Positions 1 through 47,383 of a DNA stretch of 47,383 bases are shown one piece after another. The notes beneath the pieces were generated by a model. That model saw only the letters and a list, made by a program, of their open reading frames with translations. It had not been told where the DNA came from and did no database searches. Source of the DNA: a virus; IMG/VR virus record IMGVR_UViG_3300027509_000005; one strand, given 5' to 3'. The translations under genes were made by a program, and so were the position numbers. How positions within the stretch are numbered: the first letter of the stretch is position 1; the number at the start of each line of letters is the position of its first letter.

Positions 1-127
1 TGCCTCTTGCGGACGTAACTACCTGAACGCTGGACTTTTCTATAGCCTTGCCTAGATTATGCTTAAAAGAGAAAGATGTGACAGTATCTTCTGCAATATC
101 AATTCTTTCTTTTAGCTTTAGATTTAA
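1..127. repeat. Left copy of an exact 127-bp direct repeat of the window ends (1..127 = 47257..47383); signature of a circular assembly overlap
   Basis: Both ends read tgcctcttgcggacgtaactacctgaacgc...ttttagctttagatttaa by direct comparison. The repeat lies inside a continuous ORF (TerL). Confidence 0.95.
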
Positions 128-424
128 GTTGTCAATGGCATATACAACTTTTGAAAAAATACTCTTTGAACTTGGGTGGTCATAAGAAACCAGAACGCCA
201 TGATAGCCAGGGTTAAATAAAGCCTCGTCTAGCTGATCTATAATCTCATACGTTGAGATACCATGCTTACGAGACTTACAAATGATGATCTTATTATATT
301 TTTTTCGTATGGCAAAATAATCCTTCTGGACTTTGTTGAGTTTCAGCTTTACTCGCTCACCCTTTTTATTCTCTATCCAGTAGAGGTTTTCTAGTCTCCA
401 TAGTTTGTCTTGGAATTTGCTCAT
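1..424 (-). CDS. terL: Terminase large subunit, N-terminal (ATPase) part; continues across the circular junction into 47257
   Basis: ATG at 424..422. My translation is MSKFQDKLWRLENLYWIENKKGERVKLKLNKVQKDYFAIRKKYNKIIICKSRKHGISTY..VVTSARG, in frame with MTPTRAHISE at 47257. KSRKHGIST resembles the terminase Walker-A-like K(A/S)RQxGxST motif. The ORF is open at the window edge. Confidence 0.85.
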   Translation of the reverse strand, partial: MSKFQDKLWRLENLYWIENKKGERVKLKLNKVQKDYFAIRKKYNKIIICKSRKHGISTYEIIDQLDEALFNPGYHGVLVSYDHPSSKSIFSKVVYAIDNLNLKLKERIDIAEDTVTSFSFKHNLGKAIEKSSVQVVTSARG

Positions 425-521
425 ATTTTTTGAGCTCGGTGGAGAAATTGCGTCTCTTGACAGCTTCCAACTTATTTTATGTCAACGGTTTTGCAGACCG
501 TCAGCTGGGACACCGAGCCTA

Positions 522-947
522 CTATCTTTTTGCGTTTTGTATTCTTTTGAACTCTCTGCACTTGTCACACCTGCACTTGTATTTTGAATACATGCTACTA
601 GATCCGTGCTTCACTTTTTTGAAATACCACAGGTTAGTTTTTTCCTGATGGCAACTACTACAAAGAACCTGACATTTTGATAGCTCTTTTTCTCTGACTG
701 AGAGCTTCCTACTCCATATAGCTGCTGGTTGCAACTCTTTTTCTTCTGGGACAATATGATCTACTTCTAAACTTTCACTACTACCACAGTATACACACCT
801 ACCACCCTGACTGATTATCCATTCTTCCCTACGTTTCTTTACCCAATTCTTCTGGAACTCTCTCAAATAATTTTTTCTATCTTCTGTCATATTTTTATAA
901 CAGAAAAGGTGTACCGCTTGGAAGAAGTACACCATCTCTGATTCCAA
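522..947 (-). CDS. HNH endonuclease (packaging-associated)
   Basis: CVYCGSSESLEVDHIVP ... CQVLCSSCHQEKTN forms an HNH motif with flanking Cys pairs. It sits between TerS and TerL. The codon at 947 is TTG; ATG alternatives are at 935 and 890. Confidence 0.85.
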   Translation of the reverse strand: MESEMVYFFQAVHLFCYKNMTEDRKNYLREFQKNWVKKRREEWIISQGGRCVYCGSSESLEVDHIVPEEKELQPAAIWSRKLSVREKELSKCQVLCSSCHQEKTNLWYFKKVKHGSSSMYSKYKCRCDKCREFKRIQNAKR

Positions 948-991
948 GCTATTTACTATATAAGTATAGCATATATCTTCTAATTGTCATG

Positions 992-1063
992 CTCCCCCAG
1001 TAGGATTTGAACCTACAACCCTTTGCTTAACAGGCAAATGCTCTACCATTGAGCTACAGGGGA
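992..1063 (-). tRNA. tRNA-Asn (anticodon GTT)
   Basis: The reverse complement folds by hand as a cloverleaf. Acceptor TCCCCTG/TGGGGGA, D arm GCTC-AATGGTA-GAGC, anticodon arm TTTGC-CTGTTAA-GCAAA, T arm GTAGG-TTCAAAT-CCTAC, discriminator G. CCA is not encoded. Confidence 0.9.
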
Positions 1064-1119
1064 ATGACTGCCTCTTGCTTATGGGCTTTTTACTCCCACC
1101 GCTATTGCCCTAGTATACG

Positions 1120-1278
1120 TCAGGGGTGCGGTCTTGCATCGGCTAGTATTTTTTCTTTACTATAATCAATACCTAGACACTCACACTCTCTTTGATCTTC
1201 TCCACATCCGTCTGGACAGATATGACATGTCCAATCTTTTTTTCTTTCACCACAATCTTCACACTTTTTATAGAACAT
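1120..1278 (-). CDS. Small Cys-rich (zinc-ribbon-like) protein, 52 aa
   Basis: My translation is MFYKKCEDCGERKKDWTCHICPDGCGEDQRECECLGIDYSKEKILADARPHP. It starts 1 nt after the stop of the upstream gene. It is below the 60-aa cutoff of the ORF track. Confidence 0.5.
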   Translation of the reverse strand: MFYKKCEDCGERKKDWTCHICPDGCGEDQRECECLGIDYSKEKILADARPHP

Positions 1279-1279
1279 A

Positions 1280-1480
1280 CTAATCTCTCTTTATTGCGAA
1301 TAAAGCTATCCTCTTGCATGAACTACACTGCGCCAATATATTGGCGTACTCCATACCTCCATATTTACCATCTTCACTTATCCATTGTTGCCTTTCTCCA
1401 ACTGGCGCTACGTCAATATACTCTCCATTGCAAATATAGTCCCTCCCTCCGTCACATTTTCTTTCCTTTCTAATTTCCAT
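1280..1480 (-). CDS. Hypothetical protein, 66 aa
   Basis: ORF abuts the TerS stop and fits the packed minus-strand gene array. Confidence 0.55.
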   Translation of the reverse strand: MEIRKERKCDGGRDYICNGEYIDVAPVGERQQWISEDGKYGGMEYANILAQCSSCKRIALFAIKRD

Positions 1481-1481
1481 A

Positions 1482-1967
1482 CTATTCTCCTTCTATTTCA
1501 TTAGCTAACTCATGTAGTGATCCTTTTATCTCTACCTCTGTTTTGTTTTCAGTCTTATCTGAGTACCCATGATTGTGTAGCATCAACTTTCCTATTGTTG
1601 GATTCATGATGCCTGCTGCGGAATAATTTGATATCAATTCTTCTTGAGCTTTGTCGATTGCTACTAACGCCCTAGAAAACTTTTCGTGTTTCCTTTTCCA
1701 TTCAATGATTGTTGTAGGTGTTACCATTAAATAATTTGATAGTGCAGCTCTTGACGGAATCTTAAATAGATTGTGCGGTATATGCTCTCCTTTTTGATCT
1801 ATTGCTATTACTTCTTTCAATCCACAATCCTCTCTTAACCACCTATAGATATCATCTACTATGTCATCATGGTATTTTGTTGGTCTACCGCACTTACAAC
1901 AAGCCTTAGTCTTACCTTTAGGCTTGTTGCATCTTCCACATAGTTTTTTAGTTTCCTCTTTGGGCAT
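1482..1967 (-). CDS. terS: Terminase small subunit-like protein with N-terminal Cys4 ribbon
   Basis: CGRCNKPKGKTKACCKCGRP is followed by an HTH-like segment (SNYLMVTPTTIIEWKRKHEKF). The tail ..NPTIGKLMLHNHGYSDKTE is typical of gp3-type small terminases. The gene lies upstream of HNH/TerL. Confidence 0.6.
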   Translation of the reverse strand: MPKEETKKLCGRCNKPKGKTKACCKCGRPTKYHDDIVDDIYRWLREDCGLKEVIAIDQKGEHIPHNLFKIPSRAALSNYLMVTPTTIIEWKRKHEKFSRALVAIDKAQEELISNYSAAGIMNPTIGKLMLHNHGYSDKTENKTEVEIKGSLHELANEIEGE

Positions 1968-2220
1968 ATTTGTTCATTACTGCCTCATTTATCTCAAAGC
2001 TGTATTCTTTTTGTAGTTCTTCTACATTCATGTTTCTTGCTTTTCCTATTTCTAGGAGCAATTTCTGGAAGTGTTTGTCTGCACATTCTCTCATGAACTC
2101 TGGGGGTATATACTCGTGTGCATCCAAGACCTCGTTTATACCTAAGTTGATATAGTGAGCCATGATACCATCTACATCTTTCTCTATTGCTCTTTCCCTT
2201 AGTTCTTCTAAAGATGCCAT
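1948..2220 (-). CDS. Hypothetical protein, 90 aa
   Basis: ATG-initiated ORF in the array; overlaps the TerS start by 20 nt. Confidence 0.55.
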   Translation of the reverse strand: MASLEELRERAIEKDVDGIMAHYINLGINEVLDAHEYIPPEFMRECADKHFQKLLLEIGKARNMNVEELQKEYSFEINEAVMNKYAQRGN

Positions 2221-2222
2221 AG

Positions 2223-2429
2223 TTATTCTTTATCTTTTAACATGTCATCACTGAAATTATTAACCATATCATGAAATACTTTATTTGCTTGTATGGCATT
2301 TTTTCTGAATTTACTATCTTCTGGCAAGGATCTATAATTTGTAACTGAGTTTATAGATGATACCGCAACACTCATCACCATTGCTAATTTAGATAAATCC
2401 TCCTTTGTCGCAAACTTTTCTTTATCCAT
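2223..2429 (-). CDS. Hypothetical protein, 68 aa
   Basis: ORF in the packed array. Confidence 0.55.
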   Translation of the reverse strand: MDKEKFATKEDLSKLAMVMSVAVSSINSVTNYRSLPEDSKFRKNAIQANKVFHDMVNNFSDDMLKDKE

Positions 2430-2433
2430 AAAC

Positions 2434-2586
2434 CTATTTATCCTTAATAGTAATCTGACAAAATGGCTCTAGTGTTACTCCATATTTATCACAGAGGGCT
2501 ATTAGTTCTTCATTAAATGCTTGGTGTTTCTTTACTTTAGCTTCTTCTGCTTCTTTTACTGGGTCTACTTTTTTTTCTTTTGGCAT
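2434..2586 (-). CDS. Small hypothetical protein, 50 aa
   Basis: My translation is MPKEKKVDPVKEAEEAKVKKHQAFNEELIALCDKYGVTLEPFCQITIKDK. It fills an otherwise unexplained gap. Confidence 0.45.
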   Translation of the reverse strand: MPKEKKVDPVKEAEEAKVKKHQAFNEELIALCDKYGVTLEPFCQITIKDK

Positions 2587-2591
2587 AGGTT

Positions 2592-2987
2592 TTATTTACT
2601 CTTATCTGTTAACTGACAATCTTTTGAACACCAGTATTTGTTTTTTCCTTTTTCCTCTAAGCAACCATTCCGTTCACATTTTACAGATATCGCCAAATCT
2701 GAAATATTTCTACCTGATTCCATCTTGCAAGCCTTCTTACACTTCTTCTCTGGACAAATGATTGCTAGATCGTGGTTGATGTCATCTCGTAGACCTTCTA
2801 CTTTTGTATCTATCTTGCAATTAAGGTCTATTTGCATTTCTTCATATTGTTGCTTTCTTACCTTCTTGAAACGAACCATGTCATCCTCTCCTCGATAAAG
2901 TCTATTTGATAGCTTCATCATGTTTACTACTACGATGTACAGGGTCACTCCATAAATAAGGGTGATAATCCACATTAAAATGCTCAT
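2592..2987 (-). CDS. Membrane-anchored Cys-rich protein (start moved to MSILMW..)
   Basis: N-terminal TM segment ILMWIITLIYGVTLYIVVVNMM. The ATG at 2987 forms an ATGA overlap with the upstream stop. The longer track ORF (to 3038) would overlap the upstream gene. Confidence 0.55.
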   Translation of the reverse strand: MSILMWIITLIYGVTLYIVVVNMMKLSNRLYRGEDDMVRFKKVRKQQYEEMQIDLNCKIDTKVEGLRDDINHDLAIICPEKKCKKACKMESGRNISDLAISVKCERNGCLEEKGKNKYWCSKDCQLTDKSK

Positions 2988-3184
2988 GATAATTTTTCTA
3001 AATAAGTTATTGCTTTCTCTACAGGCTCTTGCGCCCATTTTGATTTAAACTCCATTACGATCTCTTTGCCTTTTTTCAAATTGACATGATAGAGATCATC
3101 TTTCATTGTCAAAGTCCATTTGTGGTTTTCTTTTTTACATCTGTACTGTAGTTCTTCCAGAGATGTGTGCTTTAAGTCACTCAT
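2984..3184 (-). CDS. Hypothetical protein, 66 aa
   Basis: ORF in the array; 1-nt overlap with the upstream gene. Confidence 0.55.
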   Translation of the reverse strand: MSDLKHTSLEELQYRCKKENHKWTLTMKDDLYHVNLKKGKEIVMEFKSKWAQEPVEKAITYLEKLS

Positions 3185-3609
3185 TACATTTTCTTAATGG
3201 TTACACCCATGTATGTAAAGTCATCTTCTGTTGTTTTTTCCTTAACTCCAAACTGGGTATTTAATAGATTTTGTCTTGCCTTCCGCAAGGTGTCAAAAAT
3301 CTTCATATCACATTTAATAAATTCAAACTCTGTGCCTGATTCTGCTTCTGCTGATACTGACTGATTGAGGATATTTAGGAACTCTCCCTCTCTCATTTCT
3401 ACATAACTGAGGTAGCCTTTAGGGTCATCATCCTGAAATCGAGTGATATGTACTGATGTTGTGATGATCTCTTTGTCCACCTCAGCGATTCTAGGGGGTG
3501 TAGGTGCTTCTGTAATATAATATCTGACCTTAGGCATCTTTCGCGCGTTTTCTTGCTTCTGTACCTCTTCTAGTACGTCACCTGTTTCTACTTTTTTTTC
3601 TTCGCTCAT
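3184..3609 (-). CDS. Hypothetical acidic protein, 141 aa
   Basis: ORF in the array. Confidence 0.6.
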   Translation of the reverse strand: MSEEKKVETGDVLEEVQKQENARKMPKVRYYITEAPTPPRIAEVDKEIITTSVHITRFQDDDPKGYLSYVEMREGEFLNILNQSVSAEAESGTEFEFIKCDMKIFDTLRKARQNLLNTQFGVKEKTTEDDFTYMGVTIKKM

Positions 3610-3613
3610 ATTT

Positions 3614-3913
3614 CTATTTAGTAAATATATGTGTCTTATTTGTTATAGAGTGTAGTTCAAATCCTTTATCTAACAAGAAATTGGTCATTGCACTACACCA
3701 GCAACTGTATTTCTCTGGCATATCTCCATTGTTTCTTCCCTCATAAATGTCGTACCTTCCATTATGATCTTCTATAAAACGCTCGAATAGACCCATTAGC
3801 GAGTTATGCTCTTTACCCTCAAACTTCAACTCATAATCATGGTAACGAGATATTTGTTCATCGTTTCTGTATTCTGTAAAGGTATTTTGGTTTATTGTTG
3901 CTATTGTTTTCAT
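3614..3913 (-). CDS. Hypothetical protein, 99 aa
   Basis: ORF in the array; ATGA-type overlap upstream. Confidence 0.6.
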   Translation of the reverse strand: MKTIATINQNTFTEYRNDEQISRYHDYELKFEGKEHNSLMGLFERFIEDHNGRYDIYEGRNNGDMPEKYSCWCSAMTNFLLDKGFELHSITNKTHIFTK

Positions 3914-4299
3914 ACTTGATTTTTAATTTTTTCTCTTACCTCCTTTTGCCTTTCCTCTGTGACCTTAGCTTTTTCGATCACATCTTTTTGTTCTCTTTTT
4001 AATCTTCGCTCAGTCTTTATCCTATTTATTCTTAGTTTATAGGTATTAAGAAACACTTTCCATAAATAATATGCAAGAGGTCGTTTGGTTGCGTTAGATT
4101 CTAGTTCAATCATAACACTTTGGGATAACGGAAGCAATGATTTATCGCCTCGTATTTGTACTTCTGTTCTACCTGCTTTACCTTCTGGGTGGTCTATCTT
4201 TACAGCAAAGGTACTAGCATGTAAGGTCTTGACACCTTTCTTCGCAAGTTTTGTCATAACACGCCTTATCGTTTTGAGTAACCTTAATGTGCTTTCCAT
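3910..4299 (-). CDS. Hypothetical basic protein, 129 aa (start uncertain; alternative ATG at 4257)
   Basis: ORF in the array. It overlaps the 3' end of 4214..4477 out of frame. Confidence 0.5.
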   Translation of the reverse strand: MESTLRLLKTIRRVMTKLAKKGVKTLHASTFAVKIDHPEGKAGRTEVQIRGDKSLLPLSQSVMIELESNATKRPLAYYLWKVFLNTYKLRINRIKTERRLKREQKDVIEKAKVTEERQKEVREKIKNQV

Positions 4300-4477
4300 G
4301 AAGATTGAAGTATTGGTCGAAGTCTTTTACAGCTCCGCCAGTGAACTCAATCTTTACGCAATCATCAATACATACAACTTCGCCACAATGACAATCTTTC
4401 ATATTAAAAATACGAGTACCAATCGTGATGTCACGTCCGTACTTATCGCTTTTTAAAAATGTGCAACAATCTGCCAT
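4214..4477 (-). CDS. Cys-rich hypothetical protein, 87 aa
   Basis: ATG at 4477 is preceded by a TGATATAAT box (4501..4509) and an AGAGG-like RBS. Confidence 0.55.
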   Translation of the reverse strand: MADCCTFLKSDKYGRDITIGTRIFNMKDCHCGEVVCIDDCVKIEFTGGAVKDFDQYFNLHGKHIKVTQNDKACYDKTCEERCQDLTC

Positions 4478-4500
4478 ATAATTATATTTATCGTACCTCT

Positions 4501-4509
4501 ATTATATCA
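4501..4509 (-). promoter_or_regulatory. Extended -10 promoter box TGATATAAT
   Basis: Overlaps the TGA stop of the upstream gene. It lies 23 nt upstream of the ATG at 4477. Confidence 0.45.
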
Positions 4510-4782
4510 TAATAACTGTGAGTAGTCACTATCAAAAGAGTGTTCAGTTCCGTTTGATAGCTTTATTTCTTCTACTTCCATGATGTCCATTTCTTCATCG
4601 TATTCATGCCCTGAAATGTCCGAACACATACTCATAGCTGTATCTCTGGCATTTTCGTAGTCGTACGCAAAAACAGTGAAGTTGATAATACGAACAGGGT
4701 TTAACCTATTCATGGTATATCTCTCAAAGTCGTTCTCGATCTTTGATGTCTCTATTTTTATTTTGTATTCTTTTGCATCCAT
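4507..4782 (-). CDS. Hypothetical acidic protein (start MDAKEYK..; alternative ATG at 4803)
   Basis: The 5' extension of the track ORF (to 4872) runs through a promoter-proximal hairpin and T-run and is probably noncoding. Confidence 0.5.
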   Translation of the reverse strand: MDAKEYKIKIETSKIENDFERYTMNRLNPVRIINFTVFAYDYENARDTAMSMCSDISGHEYDEEMDIMEVEEIKLSNGTEHSFDSDYSQLL

Positions 4783-4819
4783 AAAAAAAGCAAGAAGCAA
4801 CATCGCTGCTGCCTCTTGC
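4783..4819 (-). terminator. Terminator-like hairpin plus T7 run in a 5' leader (possible attenuator or RBS-sequestering structure)
   Basis: GCAAGAGGCA-gcagcgatgt-TGCTTCTTGC followed by TTTTTTT and directly by ATGGAT. The left arm contains the SD-like AAGAGG. Confidence 0.45.
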
Positions 4820-4886
4820 CGCAAAACGAGCGTTCCACTAAAAGCGAAACAGGGCGAAGTTTGCATGTACATTACTGTACTTTTTT

Positions 4887-4895
4887 ATTATACCA
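4887..4895 (-). promoter_or_regulatory. Extended -10 promoter box TGGTATAAT
   Basis: Intergenic; minus strand reads aattgTGGTATAATaaaaaag. Confidence 0.5.
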
Positions 4896-5029
4896 CAATT
4901 AGTATTTCTCGTTTTGTCATAGAGTTATATGTATATGTTATTTACAGCAACAAGAATCGATTTTAGATCCGATACTTTTATTGCACTCTTTACATTTTGG
5001 TAACATATCTTTGTAATGTTATATGTGGT

Positions 5030-5236
5030 TTAGTTACCTCTAAACATACTTACTTCATCTGGTGTAACGATTTGGCATACATCCTGTATCTTCCTATATT
5101 GTAATTCTTTCATATCCCAGTAAAAGAATAGTCTGTCGCAGTATTTACACCTACCTGTGTCATAATCAAAGTCATGACTTCCAGCATCTCTCTTACTTGC
5201 AGGGAAGTATTTTTCTATAATTTTTATTTTGTTCAT
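5030..5236 (-). CDS. Hypothetical protein, 68 aa
   Basis: ORF in the array. Confidence 0.55.
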   Translation of the reverse strand: MNKIKIIEKYFPASKRDAGSHDFDYDTGRCKYCDRLFFYWDMKELQYRKIQDVCQIVTPDEVSMFRGN

Positions 5237-5255
5237 ATACTTTATATCTATTGAT

Positions 5256-5528
5256 TTACTTACAACCTCTCAACTTCCACAGCACGAACCAAATCCAATC
5301 AATCACAGGATATCTATAGAACTGATACCATTTGTCTGTAGGATCGGGATAGTAGTGTATTTCGTAGTTAGGCTTGTATTCTTCAGTTTTCTCGTTTGTA
5401 TTTATGACAAGCCATTTCTTTAAGCACCTATCACATTCTGAACAGTAATATTTAGTAGGGTTATATCCTTGCATTTCCCAATAAACTTCTTTCTTACAGC
5501 ACTTTGATATGTCGTAGCTGTATTTCAT
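5256..5528 (-). CDS. Cys-rich hypothetical protein (first ATG; track start at 5558 is TTG)
   Basis: MKYSYDISKCCKKEVYWEMQGYNPTKYYCSECDRCLKK.. contains zinc-ribbon-like Cys pairs. Confidence 0.55.
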   Translation of the reverse strand: MKYSYDISKCCKKEVYWEMQGYNPTKYYCSECDRCLKKWLVINTNEKTEEYKPNYEIHYYPDPTDKWYQFYRYPVIDWIWFVLWKLRGCK

Positions 5529-5532
5529 ATCT

Positions 5533-5628
5533 CTAGCTATAAATAATATACATACCAAAAGCCCATATAATAAAAGCTGATAAAGGCATTAAAAGGATCA
5601 TTTCTATAAATTCTTTTTTGTTTTCCAT
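5533..5628 (-). CDS. Possible 31-aa single-TM peptide
   Basis: My translation is MENKKEFIEMILLMPLSAFIIWAFGMYIIYS. It fills the gap between neighbouring genes. There is no independent support. Confidence 0.3.
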   Translation of the reverse strand: MENKKEFIEMILLMPLSAFIIWAFGMYIIYS

Positions 5629-5670
5629 ATATTTTAAGAGAGCCACCTGTCACATGGCTCTATAAGTGAT

Positions 5671-6318
5671 TTATTTACGAAGTGTCACATAATCCTCTTT
5701 ATCAAGGCAACGTCCACACGCAGTAGCCCACACCTCTCGGTCGCTCCATTTTTTCATGAACTTCGGCATTGATTCCTTTGGAAGTCCACATACTGCCTCA
5801 TAGATCTCTCGCTTTGATAGCTTAGGATCTTTACTGCTACCACTAGACTTCTTTTTCTTCTCAACAACCTCAACTACAGGTGTAGGCGCGACATATACAG
5901 GCGTTGGGATAGCCCTAACTGGCTCTGTAACAGTTTTTTCTACTAATGGGGTAACTTCCTCTACTTCTTCGATAATAGGCTCTATAACCTCAATTTCAGG
6001 CTCAATGACTTCCTCGACTGGCATATTTGCATTACAAGTCTTATCTACCCAACCTGCGCTGTCGTAACATACCCATTGCCAACCTGCATCTGTTTGAGTT
6101 GGTGGTGTATTTCCTGCGCTTCCACTTTCGCAGAGATCAGATTCTGATACGCCTGTAAGAGTTTCTACAGTTTGATTATTGAGACTTCCGCATTGTGCGT
6201 CTCCTACAAATGGGCTATCTGTTGCTTCTGCTTCTTTAGGGTTTAGGGCATTGATGATTACAACAACTGCTATTACTAGGGCTATTGTAAATAGTATTGA
6301 TCCTGTTATTTGTTTCAT
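5671..6318 (-). CDS. Secreted or membrane-anchored protein with acidic P/E/V/I linker, 215 aa
   Basis: N-terminal signal/TM segment ILFTIALVIAVVVIINAL, a Cys-containing domain, then PEIEVIEPIIEEVEEVTP-type repeats. Confidence 0.6.
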   Translation of the reverse strand: MKQITGSILFTIALVIAVVVIINALNPKEAEATDSPFVGDAQCGSLNNQTVETLTGVSESDLCESGSAGNTPPTQTDAGWQWVCYDSAGWVDKTCNANMPVEEVIEPEIEVIEPIIEEVEEVTPLVEKTVTEPVRAIPTPVYVAPTPVVEVVEKKKKSSGSSKDPKLSKREIYEAVCGLPKESMPKFMKKWSDREVWATACGRCLDKEDYVTLRK

Positions 6319-6335
6319 AGTTTGCTTTTACTTTT

Positions 6336-6647
6336 TTAAAACCTATATTGACTTGTTTCTATATTTTGTATCTTAAGAGAGCCCATATAATCTGATTTAT
6401 TGTACTCCTGAATCTCAAAATAATCTTTTAGCAGTTGCGACTTTTTGATACTAAACTGAGAATCAAATTCTGTCTCCCCCAATGTGAATACTAGGTTATC
6501 CCTAGAATCTATAGGAAATTCCCTATGATCTTGCATCGTTCCTTGCATGTCGTGAGATCCTACACTCTTTAAGAATATATCTTCTTTATCCTGATAGACT
6601 ATCCTGTAGTTAATGTTAGTTTCTTTGTTCTGCCAGTATGGTTTCAT
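6336..6647 (-). CDS. Hypothetical protein, 103 aa
   Basis: ORF in the array; ATGA overlap upstream. Confidence 0.6.
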   Translation of the reverse strand: MKPYWQNKETNINYRIVYQDKEDIFLKSVGSHDMQGTMQDHREFPIDSRDNLVFTLGETEFDSQFSIKKSQLLKDYFEIQEYNKSDYMGSLKIQNIETSQYRF

Positions 6648-6838
6648 ATGATTTGTGAAGCGATTGATTCGATCTGAGCGTCAATTTCGTTTATTCTATT
6701 TACATGCTGCTTTTTCTGCTTCATAAGTTCTATGATCTCATCCTCATGGTCTGACATCATTTTTTCTCTCAACCTATTGCCTAATGACTCTGGTAGCTTT
6801 GTTTCTTTTACTAAAACTTCTTGTTTGTTCTTTGGCAT
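6644..6838 (-). CDS. Hypothetical coiled-coil protein, 64 aa
   Basis: ORF in the array. Confidence 0.5.
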   Translation of the reverse strand: MPKNKQEVLVKETKLPESLGNRLREKMMSDHEDEIIELMKQKKQHVNRINEIDAQIESIASQII

Positions 6839-6907
6839 ATTTATCTTTTACTTTTAATAAACGAATTTTCATACTCTACATACGTTCCTCCTTTCTAGTT
6901 TTTAGAA

Positions 6908-7096
6908 TTATGCTATGCCTCTTTTCCTAATAATTGAATAAACGTCTACAATTCTCCACAGTCCATCGCCATGCTTTACTCCTTTATCCTCAATTGGGTT
7001 AGTAGATATATCAAGCCACGTCATTGTAAAACATCTTTCATTCTCTTTTTCTGGTAGTCTTAGTAGTCTACATTGCTTTTCTTCAATCGTTTTCAT
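6908..7096 (-). CDS. Hypothetical protein, 62 aa
   Basis: ORF in the array. Confidence 0.5.
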   Translation of the reverse strand: MKTIEEKQCRLLRLPEKENERCFTMTWLDISTNPIEDKGVKHGDGLWRIVDVYSIIRKRGIA

Positions 7097-7107
7097 ACTG
7101 ATTTTAA

Positions 7108-7761
7108 TTACTCAAATAAAATACCTTTCATCTGCGGATTTCTATCTTTGATCTCCTGTCCTTTTGTTGTGTAACTAAATGCTATTGGTGCAAATACCAT
7201 TGTGAGAAATAGTATAGCGAACAACATTTTACGCCATGTCCAGAATACTTTTTTTTCTTTCTTTTGGAAAGGGTTAGGTGGTATTTTGTTTTCCTGGAAA
7301 TGATCATCTACAGTTTTACCTTCGCTATCTTTTACTGGGGTTATATTCTTTGTGTGGTATTCTCTAGCTATTTCTTTGTCGTAGGATTCCATCTCGTTTT
7401 CTTCTTCTTTTAAGTTCAAGTCTAGTGATCCGCTTGGGTGTATCTTTACTTCTATTTCTGGTTCTGATGATGACATTCCGCCAAATATTTGATCGTGGTG
7501 TACTTCTTCTTCCTGCTGAAACTTAATATCATCTATAGCCTCTTGATCGTTTGAGCCTATATGATAGTTGTTTGTAATATGATTTGTTTGGTTTTCTACT
7601 TTGTTATTGTAGATTGGTCTTAGGTTTATTGTTTCTTTGCCTGTAATAACTTCAGACATGTTTTTGTCTATTTCTTTATTCATACTTTTATTTAATTTAT
7701 ACGCAGTGATTGTTTCCAATCTTGATATAGGGATTATAGCAGTTTTTGGAGTCAAACTCAA
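7108..7761 (-). CDS. Hypothetical protein with C-terminal TM segment (TTG start overlapping the RusA stop; first ATG at 7683)
   Basis: TM segment MLFAILFLTMVFAPIAF near the C-terminus. The start is uncertain. Confidence 0.55.
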   Translation of the reverse strand: MSLTPKTAIIPISRLETITAYKLNKSMNKEIDKNMSEVITGKETINLRPIYNNKVENQTNHITNNYHIGSNDQEAIDDIKFQQEEEVHHDQIFGGMSSSEPEIEVKIHPSGSLDLNLKEEENEMESYDKEIAREYHTKNITPVKDSEGKTVDDHFQENKIPPNPFQKKEKKVFWTWRKMLFAILFLTMVFAPIAFSYTTKGQEIKDRNPQMKGILFE

Positions 7762-8087
7762 GGTGTATAACTTGCTAATTTAAACTTTATAGCCTCTTCA
7801 CCTTTCTTAACAATCTCCTTTTCAGCAACTATTTTATAGATCTCTTTATCATCAAATTGGTACTTGTCCTGTAGAGCGTCTATAAAGGTTTTTAGAGCGT
7901 TATCAATATCAGAAGCCCTGCTAGAGAAGTAAAACGTAACGTAGAGTGTTTTAAGGCCTTCTGGGGGGTTTATTTTGGGTAGTAAGTATCTTAATGCTTC
8001 TCTGTACGCTTTATGCTCTGGTGTTTTGAACCTGCGCCCTCTCCATGCTTGATTTACTGATAGTGGCTTTATTTTAACTTTAATCAT
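7758..8087 (-). CDS. rusA: RusA-like Holliday junction resolvase
   Basis: LSVNQAWRGRRFKTPEHKAYR ... SDIDNALKTFIDALQDKYQFDDKEIYKIVAEK matches the RusA D-x-DN...DD acidic signature. The size (109 aa) is typical. Confidence 0.7.
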   Translation of the reverse strand: MIKVKIKPLSVNQAWRGRRFKTPEHKAYREALRYLLPKINPPEGLKTLYVTFYFSSRASDIDNALKTFIDALQDKYQFDDKEIYKIVAEKEIVKKGEEAIKFKLASYTP

Positions 8088-8385
8088 CTAGTTTGAACTT
8101 AGATTCTGCTAATTGGCTTATCCTAATGATAGCATTTGATATGATTGAGATATCTTCAGTCAGCTTGTTAAAAAAATCTTCGTCCATCTCAACGCTTTCA
8201 ACAAGGGAATACTTTTGATCCATATATTTTATACCGCCAGCAGCGTGTGTTGGTCTGTAAACCCAGCCGCCACGATCATCTCCTGAGATGTAATAATATA
8301 AATCATTATGGATAAAATAAATCATTCTTATCTCGCCTGACTCTGTCTTTGCTACATCACCTATCTTAAATTTTGGCTCTTTCAT
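8080..8385 (-). CDS. Hypothetical protein, 101 aa
   Basis: ORF in the array. Confidence 0.6.
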   Translation of the reverse strand: MKEPKFKIGDVAKTESGEIRMIYFIHNDLYYYISGDDRGGWVYRPTHAAGGIKYMDQKYSLVESVEMDEDFFNKLTEDISIISNAIIRISQLAESKFKLDD

Positions 8386-8413
8386 ACTTTTAGTTTACCC
8401 AATAAACATAATA

Positions 8414-8689
8414 CTACCTAACTATCTCCCAAATATACTCTGATCTCCCATAAATACCCATAGCCTTAAAAGCTGTCTTTCGCAGTATATTTTGCTTTGT
8501 CAGATTTGTGATTGATCGTCTTACGGAAGTTATAGGGTATTTTTCACCTAACATTTTAAATACTTCTGATGGTGATAGCATACCTCTTTCCTCAAAGAGT
8601 GTTGATATGGCATCGTCTTGATTATGAGCAGAATTTACGTTTAGTTGTAACTGTACGTCTTTTTCTTTTGTTGTGTTGTAGTATGTCAT
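8414..8689 (-). CDS. Winged-helix DNA-binding protein (MarR/HTH_36-like)
   Basis: ..LSPSEVFKMLGEKYPITSVRRSITNLTKQNILRKT..GRSEYIWEI fits an HTH recognition helix plus wing. Confidence 0.5.
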   Translation of the reverse strand: MTYYNTTKEKDVQLQLNVNSAHNQDDAISTLFEERGMLSPSEVFKMLGEKYPITSVRRSITNLTKQNILRKTAFKAMGIYGRSEYIWEIVR

Positions 8690-8868
8690 TTTTTTGTTTT
8701 TTTGAAATAAAATTTTAGGTATTCCTCTATCGAGTCGCAGTAACAGCCTTGATCTTCTAAGTAATCTCCTGTTTTTGCCCTTACGATGGTTGTTACTTTC
8801 TTACACGTCTCACATTCTACGTGCATTGCTAGTTTTACAGGGATTGATTCGTCTATCCATTTACACAT
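8686..8868 (-). CDS. Cys-rich small protein, 60 aa
   Basis: ORF with CxxC pairs; ATGA overlap downstream. Confidence 0.5.
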   Translation of the reverse strand: MCKWIDESIPVKLAMHVECETCKKVTTIVRAKTGDYLEDQGCYCDSIEEYLKFYFKKTKK

Positions 8869-8880
8869 ACGCTTTTTTCT

Positions 8881-9348
8881 TTATTTTTTACGTGATTTTA
8901 ATATCTCGATCATTTCATCAAAGCATTCATTTATTTCTTCTATCATTTTGATTCTTTCAGGCTCATCTTTCTTTTCTTCCTCTAGTACAGGTGCTACTGC
9001 CCAGTGAGGAACATCATAAGAATCATTCTTTATATCATTTAGCACTCTACAGATAGTGTAACCTCCTATATTTACCTTCTCAACAAAAAACCTTTCGCTA
9101 TCTTTATACGCACACCTATCCCCAACCTCTAGCATAAGAGGTGGTTTTGTTACTATTTTGTATCCTGATTTAAACTGATCCTCGATACCTTTTTTTGCCC
9201 AGAATACATTACGGCTAACAAACTGCTCATGAGGGTATTCATATGTTACATCGATAAATTCAGTAAAGATTTCTGTCACTCCATCTACCGAAGTCAATTC
9301 AACCCTATGTCCCATCTCCAATAACTTCTTTAAGCGTTCTGCGTTCAT
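8881..9348 (-). CDS. Hypothetical protein, 155 aa
   Basis: ORF in the array. Confidence 0.6.
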   Translation of the reverse strand: MNAERLKKLLEMGHRVELTSVDGVTEIFTEFIDVTYEYPHEQFVSRNVFWAKKGIEDQFKSGYKIVTKPPLMLEVGDRCAYKDSERFFVEKVNIGGYTICRVLNDIKNDSYDVPHWAVAPVLEEEKKDEPERIKMIEEINECFDEMIEILKSRKK

Positions 9349-9365
9349 AGTTTTATTTTCTATTA

Positions 9366-9785
9366 TTACGATACATTGCTACTTACCTCAAATTTTTTAG
9401 CCAAGTCTATCCCAAACTGACTACTTTTCTGATCTTTGTAATCCTCACCAGTCTTTTCAATCTGCGCTATCCCATCCTCCCCTAGCATTTTAGCCCACTT
9501 ATAATGCTTTTCGCTGTATTCTTCTGTCACCTGTGCAAAGTTATGTGGCTCTAGGTAGACTCTCACATCGTCTCTGAGGAAGCTATCCCCATTTTTTGAT
9601 AGTTTCCATCCATTCCAGTAGGAAGATGTTGGTGGGTTCGCTATGGAAGCTATGGTTTTTACATTGACGATTGATCCATCTTCCAGGCGTACAAAGTTAT
9701 TATTCTTCATTTTTTCCTCAATGGTCTCGAAGAATACATCGCTGATAGGAAACTCTTGACCATCGAATGTGTTGATTATCTTCAT
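9366..9785 (-). CDS. Hypothetical protein (first ATG; track start at 9794 is TTG)
   Basis: ATG lies 1 nt after the stop of the upstream gene. Confidence 0.6.
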   Translation of the reverse strand: MKIINTFDGQEFPISDVFFETIEEKMKNNNFVRLEDGSIVNVKTIASIANPPTSSYWNGWKLSKNGDSFLRDDVRVYLEPHNFAQVTEEYSEKHYKWAKMLGEDGIAQIEKTGEDYKDQKSSQFGIDLAKKFEVSSNVS

Positions 9786-9786
9786 A

Positions 9787-10512
9787 TTAGCCAAATGTTA
9801 CGTTATCCTTTTTATTTTGATTCTGCTCCACCCAAGCCTTAATCAGTCCTAGATTTCTTTGCATTTCTGTAGGCTTAGTAGATTTACCTTTTGAATATTT
9901 ATCCGCGAGCATTTTGGGCAGAACAATTTCTACGATGGGCTTTAGTTTTTCTATGCCAAACTTCTGGATCATTTCCTCTGATGCTTTGCGTTCTGTCTTG
10001 TTCCTGAAAAGAGTTTCGTATGATGGGTTTACTTCTTCAAAAAAAGTAATGAACTCATTGATCTGATTCTTTGCAAAAGTTTCTTTTGCTATACTCTCTG
10101 TGTCATCTATGTGTACTCTATGTATAGACGAACTGACCTTTCGTCCTATGCCATGGGACTTTTCGTCCTGTGGCATAGGACATTTCGTCCTATGCTCCTG
10201 ATAGTAACTATCGACACATTCTTCATTAATAATGTAATATGTATCATGGTTTTTTCTATCATATTCATATGATATTACACCAATGTTTTTCAGTTTTGGC
10301 TTGATTCTTTTTTGCTGCCTATATGACAAGCTAGTTTCTGATTCTATCTCACTAGCAGATTTTTTTATACCTTTTTCAGGGTTGCCTTCTTTACCTTTCC
10401 AGTAAAGCATTTGTCCTATGAACACAGATTCCTCTAGCCCAAATACCCTAGCCAATGATGGATAGAATTGTACTGGTCTACCTACCTCTTTTATAGCTTC
10501 TGTTATCTTCAT
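9787..10512 (-). CDS. Replication initiator / replisome-organizer-like protein (N-terminal winged helix)
   Basis: Strong RBS (TAGGAGatgatATG). N-terminus ..FYPSLARVFGLEESVFIGQMLYW..SASEIESETSLSYRQQKRIKPKL is DnaD/phage-O-like. DNA-level 22-bp iterons sit in mid-gene. Confidence 0.5.
   Translation of the reverse strand: MKITEAIKEVGRPVQFYPSLARVFGLEESVFIGQMLYWKGKEGNPEKGIKKSASEIESETSLSYRQQKRIKPKLKNIGVISYEYDRKNHDTYYIINEECVDSYYQEHRTKCPMPQDEKSHGIGRKVSSSIHRVHIDDTESIAKETFAKNQINEFITFFEEVNPSYETLFRNKTERKASEEMIQKFGIEKLKPIVEIVLPKMLADKYSKGKSTKPTEMQRNLGLIKAWVEQNQNKKDNVTFG
10139..10204. repeat. Three tandem 22-bp iterons (TTTCGTCCTrTG..), each an imperfect 17-bp palindrome GTCCyrTGsCAyrGGAC; candidate origin of replication
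   Basis: TTTCGTCCT occurs at 10139, 10161 and 10183, exactly 22 bp apart. Units 1 and 2 match at 18 of 22 positions. The period is not a multiple of 3, so the repeat is at DNA level, not protein level. Confidence 0.6.
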
Positions 10513-10638
10513 ATCATCTCCTAGAAATATTTATTTTGTTGTGTAATTCTTTGTGTACATGCCTTATTTCAAGGTGTACAAATACCAAAATAATTATTAT
10601 TACTACGTCCAACATTTTATTTTTTTAGCAAATTAAAA

Positions 10639-10721
10639 CCACTCAACAGATGGCGTACTTGGCATAAATTGGTAGTGGAGTCAAGTGTCTCCTAGCCTAT
10701 TTACGCCAATCTGATGAGTGG
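10639..10721 (-). promoter_or_regulatory. Long imperfect inverted repeat (about 19-bp arms, 44-nt loop) followed by TTTTAATTT; terminator, structured leader or ncRNA 3' end
   Basis: CCACTCAtCAGATtGGCGTA ... TACGCCATCTGtTGAGTGG on the minus strand gives 18 pairs, one mismatch and one bulge. Confidence 0.5.
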
Positions 10722-10828
10722 CTACTTGATATATTACATCTACCAAAATGTATTTGTTGAATGTTTGGCACAAGGGGATCTCTGCATAGCAGATTTAGCA
10801 CTCACGAAGAGTACGTCCTTGTACCAAC

Positions 10829-10858
10829 ATTATAGCATGGGTTATTTATTTTGGTCAA
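10829..10858 (-). promoter_or_regulatory. sigma70-type promoter (TTGACC - 18 nt - TATAAT)
   Basis: Minus strand reads acTTGACCaaaataaataacccatgcTATAATgttgg. It is intergenic, downstream of the 10862 gene. Confidence 0.6.
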
Positions 10859-10861
10859 GTC

Positions 10862-11974
10862 CTAGTAAGGCAACTGAGCAGGAACTACTGCAATATCTGT
10901 TTTGTAGTTGTATTTTATGCAACCATCTTCAATCATAAATGAGCCGCTAATTTCTAGCCATTTCTCCCATCTTGTTTCTGTAGGGAATCCTAGAAAGTTA
11001 TCAAAGTATTCTGTATCAGATGTTCTTACGCTGTAGTGTCCGTTCTCTGTAGGCAGTTCTTGTCCGATATTGTAGTCAGTCCATCCGTTATGGTGTCCTA
11101 CATACTGCCACTCCACGTTATCAGTGCTAAATCCTGTAGACCTTTGAATAAACTCACCTGTGTCCATGTAGCCATCATCGTTTCTATCCTCGTAGTAGTT
11201 AAACATTGGCACAGTGTCACATTCTTCTACCGCTTCGACTTCAACGTATTCTACAACTGTCTCTGTTACTGTCTCGTAGATTGTTTCGTAGACTACTTCT
11301 GTGATGGTTTCCACTGGCAATTGTTCAGTAGTTGTATTATTATCTTGTTGTTCTTCGATTGAACTTTCTTGTTCTCCTCTTGTTGTTCCTGTATCAGTAA
11401 CCGAGTCTCTTTGTGTCTCATCTCTATTTGAAACAGTGCTATCCGAATCAATAAAATCGTTGCCAACAAGCTCATCAGCCACATACCATGCAATTCCTTC
11501 ATACCCCCAATTTTTATCGTTGTTTATAATTAAGTCTTTCTCACTTTCGCTCACAGTGTAGAAATGGTGCTTGTAAACAGGACTCCAGAAGCGATATACA
11601 GGGTCACCCTGCTCTCTGACGTAAAAAGCAATACCTTCGTATGTCCAGTTGTCATCATCGCCTAATCCTGCGCTTTCTGATTCGCTGATTGTGTAGAAAT
11701 GTCCTTTAAAATTCTCTGACCAGTGACGGAATACAGGCTTGTAATCTCCATCGTGTGATACATCATATGCTACACCCTCGTACTCCCAGTTATCGTCATT
11801 GTTGATGAGGTTGTCTTTTTCGTTCTCGCTTACTGTGTAAAAGTGTCCTTTAAATTGTGGGCTGTAAAACCTGTGGAGTTCTTTTGCGCTTGCACCTTTT
11901 GCTAGTGCAAAGAAGATGATTACCCATGTTATTGCTATGATTGATAGGATTGTGTAAAACTCTTTTTTTGTCAT
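10862..11974 (-). CDS. Secreted protein with three DUF5648-type repeats, acidic T/E linker and C-terminal domain
   Basis: Signal/TM segment ILSIIAITWVIIFFALAKGASA. Three copies of RFYSPxxKGHFYTxSExEKDxLxxxDxNWxYEGIAxxV. Confidence 0.65.
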   Translation of the reverse strand: MTKKEFYTILSIIAITWVIIFFALAKGASAKELHRFYSPQFKGHFYTVSENEKDNLINNDDNWEYEGVAYDVSHDGDYKPVFRHWSENFKGHFYTISESESAGLGDDDNWTYEGIAFYVREQGDPVYRFWSPVYKHHFYTVSESEKDLIINNDKNWGYEGIAWYVADELVGNDFIDSDSTVSNRDETQRDSVTDTGTTRGEQESSIEEQQDNNTTTEQLPVETITEVVYETIYETVTETVVEYVEVEAVEECDTVPMFNYYEDRNDDGYMDTGEFIQRSTGFSTDNVEWQYVGHHNGWTDYNIGQELPTENGHYSVRTSDTEYFDNFLGFPTETRWEKWLEISGSFMIEDGCIKYNYKTDIAVVPAQLPY

Positions 11975-11976
11975 AT

Positions 11977-12270
11977 CTATTTTATTAGTTCATACAATTT
12001 ACTTAGTGTCTCTTCTGACTGATCTTGTATTGGGAGGGTGAGGTCTATTACGAACGAATTGCCATCACCAACATTGTAATGATGAACATGCAATTTCGAT
12101 TCCAAATTTGAACAAAGTGATTTACCTGATTTACTGAGCATCAAAAGAATATCCTGTAGTGATATATCTGCTAATTGATAACTATCTAAACACTTCTCCT
12201 GCTCTGCTCTGAGTGGAAAAATTTCATTCCTCTTCTCCCTTAGATTGTCTAGTGTTTCTTGTTTTTTCAT
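11977..12270 (-). CDS. Hypothetical protein, 97 aa
   Basis: ORF in the array. Confidence 0.6.
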   Translation of the reverse strand: MKKQETLDNLREKRNEIFPLRAEQEKCLDSYQLADISLQDILLMLSKSGKSLCSNLESKLHVHHYNVGDGNSFVIDLTLPIQDQSEETLSKLYELIK

Positions 12271-12271
12271 A

Positions 12272-12523
12272 TTATTTCTTTATTCTTTTAAAACAAGTCT
12301 CACAATGATAGTACTTTACGTCTGATTTATGGATTAAATAGCTCTTTACGCCCTTTGGGAGATACTTGTGGCAGTGATTGCAGTGGGCTATTTCTGTTTG
12401 CGTGGCTACTGTCTCAGACTTGATATCCTTATTTATAATCAATCCACAGTTTGCACACATGTTTCCCATTTTCTTTTGATTCTTTCTACATCTACACATA
12501 TTTTTTTGTACACATTCGCACAT
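12272..12523 (-). CDS. Cys/His-rich zinc-ribbon protein, 83 aa
   Basis: Multiple CxxC/CxxH pairs (CANCG, CNHCH, CETC). Confidence 0.55.
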   Translation of the reverse strand: MCECVQKNMCRCRKNQKKMGNMCANCGLIINKDIKSETVATQTEIAHCNHCHKYLPKGVKSYLIHKSDVKYYHCETCFKRIKK

Positions 12524-12591
12524 TCCAGAAAAACAAAGGTGTAACCAAACACCGAAAACTGAAATGTGCGGAGGTATAGTGGATTTATTAT

Positions 12592-12792
12592 TTAAGATAC
12601 CTTACCATAACTTGATTCGATAGCATTTTTCTGCTTCTTTACTCTAATTTTTGCTTTTTTAAGCATCTTCATGAAGTACATTTTTTGAGCAGATTTTGTA
12701 TTTTTAGACATGAAATCATAATGCCTTACGTCTCCTTCAAATGTTATTAAGTCATTATTCATAGCTTGAAAATGCTGGCTGTCTTTTTTCAT
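12592..12792 (-). CDS. Small basic protein, 66 aa
   Basis: ORF in the array. Confidence 0.5.
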   Translation of the reverse strand: MKKDSQHFQAMNNDLITFEGDVRHYDFMSKNTKSAQKMYFMKMLKKAKIRVKKQKNAIESSYGKVS

Positions 12793-12798
12793 ACGTTT

Positions 12799-13203
12799 TT
12801 AATTATCTAAGTCTTGCCTATTAGGGAATTGTACCACTGGTATATTATTGTTTCCTAGACCAGTTGATATGCTTTTGTGTACCTTTGATACCTCGTCTGT
12901 GTCGAGTCCTGTAGTACTTTCTTTCTGGAGGGTTGCTATTTGTACTTTGCGCCAGACTACTTCTTTAACGCTGTCAGAACTCCATGATAAACCTAAAGCG
13001 TTTTTTAATACTGTCATCATGTCGTAACCTGATTCGTTCCATGCTTTAGCCTGTAGACCGCACCAGAGATGGATTGATCTGTTTTGAGCATCTGTTCTGG
13101 ACTTGGCTACTTTTTTTATCTTGTAGACCTTTCCATGCAGATTGAGCATAGTTTCAACGTCTGTGGGATCTTCTGTTGTCTCGTATTCTATTTTGTATCT
13201 CAT
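12799..13203 (-). CDS. ninB: NinB/Orf-like recombination mediator
   Basis: KSRTDAQNRSIHLWCGLQAKAWNESG resembles lambda NinB RSLDQNRKLWACLGDVS. The size (134 aa) and position next to an exonuclease fit. Confidence 0.55.
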   Translation of the reverse strand: MRYKIEYETTEDPTDVETMLNLHGKVYKIKKVAKSRTDAQNRSIHLWCGLQAKAWNESGYDMMTVLKNALGLSWSSDSVKEVVWRKVQIATLQKESTTGLDTDEVSKVHKSISTGLGNNNIPVVQFPNRQDLDN

Positions 13204-13204
13204 T

Positions 13205-13414
13205 TCATTTCTTTTTTTTAATAAGAAAATCCTTATTTAGAGCGTAGACACTATTATCCTCGTAAATTTTATCATAATTGCCTTCAAAGATTTTTCCGTC
13301 TTTACTTAGCCACTGTCCGTACATTCCATCCATTCTTAAGAATCTAGCAAATTCTTTTTTAGATATCATGACATTTGTGCGGTTTGGGATATCCCACTGA
13401 CTCAATTCTTTCAT
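13205..13414 (-). CDS. Hypothetical protein, 69 aa
   Basis: ORF in the array. Confidence 0.55.
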   Translation of the reverse strand: MKELSQWDIPNRTNVMISKKEFARFLRMDGMYGQWLSKDGKIFEGNYDKIYEDNSVYALNKDFLIKKKK

Positions 13415-13532
13415 ACTCTTAATTTTAGGGGGGGGTTACATGCCACTGGATATTCACCTAAACAACATGATGAAACATTATTGGTGAATAAGATACGCCT
13501 TGATTCATCGCATCTCGCATGGGGGATTACGC

Positions 13533-14222
13533 CTAGAAACTTGATTTTAATATAATAGGGCGAACTCTATTTACATCGCTTTCAAACATTTTTAGACCCT
13601 CTCTTTCTCTGATTAGTAGATTTTGCAATTCTTCGTCATCTCTCGTTATCTCTACAATATTCAACTGCCATTCTTCTGAAATAAACCTAGAGTCCCAAAA
13701 AAGAAAGTATAGTAATTCCTGTTTCTCGTTTACCAGAAATGAGTGTACAACCTGCCAGACATGTTCACTTGGTATTCCCATGATGTTCCTTTGACCTTTT
13801 GGCAAAGAATCAGATATATCTGAGAAGTTATTTTTTATCATATTCATGACATGATTCTTGGAGTCGAGACTTTTAATCTCAACGCCTTCTGAGTAGTCAT
13901 CATTGGTAAGTCCATCTGGCGAATAAGTCCATATCGGATTTTCGTCTGAGATACACATTGAAACAGTCTCTACATTCTTCCCTGTACGCTCTGTAAATGC
14001 CTCTAATGCGTATTTCTCCTCAGTATTGCCTCTATCCATCTCCTCGGTAGTTTTGAACGTCTTAGAGCGTCCTGTACCTTCCTCAGCGATAAATTCAGCT
14101 ACTTGATTCCAATATGATGTCTTAGTACCCATGATATTCTTCACCTTAGTACCTGTGATTTTACCCATTCTGCTCTGTAGCCATTCTTCAGACCCTTGTT
14201 CCATGCTTTTTATAACCTGCAT
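13533..14222 (-). CDS. YqaJ/lambda-Exo-like recombination exonuclease
   Basis: N-terminus MEQGSEEWLQSRMGKITGTKVKNIMG matches the YqaJ signature (GSxEWxxxRxGxxTxS/T). Size 229 aa. Confidence 0.7.
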   Translation of the reverse strand: MQVIKSMEQGSEEWLQSRMGKITGTKVKNIMGTKTSYWNQVAEFIAEEGTGRSKTFKTTEEMDRGNTEEKYALEAFTERTGKNVETVSMCISDENPIWTYSPDGLTNDDYSEGVEIKSLDSKNHVMNMIKNNFSDISDSLPKGQRNIMGIPSEHVWQVVHSFLVNEKQELLYFLFWDSRFISEEWQLNIVEITRDDEELQNLLIREREGLKMFESDVNRVRPIILKSSF

Positions 14223-14223
14223 A

Positions 14224-14748
14224 CTATTGAAGTTTAGTTTTTAGACTTTCTTTCAGTTCGATGATTTCTTTCATGTTCTGAAACTTTTTACCTAAAGCAA
14301 TCCATGTTTTCTTTAGTGATTCAAGATTATCACACTTTTTGAGTAGTACCATAGCTTGAGCCTTTGTCATAGTTTTCTTTGGTACTACATCTCGAACTCT
14401 TAGAGCGTCATGTACTTTTCCAAAAGCCTTAACCTGTGCAGTCATAAGTTGTATCTGCTTACCTTCCCATTGTCCGATCTGATTTCCGTATAGCGTTGAT
14501 ATAGTACTTGCATTTGTGATATTCAGTATCATCTTAGGTATATCCTCTTTGAAATACAATACGATATGGGTACTACTCTCGTTCGTTTGGTGATTCTTTA
14601 CATTCTCCTCACCTGCAACCTTTTCTATTGTGACGATCATATCCTCATCTTTCTCCAAGTTGTGTCCACCGAGGTAGTCACGATCTAAAAAGTTTTTCCA
14701 ATGCCGATCTCTACCTTTCTCGATCTTAGTTATGATCTTCTTGTTCAT
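14224..14748 (-). CDS. Hypothetical protein downstream of the exonuclease (possible ssDNA-binding/annealing partner; first ATG, track TTG at 14781)
   Basis: Call rests on position only. I recognised no motif. Confidence 0.5.
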   Translation of the reverse strand: MNKKIITKIEKGRDRHWKNFLDRDYLGGHNLEKDEDMIVTIEKVAGEENVKNHQTNESSTHIVLYFKEDIPKMILNITNASTISTLYGNQIGQWEGKQIQLMTAQVKAFGKVHDALRVRDVVPKKTMTKAQAMVLLKKCDNLESLKKTWIALGKKFQNMKEIIELKESLKTKLQ

Positions 14749-14827
14749 ACTTCTTTTCTTTAATCTTGATAATCCATCCAATAATCAGGATGTATGCCTT
14801 CTTCTGTTAGTTCTTGACCTGTCATAT

Positions 14828-15022
14828 CTATGTTACTTTGTTGTTAAAATCTTCCTTTATCCATTCAATCCACCATGTCGCACCTCTATCATTTGCGCAA
14901 CTCTTACTGCAATAACTTGGGATTGATGCTTGCTGCGCACAATCGGCAACTTCTCCATCAAGATGCGATCCGCACATTTCACACATATATCCTTCCATCA
15001 TCATTTCGCTAACTTCACTCAT
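14828..15022 (-). CDS. Zinc-finger small protein, 64 aa
   Basis: CEMCGSH ... CSKSC Cys pairs. Confidence 0.5.
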   Translation of the reverse strand: MSEVSEMMMEGYMCEMCGSHLDGEVADCAQQASIPSYCSKSCANDRGATWWIEWIKEDFNNKVT

Positions 15023-15025
15023 ACT

Positions 15026-15733
15026 TTATCTTTTCAACAATTTAACAATCTTTGTCTTTTTACCAAACTTCTTAGCTTCCTCATGCGCTTCCTGTCCATA
15101 ACCGAAGAATACATCAAATGTCATTCCGTTTCGCTTCTGTACCCATTCTGCTGTACGATCTTCACATACATATCGTGTACCATCTATTTCTACTATTGAG
15201 TGCATCTTGATCCACTTAGGACATGCTATAGTACCTTCTCGTGCTACTTTGTTTGCAGCATTGAGGCAACCACCCTTTCCATCTGGATAATGGCATGAGT
15301 CAACGTCTGTGTATGCTGTGACTGCTGCTGTGTATTCTGCTACTACGTCCTTGTCATCTTTTGGTGTCTCGATTGTAACCTCTTTCTTATCTTCTTTTTC
15401 CTCAACGATAAATGTTTGTGTCTCGATCATGTTAGGCTGATCGTCCATAAACTTTTTGAAGTCGTACCCTGCGTATACTGCAAGTCCTAGAATGAAGATT
15501 GTAGCGATTGCAAGTGCTTTCTTCATCTTCTTTTTTTGCAGGTTCTTTTTCTTTGTAATTTGTCCTTTTTGACTTGGGGTCAGTCCTTTTTGTACTTTCT
15601 TCATACGATTTCCTTTTCCTGGTACTAGTTCTACTTGTGCTTTCTTTTGCTCTTTAATGGCTTTCTTTTGTCGTGCGATACCTTCAAACTCTTTCTGGAT
15701 ATCTGCTCGCTGGTTTATTTCTTTATTAGACAT
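15026..15733 (-). CDS. Membrane-anchored 3D-domain (MltA/YabE-type) cell-wall-binding or muralytic protein
   Basis: Lys-rich N-terminus, TM segment ALAIATIFILGLAVYAGY. C-terminus YTAAVTAYTDVDSCHYPDGKGG..AREGTIACP..VEIDGTRYVCEDRTA..FDVFF fits the 3D-domain pattern (TAYT..G..G.iA.d..iP.g..v.i.G..y...D.g). Confidence 0.6.
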   Translation of the reverse strand: MSNKEINQRADIQKEFEGIARQKKAIKEQKKAQVELVPGKGNRMKKVQKGLTPSQKGQITKKKNLQKKKMKKALAIATIFILGLAVYAGYDFKKFMDDQPNMIETQTFIVEEKEDKKEVTIETPKDDKDVVAEYTAAVTAYTDVDSCHYPDGKGGCLNAANKVAREGTIACPKWIKMHSIVEIDGTRYVCEDRTAEWVQKRNGMTFDVFFGYGQEAHEEAKKFGKKTKIVKLLKR

Positions 15734-15755
15734 ATTTTTGTTTTTGTTTTTTATT

Positions 15756-15908
15756 TTACTGTTTTTCTACTTTATCAATTACTAGTTTTGTCTTTATAAC
15801 TGCTAGTGCTATAAGTGCCTTTGCCATTTTTTGTTGATCTTCTGGTATAAGATGCTTATAATCAGACATCAACTGATCTGCTATTTCATCTAATTTTATT
15901 GTTTTCAT
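15756..15908 (-). CDS. Small hypothetical protein (start MKTIKLDE..; long form to 16016 possible)
   Basis: The ATG at 15908 is preceded by GGAAAAGG. The longer form lacks an RBS. Confidence 0.45.
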   Translation of the reverse strand: MKTIKLDEIADQLMSDYKHLIPEDQQKMAKALIALAVIKTKLVIDKVEKQ

Positions 15909-16100
15909 AATTTTAACCTTTTCCGATTTACCATATTCTTTATCTCTATGCACACAAAAGATTTGTGAACGCCAACCAGAAACCGTTTCTGGATATGATT
16001 TGTGGTTTTCTCGCATACTTTTACTTTAAAAATTCTATTGCTATGAATATCAGAGTAAAGCTCGGAAGGAGAAATACTGATGATAGTGTTATTTTGTTAA

Positions 16101-16385
16101 TCATACTCGGTCGTTATCGCTATCTGCCCACTCATGGTCTATTTCTACTTGGCATAGACATGAGATTGTTTCTTCTACATGCTCTCCGTCATATCGATCG
16201 TATGTATTGGTTACTGTTCCTGTATCGCCACACTCATCACAACTGATCTCTTTTGCTTTCGCCATTCGCAGGTTATGAAATTGTGTTGTTGCCTCTCTTA
16301 GGAACTCGTTTGTATTCACTATTGTCTTACTTGCTAGGATCATACTTTTGTTTGTAAGTGGTATATCCTCAATGATTGAGTGCAT
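16101..16385 (-). CDS. Hypothetical protein with C-terminal Cys cluster, 94 aa
   Basis: First ORF downstream of the 16464..16492 promoter. Confidence 0.55.
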   Translation of the reverse strand: MHSIIEDIPLTNKSMILASKTIVNTNEFLREATTQFHNLRMAKAKEISCDECGDTGTVTNTYDRYDGEHVEETISCLCQVEIDHEWADSDNDRV

Positions 16386-16463
16386 ATCACTAATGGTTAT
16401 ATTTATGTTTACGAGGCTTTGAGTCAGACACTAATATTTTGCCGCTCTCAACCTTGTAATACA

Positions 16464-16492
16464 ATAATAGCATGCCTAATTTTTTTTGTCAA
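16464..16492 (-). promoter_or_regulatory. sigma70-type promoter (TTGACA - 17 nt - TATTAT)
   Basis: Minus strand reads ggggTTGACAaaaaaaattaggcatgcTATTATtgt. It starts 12 nt after the HTH gene stop. Confidence 0.65.
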
Positions 16493-16503
16493 CCCCTGTG
16501 TCA

Positions 16504-16638
16504 CTACTTCCTTTTATACTTATACACAGTTTCCCTTGATATATTCATGATCTTTGCAATATCTGTAGTGTTTATATTACTTTTAATGAGCAACTTTACT
16601 ATAACGAGCCTATATTTTGATATATCTTTCTGTGTCAT
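16504..16638 (-). CDS. 44-aa helix-turn-helix regulator (Cro/excisionase-size)
   Basis: MTQKDISKYRLVIVKLLIKSNINTTDIAKIMNISRETVYKYKRK, with RBS AAGGGTGA. The longer track ORF would run through a terminator and promoter. Confidence 0.6.
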   Translation of the reverse strand: MTQKDISKYRLVIVKLLIKSNINTTDIAKIMNISRETVYKYKRK

Positions 16639-16669
16639 TTTGTCACCCTTAGTGTCAATTACATTTCTA

Positions 16670-16698
16670 ATTATACGCCCATAAAGAAATAAAGTCAA
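16670..16698 (-). promoter_or_regulatory. Consensus sigma70-type promoter (TTGACT - 17 nt - TATAAT) for the HTH gene
   Basis: Minus strand reads TTGACTttatttctttatgggcgTATAAT, immediately after a terminator. Confidence 0.7.
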
Positions 16699-16699
16699 C

Positions 16700-16728
16700 A
16701 AAAAGAGCATACAACGATATGTATGCCC
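16700..16728 (-). terminator. Intrinsic terminator
   Basis: GGGCATACA-tatcgt-TGTATGCTC (9 bp including one G-U) followed by TTTTTG. Confidence 0.7.
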
Positions 16729-16737
16729 TTAATAGAC

Positions 16738-16923
16738 TTAATCACCCCCTTTGAGGACTTTAGTATGTGGACTGGTATTAGCCCTGACTTGTTCAGCTCT
16801 ATGACTATACCTCTTTGGATTCTCTGTATGCAATCTCTTTGCACCACATACACCGCAATCCCAAATATCATCTTTTTCAAGAGATTTAGTCATGGGTGTT
16901 TGGCATTTCCAGCACTGTATCAT
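16738..16923 (-). CDS. Zinc-ribbon protein, 61 aa
   Basis: CWKCQ ... CGVCG. ATGA overlap with the upstream gene. Followed by a strong terminator. Confidence 0.55.
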   Translation of the reverse strand: MIQCWKCQTPMTKSLEKDDIWDCGVCGAKRLHTENPKRYSHRAEQVRANTSPHTKVLKGGD

Positions 16924-17225
16924 ATCGACTTCCCCAGTTGTTTTTCACTAATGATCTCTTTTACTTGATCTTTAGTAACGATGACAGGATCGCCACCTTC
17001 TGGATAGTAGACAATAGATATCTGCTCACTGTCATCAATACGATAACTTGTAGAGAATTTCAGATCATCCATTGTGAAATACACGCACATTGCTGGAATT
17101 GGCTCTGGTGTTGTTACATCCACGCATTGAACTGGTGGCTGTACCTGAACGACTACCTGCGGATCTTGTGCGTTTGCGAGCGTTACGAACAGTAACATTG
17201 TTATTGCCACGTATAATTTTTTCAT
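16920..17225 (-). CDS. Secreted small protein, 101 aa
   Basis: Signal peptide MKKLYVAITMLLFVTLANA|QD. Confidence 0.6.
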   Translation of the reverse strand: MKKLYVAITMLLFVTLANAQDPQVVVQVQPPVQCVDVTTPEPIPAMCVYFTMDDLKFSTSYRIDDSEQISIVYYPEGGDPVIVTKDQVKEIISEKQLGKSI

Positions 17226-17235
17226 GTTTCATCTC

Positions 17236-17418
17236 CTACTCCGATTGAGTGAGTTTATCTACAAGTATCTCGTAGAGTGTGAAAACGCAATAAACTACTA
17301 TTGCGATAATGAGACTTGGTACAAAAAAAGCTATAAAAGCAGCTATAAGCGTAAATATGATTGATCCAAAAACGAGGATCAAAGCCCATAATGCAGCATT
17401 AAACAGTATATTATACAT
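17236..17418 (-). CDS. 60-aa double-TM membrane peptide
   Basis: Almost entirely hydrophobic. Strong RBS AAAGGAGGatatATG. Own TGATATAAT promoter. Confidence 0.6.
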   Translation of the reverse strand: MYNILFNAALWALILVFGSIIFTLIAAFIAFFVPSLIIAIVVYCVFTLYEILVDKLTQSE

Positions 17419-17444
17419 ATATCCTCCTTTAAGGTGCTACTTAC

Positions 17445-17453
17445 ATTATATCA
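17445..17453 (-). promoter_or_regulatory. Extended -10 promoter box TGATATAAT(GTAAGTA)
   Basis: Intergenic, upstream of AAAGGAGG-ATG of the 60-aa TM peptide. Confidence 0.55.
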
Positions 17454-17457
17454 TGTA

Positions 17458-17490
17458 AAGTAAAAACTCCTGGGTAAAGGAGTTTTAAAA
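17458..17490 (-). terminator. Hairpin/terminator (9-bp perfect stem)
   Basis: AAAACTCCT-ttaccc-AGGAGTTTT followed by TAC. It is preceded by a second hairpin, AGAAAC-gttttt-GTTTCT. Confidence 0.5.
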
Positions 17491-17520
17491 AAACTAGAAA
17501 CAAAAACGTTTCTTGTATAT

Positions 17521-17529
17521 ATTATATCA
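17521..17529 (-). promoter_or_regulatory. Extended -10 promoter box TGATATAAT
   Basis: Lies immediately after the terminator at 17531..17561. Confidence 0.5.
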
Positions 17530-17530
17530 C

Positions 17531-17561
17531 AAAACAAAAAACCCACCTATTAAGGGGGTTT
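17531..17561 (-). terminator. Intrinsic terminator
   Basis: AAACCCCC-ttaata-GGTGGGTTT followed by TTTTTGTTTT, downstream of the 17601 gene. Confidence 0.65.
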
Positions 17562-17600
17562 CTTGCAAAAGAAAAGTTGCGTATGTGTAGTGTATGAAAA

Positions 17601-17837
17601 CTACATACCTATTATACCACATTTCTTTAATCTGTTTTTTTCTGATTCGCAGGTGCTTTTAGTGTCTATGCTATTTGTATATATGTAATCAAGGCATTTG
17701 GTACATTGGCTTGTTGTTAGGTAGCCACCAGAGGTGACTTCGACTGAATACTTTATCTTCTCCCAATCCTCACGCCTTTCTTCAAATTCTACTATATACC
17801 TGAAACCCTCTGTTTTAGCTTTTCTGTTCTTTTTCAT
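17601..17837 (-). CDS. Hypothetical protein, 78 aa
   Basis: ORF after the endolysin; followed by an intrinsic terminator. Confidence 0.55.
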   Translation of the reverse strand: MKKNRKAKTEGFRYIVEFEERREDWEKIKYSVEVTSGGYLTTSQCTKCLDYIYTNSIDTKSTCESEKNRLKKCGIIGM

Positions 17838-17888
17838 TTCTTCTTTTATCTCGTTTACGCTTTTTCTTCTGCGACTTCTTTCTCTTTT

Positions 17889-18437
17889 TCATATTTGACC
17901 AAATTTCTCTTTATAAAGTTTTAATTCTTCTTCACATGTGATTGGAATCTCCTCTATAGCCATTGTATTACCCCAGCCACCACCTCTACCCCATGTAGCC
18001 CTAGAATGAACCACAATGCCGTCTACAGGGCTTGTAAACGACCATCCGAAGTCTTGGTTACCGTATGTATTAGATCCGTTTATGTCCAAACCAGGGTGGA
18101 AACTGTTGGAAGCTCCACTAATTTGATCCAAAAAGTCATAGCCTTTAATGCCTACGTCCATTCTCCTGCCAAACATTTTATCATAGTTTGTAGATTGTCG
18201 AGGGTTTATGTAGTTCTTTTTGACGTAGCTTCGCCCTTTTCTTATAACATACCGAAGCATTGTCTGATATGTAAGATTATCGCTTATCTCATGATGTAAA
18301 TGAGCGTACATCTGGTTTGAAGATGTTTTACTGTTTCCATCCCCTATAGTACCTAATTTTGTCTTATAAGCATAAACACGATCACCGACTTTAGCGGTAT
18401 TTTCGCTCATGTGGCCAAATAGGTGTATTCTTGCCAT
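17889..18437 (-). CDS. M23 (LytM/lysostaphin-type) peptidoglycan endopeptidase, endolysin; motif order permuted
   Basis: AHLHHE (aa 45-50) is the HxH motif and is preceded by KVGDRV..LGTIGDGN. FHPGLDING (aa 113-120) is the HxxxD motif and is followed by SPVDGIVV..GGGWGNTMAIEE. The gene is adjacent to the holins. Confidence 0.7.
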   Translation of the reverse strand: MARIHLFGHMSENTAKVGDRVYAYKTKLGTIGDGNSKTSSNQMYAHLHHEISDNLTYQTMLRYVIRKGRSYVKKNYINPRQSTNYDKMFGRRMDVGIKGYDFLDQISGASNSFHPGLDINGSNTYGNQDFGWSFTSPVDGIVVHSRATWGRGGGWGNTMAIEEIPITCEEELKLYKEKFGQI

Positions 18438-18442
18438 TTTAT

Positions 18443-18733
18443 TTATTCATACATTTTAACATCGTCCAAGCTACTGTTACTCTCTCCGCCTATTGCCTTC
18501 GCGCCCTCCCAGAGGCCAGTAGCAGCCAATCCTGACATTCCAAAGAGAATACCGCCTACAAGTCCTGATAAGCCTTCCGTCTGAAGCCCTGTGATGCCTC
18601 CTATGAGCATACCAGTGCCTAAAGCTACCAAAGGTACTCTATGGTTCTCAACGATCCTTGCTCGCTTAAATATGGCCGCAACCATAAATGAGATACTAAC
18701 AATTTGTGATAGTTCTACTACTGAATCAATCAT
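18443..18733 (-). CDS. Holin-like membrane protein (3 predicted TM)
   Basis: Gly-rich hydrophobic segments and a charged C-terminus. ATGA overlap with the upstream gene. Directly upstream of the endolysin. Confidence 0.6.
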   Translation of the reverse strand: MIDSVVELSQIVSISFMVAAIFKRARIVENHRVPLVALGTGMLIGGITGLQTEGLSGLVGGILFGMSGLAATGLWEGAKAIGGESNSSLDDVKMYE

Positions 18734-19041
18734 TGCTTTTTGTTACCAAGTGAATTAAGTTTATCCACAATCAATTTACTGATTGCGTTTCCAATAGATA
18801 TAAGTATAGGTGGGCCAACATGACCTGAGACTCCAGTGATGGCGTAAGCAAGGTATGGATAGCTCTCACCCATAAAGCCGAAGGCTATCAAGCCGACAAT
18901 TACACCTGCAAAAGAAGCCATGAATAGATTACTGAAAAATGAAATCATATCTTTTTTATCTTGCTTCAATGCGTAGGTTATCCCTCCTCCTATTGCCAGT
19001 AAAGCGTGTGCCAGTAATTCTTTGAAACCTACCTCAAACAT
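18730..19041 (-). CDS. Holin-like membrane protein (3 predicted TM)
   Basis: Three hydrophobic segments and a basic C-terminus (NSLGNKKQ). Confidence 0.6.
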   Translation of the reverse strand: MFEVGFKELLAHALLAIGGGITYALKQDKKDMISFFSNLFMASFAGVIVGLIAFGFMGESYPYLAYAITGVSGHVGPPILISIGNAISKLIVDKLNSLGNKKQ

Positions 19042-19045
19042 ATTA

Positions 19046-19864
19046 TTATTTTACGTTATATCTTTCTTTGGTGTAACCTTTTTCCAATAGACCACCTATC
19101 TCTAATCCAGCTAAATTATCGGGACTCCAATGCACACAGGCAAAAGTTCTCCACTGCGAGAATAGATATGCACAGTTTTTAACAACCATTTCCTGCTCTT
19201 CTGTGAGCCTATAATAATCTATAATCGCTTTTGCTGCTGATCCTGCAAGGCATCCATGCCCTGCTGGGAAAGACGGATGTGAGGGGCAGCCTTCCTCATA
19301 AGCAGTCATCTCCGCCCCACCACTGTATTCTTCTGGTCGAATGACACCAAAGTAGTATTTAGACTGGAAACCACGCTCTACGGCCATATCCTGCTTCCTA
19401 GTGATGTATCTAGTGGCCTTTGGTATTGTGCCGATAAACTCCTTCAAAAACTTTGTCCGTTTTGATCGTGGCTTTACGCCCTGTGAAACGAGCCAGTCCT
19501 GAATAGCAAGTGGTAAATCTGCACTGTGATCCATATGCACAATATCAGCACACCCTTTAGGGTCGCTATACATCAGTCCCATAGCATAAAGAGGCCCTGG
19601 CATTAATTCTTCTGGGTAGTGCTTTTGATCCCAAGGATAATGCTGTCGCATAAACTCATGAGGGTATTCGCCTTTCTGTAACATTTCTCGTACTTCCATC
19701 ACTTCTTGGTGGTACTGTGGCAAGTTCTTTTCGGTATAAGGGTTTTCTAGTCCGTTCTTTTTACCACGCCTCACTGAAACAACTTGTGTGCCTTCTACAT
19801 CAAGTTTCCTGATACTACGAACTGGATATGATATTTCCTCTGGATGTCCTTTTGAAAAGTGCAT
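19046..19864 (-). CDS. Soluble PAP2-superfamily enzyme (class A acid phosphatase / vanadium haloperoxidase-like)
   Basis: All three PAP2 motifs occur in order: KYYFGVIRP (KX6RP), HPSFPAGHG (PSGH-type), RTFACVHWSPD (RX5HX3D). I see no TM segment or signal peptide. Confidence 0.7.
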   Translation of the reverse strand: MHFSKGHPEEISYPVRSIRKLDVEGTQVVSVRRGKKNGLENPYTEKNLPQYHQEVMEVREMLQKGEYPHEFMRQHYPWDQKHYPEELMPGPLYAMGLMYSDPKGCADIVHMDHSADLPLAIQDWLVSQGVKPRSKRTKFLKEFIGTIPKATRYITRKQDMAVERGFQSKYYFGVIRPEEYSGGAEMTAYEEGCPSHPSFPAGHGCLAGSAAKAIIDYYRLTEEQEMVVKNCAYLFSQWRTFACVHWSPDNLAGLEIGGLLEKGYTKERYNVK

Positions 19865-19865
19865 A

Positions 19866-20123
19866 CTAAGCGTTTAATACTTTGATTAGTTCCGCCTCTT
19901 TCATCTTACTGTAACCCTTTACCCCTAGCATCTTTGCCTCAGCTTTCATGTCTTTAACGAGATCATCAGTAGACCATACCCTATCCTGCTTATTTCCAAG
20001 TAATGCGATTTCCTCCGCAACAGAAGCCATAGCCTCTGCATTTTCCTCAGCTTGCTTATCTGTTGTGTAATCCTCATCAATGAGAGCATCCATCTTTTTT
20101 TGTAGTGATTCTAATGTGTTCAT
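19866..20123 (-). CDS. Small acidic protein with C-terminal Rho_N/SAP-like motif
   Basis: ..LGVKGYSKMKEAELIKVLNA resembles the Rho N-terminal-domain motif (GxxGxSKMxKAELI). Confidence 0.5.
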   Translation of the reverse strand: MNTLESLQKKMDALIDEDYTTDKQAEENAEAMASVAEEIALLGNKQDRVWSTDDLVKDMKAEAKMLGVKGYSKMKEAELIKVLNA

Positions 20124-21586
20124 TACGATATTGTTACATCGGTTAGTTCATTTCTTGTGTGATACACAAATGTAGCCTGTGAACGCAATCCCTGAATCAA
20201 CCTACCATAAGCAGATGTCTGTGCGCCATTAAAGTTATATCTGTATCGTACCTCTACTTGTAGAGTCGCAGATGCTGGTACGTTAAGTCGAATAGCATTA
20301 CTGTGTCCCATTGTATGAGATCTTACATCAAGTGGTCTAATGACATCTGGGTTGGTATCTTCTCTCTGTGAAGCGTAGTTATACTCATCGTATGTTTCTG
20401 TGAGTACTGCTGCACCATTGACCAATAGTCTCCAGTCTGCCCATTGATACATTCTCATGCGTCGTAGTTGGTAGTAGAGTACACCGAAGTCTACAGATAC
20501 GTGTACGTCTGTTGCACATGATGGTGATGTCTCTGCTGTTGAAAGTGGAATCCAGTCACCTGTAATCGTACCTGTATTTGTTGTTACTGGAGCGATCCAA
20601 GTCTGTAGCCATCCAGTCCTGTTGGTCTGATCCATGAAAGGCCCAACACATTCTGTCTTAGTGAGTGTTTGTGGTGCTGGTATAACTGGAATAGCTGGGT
20701 GGTTTAATGGATAAGAAACGCCATTATGTACAACTTCTGTAGTCACACCTGCAACCTCTGTAGTATCAAATGTAGATGTTTGTGCAGGAGCTGTAGGTGC
20801 TGGATCTACTGGCCCAGAAGTACAAGGCTTTGGAGCGCATATTTCATATCCCTCTGGTATTTCGTCACATCCATCTACTTCAAGGCACTCTACTTCACGT
20901 TTATCTGTTGTCAGAGTTGCTCCTGCTGGTAGTGTGTTGGCAAATGTTGTTCCGTCTGTTGAGTATGAAACAGTGTGAGCAGAGCTTGTTCCGCCACTAT
21001 CAATGTTCCATGCTCGGAAGTTGTGCTGTCCTTCTGGTAGGAAGACTGGGCCAACTTCAGCAATATTGCTAGTTCTATCTTGGTATCCTAGTTCGTCAAT
21101 CAGTTGTAGTTGGCCACAACAGAATCCAACTTCAATAGCCCAGTAGCCTTCAGAGCCACCAGTATACCGAATCCATATACCTCCTGCTGGCACAGTAATA
21201 ACAGTATCAAGAACTTGAACATCTAACTCTCCTGCTGTATTGTCTGTGTCGTTCAGGTTAAGGTTTGTGTTGACTGAACTTGTAGTCGTTGGCAATGAGA
21301 AATCATGTGCCAATCGAAATGCTCGCCCAGCTGCTGTCGTTGAGTCAGCGATGGGGATAGTTGGTGCGGTGTCATGCCATTCTCGGTTAATCACGCCTGG
21401 AGTACCATCTGATAGCTTGTAGACTGGATAGCTATTAAGTGGAAGTGGTACAGTATTTCCGTTTGAGATCGTTAAGTCACATCCTTCAACTGATAGGATT
21501 TGCTCGTCTTTGTCTGTCTGATTTTCTACTGCCTTTTTGAGCTTGCATACGCAGTCCCAAATAGCATGCATTGATGGTAGTGCCAT
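20123..21586 (-). CDS. Cys-containing tail fiber / receptor-binding-like protein, 487 aa
   Basis: Lies within the run of tail genes. T/S/G-rich beta-type composition. Confidence 0.5.
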   Translation of the reverse strand: MALPSMHAIWDCVCKLKKAVENQTDKDEQILSVEGCDLTISNGNTVPLPLNSYPVYKLSDGTPGVINREWHDTAPTIPIADSTTAAGRAFRLAHDFSLPTTTSSVNTNLNLNDTDNTAGELDVQVLDTVITVPAGGIWIRYTGGSEGYWAIEVGFCCGQLQLIDELGYQDRTSNIAEVGPVFLPEGQHNFRAWNIDSGGTSSAHTVSYSTDGTTFANTLPAGATLTTDKREVECLEVDGCDEIPEGYEICAPKPCTSGPVDPAPTAPAQTSTFDTTEVAGVTTEVVHNGVSYPLNHPAIPVIPAPQTLTKTECVGPFMDQTNRTGWLQTWIAPVTTNTGTITGDWIPLSTAETSPSCATDVHVSVDFGVLYYQLRRMRMYQWADWRLLVNGAAVLTETYDEYNYASQREDTNPDVIRPLDVRSHTMGHSNAIRLNVPASATLQVEVRYRYNFNGAQTSAYGRLIQGLRSQATFVYHTRNELTDVTIS

Positions 21587-21590
21587 AGTT

Positions 21591-23696
21591 TTATTGTACT
21601 ACGAAGTTAGCTGAAATTAGTTTATCAGTTACAGGACACTGATAATCTACTCCATCCGTGGTGTGCGCAATTGTTCCTGTGAATGATACTGCTGTTGTTG
21701 ATCCGCTTGCCATTCCTGTGACAGTTTGTCCATCAGTGAACGTATGTGTCGTTCCTGCTGAATCTGTTACTGTGAATGTTCCACTCCATGAGGTTAGCGG
21801 TGCAGTCCCTGTAAAGAAGCTACCTGCTGTATGTGTTCCACTTCCTGCTGCTGTTGAGTTGAAGTCTGCTCCCATCTTTTGTGATGCACATATTACTTGA
21901 TCCCCTATAGGCTCTCCATTTTCATCACCGATTGGACAAGGACATTCGTCTGTGGGATCTCCGATAAGTTCGCACATTTTATCTGTTAGCGATTCTATAG
22001 CATCGGTTACTGAATCTGTGTTACTTGTGTCGCAAGGGTCACAACACGCTGTACATGAACCGTCTGTTACGATTGTCCAGTCATCAACGCTGTCAAGAAT
22101 TTCTCCTGTTGTTGCATTGATAAAGATGACTGTGCCATCGCTCATCGCTTGTGCTTGTACACAGATTTGCTCCTTGATTAGAATGATACATTCGTCAAAG
22201 TCTGCGTTGTTATCTACGTTACCAATGAAGTCAATGTCAGATGGTGAAGCATCTACTTCCCATTCGATGTGTCCACTGTTCTCACCCCATGAGAAATTAG
22301 ATAGTACAGAGTGTAGTTCGGGTGTTCCTGCTGCTGCAAGTGCTGCATCTACTGCTGCTTGTACGTCTGCTAGTGTGACTGTTTCTGTTGGGCTGTTTGG
22401 TAGTGTGTATGGGTAAGCTGTTCCGCCAAGGATAACGCTGATTGCTGTGATGTCCCAAGTGTCTTCGTTCTTGTCTGGGTTACTTTCAAGGCATGTTACT
22501 GTTTTTTCAGTTCCTTTGTTTGCTTCATAGCATACGTCCTTTGGATTTCCTACTGGGAATACTGGCGTTTCTGGATCTGGTTCTGGTATCGGCTCTCCTG
22601 TAGCACAGTCAACAAATATTCCTACCATTGTGTAGTCAACTAATGCTCCGTCAGCATCTTCTTGTAGATATGATACTTCTGGGCCGTCCCCACAATCTGT
22701 AATTGCTCGTACTACTGGTATAAAGTCTGTAAGTTCTGTTGAGTTTACGTTGTCACAACCATCTGTATATTCTGTTGTACATGCAGTTAGCGGTGTTTCA
22801 GCAAAATCTTCAACACAAGGGATCGCACATACTGGCTCGTACGGTGTGCCATCATCAAGAGTCGTGCTAACGATGTTTCCATCACAATCAAAACATTTAC
22901 GGAAGTAGATTGTTTCTGTTTCAACATACTGGACTACAAGTTTCTTTGGTGCTTTTACTTGTTCAGATGTGTATTGGATAAGTACAGGGACTTTATCACC
23001 TGGACAAACTCGGAAACCAACGTAACGTGCAAACATCTTGTTCAATACTACAAATGGTGCTGGTAGACCTCCACAACCATTCGGTAGGAAGTTACAAAAA
23101 GGCTCTACTGTTTGCGCCCATGGCATAATGCCATCAAGTCCTGTTGCCATTTGACTTACTTGGTCTGTCCATCCTGTAGCACTTGGTACTGTAAATGAAT
23201 CTACATCACCATTATCAAATTTAACTGTATACACTTGGTTAGTATGTGTGAAGCTAGTGAAAGTATTGTCTAGTCCACCTTCGATAAACTTATCTTTCCA
23301 ACATTCGCAATCAAGACATTCCTTTTTCGTACAAGGAATATCTGTAGGTGTAATAACTGGATCACCTGGAGTACCATCTTCATTGATTGGTGTAACAATC
23401 TGATCGTAGTTTCCAGTATCTTGATTACACAAAAATTCGATATCTGGTGCTATTGGCATTGGCTCATCACAAGATATGCCACTATCTAAGGTTGTGCTGT
23501 TTATTAGGACACCATCCTCAAAGAACTCAGTGACATAAATCCATGTGCCATCAGGCCCACAAATAGTACGAGGGGTAGACTCGTAATCCTTTTTCGCAAT
23601 CAATTCTTCTAGTTTTTCACAGATTGCCTCTAGCTCTTCTGTATTTCCAGTCAGGTCAATAGGGCAATTATTTTTGTCTACTAATACTACTTGCAT
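21591..23696 (-). CDS. Highly Cys-rich tail fiber-like protein, 701 aa
   Basis: About 33 Cys by manual count, acidic, D/T/G/P-rich. Tail-module position. Confidence 0.5.
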   Translation of the reverse strand: MQVVLVDKNNCPIDLTGNTEELEAICEKLEELIAKKDYESTPRTICGPDGTWIYVTEFFEDGVLINSTTLDSGISCDEPMPIAPDIEFLCNQDTGNYDQIVTPINEDGTPGDPVITPTDIPCTKKECLDCECWKDKFIEGGLDNTFTSFTHTNQVYTVKFDNGDVDSFTVPSATGWTDQVSQMATGLDGIMPWAQTVEPFCNFLPNGCGGLPAPFVVLNKMFARYVGFRVCPGDKVPVLIQYTSEQVKAPKKLVVQYVETETIYFRKCFDCDGNIVSTTLDDGTPYEPVCAIPCVEDFAETPLTACTTEYTDGCDNVNSTELTDFIPVVRAITDCGDGPEVSYLQEDADGALVDYTMVGIFVDCATGEPIPEPDPETPVFPVGNPKDVCYEANKGTEKTVTCLESNPDKNEDTWDITAISVILGGTAYPYTLPNSPTETVTLADVQAAVDAALAAAGTPELHSVLSNFSWGENSGHIEWEVDASPSDIDFIGNVDNNADFDECIILIKEQICVQAQAMSDGTVIFINATTGEILDSVDDWTIVTDGSCTACCDPCDTSNTDSVTDAIESLTDKMCELIGDPTDECPCPIGDENGEPIGDQVICASQKMGADFNSTAAGSGTHTAGSFFTGTAPLTSWSGTFTVTDSAGTTHTFTDGQTVTGMASGSTTAVSFTGTIAHTTDGVDYQCPVTDKLISANFVVQ

Positions 23697-23727
23697 ATAT
23701 TTTCATTATTACTCTTATCGTCTAAGA

Positions 23728-24507
23728 TTAGCACTCGCACTTACTTGTCATGTGGTAGTTTAGACCAATACCATTTTTGTGCCAGATGTTATTACCGCCT
23801 GAGTCCTCAATAGAAATAACCATTCTAAATGCATAATTCCTTGTAGTTTCTGCTGGAATACAGATTGGAACGTCTTTATCCATGTCCTCACTAATAAACC
23901 TGTCTGCATCAACTCTTTCACCACGCCTCTTGAAATCTTCCCATCCTGCGCCATCTATATTTATCTGTATGTTTCTTCGTACAAAAGTACCTGCTGATAT
24001 TGTGTACTCGTAAGGAACGTCAATATGCAGGAAACCGCACATAGTACAGCATGTGTCGTTTACAATGTCCACGCTATGATCTGCGCCAACGTACCACGTA
24101 TCATTGAATACACCGCCATCTGGATTAGCTGTATTAGCTGAAACGTCTTGATCAAAGGTGTTTTCTGATGGTGTGGTAGCGTCCTGACCGTTTCTTGTGA
24201 CTGGATTGCAAGGCATAATCAGCTTTTTACCAGCTTTTATGTTTTCATCGTCTATTTGGATAAGATTGCTGCCTGTAATGTCTTTCTGAACTCCACAGTT
24301 ATCCTGTAAACATGCTTGATTAATGATCTCAGATCGTATTTCGTCAAAAAAGGCTGCTTGCTCATCTTTAATCTCTTGAAGTTTAGGCTCTAAAATCCCA
24401 CATACTTCTTCTGATCGTACAAAAGAGTTGTTGCCACAAAAACACTCCTCGACTGCGTTTCCACAGCAAGATTGCATACTTGTAGTTGAGTTAAGTGTTT
24501 GCGTCAT
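23728..24507 (-). CDS. Cys-rich tail-associated protein, 259 aa
   Basis: ATG lies 8 nt downstream of a TGGTATAAT box. N-terminal Cys cluster. Confidence 0.5.
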   Translation of the reverse strand: MTQTLNSTTSMQSCCGNAVEECFCGNNSFVRSEEVCGILEPKLQEIKDEQAAFFDEIRSEIINQACLQDNCGVQKDITGSNLIQIDDENIKAGKKLIMPCNPVTRNGQDATTPSENTFDQDVSANTANPDGGVFNDTWYVGADHSVDIVNDTCCTMCGFLHIDVPYEYTISAGTFVRRNIQINIDGAGWEDFKRRGERVDADRFISEDMDKDVPICIPAETTRNYAFRMVISIEDSGGNNIWHKNGIGLNYHMTSKCEC

Positions 24508-24508
24508 A

Positions 24509-24524
24509 TATTTACATTATACCA
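24509..24524 (-). promoter_or_regulatory. Late-type promoter box TGGTATAATGTAAATA
   Basis: This 16-mer is identical to 31756..31771. It occupies the 20-nt gap before the ATG at 24507. Confidence 0.6.
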
Positions 24525-24527
24525 TGA

Positions 24528-27113
24528 TTAGTCTTCTTGCTGTGGTACGTTATTTGGATCAAACCAACACTCACCAGTTCCATTCCAACCTACGACACAA
24601 GGATTTCCGTCTGCGTCCGTTGCGCCTGTCTCTCTATGCCATCCTGCGAGGTTTACTGGACAGATTGGATATCCTGCTGGTCGTTCGCATGAAACGTATG
24701 TAGTGCCGCCTCCAGTGTTACCGCCTCCGTTATCCACAGGGCAAGTACATGAATTTAAGCCTGAAACGTCTGTAATTACGCCATTTTCATTTTTGTAACG
24801 TGTACCGCCACATATTTCAAATGGTGCGTCAGTATATCGTTCTACTTCTTTGGTGTATTTCTCACAAGAAGCAACATCTGCTGTAAGACACTCATAATCA
24901 TCTACACTCCAGTTTCCACCATTAGGGCTAGATACTAAGTCTAAGTTCTCCTGGTAAGTATCCATAGGCTGATCGTATAGACCTGCGTTGTTTCGATCTG
25001 GGTAGTAGTGACCTGCATAGAAGAAGTTAGGGTCATTAGAAACACCTGCAAAGTCGAAACAGTTGTGGCCACCTGCCGCATTACTATCTGCTAGTCCATG
25101 AGCATTTCCCCAACGTGCAGGAGATACATATAATACTTTGTCAGCAGTCAATCCTACTGTATTTCGATACCAAGGCATAATCATTGCTACGAAAGTCTCC
25201 CATGCTTGTACTGTAGTGTGTACTGGGTCTGCTGTATTTCCTCCTGGTGCTTCATGTGGCTCATTTACGATATCTACACCTAACAATGCTGGGTGATTCT
25301 TAACCTGTACTGTATTTCCATTGATATCAGTAAATGTATGATTCATCAATGAAAGGATATAGTTCTTGTAATGCGCTTCACCAGGGCTATTTGGAACTGT
25401 AACATTTTGTCCACAAATAGTAGCGTATTTCTTATCACCTTGACCTGGGTGCAATACGTCCAGCACTACTTGTATACCTGCTGTTTGTGCGTTATTTAGG
25501 AGATTAGATACATGACCGATCAATGCTGGATCTACTGCATTTGTATTACAGTCATATAGCCATGTTGTATCTCCTGCTACACCGCCTCCTGCTGGCTCTC
25601 CTAGAGGATATCGTATCGCTGTTATACAACGTCCATTTTGTGTAAGTTGCTGTAATGTTGAAGCAGATGGTGCATTTTGTGGAAGCTGATTGTTTTGGCT
25701 AAACTCATGTCCTGCAAGATTTATAAAACTAATCCCTGCCATATTACAGTGGTAGTCTTTCATTGGAATTGAGATACAAGTGTCGTTTTGAATATCTCCA
25801 TTACTGTCCATCTCGTAAGGGTTTAGTCCATAACCACACTGATTACATCCTGGTAGTTCTGACCATCCCCATCCTTCACCTGTAGCCCAAGGTGCTATAT
25901 CAACGCCATAACAAGCTGCTTGCTTGTAAACTAACTCATCAAGTGCGTTCCATTTTGCACAATCTCCTGGGATAACTGTCTTATCGTGTTCTGACATCCA
26001 TATTGTCGCATATTCAAAGATCACGCCACGCTGTCCCATTGTTTTAAGACATTCATAGTATGACTGCATTTGTGTCAAAGCTCGTGCCTGTAGAGCGTCT
26101 GTAGGCTCTAAGCACTCACAGAGATTGTTTGGGTCAGTTCCTTCAAAGCACTCCTCACCATCTTCTACCCATTCACATGTTCTCATGGGATCTACAATAA
26201 TTGTGCCATCTTCACAGACAGTACAGCAATCACATGGCGTGTAAGTTGTAAGGACGTTGCCATCTTTATCATAGAATCGAGTAGCTACGACTGTATCAGT
26301 ATTTGGGTTTTTATCAATCCTCTTTTCACCTTTATTGCATTTTCCGTCTGCATCCTCGTAACAGATATATCCATCAAAGATATCTGTAATTGTTGGTAGT
26401 GTGTTTGTTTCAGTAACACAAGCCACAATTAAGTTAGGGTCTAATACATCCCCATTCTTATCAAAATATAGCTGTGCGACTGTACTTGTATTTGTTGTTT
26501 CGTTTGTGGTCACTTGCTCCATACATGTACCCTGACTCTGAGATGCTCCATCTGTGTAACAAACAATCCTAAACTTCCTGTAGGATATCGTTGTATTGGT
26601 GTCTGTAGTGCCGCCTGTGCCGATTAAATCTTCAGCGCATACCCAAGCACCATTTATGTACTTTGCCACCTGTCCCTCGCCACAATCAAGGTCTGCGAGT
26701 ACGTCTGTATTTGGGATTGTAGTATCAGGAATTGTTGTGTCAGTGTCAGTATCTATATCATCTGCACATTCCCATGAAGTTCCGTTCCATTTTGGTAGTT
26801 GACCAACGCCACAAGAAAGAGACGCAAGGGTATCAGTCCCTCCAACGCCTACGTTATCGTCTCCACACTCCCATTCGCCAGAAGTGACGTTATACTTCAT
26901 TACTTGACCATCTCCACAGTCTGGTGGGGTAAATCCTCCACAATCGTCACAGTTAGCTTGTAAAGAGTCTAAGAACTCCTGCTCTGTGCCTGTATTTCCC
27001 TGTTCGAGCCATGCTTCATAGAGAGCTTGCATGATCTGATCGTTTGTAAGGTCTATTTCGACATTACAACCGCATCCTTTATAAGTTTGTGACCAAAAGT
27101 TGTGACCTGGCAT
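24528..27113 (-). CDS. Tail fiber with GH5-like (cellulase-family) glycoside hydrolase domain
   Basis: N-terminus ..QIMQALYEAWLEQGNTGTEQEFLDSLQ is the common tail-fiber N-motif. Three CxGxGQ..W.C modules follow. GH5-like string: VVLDVLHPGQG .. LLGVDIVNEPHE (NEP acid/base) .. FFYAGHYYPD. The nucleophile Glu was not confidently located. Confidence 0.55.
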   Translation of the reverse strand: MPGHNFWSQTYKGCGCNVEIDLTNDQIMQALYEAWLEQGNTGTEQEFLDSLQANCDDCGGFTPPDCGDGQVMKYNVTSGEWECGDDNVGVGGTDTLASLSCGVGQLPKWNGTSWECADDIDTDTDTTIPDTTIPNTDVLADLDCGEGQVAKYINGAWVCAEDLIGTGGTTDTNTTISYRKFRIVCYTDGASQSQGTCMEQVTTNETTNTSTVAQLYFDKNGDVLDPNLIVACVTETNTLPTITDIFDGYICYEDADGKCNKGEKRIDKNPNTDTVVATRFYDKDGNVLTTYTPCDCCTVCEDGTIIVDPMRTCEWVEDGEECFEGTDPNNLCECLEPTDALQARALTQMQSYYECLKTMGQRGVIFEYATIWMSEHDKTVIPGDCAKWNALDELVYKQAACYGVDIAPWATGEGWGWSELPGCNQCGYGLNPYEMDSNGDIQNDTCISIPMKDYHCNMAGISFINLAGHEFSQNNQLPQNAPSASTLQQLTQNGRCITAIRYPLGEPAGGGVAGDTTWLYDCNTNAVDPALIGHVSNLLNNAQTAGIQVVLDVLHPGQGDKKYATICGQNVTVPNSPGEAHYKNYILSLMNHTFTDINGNTVQVKNHPALLGVDIVNEPHEAPGGNTADPVHTTVQAWETFVAMIMPWYRNTVGLTADKVLYVSPARWGNAHGLADSNAAGGHNCFDFAGVSNDPNFFYAGHYYPDRNNAGLYDQPMDTYQENLDLVSSPNGGNWSVDDYECLTADVASCEKYTKEVERYTDAPFEICGGTRYKNENGVITDVSGLNSCTCPVDNGGGNTGGGTTYVSCERPAGYPICPVNLAGWHRETGATDADGNPCVVGWNGTGECWFDPNNVPQQED

Positions 27114-27174
27114 ATATTTGTTTAAGATAATTTATCTTATAAGAGAGTGGGTTTTCCACTCCCTTAAAGGTAAA

Positions 27175-27345
27175 CTATTTACCTGCATTACTAGGGTGTA
27201 GCTTCTTTCCTAGTTTCTTGTGCATCTTTTCGATTGCTTGTGCGCCTTTTTCCAGTTCTGCCACTGTTGGCTTTTCTGAAAGTTTAGCGAAAAGCATAGT
27301 CTTATATGTGATTTCGTAGAGACTCCCTACCTTTTTTGCTTCCAT
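27175..27345 (-). CDS. Small hypothetical protein, 56 aa
   Basis: My translation is MEAKKVGSLYEITYKTMLFAKLSEKPTVAELEKGAQAIEKMHKKLGKKLHPSNAGK. TAATG overlap with the upstream small ORF. Confidence 0.45.
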   Translation of the reverse strand: MEAKKVGSLYEITYKTMLFAKLSEKPTVAELEKGAQAIEKMHKKLGKKLHPSNAGK

Positions 27346-27515
27346 TATTTTTTCTTATAACTTTTTACAAAATCCTCAGCCATCTTCTTTGCGTCAGCTT
27401 TCTTAATATCTACCTCCTCAGACTTTCCCCAAAAGAAACGAGCTATTATTTCTTTCTGGTTTGTTATAAGGAAGTGTTTTGCGTCTTTGTCTTTTGTGAT
27501 TTCCTCAGTTTTCAT
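27345..27515 (-). CDS. Small hypothetical protein, 56 aa
   Basis: My translation is MKTEEITKDKDAKHFLITNQKEIIARFFWGKSEEVDIKKADAKKMAEDFVKSYKKK. Together with the next ORF it fills a 418-bp gap. Confidence 0.45.
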   Translation of the reverse strand: MKTEEITKDKDAKHFLITNQKEIIARFFWGKSEEVDIKKADAKKMAEDFVKSYKKK

Positions 27516-27531
27516 AATTCTTTTAAAACAT

Positions 27532-28584
27532 TTAATTAGGTACGTTGTCAGTTACGATAAGTGTTGAGGTGGAGTTGTCAGTAACTTTATTTGCTGTATT
27601 TGAGTTGATATTCAGGTATGTATTGTTTGCTGGAGCGTCAACCTGAATATATGTACCATAAGCACGTGTAGACGTAGAGCTTTCTGTGAATACTGGCTTA
27701 TTGATAACCACGTTCTCGCCATCGTTGACATGAATACCTATCGCTGGTCGATTTCCTGCACCATAAGTAGGACTGTTCATGTGGTGATATGTGTCGTTAA
27801 TAGAGATACCACTTGAAGCACTGCCACCAGTACCATCTCCAATTAAGATGTCTCCACCACCATTACTTTCAAAGTAAAGTGAGTTTAACTGCTTTCCCAA
27901 TCCCCACTCAAATTGCATCCCAACTCCTTCGCAAACTGATGCGTTAAGACCATTTCCGATTAAGCCAGCTCCAGCGTCAAAGAAGAATCCTCTAGCACCA
28001 GCATTGATAACGGAAACATGCGAAAGATTCAGTTGATGATTAGCGAATGTTGAAGCAACAAAGCCATCGCCCTCAACATTTCTCACCTCAACATTTTTCC
28101 ACAGAGAACTCCATGACCATTCCAGATATACGCCTCTTGCGCCTCCAAGTATAAACACATTTTCCACTCGTGATTGTCGTGCAAATCCTTTCAAATGAAG
28201 TGCGTCTCCAGACTGAGGGTTACCAACGATGTGCATGTCTTTAATAGCACAGTTTCTCAATACTGTAGCCTCTACCTTGTTTACTGTAAATGTGTGTTCT
28301 CCTGTAGTACTTTCATTTTCGATGATCGTTGCTATACCCTCGCCCTCAATGATCGTTCCATCAACTAAAAGTTCATTCTCTTTACTTTTTTTGTAATGAC
28401 CATGATTGACATGAACAATACCGCCATTAGGCAAAGCATCGAGGGCCTCTTTTATCTGAACATCTGCTGTAGTTGATCCTGCTGGCACGATAAATTCAGC
28501 ATTGGAGTAACCGACAGTCTTATGTCCTGACATCGCTCCGATTACTCCTGCATCATCGTAGAGTGAAATTAAATCTGGTGGCAT
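27532..28584 (-). CDS. Right-handed beta-helix (pectate-lyase-3-like) tailspike / depolymerase
   Basis: ADVQIKEALDALPNGGIVHVNHGHYK matches the Pectate_lyase_3 N-motif. Periodic G/N/V-rich coils follow (NVxxxGG..G). Confidence 0.6.
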   Translation of the reverse strand: MPPDLISLYDDAGVIGAMSGHKTVGYSNAEFIVPAGSTTADVQIKEALDALPNGGIVHVNHGHYKKSKENELLVDGTIIEGEGIATIIENESTTGEHTFTVNKVEATVLRNCAIKDMHIVGNPQSGDALHLKGFARQSRVENVFILGGARGVYLEWSWSSLWKNVEVRNVEGDGFVASTFANHQLNLSHVSVINAGARGFFFDAGAGLIGNGLNASVCEGVGMQFEWGLGKQLNSLYFESNGGGDILIGDGTGGSASSGISINDTYHHMNSPTYGAGNRPAIGIHVNDGENVVINKPVFTESSTSTRAYGTYIQVDAPANNTYLNINSNTANKVTDNSTSTLIVTDNVPN

Positions 28585-28603
28585 AACTTTGATTTGTTTT
28601 TGA

Positions 28604-31600
28604 TTACATCTGTCTCCATATAGCAGCTACTGCATCGTAGTAAGTCATACGTCCAGTTGCGCTGTTATAGTACTGTTCTCCACCTACGAGCGGAGTACCA
28701 TTTGCTGCGACTGTTGGGTTTGCTGTTAGATTAAGAAGTCCTGCGTGGAAGCTGTGTACACCATTGTAAGTCACTGCGTAGGCGTTGCTTCTTGCTGCTG
28801 GCCCTGTAAGACCATTACCAATGATAAATGCGTAGTCATCGTTTGCTGCTGCTGTTAGCACTGCACCCTGTTGGATGTTATGCAAACCAATTGCTGTCTG
28901 TGCTCGACAACCTGTAATTGTTCCATGTCCCATTGCTACAGAAGTGATACCTTCTGTGAGAGTTCTAAAACCCTGTGCGAATGAGATATCTGCGTCTGCT
29001 ACTGATTCTTGACCAATAGCGGTTGAGTTTACGTTGTTTGCTCTTGTGTCTCCACCTGTTGCAAATGCGCTCTGTGCTGTTGCTTCTGATCGTTGACCAG
29101 ATGTGAATGAGCTTTGTCCTGAAGCAATTGTAAATGATCCAAATGAGCTTGCTGCTGATCCTGTAGCTTGCGTTGTGACGTTAGCTGACAGTGATGAGAA
29201 ACCACTTGCTATTGTATTTGATCCTGTTGCAAATGCCTGACTGTTAGATGCAAGGTTGTTAGCTCCCTGTGTTGCTGAAGCAAATGCAGTAGCGTTACCA
29301 CCTGAGCCTAAGTTGGATGAGATGAATCCACTCGCTGTATTTCCATTACCTGTTGAAAAGCTGTATGTGCCTGAAGCTACGTTTGCACCATTGAATGATG
29401 CTGATCGTGCGCCTGAAGCAAGTCCTCCAAGTCCATGTACAAGCGACTGATTTCCTGTAGCTGTACCATTAAATGTACTGATCGCTACTCGGCTGTGTCG
29501 TGTTGTAATTCCATTTACTGCTGTTTCGTCTGAGTCAGCGTGAGAAACTCCTATAACTGTTGGGCCAACTGATCCACCATGTAGGTTGTTTACATGCAGT
29601 GTCCTGTGAAGAATCTGTGGTGTACACCCAAATAGTGCAGTACGTCCATCTTCATCTTTAATGATTGTTCCTTCACACCAAGGCTCTAAGTTTCCATTTC
29701 CATCATCGTGAGTAATTGTCCTTTCTCCGTCTACACCTGTTGATACAGTAATAGATGAAGTTGATCCAACACCTCCCTGAATGTCACCCTGAATATCAGC
29801 GATTATAGTATTGAACTCTGTTTTTTCTACAACTCGTGGACAATCTACAATTTCTGGGTCTACAAGCTCTACTCCCTCTGAATCTACTGGTACTGGGGGT
29901 ACACTTGAGTCTACGTTTCCATCACAGTCTAGTACATATCGGTATGCGCCTTTTAGTGTTTGTGGCTTTGTACCTGAACAAACTACCTCTGTCCAGTTGA
30001 TAAATACATCGTTTCCATTTGTTTCAGCGTTGTTTGAGATAAATGCGATCTCGACTGTTCCTGTAGTATCTGCAATCCATGAAACAGTGTATACATTTCC
30101 ATCGTCAGTATTGAGTCCTGCACCGATTGGGCCTGTATTATCTACAATCACGCCATTTACTACCATTCCAATGTCAGCGAGTGATACGTTATTTGCGTCA
30201 TTGTAATCTGGTGTGTGTGTATCTTTGATCTTTAGCTTCAATGAGTAACACTTGCCTTCCTCAACGTCAATATCTCGGTAAAGCATCCTTTGTCCTGATG
30301 CGCCTGTTGATGGTTGTAGGTTAAATGCTGCATATCCACTAGCAAAAGGTGCGTATTCTATCCAGTTACCATGAATGTCTGGCTGTGCGCCACCATTTGA
30401 TACTGGTACGAATCCTGCTGGCATAACCATGTAAATACCCTCTGCATAAAGCTGTGCAAAGTAAGGTGCGCCAGAAGTGGCTAGTGTAAAGTCTGTATTC
30501 CATGAACCAAGTCCGTCTGGTGCAAGTGTTCCTGCTGTCTGATCGCTTGGTGTTTCAAAATCTTCTCGGAAAAGAGTAACTTCATTTGTACAATCACAGA
30601 TTTCTTCCTCACCAACGTAACAGAACTCGCCATGAATAGCGTGATCTGGACATGCTGGGCTTTCTGTATTAGTTACAACACCATTTGAGTCTTGATTCCA
30701 CACATAATCTGGGTTTCCTGTTGTTCCATCGCCTACAAGTATTAGGATTCCAGGATCAACAATGTTATTTGTTGTGATATATGTGCTTACTTCCGCTTCT
30801 GTAGGATTTTCTGGGTCTGCAAAAGCACTAGCTGGGATTTCAGTAGTAATAGGGCAACATTTATCAGGACTTTCTGTGTTGATGATAACGCCATTGTGAT
30901 CTACATACCATGTGTAGTCTGGATCTTCTGCTGTTCCGTCTCCGATGTAGTAAAGGTATGTGTTTGTAACGCTGTTATTTGCTACATAGGTAGCTACACC
31001 GCTATCTGGATCACCTGCTGTAGTCAAATCCGCGTCAGTAACTGGTGCAACTTCTACACAGCAATCCTTTTTAACTGTAGTAAGGCTCCAAGATGTTCCG
31101 TCCCATTCGTAAAATACGATACAGTCTCTATAGATCTGATCGTGAGTTGATCCTGCTGCTGCTACATTGGCTGGGGGATCTACTGGTGTTGCTGGAACTG
31201 GGTCTGGACAATTCTCTTCTACTGTACTTCCACTAACTGTTCGACAACACAAAAGATCTGTAAGGTCTACAGGGTGTGTTGTGCCATTACTATCTGTAAT
31301 GGTCAAAATAAGTGTATCTGGGTCAAAATCGAAGTTTGTTACTTCAACATCAACAGTGTAATCGAGTTCTTTTACGCTACATCCGCCATTTGCGTCTATA
31401 ACGAGTACTTTATCACCATTAATTGCTGCTGTAGTACCTTCTGGAACTCCTGCCATCATTTCACAAATAGATGGGAGTGTGATCTTTTCACATGTACCAT
31501 CTTGCTTGCAAACGACAAATTCGTCTGTTGGGTCGAATGTTCCGTCACCAATCATCTTATAAGCAGCACAAAGCTCCTCTGGTGTTAGTGGTGCGCCTCC

Positions 31601-31708
31601 TAGATCGCACATCTTGCAATCTCGTCCGTCTACTGTTAGTTTCCAACAGCCATCTTTCCAGACTGCTTCAACTAAACGCTTCCCTATTCCTTGACTTGTT
31701 CTTGACAT
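28604..31708 (-). CDS. Long tail fiber with CBM-like jelly-roll region and YadA/Hep_Hag-like S-x-A-x-G repeat head (first ATG)
   Basis: Repeats ..ASGARSASFNGANVASGTYSFSTGNGNTASGF..SQAFATGSNTIASGF..SAFATGGDTRANNVNSTAIGQ.. occur at roughly nt 28890..29620. The track start at 31774 is a TTG lying inside a promoter box. Confidence 0.6.
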   Translation of the reverse strand: MSRTSQGIGKRLVEAVWKDGCWKLTVDGRDCKMCDLGGAPLTPEELCAAYKMIGDGTFDPTDEFVVCKQDGTCEKITLPSICEMMAGVPEGTTAAINGDKVLVIDANGGCSVKELDYTVDVEVTNFDFDPDTLILTITDSNGTTHPVDLTDLLCCRTVSGSTVEENCPDPVPATPVDPPANVAAAGSTHDQIYRDCIVFYEWDGTSWSLTTVKKDCCVEVAPVTDADLTTAGDPDSGVATYVANNSVTNTYLYYIGDGTAEDPDYTWYVDHNGVIINTESPDKCCPITTEIPASAFADPENPTEAEVSTYITTNNIVDPGILILVGDGTTGNPDYVWNQDSNGVVTNTESPACPDHAIHGEFCYVGEEEICDCTNEVTLFREDFETPSDQTAGTLAPDGLGSWNTDFTLATSGAPYFAQLYAEGIYMVMPAGFVPVSNGGAQPDIHGNWIEYAPFASGYAAFNLQPSTGASGQRMLYRDIDVEEGKCYSLKLKIKDTHTPDYNDANNVSLADIGMVVNGVIVDNTGPIGAGLNTDDGNVYTVSWIADTTGTVEIAFISNNAETNGNDVFINWTEVVCSGTKPQTLKGAYRYVLDCDGNVDSSVPPVPVDSEGVELVDPEIVDCPRVVEKTEFNTIIADIQGDIQGGVGSTSSITVSTGVDGERTITHDDGNGNLEPWCEGTIIKDEDGRTALFGCTPQILHRTLHVNNLHGGSVGPTVIGVSHADSDETAVNGITTRHSRVAISTFNGTATGNQSLVHGLGGLASGARSASFNGANVASGTYSFSTGNGNTASGFISSNLGSGGNATAFASATQGANNLASNSQAFATGSNTIASGFSSLSANVTTQATGSAASSFGSFTIASGQSSFTSGQRSEATAQSAFATGGDTRANNVNSTAIGQESVADADISFAQGFRTLTEGITSVAMGHGTITGCRAQTAIGLHNIQQGAVLTAAANDDYAFIIGNGLTGPAARSNAYAVTYNGVHSFHAGLLNLTANPTVAANGTPLVGGEQYYNSATGRMTYYDAVAAIWRQM

Positions 31709-31755
31709 ATAATTTTTATTATACGCAGAACGCTCTATAATTCGCCCAAATGAAT

Positions 31756-31771
31756 TATTTACATTATACCA
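31756..31771 (-). promoter_or_regulatory. Late-type promoter box TGGTATAATGTAAATA
   Basis: This 16-mer is identical to 24509..24524 and lies upstream of the long fiber gene. A second TATAAT at 31718..31723 lies 9 nt before the ATG. Confidence 0.6.
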
Positions 31772-31783
31772 CAATCACGATTT

Positions 31784-32296
31784 TTAATTTAAGAAATCAT
31801 TTAGCACATTATATGCTTCTGTGATTTTCTTGAACTCTTTTGTGGTGTGATCTTTATGCTGTGTTTGTAATCTCCTAAAATAGTATCTGACATCTGCGAG
31901 ATTGGCTGATAATGGGAGATTTAGTATCTCGTAGTATTCTGCCTTCTCTTGGATGTTCTTAGACTTGATGAGAGGCGTGTGCTTGCCCTCTAAGGCTTGT
32001 CTGACGTTATTGTGACCTGTTACGAGTCTATCGTCTGGAAAAGCCAGTAAAGGGATCTGTACGTTGCCAAATAGCTTTACCATCTCTTGATAGTTTAGTG
32101 CCATTTGCTTATTTCTCTTACACGATCCATTCTTACAGTCATTTTCAGGGTTGATCTTGCAAGCGTGACACGTTACTGCTGTCTTGGTTGCATTTACGAT
32201 CCTAAAAGGCTTTGATTGCTGCCTAATAAGTGACATGAGCTTCTTATTTGAGCAACATGCCGCACAGTATAGGGTTAAAACTTCTACTTTTGCCAT
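31784..32296 (-). CDS. Glutaredoxin/thioredoxin-fold CxxC protein fused to a C-terminal J-like domain (HKD)
   Basis: N-terminus VEVLTLYCAACCS..FRIV .. VQIPLLAFPDDRLVTGHNNVRQAL gives the Grx topology: CxxC, cis-Pro, G motif. An inserted Cys4 segment (CHAC..C..C) is present. C-terminus YYEILNLPLSANLADVRYYFRRLQTQHKDHTTKEFKKITEAYNVLND covers J-domain helices I-III. Confidence 0.65.
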   Translation of the reverse strand: MAKVEVLTLYCAACCSNKKLMSLIRQQSKPFRIVNATKTAVTCHACKINPENDCKNGSCKRNKQMALNYQEMVKLFGNVQIPLLAFPDDRLVTGHNNVRQALEGKHTPLIKSKNIQEKAEYYEILNLPLSANLADVRYYFRRLQTQHKDHTTKEFKKITEAYNVLNDFLN

Positions 32297-32305
32297 ATTT
32301 ATACT

Positions 32306-35300
32306 TTATTTTATATCCGTATCAGAACCAGCCTTAGATTTCTCTAAATCATTTCTAATCAATCCCTCACGTCCATCAACAATCTGCTCTAAGACATCTC
32401 GTTTCTCTTTGTCAGATGGGTTTTTCTTGATATTGAACTTTGTAATGATTTCTTCTACCTTGTTGAAGTCTTTAAAGCTCTGGTTAGCGTCTTTATTATC
32501 TCCAGTAAGGTATCTTCTAATAGATTGGATATCATCTGATGATAGTTCCTCTGCGAATTGCTTTACTTTCTTTTGTGTTACACCTGCTGACTTTGTTACG
32601 AGACTGTCGAATCCGCCTTTAGCGTCTTTGCCGAATTGTACGAAGTCTGCGCTGCCTTTTGTTGTTTTAGATGTTGCTGCGTTTTTTAGCTGACCAAAAG
32701 CACCCTTTATTCTACTTTTTCTCTCAGAATCTTTGCCAAAGACAAGTTTTTCAATGGCTTTTTCATAACGCAAGTCCGAGTTTAGCACCTTATTAGCTAA
32801 ACTAGAAACAACCTTACCTAGTAGCCCTCCAGTCGGATCACCGATGCCCATAGAAAATGCTGCATCCATAGTGCTATTCTTTATACCCTGCTCAAAAAGC
32901 GATTTCTGACTATCATTGCCAAACATCTTTGTAGCAAGCCATGCGAAGGTAGCATCATCTTGTATATCGTAACCTGTAAGGTTTTTTAATGACTCTGCGT
33001 TTGTCAGTGCTTGACCATTTCTGTCACTGTACAGTCTATTCATTAAGAAATTAGGATTATTTCTCGACTTATTCAAAATCGCAATTTCGTCCGCAGCGTT
33101 AGAATAGTCATCCAATAATTTAGCCTGATCTTTTGGTATACTTTCACGATTTACTTTTGCAAGATCGGCTCTGATACTTTTTGCAATGCCATCAATATTT
33201 CCAGATACCTCCTGAGAACTTTTACCAAAATCGGCTTTACTACCAACTCTAGATATTACATCAACTAATGATTCTAGTGTACCTGTAGTAGTTGCAAACT
33301 CAATATCATCAAAAAACTCACCAATCATTTTTCTCTCGGAGTCGCTATATACACCCCTTCTTCCATCAATATCTTCAACTTTGATTTTGCCATCTTGATC
33401 TTTACTCACTCTAACACCTTGTGACTCTAATTTGCTATTTAGTCCATTGATAACAGAAGCAAGTTTATTCTTATCAACTGTAGTTCCTCCATATTCTTTT
33501 CTAAATTTACCAATTTCTGATCCTATGTCATTTAGAATATCCTGAGCCATGTCAACAGTAGCGATATACTTGTCAGCAGCTACTTGAGGTGCTGCTCTCA
33601 TTGTATCGCTATTATTTCTATTGATTGCTGCTGATACATAGAAGTTATAAGCGTCAGGCTTATTCTTGATACGTTCTTTTATGGATCGATCTATTTTAGG
33701 GTCTCCAAGTATTCTTTGTCTGATTCCATCAGCAGCTCTTGATTCTGTAAGGAGATTCATACCAGCAGTTATCCTACCAACCGCCCCAGGCTTATCCTTT
33801 TCAATTCCCTCAAGTACTAACTCTTCTATCTCTCTTTCGATTTGATCTTTTGCACTGTCTGTATTCAATAAGGTGCTGTTTGGCTTTACATCACTAAACC
33901 TGGAATTGTTTTCTCTATCATTGAAACCAAGACTGCTATCGCTTGAGCCTGTCTCTCTTTTATCTGTAATAACATCAACTATTTCATCTCCTGTTTTTGG
34001 CAATGTTACAACTTCATCAGCATTTTTTGTTGCGCTTCTTATACCGCTATCCACACCCTCTTGAATTGTTTGGGTTGCTGCCTTAAAAGCTGTTCTTGCT
34101 GCACCACCAGTTAAGACTGATATGATACCACCACCTATATTTGCTAAAGCCTCAAAGTTCTCTGCATTTACCTTGTTGTCAGTGCTACTATTTTTCCATG
34201 TACTATAAGTCTCTATTCCACGACTAGCAGCCTGTAATCCAGCAGCCACAGCAGGATTCTTCTTTATTTCTTCCCCAAGTTCTGCAAATTCTTTATCAGA
34301 TGTTGCAAGGTCTGCTGTTTCTGCTACTGCTGCCTCTCCTAGATCGAATATAAAACCAAGCACATCACCTGTTACTTGTGTACCCGTATCACCTCTTAAT
34401 TGTTCGCCTGAATCTAGTCTCTGAAATGACTCTGCAATGCTACCTCGTCTTTTTGTGTATGCCTCTGATACCCTTGAAAAGAGTGTATCTTCACCCTCTG
34501 TCCTTGAGAAGTCTTGACCAAAACCTGGAATTGGCAAACCTCCAACGATAGCACCATTTTCTGGTGTGTTTTCTCCTAATCCCTGTGATTGTGTCTCAGA
34601 AAGTCCTATATTAAAGCCAGATTCTGCATTATCTACTTTTTTTTTACCAGTTTCAGGATCATAGCCTTGTGACTCGATATAAGCCCTAGCTTTAGGGTTG
34701 TTTGGGTTTGTGAGTGCTAATTGTAGCTTTCTGTCTGTGATTGGCTCGTCCCCTGTAGATGAATCTTGCACAGAGCCGCTCAAACCTTGCACTTTAGCAA
34801 GTCCGCTTTCTAATGCATCCTTTACTCTTTGCACCTCAGCTATAAATGCCTCCTCTGATATTTTTGGATCTGCAAGTATAGTCTCTGCATCTGCCAATGC
34901 TTTCTGCTCCGCATCAGTAATAGTACCTTGTCCAGCTAGTTTTTCACGAGCGTTTACGATCAAAGTTGATACAATTTGAGTTCTTTTAGCATTAAAATCA
35001 GCGGCTTCAGTTCCTGATACAAAATCTGTTGCTCCTCCTCCGAATGGCAATATTGATCTCACTGACTTCCCAAAACCTGCTCCGACTGCTGCCTTGAACC
35101 CTCTATTGTTAGTAATATCATCTTGTAATAATTTGACTTTCTCTATATCACCAGTGAGTAAGTCGACTGTAGAGAGCCTATCATCTTCTTTTAGCTTCCT
35201 TTCTTCTCGAACCTCAAATTGCTTATCTGGGCTTAAACCTGCTAATGGGTCAACCTCTCCAGTTCCACCTCCGTATCTGTTCTGTAATTCAAAGAACTTT

Positions 35301-35518
35301 TCCATCTTATCAACATTTGCATCTGTAATTTCAATTCCATTTATTTCACCATAAACATTACTGGAATCAGTAAAATTACTTTCAACATAAGCATTTACCT
35401 CACTCGGTTGTAGATTGAGTTTATACAAACCAGCTTTATACTTATTCTTATCATAGCCTTTCTGTAAAGCTATTGATGTGAAATCATTTGCTATTTGTAA
35501 TTGTTTATCTGATGCCAT
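32306..35518 (-). CDS. Large Cys-free internal virion / ejection protein or tape-measure-like protein (1070 aa from first ATG)
   Basis: Zero Cys. G/S/D/E/K-rich with long predicted helical stretches. The ATG lies 4 nt after the upstream stop (track TTG at 35530). Confidence 0.5.
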   Translation of the reverse strand: MASDKQLQIANDFTSIALQKGYDKNKYKAGLYKLNLQPSEVNAYVESNFTDSSNVYGEINGIEITDANVDKMEKFFELQNRYGGGTGEVDPLAGLSPDKQFEVREERKLKEDDRLSTVDLLTGDIEKVKLLQDDITNNRGFKAAVGAGFGKSVRSILPFGGGATDFVSGTEAADFNAKRTQIVSTLIVNAREKLAGQGTITDAEQKALADAETILADPKISEEAFIAEVQRVKDALESGLAKVQGLSGSVQDSSTGDEPITDRKLQLALTNPNNPKARAYIESQGYDPETGKKKVDNAESGFNIGLSETQSQGLGENTPENGAIVGGLPIPGFGQDFSRTEGEDTLFSRVSEAYTKRRGSIAESFQRLDSGEQLRGDTGTQVTGDVLGFIFDLGEAAVAETADLATSDKEFAELGEEIKKNPAVAAGLQAASRGIETYSTWKNSSTDNKVNAENFEALANIGGGIISVLTGGAARTAFKAATQTIQEGVDSGIRSATKNADEVVTLPKTGDEIVDVITDKRETGSSDSSLGFNDRENNSRFSDVKPNSTLLNTDSAKDQIEREIEELVLEGIEKDKPGAVGRITAGMNLLTESRAADGIRQRILGDPKIDRSIKERIKNKPDAYNFYVSAAINRNNSDTMRAAPQVAADKYIATVDMAQDILNDIGSEIGKFRKEYGGTTVDKNKLASVINGLNSKLESQGVRVSKDQDGKIKVEDIDGRRGVYSDSERKMIGEFFDDIEFATTTGTLESLVDVISRVGSKADFGKSSQEVSGNIDGIAKSIRADLAKVNRESIPKDQAKLLDDYSNAADEIAILNKSRNNPNFLMNRLYSDRNGQALTNAESLKNLTGYDIQDDATFAWLATKMFGNDSQKSLFEQGIKNSTMDAAFSMGIGDPTGGLLGKVVSSLANKVLNSDLRYEKAIEKLVFGKDSERKSRIKGAFGQLKNAATSKTTKGSADFVQFGKDAKGGFDSLVTKSAGVTQKKVKQFAEELSSDDIQSIRRYLTGDNKDANQSFKDFNKVEEIITKFNIKKNPSDKEKRDVLEQIVDGREGLIRNDLEKSKAGSDTDIK

Positions 35519-35522
35519 AGTT

Positions 35523-36392
35523 TTATCCAAAATTTATATCATACTCCTCTTCATCTGTGAGCCTTGGTCTTCCAGCAGCCTCCGCAGCGTTATTGATATC
35601 TGCTATAAGTTGGTCGTAATCCTCTCCTGGTAAAGCTAAGTCTTTTGCGTCTCTCAATGCCTTAATAGACTTCAGGTAAAGATCAACAGGATCTTCTTGC
35701 AATAATGTAGCCTGTATCTGATTGTTAGGGTTTTCTTCGTTTGATATTTCAGCACCATCCTCATCAGTGAAACTTCCGATTGATGTTGGCTTTTGTCCAT
35801 CAGTCACATCACCATCTAGGCTATTTATGAGATCCTCTGCACTTCCAATATTTGTTCCGTCTGTTATTTCAAGTTTTTTGTTTGAAATTTCAAGGTTTCT
35901 CTCGGCAGTCCTCCCAAGAATATCATCAATGCTACCAGAAAGATCACTAACACCTGCCTCTACAGCCAACCCCTTTGCATTTACCAGAGTCGCTGCGTCA
36001 GTATCAGCTAGTGTTTGCTCACGCAGTAAGTCTGTTGCATCTTTCTTTTCTCTATCACTTACAACATCTATAGCTCTATTCGCTTGTCCTATCAGTAATT
36101 CCCTATCTGCTCGCAGTACATCACTAAGTTCTCTCTCAAATCCTGCGATCTGATTTATAGAAAAGTTATTATTTCCTGTAATAAACTGGGTTTTCTCTTG
36201 TGAGTTCCTATCAAAAGCAGCTATTTCATTTGCTGCAAGTCGTGTAGCCTCTGCTGTATTTCTCAAGTCGTTGTTCTGTGCAATGTTATTGAAGTTTTTT
36301 GTAGCTGCGAAAACATCAAAATTCTGAACAGGTCGCTGTGCAGAAGCATCGAAGTTAAAACTCTTATCTAATCCTAGTGCTTGTTCAAACAT
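35523..36392 (-). CDS. Cys-free internal virion-like protein, 289 aa
   Basis: Zero Cys, N/D/E/A-rich. Adjacent to the 1070-aa protein. Confidence 0.5.
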   Translation of the reverse strand: MFEQALGLDKSFNFDASAQRPVQNFDVFAATKNFNNIAQNNDLRNTAEATRLAANEIAAFDRNSQEKTQFITGNNNFSINQIAGFERELSDVLRADRELLIGQANRAIDVVSDREKKDATDLLREQTLADTDAATLVNAKGLAVEAGVSDLSGSIDDILGRTAERNLEISNKKLEITDGTNIGSAEDLINSLDGDVTDGQKPTSIGSFTDEDGAEISNEENPNNQIQATLLQEDPVDLYLKSIKALRDAKDLALPGEDYDQLIADINNAAEAAGRPRLTDEEEYDINFG

Positions 36393-36396
36393 ATAT

Positions 36397-36876
36397 TTAT
36401 GGGAGTGGTGTTATTGATCCTGCAAGCCTTAGTTCTTCCAACACATTACAAAGATCATAACGGAATCCATTACATTCTAGTATTATACCATTATTTGAGA
36501 TTGTCATTATTTCCACGCCATTTTCATCACATATAGAAAAAACCCAATCGCCTGTATTGTTGATGTCTTGTGGTCGCTCATGACGTACCCAAAAGAAGGG
36601 TTTACCATCTCGATTTACTCTTCCTACGCCAAAATCCCTTTCTATGTTTATTTTCCTGTATTTTCCATGAAGCATACCGACACGCTTCTGCAATTCTGGA
36701 TCAGGCTTGAATATCTGATCTCCATAAGCGTCATGCTCCCTCTGTAGCTTCTTCTCGCTGTCTGAGAGCTGTCTTGACTGGTCTATGGTCGGTTTACCCC
36801 TATGAGTATGCAAAACGCCGTCCTGACCATGTAGGACGCTCTTGTGATCTACCTGTGATTCTAAATCATTAGCCAT
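36397..36876 (-). CDS. Virion-module hypothetical protein, 159 aa
   Basis: TAATG overlap with the upstream gene. Confidence 0.55.
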   Translation of the reverse strand: MANDLESQVDHKSVLHGQDGVLHTHRGKPTIDQSRQLSDSEKKLQREHDAYGDQIFKPDPELQKRVGMLHGKYRKINIERDFGVGRVNRDGKPFFWVRHERPQDINNTGDWVFSICDENGVEIMTISNNGIILECNGFRYDLCNVLEELRLAGSITPLP

Positions 36877-38369
36877 TATGTTGTGTATTGTATGAATGAC
36901 CGCATAACTGGGGTATCAATGCCTAGTAGCCTCTTTTCATCTATGGAATTTTCATGCTTTCCGTTTCTGGTTTCTGTAATGAGCTTACCGCCTGTTGATG
37001 GGTTTAGCGTGATTCTGGTTTGCACATGAGTAGGCGTACATTCGTCAGGACAGATCAGATCTCCTTCGACTTCATAGATACTCAGTCCATCTTTTCTGTG
37101 AAATCCTGTAGAACTATCTCTATTCTCACCAAAACCATCTTTATTGTCGTATTTGTTCCACCCTGTATTGTTTACATTGGTAAAACAGTCAAAGTCGTTT
37201 CGTGAGCGTGTAAGCCAGTAGTAAAGCTGTATGTTTCGTGGAGACATGCCTTGAATGGGTAAATTAAACTCAATCGCAGGGAACTCAATGAATCCCTGTG
37301 TAAACTTACTCTTATCAAGTCTCTCTACCCACGCATTGCCTTTACCATCGCTAAATGAAGCTAGTAGTAGCTCTCCAGATGAATCAAAGTAGTATGGCGT
37401 GTCAAATGAAACACTATATGTACTCCATGTAGCCCTTAAATTAGGCGTGTATGGGCTTGCTAGTGATTCTAGCTTTACCTTCTCGCCTCGTGCGCTCTCA
37501 GCCCTCTGAAACAGAACTAACTCGTCTGACTCATCCTGCTTAATGATTGTCATAAGCCTTCCATCATATCCAAAAGTAGGCAAGTAGTCATGCGTTGTTT
37601 GATTGTACGAACTATTTATATATGTTCGTATTCGTGGTAATTGCTTACGAAAGAAGTCAGGGCCACCTGTTACCTGATTTATACGACCACAGTCATCACC
37701 ATCAATAGCGTATATAAGGTTAGAGTTGTGAGATCGAAGATACATGTGCGTACCTCGTCCATTTCTTGCTGTACCATAGCTTACTTCATCACCGAATGGG
37801 ATAATTGCGCTAATCGTATGATCGTCTCTCGTTTCATGCTGATTTAAAGATACATTATATCCCTCGTCAACTCTACCGAGATATTGACCATGACCAAAGT
37901 ATAAGAAACCAGCAGCAGCAGCCATTGGGTGTTCTTCTTGCTGTGTAACTTCCATCCTCTTAAAAACCTTCTTGTTTCCATTCTGCCACTCGAAGAAACC
38001 TAGCTGACAGCAACCAATAAAGTAAATTCTGTTTCTAAAGACATGTGCGCCAGTATGACCACCGCCATCTTCACATGCTGGATTGGTAAAGCAGAGATCC
38101 CATGTTCCATCTCTTTTTCGTACCCATATCTTACCTGTGATCTTTGAAAAAGCATAGGATACCTCTGTACCTGTCACAACGATATATGCTGGCTCGTTTG
38201 GTGCATTACCTTTTGTTTCTTCAACCATCGCATAAGGGCAACTAGCAAATCCTTGTTCTTCAACAATATTTGCAAATACCCAAGGGCAATAATCTTCTAT
38301 AATTCTACTTTTTGTAATACCACGATCAGCGTGTGACCTTCTGACTAATTGTTTGGTGACGCTCGCCAT
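36876..38369 (-). CDS. Virion structural protein, 497 aa (possible tail hub/nozzle)
   Basis: Call rests on position and size only. Confidence 0.45.
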   Translation of the reverse strand: MASVTKQLVRRSHADRGITKSRIIEDYCPWVFANIVEEQGFASCPYAMVEETKGNAPNEPAYIVVTGTEVSYAFSKITGKIWVRKRDGTWDLCFTNPACEDGGGHTGAHVFRNRIYFIGCCQLGFFEWQNGNKKVFKRMEVTQQEEHPMAAAAGFLYFGHGQYLGRVDEGYNVSLNQHETRDDHTISAIIPFGDEVSYGTARNGRGTHMYLRSHNSNLIYAIDGDDCGRINQVTGGPDFFRKQLPRIRTYINSSYNQTTHDYLPTFGYDGRLMTIIKQDESDELVLFQRAESARGEKVKLESLASPYTPNLRATWSTYSVSFDTPYYFDSSGELLLASFSDGKGNAWVERLDKSKFTQGFIEFPAIEFNLPIQGMSPRNIQLYYWLTRSRNDFDCFTNVNNTGWNKYDNKDGFGENRDSSTGFHRKDGLSIYEVEGDLICPDECTPTHVQTRITLNPSTGGKLITETRNGKHENSIDEKRLLGIDTPVMRSFIQYTT

Positions 38370-38378
38370 ATTGTAAGT

Positions 38379-39335
38379 TTAAGGTTGTGGTACCCACCAT
38401 GGATAATCGTTATTCTCTGCTTCTTCTCGGACTCCATAATCGTCATAACATGCTGGCTTTGCTGGCTTTGACCCTTCATCTATTGAAGCACATAGCCCAG
38501 GCTTACAGATATACATGTAATAACTAACTGCCTTTGATGGCTGCATGTTGTTTGTAGGCTGTGTATCGGCCTCTGCACCTTTGATAAGATCCTGCTCAAC
38601 ACTGAAACATCCGTCTGGCGTTTCTGCTGTAGTGTACTGGACATAATCTGTACCCTCTACTGCTGTATCTGAAACACATCCGCCATCAATATCAAGAATA
38701 AAGTGATAGTCATATCCGTCAGGAACTTCTAGTATTGGATCTTCATTAGGATCTAACTGTTCATCGCCTCGTGGAACCCATATAGCCTTTGTAGGTACTT
38801 TAAAGCTCAAATCAAACTGATCTGTAATGTCACAAACCCTGCTTTCTTCACATTGCATCGTATGCTTTGCCTCACCTGTACACATGCCAACGCTTGTAAG
38901 TCCATGACCATAGTAGTCTGTAGGATCCGCCATAACTGGAACTTGACCTCGCATATCGCACATTGTATAGCACTCTACGAGATCACCTGATTTGTTGTAG
39001 TAATTGATTTTTCGTCCGTCCATCAAAGCCCAACACTTATTACAGCATGGAGCGTCACTAGAAGTAATTGCATTGATTTTTACATCACCAAAGCACCAGT
39101 CAGTAAATTTATTGACCATATCTTCCATAAAGAAACGGAAAGGGACATATCCACAGTTATCTCCTGGAACGAAACCAAGTAGCCACATGTTATTAGGGAT
39201 TTCTCCATGCTCTTGGACATCCCATCTATCAAAGATTGCTGCGTCTACTGCTGCTGGACACATATTGCCTCTGCAACTGTCATCTCCACAGAGACTTCCG
39301 CAACATCCATCTGAGTAGTCTAATTCTCCTGCCAT
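38379..39335 (-). CDS. Phage tail-collar-domain fiber protein, extremely Cys-rich
   Basis: ..CWALMDGRKIN..YTMCDMRGQVP..GMCTGEAKHTM resembles the Collar-domain pattern (W..CDG..l ... F.LPDlRGr.P ... G..GE..HtL). About 21 Cys in 318 aa by manual count. Confidence 0.5.
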   Translation of the reverse strand: MAGELDYSDGCCGSLCGDDSCRGNMCPAAVDAAIFDRWDVQEHGEIPNNMWLLGFVPGDNCGYVPFRFFMEDMVNKFTDWCFGDVKINAITSSDAPCCNKCWALMDGRKINYYNKSGDLVECYTMCDMRGQVPVMADPTDYYGHGLTSVGMCTGEAKHTMQCEESRVCDITDQFDLSFKVPTKAIWVPRGDEQLDPNEDPILEVPDGYDYHFILDIDGGCVSDTAVEGTDYVQYTTAETPDGCFSVEQDLIKGAEADTQPTNNMQPSKAVSYYMYICKPGLCASIDEGSKPAKPACYDDYGVREEAENNDYPWWVPQP

Positions 39336-39339
39336 ATAT

Positions 39340-39531
39340 TTATGTTATTGATTGATCTGATCCACTAAAGGTAGCGCTGTATGGACGAAATGCGTTATAT
39401 GGATTATACGGAACAACATCTTTATAGATAATTCTTTCCTGTACAACTGTTTTTGCTTCTTTCAACATTTCAATTTCTTTTTTCAGTAATTCTATCTCTT
39501 TTTCATACAATTCTTTTTCTTTATCGCTCAT
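39340..39531 (-). CDS. Small coiled-coil protein, 63 aa
   Basis: KEKELYEKEIELLKKEIEMLKE heptad-like segment. Confidence 0.5.
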   Translation of the reverse strand: MSDKEKELYEKEIELLKKEIEMLKEAKTVVQERIIYKDVVPYNPYNAFRPYSATFSGSDQSIT

Positions 39532-39535
39532 AATC

Positions 39536-39754
39536 TTAATATATTTTTCTTATTGGTGTTCGCACCTGTATCATTACTCGCTCTCCACAGTCATCAAAAT
39601 ATGATATTGGTTGACCGCAGATTGTCAGTACAGTTTTCATGTAAGTAGGTTTCTGTCTATCGTTATCTGGTAGTGATCCTTGTGGCTTTCTATTTACCAG
39701 AGAAGATGTGCATAATCCTTTACATTTACTGTTTTTACAACATTTATCACTCAT
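39536..39754 (-). CDS. Small Cys-rich protein (start MSDKCCK..)
   Basis: The ATG at 39754 lies 4 nt after the upstream stop. The longer track ORF would overlap the upstream gene by 59 nt. Confidence 0.5.
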   Translation of the reverse strand: MSDKCCKNSKCKGLCTSSLVNRKPQGSLPDNDRQKPTYMKTVLTICGQPISYFDDCGERVMIQVRTPIRKIY

Positions 39755-39758
39755 ATTT

Positions 39759-40622
39759 TTACTTATACTGATAAATTGGGAGATCATCGTGCCATCTGAC
39801 AGGTACTTCGTTCTCATCGCCTTTCTTGTAGGCTTTAATCATCTGTTGATAGAGTAACGTGTACATTTCTACTGTGCTGGCATGTGTGCCACCTTTTTGA
39901 CCATCGTGCCTATTCAAGTAGCGTAACGCTGTGAAATATGCCAAAACTCTGTACCACCGTGAAGGGAAATTAACGTTTTTCGTGTCTTTGGTGATAAATC
40001 CTGCACTTTGCCTATATGTTAGTCGCAATTCTCCGTACTGTGTGACCTTAAATGGCAGTATAATGCAGTTATTTTCCTTCAGATATACATCCTTGCACTT
40101 GAAACAGATTTTACACTTGTTAAACGCCATATCGTACGCCTCAGAGCCTCTCTTGCAGCATTTACTCTGGTTAAACTGGTTATGCTTGATAGGTTTCATC
40201 TCCTTGAAGCAACAACATCCTGCGTCATACTCTACTCGTATGATCTCTGCTGTATCTTTTGGGAGTGGATATTGATTGTAACGTCCCATCTCTCCATCGT
40301 CTTGTCCTTCCTCTACCATCACTGGAATGACTGTGGTACGTACAAAATCAGTAAGACACTTAGTCTCAGCGATGATTTCTTCCTGTAAAAAGCCTATAGA
40401 GAACTGTAGATCACGCAAAAAGGCATCAAACTTATAGCTTTCACCTTGCGTATTGAGTACGTTCATCTTTATTTCCCTGTAAAGGAAGTGGACATCGTTG
40501 CCTTCTGGACATTCTGGATTGGCAAACTTAGAGAAGTCTTGGGTACATTTATCTGTACAACCTTGCAAGTTATCTGCACTGTTGTACTCGTTGTACTGAT
40601 TGTAAGAATGATTTGCTGGCAT
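39759..40622 (-). CDS. Cys-rich virion protein downstream of the capsid gene (possible head-tail connector/adaptor)
   Basis: Position only. About 13 Cys in 287 aa, including CCC and CKICFKC clusters. Confidence 0.45.
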   Translation of the reverse strand: MPANHSYNQYNEYNSADNLQGCTDKCTQDFSKFANPECPEGNDVHFLYREIKMNVLNTQGESYKFDAFLRDLQFSIGFLQEEIIAETKCLTDFVRTTVIPVMVEEGQDDGEMGRYNQYPLPKDTAEIIRVEYDAGCCCFKEMKPIKHNQFNQSKCCKRGSEAYDMAFNKCKICFKCKDVYLKENNCIILPFKVTQYGELRLTYRQSAGFITKDTKNVNFPSRWYRVLAYFTALRYLNRHDGQKGGTHASTVEMYTLLYQQMIKAYKKGDENEVPVRWHDDLPIYQYK

Positions 40623-40672
40623 AATACTTTCCTTATACTACCCACCCTAGAAAGAGTGAGTAAGTAAGGAGA

Positions 40673-41893
40673 TTATTTCTCCTCCGCAACTTTCTTTTCT
40701 CCGCTTCCTGGTACAACATTACCATCTTGGCATGTTGGCTTCTCGTCTGCCTCTGGACACATTTCGCCATCAATAGTGACGTCACATACCTCTTCAGCAG
40801 CAGGGAACTCGATACAGAACAAGTTACAGTAGCTCTGACATGATCGGCTAAAGCCATACTTGAATCCGAATGTATGTGTAGTCTGGAAACCACAATTTAC
40901 ATTCCCCATCGTGTACATCATGTAGCTATTTCGCAACATCTTCACAGCATTTCGCTCACCAATCCAGATAACATTGTCTGGCATCTGGTTAAGGGTAATA
41001 AACTCAAATGTTCCTCCAAGTGCAGTACCTGCCTGACCTGTTGACATGTTGTAGTTCATTGAAAGGATAGAGCTGTTTCCGTCATAGATCGTACTAGAGA
41101 TAAATGACTTCATTGTACAAGCGTTACCCAAAGCAAGATATCGACTCGCTCGCCTTCCTGGGATCATCGCCAACTTCTTGTGAAGTTCTGCAAGGAAATC
41201 AGGGATCATGTGCTTAGTAAGTGGCTCTGAAACAGTAACCTTTGGAATACTGCCATCGTCCAACTGAGCTTGCATGAAAGCGTAAAAGTCCTTCTCAAAC
41301 TTGCAAAGAAAAGCGTCACAAAGTGCAAGCATTTTCTGGTAACCAAGCTGTAGGTAGTCTGATACATCTTCATCACAGAACTCATCGAAACAAATGTCTG
41401 CTTTCGCTGTAAGATCCTTCTTGTGGTCGATTGGGTTATGATTAGCACCGCCTACGAAGTTACATGTTGGTACTTCACCACAAATGTATTCGATAGCTTC
41501 CTGCTCATTCGCTCGGTCGTAACATATTTCTGTATATACTCCCATGTCCCATACCTTGTCCTCGACAAGTCCACTGTTCATGATTGTATTACGTTCTGAA
41601 AAGTCTCGTGCGAGTAGTCCTACTGACTTACCTTTGATGAACTTGTGTACGTCATCAATGTTAGTACAGTCATAGTTTTCTCCCCAATGCTTCAAACAGT
41701 CACGCATAGCGTCTACAGTATCAAAACTCTTGACATTGCTGATTGTGTTGTTAAAAGACTTTAGTTTGTGTGCGCCTTTACGTAGCGGATGATCTTCTCC
41801 GAAGAAAAGATTAAAGCTGATATAAGCAGCACCTTTTGATGGGTCTTGGTTCCTTCGTGAAAGATCCATTAGACCTCGTGGTAGTTTAGCCAT
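40673..41893 (-). CDS. Major capsid protein (putative)
   Basis: 406 aa, immediately after the scaffold-like gene and downstream of the portal. About 17 Cys by manual count. No motif-level proof. Confidence 0.6.
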   Translation of the reverse strand: MAKLPRGLMDLSRRNQDPSKGAAYISFNLFFGEDHPLRKGAHKLKSFNNTISNVKSFDTVDAMRDCLKHWGENYDCTNIDDVHKFIKGKSVGLLARDFSERNTIMNSGLVEDKVWDMGVYTEICYDRANEQEAIEYICGEVPTCNFVGGANHNPIDHKKDLTAKADICFDEFCDEDVSDYLQLGYQKMLALCDAFLCKFEKDFYAFMQAQLDDGSIPKVTVSEPLTKHMIPDFLAELHKKLAMIPGRRASRYLALGNACTMKSFISSTIYDGNSSILSMNYNMSTGQAGTALGGTFEFITLNQMPDNVIWIGERNAVKMLRNSYMMYTMGNVNCGFQTTHTFGFKYGFSRSCQSYCNLFCIEFPAAEEVCDVTIDGEMCPEADEKPTCQDGNVVPGSGEKKVAEEK

Positions 41894-41918
41894 CTTGGTG
41901 TGTAACTAACACCGCAAT

Positions 41919-42605
41919 CTACTGATTTACTCCCCATCCTGAATTTGGGTCTGGTAGTTCGTCATCTGTCGCTTCCTGATTAGAGGTCGCTTCTTCTTGC
42001 AGTGTAGTTTCTTCGTTAGAATTATTACTTTCTGCAACTTCTTTTACGACAGTCAATTGCTCTTTATGAGCGTTGTAATAGGTTAGTGGGTCTACTCCCA
42101 ATGCTACTGAGTTTTCTTGAACTTTCTTAGCAACTTCAGGATCTAATGTCGAGAAGAACTGCTTTTTCTTGTTATCGTTCAAGTATTCGTCATAAGGATC
42201 GGCTTTGACATCACTTTCCGTCTGCGTTGCCCCAACGCTTTGCTCTGCTGCTTGTACAGTAGCTATATTTTGACCATTTATACTAACAACATTTCCGTTA
42301 TCATCGAGAGCAATATTCTGCTCTTGAGCGGATTTCTTCATGTTGCCTTGCCAGACTGATACGTTTTTTGCATTATCGACTAGTTTTAGTACGTCATCAA
42401 ATGATTTCAACTTAGCGTTATCATCACTGATTGTACTATTAACTCTCTCTAATATTTCAGTTCGACCCTGTTCTTTCACAGGTTCGATCATAAACTTCTC
42501 TATCTGATCGTCATTATACGCACTCAACAAGTGGTTATACATCTGATCTGATTGTCCAGGAGTTTGAACATCACTGTTGTCTCCTTGGTTTGAACCAAAA
42601 CTCAT
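41919..42605 (-). CDS. Scaffolding protein (putative)
   Basis: Acidic, Q/N/E-rich, Cys-free, 228 aa, directly upstream of the capsid gene. Confidence 0.55.
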   Translation of the reverse strand: MSFGSNQGDNSDVQTPGQSDQMYNHLLSAYNDDQIEKFMIEPVKEQGRTEILERVNSTISDDNAKLKSFDDVLKLVDNAKNVSVWQGNMKKSAQEQNIALDDNGNVVSINGQNIATVQAAEQSVGATQTESDVKADPYDEYLNDNKKKQFFSTLDPEVAKKVQENSVALGVDPLTYYNAHKEQLTVVKEVAESNNSNEETTLQEEATSNQEATDDELPDPNSGWGVNQ

Positions 42606-42663
42606 AAGTGTAACTATTAAATCTTAATAGTATCAGTACAAATGTATTGATACACAATAAGAT

Positions 42664-42987
42664 TCAATTTTTGCCAAATAAGTGTAGTAATTCTCTGATA
42701 CCATCTATTTTGCCCTGATTATAGATAGCCTTATAAGCTACCTTATCACTGACATCTGTTACGCCTATTTCATAAATATCAATCTCTGCCAAGTCTATTT
42801 TTGACAGATCATCAATCTTTCTTTTCAATGGTCGTACTACAGTATTTTCAAAACTTTCACTTTCCGATAGTCTTTTAAGATACTTTGTTTCTTCGTCAGC
42901 TTCTGTAACGACATTTTTAAGCTCATCAAGAACTTCAACGTCATCTTCAAGGCTGATCTTTTCTTTTATATCTAAAACTTTACCCAT
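42664..42987 (-). CDS. Hypothetical acidic protein, 107 aa (probably leaderless mRNA)
   Basis: The ATG lies 6 nt downstream of TGGTATAAT (42994..43002). No SD. Confidence 0.55.
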   Translation of the reverse strand: MGKVLDIKEKISLEDDVEVLDELKNVVTEADEETKYLKRLSESESFENTVVRPLKRKIDDLSKIDLAEIDIYEIGVTDVSDKVAYKAIYNQGKIDGIRELLHLFGKN

Positions 42988-42993
42988 GTGGAT

Positions 42994-43002
42994 ATTATAC
43001 CA
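42994..43002 (-). promoter_or_regulatory. Extended -10 promoter box TGGTATAAT
   Basis: Lies after the terminator at 43029..43053 and 6 nt before the ATG at 42987. Confidence 0.55.
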
Positions 43003-43028
43003 TAAATACTAAAAGCTATTTGAGTGAC

Positions 43029-43053
43029 TAAAAAAACCCTCGATAGAGAGTTT
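43029..43053 (-). terminator. Intrinsic terminator after the methyltransferase gene
   Basis: AAACTCTC-tatc-GAGGGTTT followed by TTTTTAG. Confidence 0.6.
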
Positions 43054-43115
43054 CATTAGGCAGCTTTCCAAGATTGCTTATAAGGGGTGTAAGTTCGCCT
43101 GGAAGCCTGTTTGTA

Positions 43116-44024
43116 TTATACACTATTTATACGATTCACTGCAATCTCATAATAAGAGCTTTCCAGTTCTATTCCTATAAAGTTTCTTTTGAGCTTTTTA
43201 CATGCAACTCCTGTGCTACCGCTTCCCATCGTGAAATCTAGTACTGTGTCGCCTTCATTTGTGTAAGTCTTTATGAGGTCTTCTAGTAATGCAACGGGCT
43301 TCTGTGTTGGATGATGTCCCGTGTAATCTTTCTTGTATTCGAGCACATTAGATTTATATTTCTTTCCTTCTGGTAAGTTGAATCGTCTGGAGAATCGTCT
43401 GTCGATTTCTTTCAGTTCCTCGTATTTCTTGAAACCCTCCATTTTATCGACCTTGTACATTTCTATGATTTCATCATATGTCTCTTCTGTGCATAGTCCG
43501 AACTGAGTGGAATCAACGTAAAAGAAGTGCTCTGCTCTTCTGTGACCGAGATCGCTGTTTATCTCTTTTAAATCTCTTTTTGTGAATTGCATGATGCTCT
43601 TAACATAATCCCTCAATGGGTGTCCATTTAAAGTGTCGTATTTCTTGAAAAATACGCATATATCTTCCGTGTAGTTAACTGGAGCCTTTTTTGCTGATAG
43701 CGGGCTTGCAAAATGATCTTTTAACCATGTCAATGAATAGCTAAAAGGCAGGTTCCCATGCGATTGACTTATTAGCGTTGTTGTATATGGTTGTTGTGAG
43801 AATAATGAAACGCATCCATTCATCCTTAATATCCTGTTAATATGATGCATCATACTTTTCTGATCTACAGGACAATCCCATTCTGTATCAATTTTTTTAT
43901 AACCGTCCAATTCTATGCCTTTTATAGTCCCATAAGGAGGATCAGTCAAAACCATATCCACTGATCCATCAGCGATATCCTTCATTTTCTCTAAACAATC
44001 GCCCTGTATTAGTTTTATGCTCAT
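43116..44024 (-). CDS. DNA methyltransferase, beta class (N6-adenine or N4-cytosine, PF01555-like)
   Basis: VDMVLTDPPYG (motif IV) is N-terminal. VLDFTMGSGSTGVACKKLKRNFIGIELES (motif I, FxGxG) is C-terminal. Confidence 0.85.
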   Translation of the reverse strand: MSIKLIQGDCLEKMKDIADGSVDMVLTDPPYGTIKGIELDGYKKIDTEWDCPVDQKSMMHHINRILRMNGCVSLFSQQPYTTTLISQSHGNLPFSYSLTWLKDHFASPLSAKKAPVNYTEDICVFFKKYDTLNGHPLRDYVKSIMQFTKRDLKEINSDLGHRRAEHFFYVDSTQFGLCTEETYDEIIEMYKVDKMEGFKKYEELKEIDRRFSRRFNLPEGKKYKSNVLEYKKDYTGHHPTQKPVALLEDLIKTYTNEGDTVLDFTMGSGSTGVACKKLKRNFIGIELESSYYEIAVNRINSV

Positions 44025-44033
44025 TTTTTAACT

Positions 44034-46229
44034 TTAATTTTGTACCGCTTCCTCTGCAAGTGTTGGCCTTGAGATAAGTTGGTCATTGATATCTGCATTT
44101 CCTGCTAGTGGATCTTGAACTTGTCCTACATTAGCGTTTTGAGCTTGTCCACTCTGTTGTGCTATAAGCTGTTGGGCTTGTGCTTGCCTTGCTTGCTGGA
44201 TCAATGCTTGTTTCCTACGTTCTTCTAGTTCTTCTGGAGAATAGTCATACTGGGTGTCATTTCCATCAACAAAGTGGTAAAAGAGATCGTTCATAATCTT
44301 ATTAGGATCTTTGCCAAGTGAGGGGTTTTGTATAGCAAGTTGTAGCATTTGGCTCAGTTCTTGGAATTTCTGTGCTGATTTGTTGTTTTCTATAGTGACA
44401 TCTACCTCTGCCCAGAAGTCCATAGAGTCTATTGCTTTCTTCTTCATGTCTTTGAGACTGATCTTCCATGAAGTCTCACCATAAAACTCTTTCATGTGTT
44501 CTACAGAAAGTGAGATCATTTTATCTATTGTTGCTGCTGCTGGAACTCTAATCAAAGCGTTCTTTTTTGGTTTCCCCTTACCAATCCGTACGCCATCGAC
44601 TATCTTAACGTCTGTGTACTTATCTGCATTTGTAATCCTTGTAGCTTTATCTACAATGCTGTCAAAGTTTTTAATCCAGAACTCGTGCATAAGGAATTGT
44701 CGTACTGCTGACATTGTTCGTGGATCTCCATGTAGCCGCAAGTGATCTTCTTTTGTAGCCTTTCTGAGCCTACGTTTCATGAGTACCTGTGATTTACGTT
44801 CAATAGCCAACCCTTTAACCTCAGCAAAGTGAGAATATGCTGTGTTATCTTCAAAAGCGTTCTGTGATACCTCTGTAGCAGTTCTTTTAAGGCCTTTATT
44901 GAGTCGTGAGAGGCCTGTACCAATCTTTTTCTTTGCTTGGGCTTCTAGGAGGGCTACTCTTTGAGCGTATTCGTTGATAGCTGTAGGGAAGTCTCCAAAC
45001 TGGAACGTCTCATTAGGGCCAATCTGCATAAATCCTCCATCCTTGAAATCGTCCACATCCTTCTGTGTCATCTTAGAGTTACCCTGATATACCATGTAAT
45101 GCTTTAAAGCCTGTCTGTCGGCTTGTGTGCGCTGTATGGAGGCGTGTATAGCGGCTTCTTGCTCTGTTCTAATGATCTGTGGAGGTGCAACGCCTAGAAT
45201 AGAGTTAGAATCATTAAGAAATGACGTAGCAAAGATGTTATTTACTCGTCTAGTCTTACCAAAGATAACTTCCTTATCCCATGCTCTCTGCCGTCCGATC
45301 TCTATTTCACCATTAAGAGCGTTGATCTTCTCATCTTCACCATAATATCCTAAGAACTCTAGCTCTTTCTCTGTGTAGCTTTCGTTTTCATCGAATAAGT
45401 AAGATACATCGAGATAATCTATAAAGCCATTCTCGCATTTAGCGTTCTTTCCTTCTCCAAACTCATGCTGACCGAGGAAACGGATGATCTTAATAGTCTT
45501 ATGCCCTTTGTATTTCTGTAGCTCTACATGACGTTTAATCAGCTTCCGTACATTCTTGTCGTTCGTTTTGACGTACTCACTCATCAAATCGTCTAAGCAT
45601 ACCTCCATACGATATGCCATACGAGCCTCTTGTATATCTGGCTTTGTCCATTCCACAAAGATAAGGTCGAACCAGTCGATAACCTTTTCTTGTGTTGAAA
45701 TATCATCAATATATGTAAAAACAGTAGGGTATTTGAGTACCTGCCATTGCCATTTATTAAGAAACTCACCTTTACGATTGATTCTGTCGTAGTAGTTGTT
45801 TACTTCCCTAATGACAGTAAAAATGCCTTTGTGCATGTCAGTAAAGCCCTCTCCTGGAACAACATTGACGTTTCTTGTGTCTATATCTGAGAAATACATG
45901 ATGTCGCGCACTACTTCAAAGGTGAAGTTAGCGTAAAAGGCTTCTGTCCCATGACAGTCACGCCTCACTGCAAAATGATTAGAGAGAATACTATCTGAGT
46001 AATGGCACTCTTTCTTGTAATTCCTGCAAATGCCAGGATAAATGTAGACATCTTTATCTATACCAAAGTCCTCTTCTAGCTGCGTAAATTCTTCATGTGA
46101 CTTGGCTTCTCTTTTATATTTCTTATCAGAGTCTTTTTTCAGCTCTGATGACATCTCTAGCGCTTGTTCTGTGAGGATAGACTGCATTTCTTCTACAGTA
46201 GAGCCGTCATCGTAATTTTCGTAAAACAT
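44034..46229 (-). CDS. Portal protein (putative)
   Basis: 731 aa. The start overlaps the TerL stop (TAATG). Q/A-rich C-terminal tail. Canonical position. Confidence 0.6.
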   Translation of the reverse strand: MFYENYDDGSTVEEMQSILTEQALEMSSELKKDSDKKYKREAKSHEEFTQLEEDFGIDKDVYIYPGICRNYKKECHYSDSILSNHFAVRRDCHGTEAFYANFTFEVVRDIMYFSDIDTRNVNVVPGEGFTDMHKGIFTVIREVNNYYDRINRKGEFLNKWQWQVLKYPTVFTYIDDISTQEKVIDWFDLIFVEWTKPDIQEARMAYRMEVCLDDLMSEYVKTNDKNVRKLIKRHVELQKYKGHKTIKIIRFLGQHEFGEGKNAKCENGFIDYLDVSYLFDENESYTEKELEFLGYYGEDEKINALNGEIEIGRQRAWDKEVIFGKTRRVNNIFATSFLNDSNSILGVAPPQIIRTEQEAAIHASIQRTQADRQALKHYMVYQGNSKMTQKDVDDFKDGGFMQIGPNETFQFGDFPTAINEYAQRVALLEAQAKKKIGTGLSRLNKGLKRTATEVSQNAFEDNTAYSHFAEVKGLAIERKSQVLMKRRLRKATKEDHLRLHGDPRTMSAVRQFLMHEFWIKNFDSIVDKATRITNADKYTDVKIVDGVRIGKGKPKKNALIRVPAAATIDKMISLSVEHMKEFYGETSWKISLKDMKKKAIDSMDFWAEVDVTIENNKSAQKFQELSQMLQLAIQNPSLGKDPNKIMNDLFYHFVDGNDTQYDYSPEELEERRKQALIQQARQAQAQQLIAQQSGQAQNANVGQVQDPLAGNADINDQLISRPTLAEEAVQN

Positions 46230-47383
46230 TATGTTTTGAATACCTGTACGTTTGATCTTTGTTGCTTATGCACTGATGGAGCGTGTATCACTGCATAACC
46301 TAATGCGTCAAAAGCATTTGATTCATCATCATGAACCACCTTTTTGTCGTTGGCATTTCGTTTATGGACTTTTTTAATATGCGTAATGAGTTGATTGGTG
46401 TTCTCTTTGTGAAATGTCATCTGTTCAGCAAATGTAGCGATTGCTACGATTCTTTGCTGTTCACTGCTTGCTTCCATCACCCTATAATTGATTCCTGCCT
46501 TGCCATAGTAGTCTGCTACTGAATTTTCGCTGACCATAGACTTATGCGTGGAGTCATGCGGTAAAAAGACGCAATCAACACGATAACCACGATTCTTTAT
46601 AACATCTATGTAATGATCTGCAAGTAAGTGCCTGTTCTCGTAGTAATCAATAATACGGAACTCTTGACCGAGAACCTGAACCCACACAAGGCATGTTAAG
46701 TCAGAATATCCAATGTCCTGAAAGACGTATACTGGATTGGTTTTATCACAGGGAAAGAACCCTATTCTACCCTTATTATACCATAAATCGATCTGATCTT
46801 TGAAAATAGCATCTTCATTGACTGCATTAAATGCTTCATGTATTGTTGTAGGATAGTTTTTGTACATTGAGTTAAGAGATTTATCCATCTCTCTGTACTT
46901 TGTATAGTAAAAAGCGATCTCTGCGTCAGAGAGTTCGTGCTTCCTCTGGTATTCGAGCATGATTTCAGGGATAAACTCATACTCAGGTGCTTTCGCTATC
47001 TCTTCATCATCCCATTGCCAGTTATAGAAAACAGGGTAATAATCGTTATCTGTGAGGTTTCCTTGCTCTAAGGCATCTGTAGAGCTTGTGTAGAGCGAGT
47101 GAAACAGGTCTCCTTCGCCATTTGGAGTAGATTCAATGGTAACGTACCCTCCAAGCGGTACAGCCTGTGTAGTCCCATTTAAGACCTCCTGAGCCTTACC
47201 CTTCTGCATCTCTTCCATCTTTGGTAACTCTGAGATATGCGCTCTCGTTGGTGTCATGCCTCTTGCGGACGTAACTACCTGAACGCTGGACTTTTCTATA
47301 GCCTTGCCTAGATTATGCTTAAAAGAGAAAGATGTGACAGTATCTTCTGCAATATCAATTCTTTCTTTTAGCTTTAGATTTAA
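46229..47383 (-). CDS. terL: Terminase large subunit, C-terminal part (5' end continues at 424..128 via the circular junction)
   Basis: ..SARGMTPTRAHISE.. then nuclease-domain motifs FQDIGYSDLTCLVWVQ, FLPHDSTHK and DDESNAFDALGYA. Joined length is 483 aa. Confidence 0.9.
   Translation of the reverse strand, partial: LNLKLKERIDIAEDTVTSFSFKHNLGKAIEKSSVQVVTSARGMTPTRAHISELPKMEEMQKGKAQEVLNGTTQAVPLGGYVTIESTPNGEGDLFHSLYTSSTDALEQGNLTDNDYYPVFYNWQWDDEEIAKAPEYEFIPEIMLEYQRKHELSDAEIAFYYTKYREMDKSLNSMYKNYPTTIHEAFNAVNEDAIFKDQIDLWYNKGRIGFFPCDKTNPVYVFQDIGYSDLTCLVWVQVLGQEFRIIDYYENRHLLADHYIDVIKNRGYRVDCVFLPHDSTHKSMVSENSVADYYGKAGINYRVMEASSEQQRIVAIATFAEQMTFHKENTNQLITHIKKVHKRNANDKKVVHDDESNAFDALGYAVIHAPSVHKQQRSNVQVFKT
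47257..47383. repeat. Right copy of the 127-bp terminal overlap
   Basis: Identical to 1..127 by direct comparison. Confidence 0.95.

What the first reader, a model, noticed from the sequence alone, without database searches (positions are those of the whole stretch)
20123..41893. Hyper-cysteine exposed virion proteins contrast with completely Cys-free scaffold and internal proteins
Manual, approximate Cys counts for exposed proteins:
- putative capsid: 17 in 406 aa
- 287-aa connector-like protein: 13
- tail-collar protein: 21 in 318 aa
- 701-aa fiber: about 33
- the GH5 fiber, the 259-aa protein and the long fiber: dozens more, often as CC, CxC and CxxC clusters

By contrast, the 1070-aa protein, the 289-aa protein, the 228-aa scaffold and the 107-aa protein contain no Cys at all. 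Four to seven percent Cys is several-fold above the roughly 1 percent typical of bacterial and phage proteomes.

The split separates particle-surface proteins from proteins that must leave or pass through the portal or tail. That suggests a disulfide- or metal-stapled particle, not a general codon bias.
Basis: seen in the sequence. Interest (0 to 1): 0.62.

Follow-up and report, generated by a model that had tools for sequence, protein, structure and literature searches.

The report
Cysteine-packed phage particle proteins
An uncultured bacteriophage has shell, neck and fibre proteins with 4-6% cysteine, about twice the density in the one phage family proven to be held together by disulfide bonds, so its particle is probably disulfide-stitched too. 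Its cysteine-free internal proteins are simply the phage norm.

Summary
The counts are right. The capsid has 17 Cys in 406 aa, and the 287-, 318-, 701-, 861- and 259-aa proteins have 13, 20, 33, 43 and 14. The scaffold-like 228-aa protein and the 107-, 289- and 1074-aa proteins have none (0 of 1761 aa with a 63-aa ORF).

The cause is not base composition, because TGY codons are equally common out of frame in both sets. The split recurs in three lineages whose capsids share only about 30% identity, and 10 of the 17 capsid Cys are invariant.

Two corrections apply. First, Cys-free scaffolds, ejected proteins and tape measures are normal: T7 gp9, gp15 and gp16 and two tape-measure-type proteins also have none. 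Only the Cys-rich half is unusual. Second, enrichment over this phage's own early proteins is only 1.7-fold, because the whole proteome is Cys-rich (2.3%).

Disulfide-networked tailed phages are already known (Agrobacterium phage Milano, cyanophage Pam3). This is an unrelated, more extreme case. Disulfides themselves remain untested.

A CxxC protein with a J domain sits in a conserved slot of the virion module. It may be a thioredoxin-fold folding helper, but its fold is unconfirmed. The scan noted a similar Cys split on another phage genome (e1-3276225).

The parts
40673..41893 (-). Major capsid protein, 406 aa, 17 Cys (4.2%), with no CC, CxC or CxxC motif
   Evidence: Counts. It follows the scaffold-like gene. 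The AF2 model is poor (pLDDT 36), yet nearly all top Foldseek hits are HK97-fold capsid proteins, best E 1.2e-3. Ten Cys are invariant in 4 sequences at about 30% identity: C76, C124, C138, C144, C168, C173, C334, C352, C356, C379.
39759..40622 (-). 287-aa virion structural protein, 13 Cys including a CCC and a CC run
   Evidence: Counts. Matches phrog_2125 'virion structural protein', E 2e-5. The G001 homologue has 11 Cys, 6 of them aligned. The L009 homologue has 10 Cys.
39536..39817 (-). Small Cys-knot-like protein: a 93-aa ORF that probably starts at M23 (MSDKCC..., 71 aa), 6 Cys with a CC-x4-C-x3-C head
   Evidence: Sequence. L001 encodes MDKCC... (70 aa) with all 6 Cys. The G001 homologue has 6 Cys, 5 aligned. 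Near-threshold Pfam hit to MAR_sialic_bdg, 24.5 against 25.1 bits.
38379..39335 (-). 318-aa protein, 20 Cys (6.3%), with an N-terminal CCx3Cx4Cx4C cluster
   Evidence: 17 Cys are shared with L001 and 5 with G001. No family hit.
36397..38369 (-). 497-aa (10 Cys) and 159-aa (3 Cys) conserved virion proteins with intermediate Cys content
   Evidence: They are 36% and 34% identical to G001 homologues. No Pfam, PHROG or PDB match.
32306..36392 (-). 289-aa and 1074-aa (1070 from the ATG) Cys-free, His-free proteins, probably internal/ejected or tape-measure-like
   Evidence: 0 Cys and 0 His. The 1074-aa protein hits phrog_2534 'released from the phage upon host infection', E 6.5e-9. The G001 counterparts (320 and 1475 aa) are also Cys-free.
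31784..32296 (-). 170-aa protein: N-terminal CxxC domain (possible thioredoxin fold with a Cys-rich insert) plus a C-terminal J domain reading HKD instead of HPD
   Evidence: Pfam DnaJ E 4e-6, 27.2 against 27.8 bits. Foldseek hits are all J domains, probability about 1.0. The N-terminus is homologous to the G001 slot protein P0008, E 8e-4. P0008 gives sub-threshold Glutaredoxin and Thioredoxin_3 hits, E 0.024 and 0.035. The N-terminal AF2 model is unreliable.
28604..31774 (-). 1056-aa fibre, 27 Cys, with a YadA-like head at residues about 769-966
   Evidence: PDB 1p9h (YadA) E 3.8e-5. 16 of the 27 Cys align with Cys in the G001 890-aa homologue.
27532..28584 (-). 350-aa spike-like accessory protein, only 2 Cys: an exception to the pattern
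   Evidence: No homologue in G001. No family hit. The beta-helix reading is inference from the sequence.
24528..27113 (-). 861-aa fibre with a GH5 domain, 43 Cys, and three tandem CGxGQ...W.C units each bounded by two Cys
   Evidence: PF00150 at 27.4 bits, above the 23.5 cutoff. Repeats at residues 66, 101 and 144.
20123..24507 (-). 259-aa (14 Cys), 701-aa (33 Cys) and 487-aa (11 Cys) distal fibre/tail proteins with N-terminal Cys clusters
   Evidence: Their N-termini are similar to G001 fibre proteins.
41919..42987 (-). 228-aa scaffold-like and 107-aa proteins, both Cys-free
   Evidence: They lie between the portal and the capsid gene. Their counterparts in L001, G001 and L009 are also Cys-free.
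44034..46229 (-). Portal, 731 aa, 5 Cys (0.7%)
   Evidence: phrog_332 E 1.3e-7, a family labelled 'head-tail adaptor'; the T7 record gives its gene 8 (gp8) the same label, which is why I read it as a portal. It is 84% identical to L001.

Best explanation
The window is a circular permutation of the whole ~47.3 kb genome of an uncultured tailed phage, probably a podovirus-like phage of a Gram-negative host.

The proteins that make up the lasting outer architecture (HK97-type capsid, capsid-proximal proteins, fibres) have gained many structurally conserved cysteines. I infer that these form a network of disulfide bonds, both within chains and between subunits. The bonds would covalently stiffen the extracellular particle and anchor fibres and decorations through N-terminal Cys clusters and CC doublets, as in Agrobacterium phage Milano and cyanophage Pam3. 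A few clusters may bind metal instead.

None of these proteins has a signal peptide, so assembly is cytoplasmic. Oxidation would happen at or after lysis, or with help from the phage's own CxxC/J-domain protein, which sits in a conserved slot between the Cys-free giant protein and the first fibre.

The scaffold and the internal or ejected proteins keep the usual Cys-free composition of such proteins. As a side effect, this keeps them from being trapped in the network.

Shown: the counts, their conservation, independence from base composition, the J domain, and convergence with Milano. Inferred: the disulfides themselves, exposure of each protein, the thioredoxin fold, and any catalytic role.
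For: - Exact counts and heterogeneity statistics. The frame control excludes base bias.
- The same split appears in L001 (portal 84% identical), in G001 (IMG/VR UViG, 51 kb, 47% GC, capsid 33% identical) and in L009 (capsid 29% identical).
- 10 of 17 capsid Cys are invariant, against 42 of 389 other positions.
- Between the window and L001, Cys is 90% conserved against 74.6% for other residues, p = 0.003, second only to Trp. Between the window and G001, Cys is 43% conserved against about 31% overall.
- Variable capsid Cys tend to appear and disappear together: 192+197, 100+245, 259+370. This is weak evidence from three lineages.
- CC doublets number 16 against 8.4 expected (P = 0.0065), and Cx3C is also enriched. 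Milano uses CC and Cx3C motifs for separate disulfides: gp13 Cys22/23 and MCP Cys186/190 and Cys455/456 (PMC10491603).
- The GH5 fibre has three tandem repeat units, each closed by exactly two Cys.
- The capsid has no CxxC or CxC motif, and His is not enriched, which argues against Zn sites there.
- No signal peptides are visible at the N-termini.
- Benchmarks: Milano has 1.4% Cys overall and 2.1% in structural proteins, T4 0.9%, A511 0.7% (PMC10811340). In 7-7-1 the MCP has 2.1%, the sheath 3.2% and gp115 0 of 778. T7 MCP has 0.58% and its fibre 0.54%. Here the whole proteome has 2.30% and the capsid 4.2%.
- The CxxC/J-domain protein is conserved in the same slot in two lineages. Pfam scans of the window's ORFs of at least 60 aa found no ribonucleotide reductase or other usual glutaredoxin client.
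Against: - No disulfide or contact could be examined. The AF2 models were poor (capsid pLDDT 36.5; CxxC domain below 50).
- Per-protein Cys counts are mostly odd (8 of 13), so there is no even-number signal.
If the niche is anoxic, spontaneous oxidation would be unlikely.
- Short CxnC pairs and N-terminal clusters could equally hold Zn or Fe-S.
- The thioredoxin-fold evidence is sub-threshold, and the J domain lacks the HPD motif.
- A spike-like 350-aa protein is Cys-poor, and the G001 fibres carry only 1.3-2.6% Cys, so 'exposed = Cys-rich' is not strict.
- Early genes are also Cys-rich (2.2%).
Confidence: 0.6

Rival explanations
1. Most of the extra cysteines coordinate metals (Zn knuckles or Fe-S clusters) that fold or staple the virion proteins, and few or none form disulfides.
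For: CxxC is enriched 1.8-fold, and N-terminal clusters such as CCx3Cx4Cx4C and CCx4Cx3C recur. The conserved capsid pairs Cx5C, Cx4C and Cx3C could build a site. Metal sites are stable in a reducing cytoplasm, where virions assemble. From my own knowledge, an Fe-S cluster has been reported in lambda gpL-type tail-tip proteins.
Against: The capsid has no CC, CxC or CxxC motif, and His is not enriched in the rich proteins. CxC is not enriched. The repeat units in the GH5 fibre have exactly two Cys each, which fits loops better than 4-ligand sites. 206 Cys are far more than the few metal sites known in phage tails.
Confidence: 0.13
2. The cysteines are largely free thiols with no cross-linking role. 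Cys richness would reflect a lineage or niche bias (for example an anoxic habitat where Cys is cheap and safe), tolerated in folded proteins and absent from low-complexity ones.
For: The whole proteome is Cys-rich: 2.30% overall and 2.21% in early genes, close to the 2.2-2.7% expected from base composition alone. The Cys-free proteins are also depleted in His and Trp, as expected for extended or disordered proteins. There is no even-number bias. The environment is unknown.
Against: Cys is the second most conserved residue between close relatives, and 59% of capsid Cys are invariant at 30% identity. The pattern persists at 47% GC in G001. The portal, the terminase and the 350-aa protein, which are folded proteins in the same genome, stay at 0.6-0.8%.
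Confidence: 0.15
3. The phage runs its own oxidative-folding pathway. The CxxC/J-domain protein would catalyse disulfide formation or isomerisation in virion proteins inside the cell, analogous to the cytoplasmic pathways of poxviruses and other giant viruses. This is a sub-case of the best explanation, not exclusive of it.
For: A CxxC protein is conserved in the same virion-module slot in two lineages. The G001 copy shows beta1-CGDC-alpha1 and a TFPA(cis-Pro)-like strand, with weak Glutaredoxin and Thioredoxin_3 hits. A real J domain is fused in the window phage. No usual glutaredoxin client is present.
Against: All thioredoxin-family hits are below threshold, and hhalign and PDB profile searches were inconclusive. 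No sulfhydryl oxidase (Erv/ALR) was found in G001, or in the Pfam scans of the window's ORFs of at least 60 aa, to feed oxidising equivalents. The J domain reads HKD, not HPD. The G001 copy has no J domain. L001 and L009 do not reach this slot.
Confidence: 0.25

Closest known systems
Agrobacterium phage Milano and relatives 7-7-1 and OLIVR4: tailed-phage virions with an extensive disulfide network (PMC10491603, PMC10811340)
   Same: Cysteine is elevated specifically in structural proteins and conserved among relatives. CC and Cx3C motifs are used for separate bonds. N-terminal Cys of fibres and linking proteins anchor them. The tape-measure-like protein is Cys-free (7-7-1 gp115, 0 of 778).
   Different: There is no detectable sequence similarity, so the trait is convergent. 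Milano is a contractile-tailed flagellotropic phage, while no sheath, tube or baseplate family was found here. Cys density is about twice as high here (capsid 4.2% against 2.1%; proteome 2.3% against 1.4%). Disulfides are proven for Milano by cryo-EM and DTT, and only inferred here. I did not check whether Milano or 7-7-1 encodes a comparable CxxC protein.
Cyanophage Pam3: tail fibres disulfide-linked to Cys-rich loops of the baseplate wedge (PMC9942802)
   Same: Cys-rich regions serve as docking platforms for fibre N-termini. Here N-terminal Cys are enriched (P = 0.019).
   Different: Pam3's bonds are confined to the baseplate and fibres, while here the capsid and capsid-proximal proteins are the richest. 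No homology was tested or found.
T7 scaffold gp9 and internal core proteins gp14/gp15/gp16; siphophage tape-measure proteins
   Same: They are Cys-free (0/307, 1/196, 0/747, 0/1318; TMP 0/1093) and low in His and Trp, and they occupy a similar genome position after the capsid and tail genes. They leave the particle or pass through the tail.
   Different: There is no sequence similarity. The only hint that the 1074-aa protein is ejected is a PHROG label.
Cytoplasmic disulfide pathways of large DNA viruses (vaccinia E10R-A2.5L-G4L; Erv-type oxidases of other giant viruses); from my own knowledge and earlier scan note e1-3276225
   Same: A virus-encoded CxxC, thioredoxin-like protein is linked to virion morphogenesis in a reducing cytoplasm.
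   Different: No Erv/ALR oxidase is present here, the fold of the CxxC domain is unconfirmed, and the hosts are bacteria.
ERdj5/DNAJC10 (J domain plus thioredoxin domains) and the zinc-finger thiol-oxidoreductase activity of DnaJ; from my own knowledge. ERdj5 appears among the J-domain fold hits
   Same: One polypeptide combines a J domain with CxxC redox-type modules, coupling Hsp70 recruitment to disulfide chemistry.
   Different: The domain order is reversed and the protein is tiny (170 aa). The HPD motif reads HKD. It carries a single putative thioredoxin-like domain with a Cys-rich insert.

Membership tests
Disulfide-networked tailed-phage virion (Milano type; a functional class) | Cys fraction of structural proteins clearly above the phage norm (about 0.7-0.9%) | tested here: met
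   3.65% in 13 virion proteins and 4.2% in the capsid, against Milano 2.1% (PMC10811340) and T7 about 0.6%.
Disulfide-networked tailed-phage virion (Milano type; a functional class) | Cysteines conserved among related phages | tested here: met
   10 of 17 capsid Cys are invariant at about 30% identity. 61 of 68 are conserved against L001.
Disulfide-networked tailed-phage virion (Milano type; a functional class) | Disulfide bonds seen in the particle (cryo-EM or mass spectrometry) and stability sensitive to reductant | not testable with these tools
   This needs particles. The AF2 models were too poor to examine Cys proximity.
Disulfide-networked tailed-phage virion (Milano type; a functional class) | Sequence homology to Milano/7-7-1 structural proteins (clade membership) | tested here: not met
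   tblastn of all late proteins against the 7-7-1 genome found no hit at E <= 0.01.
HK97-fold major capsid protein | HK97 fold, or a match to a capsid family | tested here: inconclusive
   No Pfam, PHROG or PDB sequence hit. With a low-confidence model, about 45 of the 50 top Foldseek hits are HK97 capsids, best E 1.2e-3. The gene position after the scaffold fits.
Thioredoxin-fold thiol-disulfide oxidoreductase (Grx/NrdH/Trx) | CxxC at the N-terminus of helix 1 following strand 1 | tested here: met
   VLTLYCAACC (window) and FMVYLMQSGCGDC (G001), both followed by a predicted helix.
Thioredoxin-fold thiol-disulfide oxidoreductase (Grx/NrdH/Trx) | Family-level sequence match above threshold, or a confident fold | tested here: inconclusive
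   The window protein has no hit. G001 P0008 scores Glutaredoxin E 0.024 and Thioredoxin_3 E 0.035, both below cutoffs. NCBIfam E 0.3. The PDB profile search found nothing. hhalign probabilities are below 10%. AF2 pLDDT is below 50.
J-domain protein (DnaJ/Hsp40 co-chaperone) | J-domain fold or sequence | tested here: met
   PF00226 E 4e-6 (27.2 bits against cutoff 27.8). NCBIfam DnaJ models also hit. Foldseek hits are all J domains at probability about 1.0.
J-domain protein (DnaJ/Hsp40 co-chaperone) | HPD tripeptide between helices II and III, needed to stimulate Hsp70 | tested here: not met
   The sequence reads ...LQTQHKDHT..., so it is a J-like domain and Hsp70 activation is doubtful.
Erv/ALR sulfhydryl oxidase (as in the earlier scan finding on another phage) | PF04777 domain encoded in the genome | tested here: not met
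   G001 gives only an 11.9-bit noise hit on the non-coding strand, like those in control genomes. Pfam scans of the window's ORFs of at least 60 aa found none.
Glycoside hydrolase family 5 (domain of the 861-aa fibre) | Pfam PF00150 above the gathering score | tested here: met
   27.4 bits against 23.5, residues 482-714. Catalytic Glu residues were not checked.

The most novel reading that the evidence does not exclude
This orphan phage family makes its Cys-rich virion with its own folding catalyst. A minimal thioredoxin-fold CxxC protein, carrying a J-like domain in this phage, is encoded inside the tail module and would introduce or shuffle disulfides in capsid and fibre proteins before or at lysis. 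That would be a dedicated virion oxidative-folding factor in a bacteriophage; my literature searches found none described. It would be convergent with the cytoplasmic disulfide pathways of giant eukaryotic viruses.
Probability: 0.2. Interest if true: 0.8.

Novelty: new variant of a known kind. Interest (0 to 1): 0.5.

Why it matters
If the cysteines are cross-links, this would be the most heavily disulfide-stitched tailed-phage particle I know of. It has about twice the Cys density of Milano, and the trait evolved independently in a lineage with no cultured or reference relatives. That would show covalent thiol networks to be a recurrent solution for particle robustness, not a quirk of Agrobacterium phages.

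It would raise the same open question as for Milano: how is such a particle assembled in a reducing cytoplasm, and how is it unlocked at infection? The conserved CxxC gene is a concrete candidate to test.

There is also a practical lesson. Absence of Cys in scaffolds, ejection proteins and tape measures is a general phage feature and should not be read as a signal in itself.

Tried and rejected
- **Nucleotide or codon bias:** rejected by the out-of-frame TGY control.
- **Alternative genetic code or artefact:** all ORFs are long and open under table 11, and the same proteins are found on independent Logan and IMG/VR contigs.
- **Sec export to the periplasm for DsbA oxidation:** no signal peptides are visible.
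- **Phage-encoded Erv/ALR oxidase** (lead from e1-3276225): absent.
- **Structure route:** AF2 of the capsid from a 4-sequence alignment gave pLDDT 36.5, and the 170-aa protein gave an N-terminus below 50. Cys-Cys geometry therefore could not be assessed. Foldseek was used only for fold class.
- **Enlarging the family:**
  - The reference phage database gave no hit for the capsid or portal.
  - The 5.8-billion-protein search found only self, L001 and P0005.
  - The HMMER search of 1.8 billion representatives found 2 true relatives.
  - The genome and metagenome scans were empty, and the IMG/VR scans returned only G001.
- **Host and environment:**
  - The tRNA-Asn has no exact match in 185k genomes, and the DUF5648 protein has no close genomic relative.
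  - TerL is only about 30% identical to phages of Proteobacteria. A LydA-type holin hints at a Gram-negative host.
- **Even-number (parity) test for disulfides:** no signal.

Full report
**What the window is**

All genes lie on the minus strand. The same phage was assembled independently as a 47,286-bp Logan contig in which a 483-aa large terminase spans the window's two ends. The window is therefore a circular permutation of essentially the whole genome.

The late module reads, in transcription order:
- small terminase (GP3_package), an HNH protein, and TerL;
- portal, 731 aa (phrog_332);
- N6/N4 methyltransferase;
- a 107-aa protein and a 228-aa acidic scaffold-like protein;
- capsid, 406 aa;
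- proteins of 287, 93, 63, 318, 497, 159, 289 and 1074 aa;
- the 170-aa CxxC/J-domain protein;
- a 1056-aa fibre with a YadA-like head;
- a 350-aa protein;
- an 861-aa fibre with a GH5 domain;
- proteins of 259, 701 and 487 aa, followed by the lysis genes.

The capsid and portal match nothing among 50,697 reference phages, and almost nothing in the module hits PHROGs or Pfam. TerL is about 30% identical to terminases of phages of Proteobacteria. A LydA-type holin was found. The host is otherwise unknown.

**The observation**

| Protein | Cys | % Cys |
|---|---|---|
| capsid (406 aa) | 17 | 4.2 |
| 287-aa | 13 | 4.5 |
| 93-aa ORF | 6 | 6.5 |
| 318-aa | 20 (not 21) | 6.3 |
| 701-aa | 33 | 4.7 |
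| 861-aa | 43 | 5.0 |
| 259-aa | 14 | 5.4 |
| 1056-aa | 27 | 2.6 |
| 497-aa | 10 | 2.0 |
| 487-aa | 11 | 2.3 |
| 170-aa | 7 | 4.1 |

The 1074-aa (1070 from its ATG), 289-, 228-, 107- and 63-aa proteins have none, which is 0 of 1761 residues.
- Heterogeneity within the module is extreme (chi2 = 117, p = 5e-17).
- It is not a nucleotide effect. TGY triplets occur out of frame at similar rates in the rich set (1.5% and 4.2%) and the free set (1.3% and 5.4%). In frame they are 3.64% against 0%.

**Two corrections to the framing**

First, the phage's early genes are themselves Cys-rich: 2.21% overall, 3.05% in proteins under 120 aa (several look like zinc fingers or HNH proteins) and 1.62% in larger ones. 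Enrichment of the virion set (3.65%) is therefore 1.67-fold (Fisher p = 1.3e-5), or 2.25-fold against the larger early proteins. The whole proteome holds 2.30% Cys.

Second, the Cys-free half is the ordinary state of such proteins.
- T7 scaffold gp9 has 0 of 307, and the core proteins gp15 and gp16 have 0 of 747 and 0 of 1318.
- The tape measure of Klebsiella phage 2b has 0 of 1093.
- The tape-measure-like gp115 of Agrobacterium phage 7-7-1 has 0 of 778.
- Like those proteins, the window's 1074- and 289-aa proteins are also devoid of His and almost devoid of Trp. Their lack of Cys is part of a general composition of extended, transient proteins.

What is unusual is only the Cys-rich side. T7's capsid and fibre hold 0.58% and 0.54%.

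**Conservation**

Very few relatives exist in very large databases, but those found are informative.
- **L001** (portal 84% identical) has the same counts: capsid 17, 287-aa 13, 307-aa 19, 497-aa 10, scaffold 0. 61 of 68 Cys are conserved against 74.6% of other residues (p = 0.003). Cys is second only to Trp.
- **G001** is a complete 51-kb IMG/VR genome with terminal repeats and 47% GC. Its capsid is 33% identical and the module is syntenic. It shows the same split:

  | G001 protein | Cys |
  |---|---|
  | capsid | 14 |
  | 276-aa | 11 |
  | 92-aa | 6 |
  | 302-aa | 9 |
  | 105-, 272-, 164-, 320- and 1475-aa proteins | 0 (2336 residues in all) |

- **L009** (capsid 29% identical) again has a Cys-free 107-aa protein and scaffold, a capsid with 19 Cys, a 273-aa protein with 10, and a next gene starting MSKCCGKPDCNDQC.

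Across the four capsids, 10 of the window's 17 Cys are invariant, against 42 of 389 other positions. Lineage-specific Cys tend to come and go together (192+197; 100+245; 259+370), although three lineages are too few for a test.

**Arrangement of the cysteines**

- CC doublets (16 against 8.4 expected, P = 0.0065), CxxC (15 against 8.5, P = 0.022) and Cx3C (P = 0.038) are modestly enriched. CxC is not.
- Cys is enriched in the first 40 residues (P = 0.019). Recurring N-terminal clusters include DGCCGSLCGDDSCRGNMC, MSDKCCKNSKCKGLC and SCCGNAVEECFCG.
- The GH5 fibre carries three tandem CGxGQ...W.C units, each closed by exactly two Cys.
- The capsid has no CC, CxC or CxxC motif and no excess His.
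- None of the proteins has a signal peptide, so assembly is cytoplasmic as usual.

**What is already known**

Disulfide-stitched tailed phages have been described.
[quoted passage not shown] DTT abolishes its resistance to sonication and heat, and its relatives 7-7-1 and OLIVR4 conserve the cysteines (PMC10491603).
- Its proteome has 1.4% Cys and its structural proteins 2.1%, against 0.9% in T4 and 0.7% in A511 (PMC10811340).
- In Milano, CC doublets (gp13 Cys22/23; MCP Cys455/456) and a Cx3C pair (MCP Cys186/190) each bond to different partners. Short N-terminal Cys strands tie linking proteins and fibres to their platforms.
- Cyanophage Pam3 ties its fibres to Cys-rich wedge loops in the same way (PMC9942802).
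- My own count on 7-7-1 gives MCP 2.1%, sheath 3.2%, baseplate proteins 3.0-4.9% and the tape-measure-like gp115 0%.

The window phage shares no detectable sequence similarity with 7-7-1, has about twice the capsid Cys density, and shows the same motif habits. I therefore read it as an independent and more extreme instance of the same strategy. The disulfides themselves are inferred, not shown.

**The CxxC/J-domain gene**

This lead came from earlier scan note e1-3280624. The 170-aa protein at 31784-32296 has a genuine C-terminal J domain:
- Pfam E 4e-6, just under the cutoff;
- NCBIfam DnaJ hits;
- every Foldseek hit is a J domain at probability about 1.0.

Its HPD motif reads HKD.

The N-terminal 110 residues (VLTLY-CAAC-helix ... 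Cys-rich insert ... VQIPLL) are homologous (E 8e-4) to the 127-aa protein in the same slot of G001, between the Cys-free giant protein and the conserved first fibre. That protein reads FMVYLMQSG-CGDC-helix ... CSNC-x6-CNDC ... TFPAIY. It gives sub-threshold Glutaredoxin (E 0.024) and Thioredoxin_3 (E 0.035) hits over the active-site region.

Everything else was inconclusive: the AF2 N-terminus has pLDDT below 50, a PDB profile search was empty, and hhalign was negligible. No Erv/ALR oxidase is present in G001, and none was found in the Pfam scans of the window's ORFs of at least 60 aa. Those scans also found no ribonucleotide reductase that would give a glutaredoxin its usual job.

A virion-module thiol-disulfide helper is therefore plausible (about 0.25) but unproven. 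It is the part that would be truly new.

**Exceptions and limits**

- The 350-aa spike-like protein (2 Cys) has no G001 homologue. It looks like a recent acquisition that has not taken on the lineage's Cys habit.
- The G001 fibres are only 1.3-2.6% Cys.
- Per-protein Cys counts show no even-number bias.
Oxic or anoxic matters for the disulfide reading.
- The labels 'connector-like' and 'tail collar' remain guesses. The capsid assignment rests on gene position and weak fold evidence.

**Verdict**

This is a new, convergent and more extreme variant of a known kind (Milano-type disulfide-networked virions), with a candidate phage-encoded redox/chaperone gene as its most novel element. The scan has seen a similar Cys split on another phage genome (e1-3276225), there with a sulfhydryl oxidase that is absent here.

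Noticed in passing
window 24528-27113 (-), residues 66-159 of the 861-aa protein: Three tandem units CGDGQVMKYNVTSGEWEC, CGVGQLPKWNGTSWEC and CGEGQVAKYINGAWVC. Each is bounded by two Cys and lies upstream of the GH5 domain. A weak phrog_7703 hit covers residues 104-177.
   Followed up: partly
window 27532-28584 (-) and 27175-27515 (-): The 350-aa protein looks like a beta-helix spike, has only 2 Cys and has no homologue in G001. The apparent 418-nt gap after it holds two back-to-back 56-aa Lys-rich, Cys-free ORFs.
   Followed up: partly
window 39536-39817 (-): The 93-aa ORF overlaps the 287-aa gene by 59 nt and probably starts at M23 (MSDKCC..., 71 aa). It gives a near-threshold hit to the apicomplexan disulfide-rich MAR sialic-acid-binding repeat (PF10564, 24.5 against 25.1 bits).
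   Followed up: partly
window 32306-36392 (-): The 1074- and 289-aa proteins contain no His at all (0 of 1363) and almost no Trp, in addition to no Cys. The 1074-aa protein hits phrog_2534, 'released from the phage upon host infection'.
   Followed up: partly
window 43116-44024 (-) against L001 9584-9952: The slot between the portal and the scaffold operon is variable. The window has an N6/N4 DNA methyltransferase. The 84%-identical relative L001 has instead a 122-aa, 9-Cys HNH/endonuclease VII-like gene.
   Followed up: no
window 991-1063 (-): tRNA-Asn(GTT). A 36-nt stretch of it has no exact match in one genome each of 185,579 prokaryote species, so it gives no host clue.
   Followed up: yes
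window 12272-12523 (-), 4214-4477 (-), 522-947 (-): Several small early proteins are very Cys-rich: 83 aa with 10 Cys and three CxxC, 87 aa with 10 Cys, and an HNH protein of 141 aa with 9 Cys. They look like zinc-finger or HNH-type proteins and account for much of the 2.2% Cys in early genes.
   Followed up: no
window 10862-11974 (-) and 19046-19864 (-): A 370-aa protein carries a strong DUF5648 domain (E 3.5e-37). A 272-aa PAP2-superfamily protein lies next to the lysis genes. Both are auxiliary genes of unknown role.
   Followed up: no

What the first reader, a model, noticed from the sequence alone, without database searches (positions are those of the whole stretch)
31784..32296. Glutaredoxin-like CxxC domain fused to a J-like domain (HKD instead of HPD) inside the virion module
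The 170-aa ORF begins with a Grx/NrdH-type layout: beta1-CxxC (LTLYCAACCS), a cis-Pro strand (VQIPLL) and a G motif (VTGHN). This layout is interrupted by a Cys4 insert (CHACK..C..C). The ORF ends with J-domain helices I-III (YYEILNLPLSANLADVRYYFRRLQTQHKDHTTKEFKKITEAYNVLND). The invariant HPD tripeptide reads HKD.

The gene sits between the Cys-free internal proteins and the Cys-rich fibers, where one would expect an assembly factor. Thioredoxin-fold plus J-domain architecture is known from eukaryotic ERdj5. Poxviruses carry their own cytoplasmic disulfide pathway, including the Grx-like G4L. Phage J-proteins are rare; from memory, Rki of coliphage RB43 is one. I know of no phage Grx-J fusion.

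Hypothesis: this is a phage-encoded redox co-chaperone that couples host Hsp70 to oxidative folding or isomerisation of the hyper-Cys virion proteins.
Basis: partly seen in the sequence, partly recalled or inferred. Interest (0 to 1): 0.72.

Follow-up and report, generated by a model that had tools for sequence, protein, structure and literature searches.

The report
Phage glutaredoxin-like protein with degenerate J-domain
A small late gene of an uncultured, very cysteine-rich phage fuses a glutaredoxin-like CxxC domain (carrying a four-cysteine insert) to a truncated J-like domain that lacks the HPD motif needed to switch on Hsp70, so it is probably a dedicated thiol/disulfide helper for virion proteins rather than a classical Hsp70 co-chaperone.

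Summary
ORF 31784..32296 (minus strand, 170 aa) is real. One homolog exists among 1.84 billion protein representatives (P0002, 40% identity), in the same four-gene order.

- **C-terminal domain.** Residues ~115-170 form a J-domain fold: Pfam DnaJ 27-31 bits, and every top Foldseek hit is a J-domain. It stops after helix III, its II-III region is 6-8 residues short, and the HPD position reads HKD here and NKD in the homolog.
- **N-terminal domain.** HMMER finds nothing. Profile-profile comparison with 55 real Grx/NrdH sequences aligns it end-to-end once the Cys4 insert is removed (probability 89%, E 2e-6, score 37 against shuffle maxima of 21-23). C11/C14 fall on the active-site CxxC and P82 on the cis-Pro.
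- **Context.** Putative outer virion proteins are 4-6% Cys, against 0.5-1% in T7. Cys-free internal proteins are ordinary, because T7 gp15 and gp16 also have none. No RNR or Erv-type oxidase was detected.

Most likely this is a late-expressed thiol-disulfide oxidoreductase or redox chaperone for Cys-rich virion proteins. Its J-like domain probably serves as a docking module, not an Hsp70 activator. The architecture is well supported; the function is inferred. It is a new variant of known domain types.

The parts
31784..32296 (-). Whole ORF (170 aa plus stop): Grx-like domain with Cys4 insert, linker, J-like domain
   Evidence: identical protein P0001 on contigs of about 47.2-47.4 kb, two of them shown from JGI samples; homolog P0002
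32189..32296 (-). Residues 1-36: beta1, CxxC at the start of alpha1, then beta2 of the thioredoxin/glutaredoxin-like fold
   Evidence: hhalign and MAFFT put C11/C14 on the Grx active site and K18 on an invariant Lys; mixed-MSA model has E4-9, H15-26, E31-36
32252..32266 (-). CAACC (C11, C14, C15): putative redox-active CxxC followed by a third conserved Cys; the homolog has CGHCC (PDI-type dipeptide)
   Evidence: read directly from the sequence; conserved in P0002; C11 and C14 invariant across 27 aligned sequences
32099..32188 (-). Residues 37-66: insert with four conserved Cys (C43-x2-C46-x7-C54-x4-C59; CxxC-x7-CxxC in the homolog), a probable zinc knuckle between beta2 and alpha2
   Evidence: clean insertion relative to 25 Grx/NrdH sequences; removing it raises hhalign from 64% to 89% with full coverage; lowest pLDDT of the model, about 59-66. 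Metal binding is inferred only
31982..32098 (-). Residues 67-105: alpha2, cis-Pro strand (IPLL, P82 at nt 32051-32053), beta4, VTGHN, alpha3
   Evidence: strongest hhalign segment; P82 aligns with the Grx cis-Pro and is invariant in 27 sequences; faint GST_N_2 hit for the same segment of P0002
31955..31981 (-). Residues 106-114: interdomain linker
   Evidence: poorly conserved between P0001 and P0002; no helix of 4 or more residues in the model
31787..31954 (-). Residues 115-170: truncated J-like domain (helices I, II, III; no helix IV)
   Evidence: Pfam DnaJ 27.2 and 30.7 bits; PDB phmmer; Foldseek hits; H115-124, H133-146, H153-169
31850..31858 (-). HKD (residues 147-149) at the position of the J-domain HPD tripeptide; NKD in the homolog
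   Evidence: sequence; alignment; alignment to J-domains is ambiguous about the exact register
32306..35530 (-). Upstream neighbour, 1074 aa, 0 Cys: internal virion / ejection-like protein. Its stop is 9 nt before the ORF start
   Evidence: phrog_2534 'released from the phage upon host infection', E 6.5e-9; Cys count; positional counterpart of 890 aa with 0 Cys in L003
35523..36392 (-). 289-aa Cys-free protein, conserved syntenic marker
   Evidence: 57% identity over 167 aa to the 279-aa protein of L003, E 1e-55; 0 Cys in both
28604..31774 (-). Downstream neighbour, Cys-rich fiber-like protein (1056 aa from TTG at 31774; 1034 aa from the start used by the JGI gene call, ATG at about 31708); 27 Cys, 3 CC pairs
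   Evidence: N-terminus 51% identical (E 4e-11) to the gene downstream of P0002 in L003

Best explanation
The gene encodes a two-domain cytoplasmic protein made late, together with the virion proteins.

Shown:
- The N-terminal domain is a remote member of the glutaredoxin/NrdH-type thioredoxin fold.
- It carries a conserved CxxC at the start of helix alpha1 (CAAC here, CGHC in the homolog), a conserved cis-Pro, and a third Cys (C15) next to the CxxC.
- A 30-residue insert after beta2 carries four conserved Cys.
- The C-terminal domain is a three-helix J-like domain without HPD and without helix IV.

Inferred:
- The insert is a zinc knuckle.
- The CxxC domain performs thiol-disulfide exchange (reduction, isomerisation or holding) on the unusually Cys-rich outer virion proteins. 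The first candidate is the fiber-like protein encoded immediately downstream. This would keep their cysteines correctly paired or unpaired while they fold and assemble in the reducing cytoplasm. Final oxidation would occur after lysis.
- The degenerate J-like domain is a protein-protein docking module, for a virion or assembly partner or for non-activating contact with DnaK or DnaJ. It is not a stimulator of the Hsp70 ATPase.
For: Architecture:
- J fold.
- Grx-like fold: hhalign probability 89%, E 2.4e-6, score 37.2, against shuffle nulls with maxima of 21-23.
- MAFFT on its own gives the same register, with C11, C14, K18 and P82 invariant over 27 sequences.
- An AlphaFold model with the mixed MSA gives beta1-alpha1-beta2-[insert]-alpha2-beta3-beta4-alpha3 at mean pLDDT 83.
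- The helices of the unbiased single-sequence model fall within the alpha1, alpha2 and alpha3 helices of the mixed-MSA model.

Conservation:
- All seven Cys, P82 and G94-H95-N96 are invariant between two proteins that share only 39-40% identity.

Context:
- The four-gene order is conserved in two phages: Cys-free 289/279 aa, Cys-free 1074/890 aa, this gene, then the Cys-rich fiber-like gene.
- The gap to the upstream gene is 9 nt here and 2 nt in L003. No promoter or terminator motif was found on the coding strand.
- Putative outer virion proteins have 4-6% Cys against 0.5-1% in T7.
- No RNR was detected that could be the usual client of a phage Grx/NrdH.

Precedent:
- Vaccinia G4L is a late glutaredoxin required for virion disulfides (PMC9282662).

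Against Hsp70 activation:
- HKD/NKD replaces HPD, whose integrity is required (PMC3486835; PMC13012618).
Against: - No biochemical evidence exists. Redox activity, zinc binding and the client are all inferred.
- The Grx similarity is below HMMER detection. The best hhalign value needed a post-hoc removal of the insert, although this was controlled by shuffles that allow the same choice.
- The confident 3D model used Grx sequences in its MSA, so it tests compatibility and is not independent evidence.
- hhalign on the intact domain prefers to place the Grx CxxC on C43/C46, so the identity of the catalytic pair is not fully settled.
- Seven conserved Cys plus H95 could all be metal ligands.
- The classical glutathione-binding (GG..D) and NrdH (WSGFRP) motifs are absent.
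- The family has only two members, so co-occurrence with Cys-rich virions rests on n = 2, and one of these is a 4.5-kb fragment.
- The virion role of the Cys-rich neighbours rests on weak PHROG hits and on gene order.
Confidence: 0.42

Rival explanations
1. One reading: a true redox co-chaperone. The J-like domain recruits and activates host DnaK/Hsp70, while the Grx-like domain oxidises or isomerises cysteines of virion proteins (an ERdj5-like mechanism).
For: - J fold with a conserved basic helix II (VR-x-x-F-[RK]-R-L).
- Conserved Asp at the D35 position, and F/L at the F47 position.
- ERdj5 shows that the J-plus-thioredoxin combination works with an Hsp70 (PMC7563561).
- In some systems even an HPD/AAA variant does not fully abolish stimulation (PMC13012618).
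Against: - Pro is replaced by Lys in both members, and His by Asn in one.
- An H-to-Q change alone abolishes functional J-Hsp70 interaction (PMC3486835).
- P34 is needed to orient H33 and D35 (PMC13012618).
- Helix IV is missing and the loop/helix III region is 6-8 residues shorter.
- No oxidase that could feed disulfides was detected.
Confidence: 0.12
2. A packaged, ejected redox effector. The protein is itself an internal virion component, delivered with the Cys-free ejection proteins. It acts at entry, by reducing virion or host disulfides or by modulating host redox or chaperone systems.
For: - The gene directly follows, and is tightly coupled to, the gene for a protein matching a PHROG of proteins released on infection.
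- The same holds in L003, where the gap is 2 nt.
- Vaccinia packages its Grx G4L and other redox proteins into lateral bodies for delivery into the host (PMC9282662).
Against: - Proteins that must pass through the tail are Cys-free here and in T7. This protein has 7 conserved Cys and probably a folded zinc site.
- There are no proteomic data.
- Gene adjacency alone does not show packaging.
Confidence: 0.15
3. A non-catalytic, metal-binding scaffold. The cysteines (possibly with H95) bind one or two zinc ions or an Fe-S cluster. The thioredoxin-like fold is an inactivated scaffold, and the protein is an assembly adaptor or regulator.
For: - Seven invariant Cys arranged as CxxCC, CxxC and Cx2-4C, plus an invariant GHN.
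- hhalign on the intact domain is ambiguous about which CxxC matches the Grx site.
- The CxxC dipeptide differs between the two members (AA vs GH).
- Grx glutathione-binding motifs are missing.
- Inactivated thioredoxin/glutaredoxin proteins exist in viruses (annotation seen in BFVD).
Against: - The CxxC sits exactly at the catalytic position, together with the conserved cis-Pro that completes a thioredoxin active site.
- The four insert cysteines alone suffice for a zinc knuckle, leaving C11/C14 free.
Confidence: 0.15
4. An ordinary phage glutaredoxin/NrdH acting as hydrogen donor for ribonucleotide reductase (like T4 NrdC), which happens to carry a C-terminal helical tail.
For: Most phage Grx/NrdH proteins have this role. 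The T4 NrdC-type sequence also has an insertion after beta2.
Against: - No RNR or other nucleotide-metabolism partner was found in the whole 47-kb genome.
- The gene lies in the structural block, not the replication block.
- The NrdH and Grx signature motifs are absent.
Confidence: 0.03

Closest known systems
Glutaredoxin / NrdH-type small thioredoxin-fold redoxins (Pfam PF00462), including T4 NrdC
   Same: - Same order of secondary-structure elements.
- CxxC at the N-terminus of alpha1, an invariant Lys four residues later, and a cis-Pro before beta3.
- T4 NrdC-type proteins also have an insertion after beta2.
   Different: - Below HMMER detection and more remote from Grx than NrdH is (score 32-37 against 56).
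- CAAC/CGHC followed by an extra Cys, instead of CPYC or CVQC.
- A 30-residue Cys4 insert.
- VTGHN instead of the GG..D (glutathione) or WSGFRP (NrdH) motifs.
- Fused to a J-like domain, with no RNR in the genome.
J-like (HPD-less) domains, e.g. mitochondrial Pam16/Tim16 and 'type IV' J-like proteins
   Same: J-domain helical hairpin without a functional HPD. Such domains are known to act as binding or regulatory modules rather than Hsp70 activators (papers listed).
   Different: - No detectable specific sequence relationship to these.
- Even shorter: no helix IV and a shortened II-III region.
- Located at the C-terminus of a redoxin, in a phage.
ERdj5 / DNAJC10 (eukaryotic ER)
   Same: Combines a J-type domain with CxxC thioredoxin-fold domain(s) in one polypeptide. 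It acts on the disulfides of client proteins (PMC7563561; PDB 5ayk and 5ayl appear among the J-domain structural hits).
   Different: - ERdj5 has an N-terminal J-domain that associates with BiP (that it carries a functional HPD is from my own knowledge), followed by several thioredoxin domains.
- It is about 790 aa and resides in the ER.
- Here the order is reversed, there is a single Grx-like domain, HPD is absent, and the setting is the cytoplasm of a phage host.
Poxvirus cytoplasmic disulfide pathway (E10R, then A2.5L, then G4L glutaredoxin)
   Same: A virus-encoded, late-expressed Grx-type protein linked to virion morphogenesis in a reducing cytoplasm (PMC9282662).
   Different: - No Erv/ALR oxidase or A2.5L-like partner was detected here.
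- No significant sequence similarity to G4L was found.
- G4L has no J-like domain or Cys4 insert.
Rki of phage RB43 and other phage J-domain proteins
   Same: Phage-encoded protein with a J-type domain (PMC3486835; many further examples in BFVD).
   Different: - Rki has an intact HPD and functionally interacts with DnaK.
- It has no redoxin domain.
- It acts on sigma-32 rather than sitting in a structural module.

Membership tests
J-domain (Pfam PF00226 DnaJ) | Helices I-III, with the antiparallel helix II/III hairpin | tested here: met
   Pfam 27.2 bits on the full protein (cutoff 27.8) and 30.7 bits on the isolated domain. All top 50 Foldseek PDB hits of the unbiased model are J-domains, typically at rmsd 2-3 A over about 53 columns.
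J-domain (Pfam PF00226 DnaJ) | Invariant His-Pro-Asp tripeptide in the helix II-III loop | tested here: not met
   HKD in P0001 and NKD in P0002. Some alignments even place the canonical HPD inside a 6-8 residue deletion.
J-domain (Pfam PF00226 DnaJ) | Helix IV completing the four-helix domain | tested here: not met
   The protein ends 1-3 residues after helix III (H153-169 of 170 aa). The Pfam match covers profile positions 1-55 of 63.
J-domain (Pfam PF00226 DnaJ) | Basic face of helix II (Y25/K26-type residues) | tested here: met
   V-R-x-x-F-[RK]-R-L is conserved in both members. The importance of Y25, K26 and F47 is taken from PMC13012618.
J-domain (Pfam PF00226 DnaJ) | Stimulates the Hsp70 ATPase | not testable with these tools
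   Needs a biochemical or J-domain swap assay.
Glutaredoxin/NrdH (Pfam PF00462; thioredoxin fold) | beta1-alpha1-beta2-alpha2-beta3-beta4-alpha3 fold, recognisable by profile comparison | tested here: met
   hhalign against 55 real family members gives probability 64% intact and 89% (E 2.4e-6, 64-68 columns) without the insert, far above three shuffle nulls. The mixed-MSA AlphaFold model shows this topology at pLDDT 79-90 in the core. That model is a compatibility test only.
Glutaredoxin/NrdH (Pfam PF00462; thioredoxin fold) | Passes the family's own HMM threshold | tested here: not met
   No PF00462 hit at E up to 10 for either member. The only related hit is a faint GST_N_2 match for P0002 (E 0.045-0.057).
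Glutaredoxin/NrdH (Pfam PF00462; thioredoxin fold) | CxxC at the N-terminus of alpha1 and a cis-Pro before beta3 | tested here: met
   C11, C14 and P82 are invariant in a 27-sequence MAFFT alignment with real Grx/NrdH sequences and in hhalign. Caveat: hhalign on the intact domain matches C43/C46 instead.
Glutaredoxin/NrdH (Pfam PF00462; thioredoxin fold) | Subfamily signatures: glutathione-binding GG..D (Grx) or WSGFRP (NrdH) | tested here: not met
   The corresponding segment reads VTGHNN in P0001 and VYGHND in P0002.
Glutaredoxin/NrdH (Pfam PF00462; thioredoxin fold) | Thiol-disulfide oxidoreductase activity | not testable with these tools
   Needs enzymology.
ERdj5/DNAJC10-type J-plus-thioredoxin oxidoreductases | Functional HPD J-domain at the N-terminus, followed by several CxxC thioredoxin domains | tested here: not met
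   Here the domain order is reversed, there is a single Grx-like domain, and HPD is absent. ERdj5 properties are from PMC7563561 and my own knowledge.
Virus-encoded cytoplasmic disulfide pathway (poxvirus E10R/A2.5L/G4L type) | An Erv1/ALR-family sulfhydryl oxidase partner encoded by the same virus | tested here: not met
   Pfam scans of the other 64 ORFs of 50 aa or more found no Erv/ALR, thioredoxin or Dsb family. The genome is very divergent, so a cryptic partner cannot be excluded.
Virus-encoded cytoplasmic disulfide pathway (poxvirus E10R/A2.5L/G4L type) | A Grx-type protein co-expressed with virion proteins that need disulfides | tested here: inconclusive
   The position in the structural block and the 4-6% Cys of virion proteins fit. 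Expression timing and the existence of virion disulfides are unknown.
Cys4 zinc knuckle / zinc ribbon | Two closely spaced Cys pairs conserved in homologs | tested here: met
   C43-x2-C46-x7-C54-x4-C59 in P0001 and CxxC-x7-CxxC in P0002, with all four Cys invariant. Metal binding itself cannot be tested here.

The most novel reading that the evidence does not exclude
This is the core of a tailed-phage system for managing virion cysteines. A dedicated Grx-like oxidoreductase, tethered by a repurposed HPD-less J-like domain to the assembling particle or to the host chaperone machinery, would allow a phage to build a virion whose outer proteins carry 4-6% Cys and become disulfide-locked. That would be a bacteriophage counterpart of the poxvirus/NCLDV cytoplasmic disulfide pathways, built from different parts.
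Probability: 0.3. Interest if true: 0.8.

Novelty: new variant of a known kind. Interest (0 to 1): 0.58.

Why it matters
Virus-encoded machinery for forming or editing disulfides in a reducing cytoplasm is well established for poxviruses and other large eukaryotic viruses. I know of no such system in tailed phages, whose glutaredoxins are normally tied to ribonucleotide reductase.

Three features stand out together:
- Outer virion proteins that are 5-10 times richer in Cys than those of T7.
- A Grx-like protein placed between the internal-protein and fiber genes.
- No RNR in the genome.

Together they would make a testable case for redox-assisted virion assembly in bacteria. The case would also add an example of a J-domain that has lost HPD and been reused as a fusion module, and of a zinc-knuckle insertion in a glutaredoxin fold. 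Practically, such a factor could be relevant for producing disulfide-rich phage proteins (fibers, depolymerases) in heterologous hosts. The claim is limited by a family of only two sequences and by the lack of any experimental data.

Tried and rejected
**Searches that found nothing or only the known members**
- A word-indexed search of 5.8 billion proteins found only the query itself with the single protein. With the two-sequence profile it found only the two known members.
- Exhaustive phmmer of residues 1-118 against 1.84 billion representatives gave one true homolog. Two long repeat proteins (P0003, P0004; 6-7 weak stretches each) were rejected as spurious.
- tblastn and megablast against 50,697 phage records gave no match for the protein, for a 12-kb stretch (28000-40000), for the portal-like protein or for the 487-aa protein.
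- The search for related loci found no relatives. Queries were the family profile, the conserved 289-aa neighbour, the portal-like protein and the 406-aa capsid candidate, in IMG/VR; the first two were also run against JGI metagenome contigs. The proposed co-occurrence test with Cys-rich capsids could therefore not go beyond n = 2.
- HMMER searches of the N-domain against Pfam, PDB, PHROGs and NCBIfam gave nothing significant. The phytochrome and Cas12m matches at E 0.2-1 were treated as noise.

**Structure work of limited value**
- The single-sequence AlphaFold model was uninformative for the N-domain (pLDDT below 50).
- Foldseek with the mixed-MSA model gave GST-like full-length alignments at rmsd 12-15 A. 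These only reflect 'thioredoxin domain plus helices' and were not used.
- BFVD hits covering about 170 columns (for example A0A218MMT5, 177 aa) have rmsd above 15 A. Their sequences could not be retrieved, so they are not counted as fusions.

**Readings considered and rejected**
- The alternative register, with C43/C46 as the Grx active site, was judged less likely. It leaves no room for alpha1 and beta2, and it scores lower than the insert-deleted alignment.
- The RNR-partner role was rejected for lack of any RNR.
- The other small Cys-rich ORFs of the genome look like ordinary CxxC zinc-ribbon proteins, not redox partners.
Full report
**1. The observation**

The ORF exists exactly as described: 31784..32296 on the minus strand, ATG start, 170 aa. 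I checked the quoted motifs in the DNA. CAACC is residues 11-15 (nt 32252-32266) and HKD is residues 147-149 (nt 31850-31858).

The window is essentially a complete phage genome of about 47.4 kb. The identical protein (P0001) lies on contigs of 47.2-47.4 kb. The two shown, from separate JGI samples, start at different points of the genome. Almost all genes are on the minus strand. The ORF starts 9 nt after the stop of the upstream gene. No promoter-like or terminator-like motif is found on its strand nearby.

**2. Is it a real, conserved gene?**

The protein is nearly an orphan.
- The word-indexed search of 5.8 billion proteins found only the query itself.
- Phage GenBank records, IMG/VR and JGI metagenome contigs gave nothing.
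- An exhaustive phmmer of residues 1-118 against 1.84 billion representatives found one true homolog. This is P0002: 161 aa, 40% identity, E 2e-10, from a 4.5-kb contig of SRR25760725 (L003).

P0002 has the same two-domain layout. Invariant between the two are all seven Cys (C11, C14, C15, C43, C46, C54, C59), P82, G94-H95-N96, the block TLYCxxCCSNK, the block NYxxMVK, and much of the C-terminal helices.

Gene order is conserved over four genes:
- a 289/279-aa protein, 57% identical over its first 167 residues (E 1e-55);
- a large protein of 1074/890 aa, which is a positional counterpart only;
- this gene;
- a Cys-rich protein whose N-termini are 51% identical (E 4e-11).

**3. The C-terminal domain**

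Pfam DnaJ (PF00226) matches residues 120-167. The score is 27.2 bits on the full protein (curated cutoff 27.8) and 30.7 bits on the isolated domain. The P0002 domain scores 20-23 bits. PDB J-domains match at E down to 1e-4.

In the unbiased single-sequence AlphaFold model only this part is confident (pLDDT 75-85; helices 115-124, 133-146, 153-169). All 50 best Foldseek PDB hits are J-domains, typically about 53 columns at rmsd 2-3 A. So the J fold (helices I-III) is established.

It is nevertheless a degenerate J domain:
- (a) The protein ends right after helix III, so helix IV is absent.
- (b) The helix II-III connection and the start of helix III are 6-8 residues shorter than canonical. HMMER and MAFFT disagree on whether HKD aligns with HPD or whether HPD falls inside the deletion.
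- (c) The tripeptide is HKD in P0001 and NKD in P0002.

The literature is clear that HPD is needed:
- An H-to-Q change alone abolishes functional J-Hsp70 interaction (PMC3486835).
- P34 breaks helix II so that H33 and D35 point the same way, towards L391 and R167 of Hsp70 (PMC13012618).
- The same paper notes rare systems in which HPD/AAA variants retain some activity, so a residual function cannot be excluded.

The basic helix II face (VR..F[RK]RL), the Asp, and the F/L at the F47 position are conserved. Some binding to an Hsp70 or to another J-type partner therefore remains possible. HPD-less 'J-like' domains are a known class (Pam16 and others).

**4. The N-terminal domain**

HMMER-level searches find nothing significant in Pfam, PDB, PHROGs or NCBIfam. 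The only exception is a faint GST_N_2 hit for P0002 (E 0.045-0.057).

I therefore built a profile of 55 real Grx1/Grx3/NrdH/NrdC sequences and compared it with the two-sequence N-domain profile.
- *Intact domain.* Probability is 64%, E 6e-5. The alpha2/cis-Pro/beta4/alpha3 half aligns in the correct register, but the Grx CPYC is placed on the second CxxC, C43/C46.
- *Insert removed.* Without residues 37-66 the alignment becomes end-to-end: 64-68 columns, probability 87-89%, E 2-4e-6, score 36-37. C11/C14 fall on the active site and P82 on the cis-Pro.
- *Controls.* Because the deletion was chosen post hoc, I ran three nulls. None approaches 37.

| Null | mean | sd | max |
|---|---|---|---|
| Column shuffles | 10.7 | 2.3 | 20.8 |
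| Shuffles with the CxxC fixed | 13.2 | 2.9 | 22.6 |
| Full shuffles, best of all 30-column deletions | 13.7 | 2.8 | 21.2 |

- *Independent alignment.* MAFFT of the two proteins with 25 Grx/NrdH sequences gives the same register on its own. C11, C14, K18 and P82 are invariant, and the Cys4 segment is a clean insertion after beta2. The T4 NrdC type also has a small insertion at that site.
- *Structure model.* With that MSA AlphaFold gives mean pLDDT 83 and pTM 0.69. The topology is E4-9, H15-26, E31-36, insert (pLDDT about 59-66), H57-76, E83-85, E90-93, H95-102. This works like threading. It is a compatibility test, not independent proof.
- *Subfamily.* The domain is closer to classical Grx (score 32) than to the low-diversity NrdH subset (score 17). 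It is more remote from Grx than NrdH is (score 56). The Grx glutathione motif (GG..D) and the NrdH motif (WSGFRP) are both replaced by V[TY]GHN.

My conclusion is that this is a remote Grx-like thioredoxin fold with a plausible active site (CAAC, or CGHC in the homolog, which is the PDI-type dipeptide) and an extra adjacent Cys. It is interrupted by CxxC-x7-Cx(2-4)C, most simply read as a zinc knuckle. That reading is an inference.

**5. Context**

PHROG hits place the gene in a structural block arranged like that of T7:
- a portal/adaptor-like 731-aa protein (phrog_332);
- Cys-free 228- and 107-aa proteins;
- proteins of 406, 287 (phrog_2125, virion structural), 318 and 497 aa;
- 159-, 289- and 1074-aa proteins (the last matching phrog_2534, 'released from the phage upon host infection');
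- this gene;
- then proteins of 1056, 350, 861 (with a GH5 cellulase-like domain), 259 and 701 aa.

Cys content is strikingly bimodal.

| Group | Proteins | Cys |
|---|---|---|
| Low | 1074, 289, 228 and 107 aa | 0 |
| Low | 731 aa (portal-like), 350 aa | 0.6-0.7% |
| High | 406, 287, 318, 861, 259 and 701 aa | 4.2-6.3% |
| Intermediate | 1056 aa | 2.6% |

In T7 the virion proteins have 0-1% Cys (gp13 2.2%), and gp15 and gp16 have none. The Cys-free internal proteins are therefore ordinary. They must unfold to pass through the tail. The Cys-rich outer proteins are unusual, at 5-10 times the T7 level.

In L003 the two upstream proteins are likewise Cys-free, and the first 46 residues of the downstream gene carry 4 Cys.

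Pfam scans of the other ORFs of 50 aa or more found HNH, DUF5648, DNA methylase, YqaJ, GP3_package, holin, RusA, PAP2, M23 and others. They found no RNR, no Erv/ALR oxidase, no other redoxin and no chaperone.

**6. Mechanism**

*Shown.* A Grx-like CxxC domain with a Cys4 insert, fused to an HPD-less three-helix J-like domain, encoded in the late structural block of a Cys-rich phage, with the gene order conserved in a second phage.

*Inferred.* The CxxC domain carries out thiol-disulfide exchange on Cys-rich virion proteins. The most obvious client is the fiber-like protein encoded next. No oxidase is evident and the cytoplasm is reducing, so a reductase, isomerase or holdase role during assembly is more plausible than de novo oxidation. 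Oxidation would occur after release. The J-like domain most likely docks the enzyme to a partner. Canonical Hsp70 activation is unlikely.

I give this overall model about 0.42. Rivals:
- a true Hsp70-coupled co-chaperone, 0.12;
- a packaged and ejected redox effector, by analogy with vaccinia G4L in lateral bodies (PMC9282662), 0.15;
- a non-catalytic metal-binding scaffold, 0.15;
- an RNR hydrogen donor, 0.03.

**7. Comparison with known systems and novelty**

The closest families are Grx/NrdH (fold and active-site geometry met; HMM threshold and subfamily motifs not met) and the J-domain (fold met; HPD and helix IV not met).

ERdj5 combines a J-domain with thioredoxin domains, but in the opposite order and with a J-domain that works with BiP (PMC7563561). 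Poxvirus G4L is the closest functional analogy, but its oxidase partners have no detectable counterpart here.

BFVD and PDB structure searches returned Grx-only or J-only proteins and no convincing fusion. PHROGs and phage GenBank records have no relative.

I therefore rate this as a new variant of known kinds: known domains in a new architecture and genomic context. The functional story is interesting but unproven. Interest is 0.58.

Noticed in passing
window 20123-31774 and 36876-41893 (minus strand): The putative virion proteins are bimodal in Cys. The proteins of 406, 287, 318, 861, 259 and 701 aa have 4.2-6.3% Cys, with several CC dipeptides. The portal-like, 350-, 228-, 107-, 289- and 1074-aa proteins have 0-0.7%. 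T7 virion proteins processed the same way have 0-1% (gp13 2.2%). Whether these Cys form disulfides or bind metals is unknown.
   Followed up: partly
window 24528-27113 (minus strand): The 861-aa Cys-rich protein (43 Cys) has a GH5 cellulase-like domain at residues 482-714 (Pfam PF00150, 27.4 bits, cutoff 23.5). It may be a tail-associated polysaccharide depolymerase.
   Followed up: no
whole window (1-47383): The window equals a complete phage genome of about 47.4 kb. The genome was recovered as contigs with different start points in two JGI samples (3300009073, 3300005654). It has no detectable relatives among 50,697 phage records or in IMG/VR for the portal-like, 487-aa or capsid-candidate proteins. 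This is a very sparsely sampled lineage.
   Followed up: partly
window, upstream of the 12 minus-strand gene starts examined (e.g. 32297-32321, 36393-36417): The sequences before these start codons are A/T-rich (...ATAAATAT-ATG). Eleven of the 12 have no Shine-Dalgarno motif (the 1074-aa gene has GAGGAG about 14 nt upstream). Genome GC is 39%. From general knowledge this pattern is typical of Bacteroidota hosts. The host was not determined.
   Followed up: no
window 12272-12523, 8686-8868, 5256-5558, 1482-1967 (minus strand): There are several small Cys-rich ORFs, for example one of 83 aa with 10 Cys and three CxxC motifs. They look like zinc-ribbon proteins. None resembles a redox partner, and their function is unknown.
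   Followed up: partly
window 522-947 (minus strand) and elsewhere: An HNH endonuclease (PF01844) is encoded at 522-947. The genome also encodes GP3_package (small terminase), a YqaJ recombinase, RusA, an N6/N4 DNA methylase (43116-44024), a strong DUF5648 hit (E 3.5e-37) and a PAP2-family hit. The ORFs carrying these hits were not mapped individually, apart from the HNH and the methylase.
   Followed up: no
L003 1-4542 (SRR25760725 contig): The only relative of the locus is a 4.5-kb fragment. Its 279-aa protein is 57% identical to the window's 289-aa protein. The large protein between it and the Grx-J gene has diverged beyond BLASTP significance (E 0.15-0.23) but keeps its position and its total lack of Cys.
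   Followed up: yes
P0003, P0004 (database proteins, not in the window): Two long repeat proteins (1108 and 861 aa, DUF11-like tandem repeats) reached E 7e-7 and 6e-6 against the N-domain, through 6-7 summed weak stretches. They were judged to be artefacts of repeat summation.
   Followed up: partly
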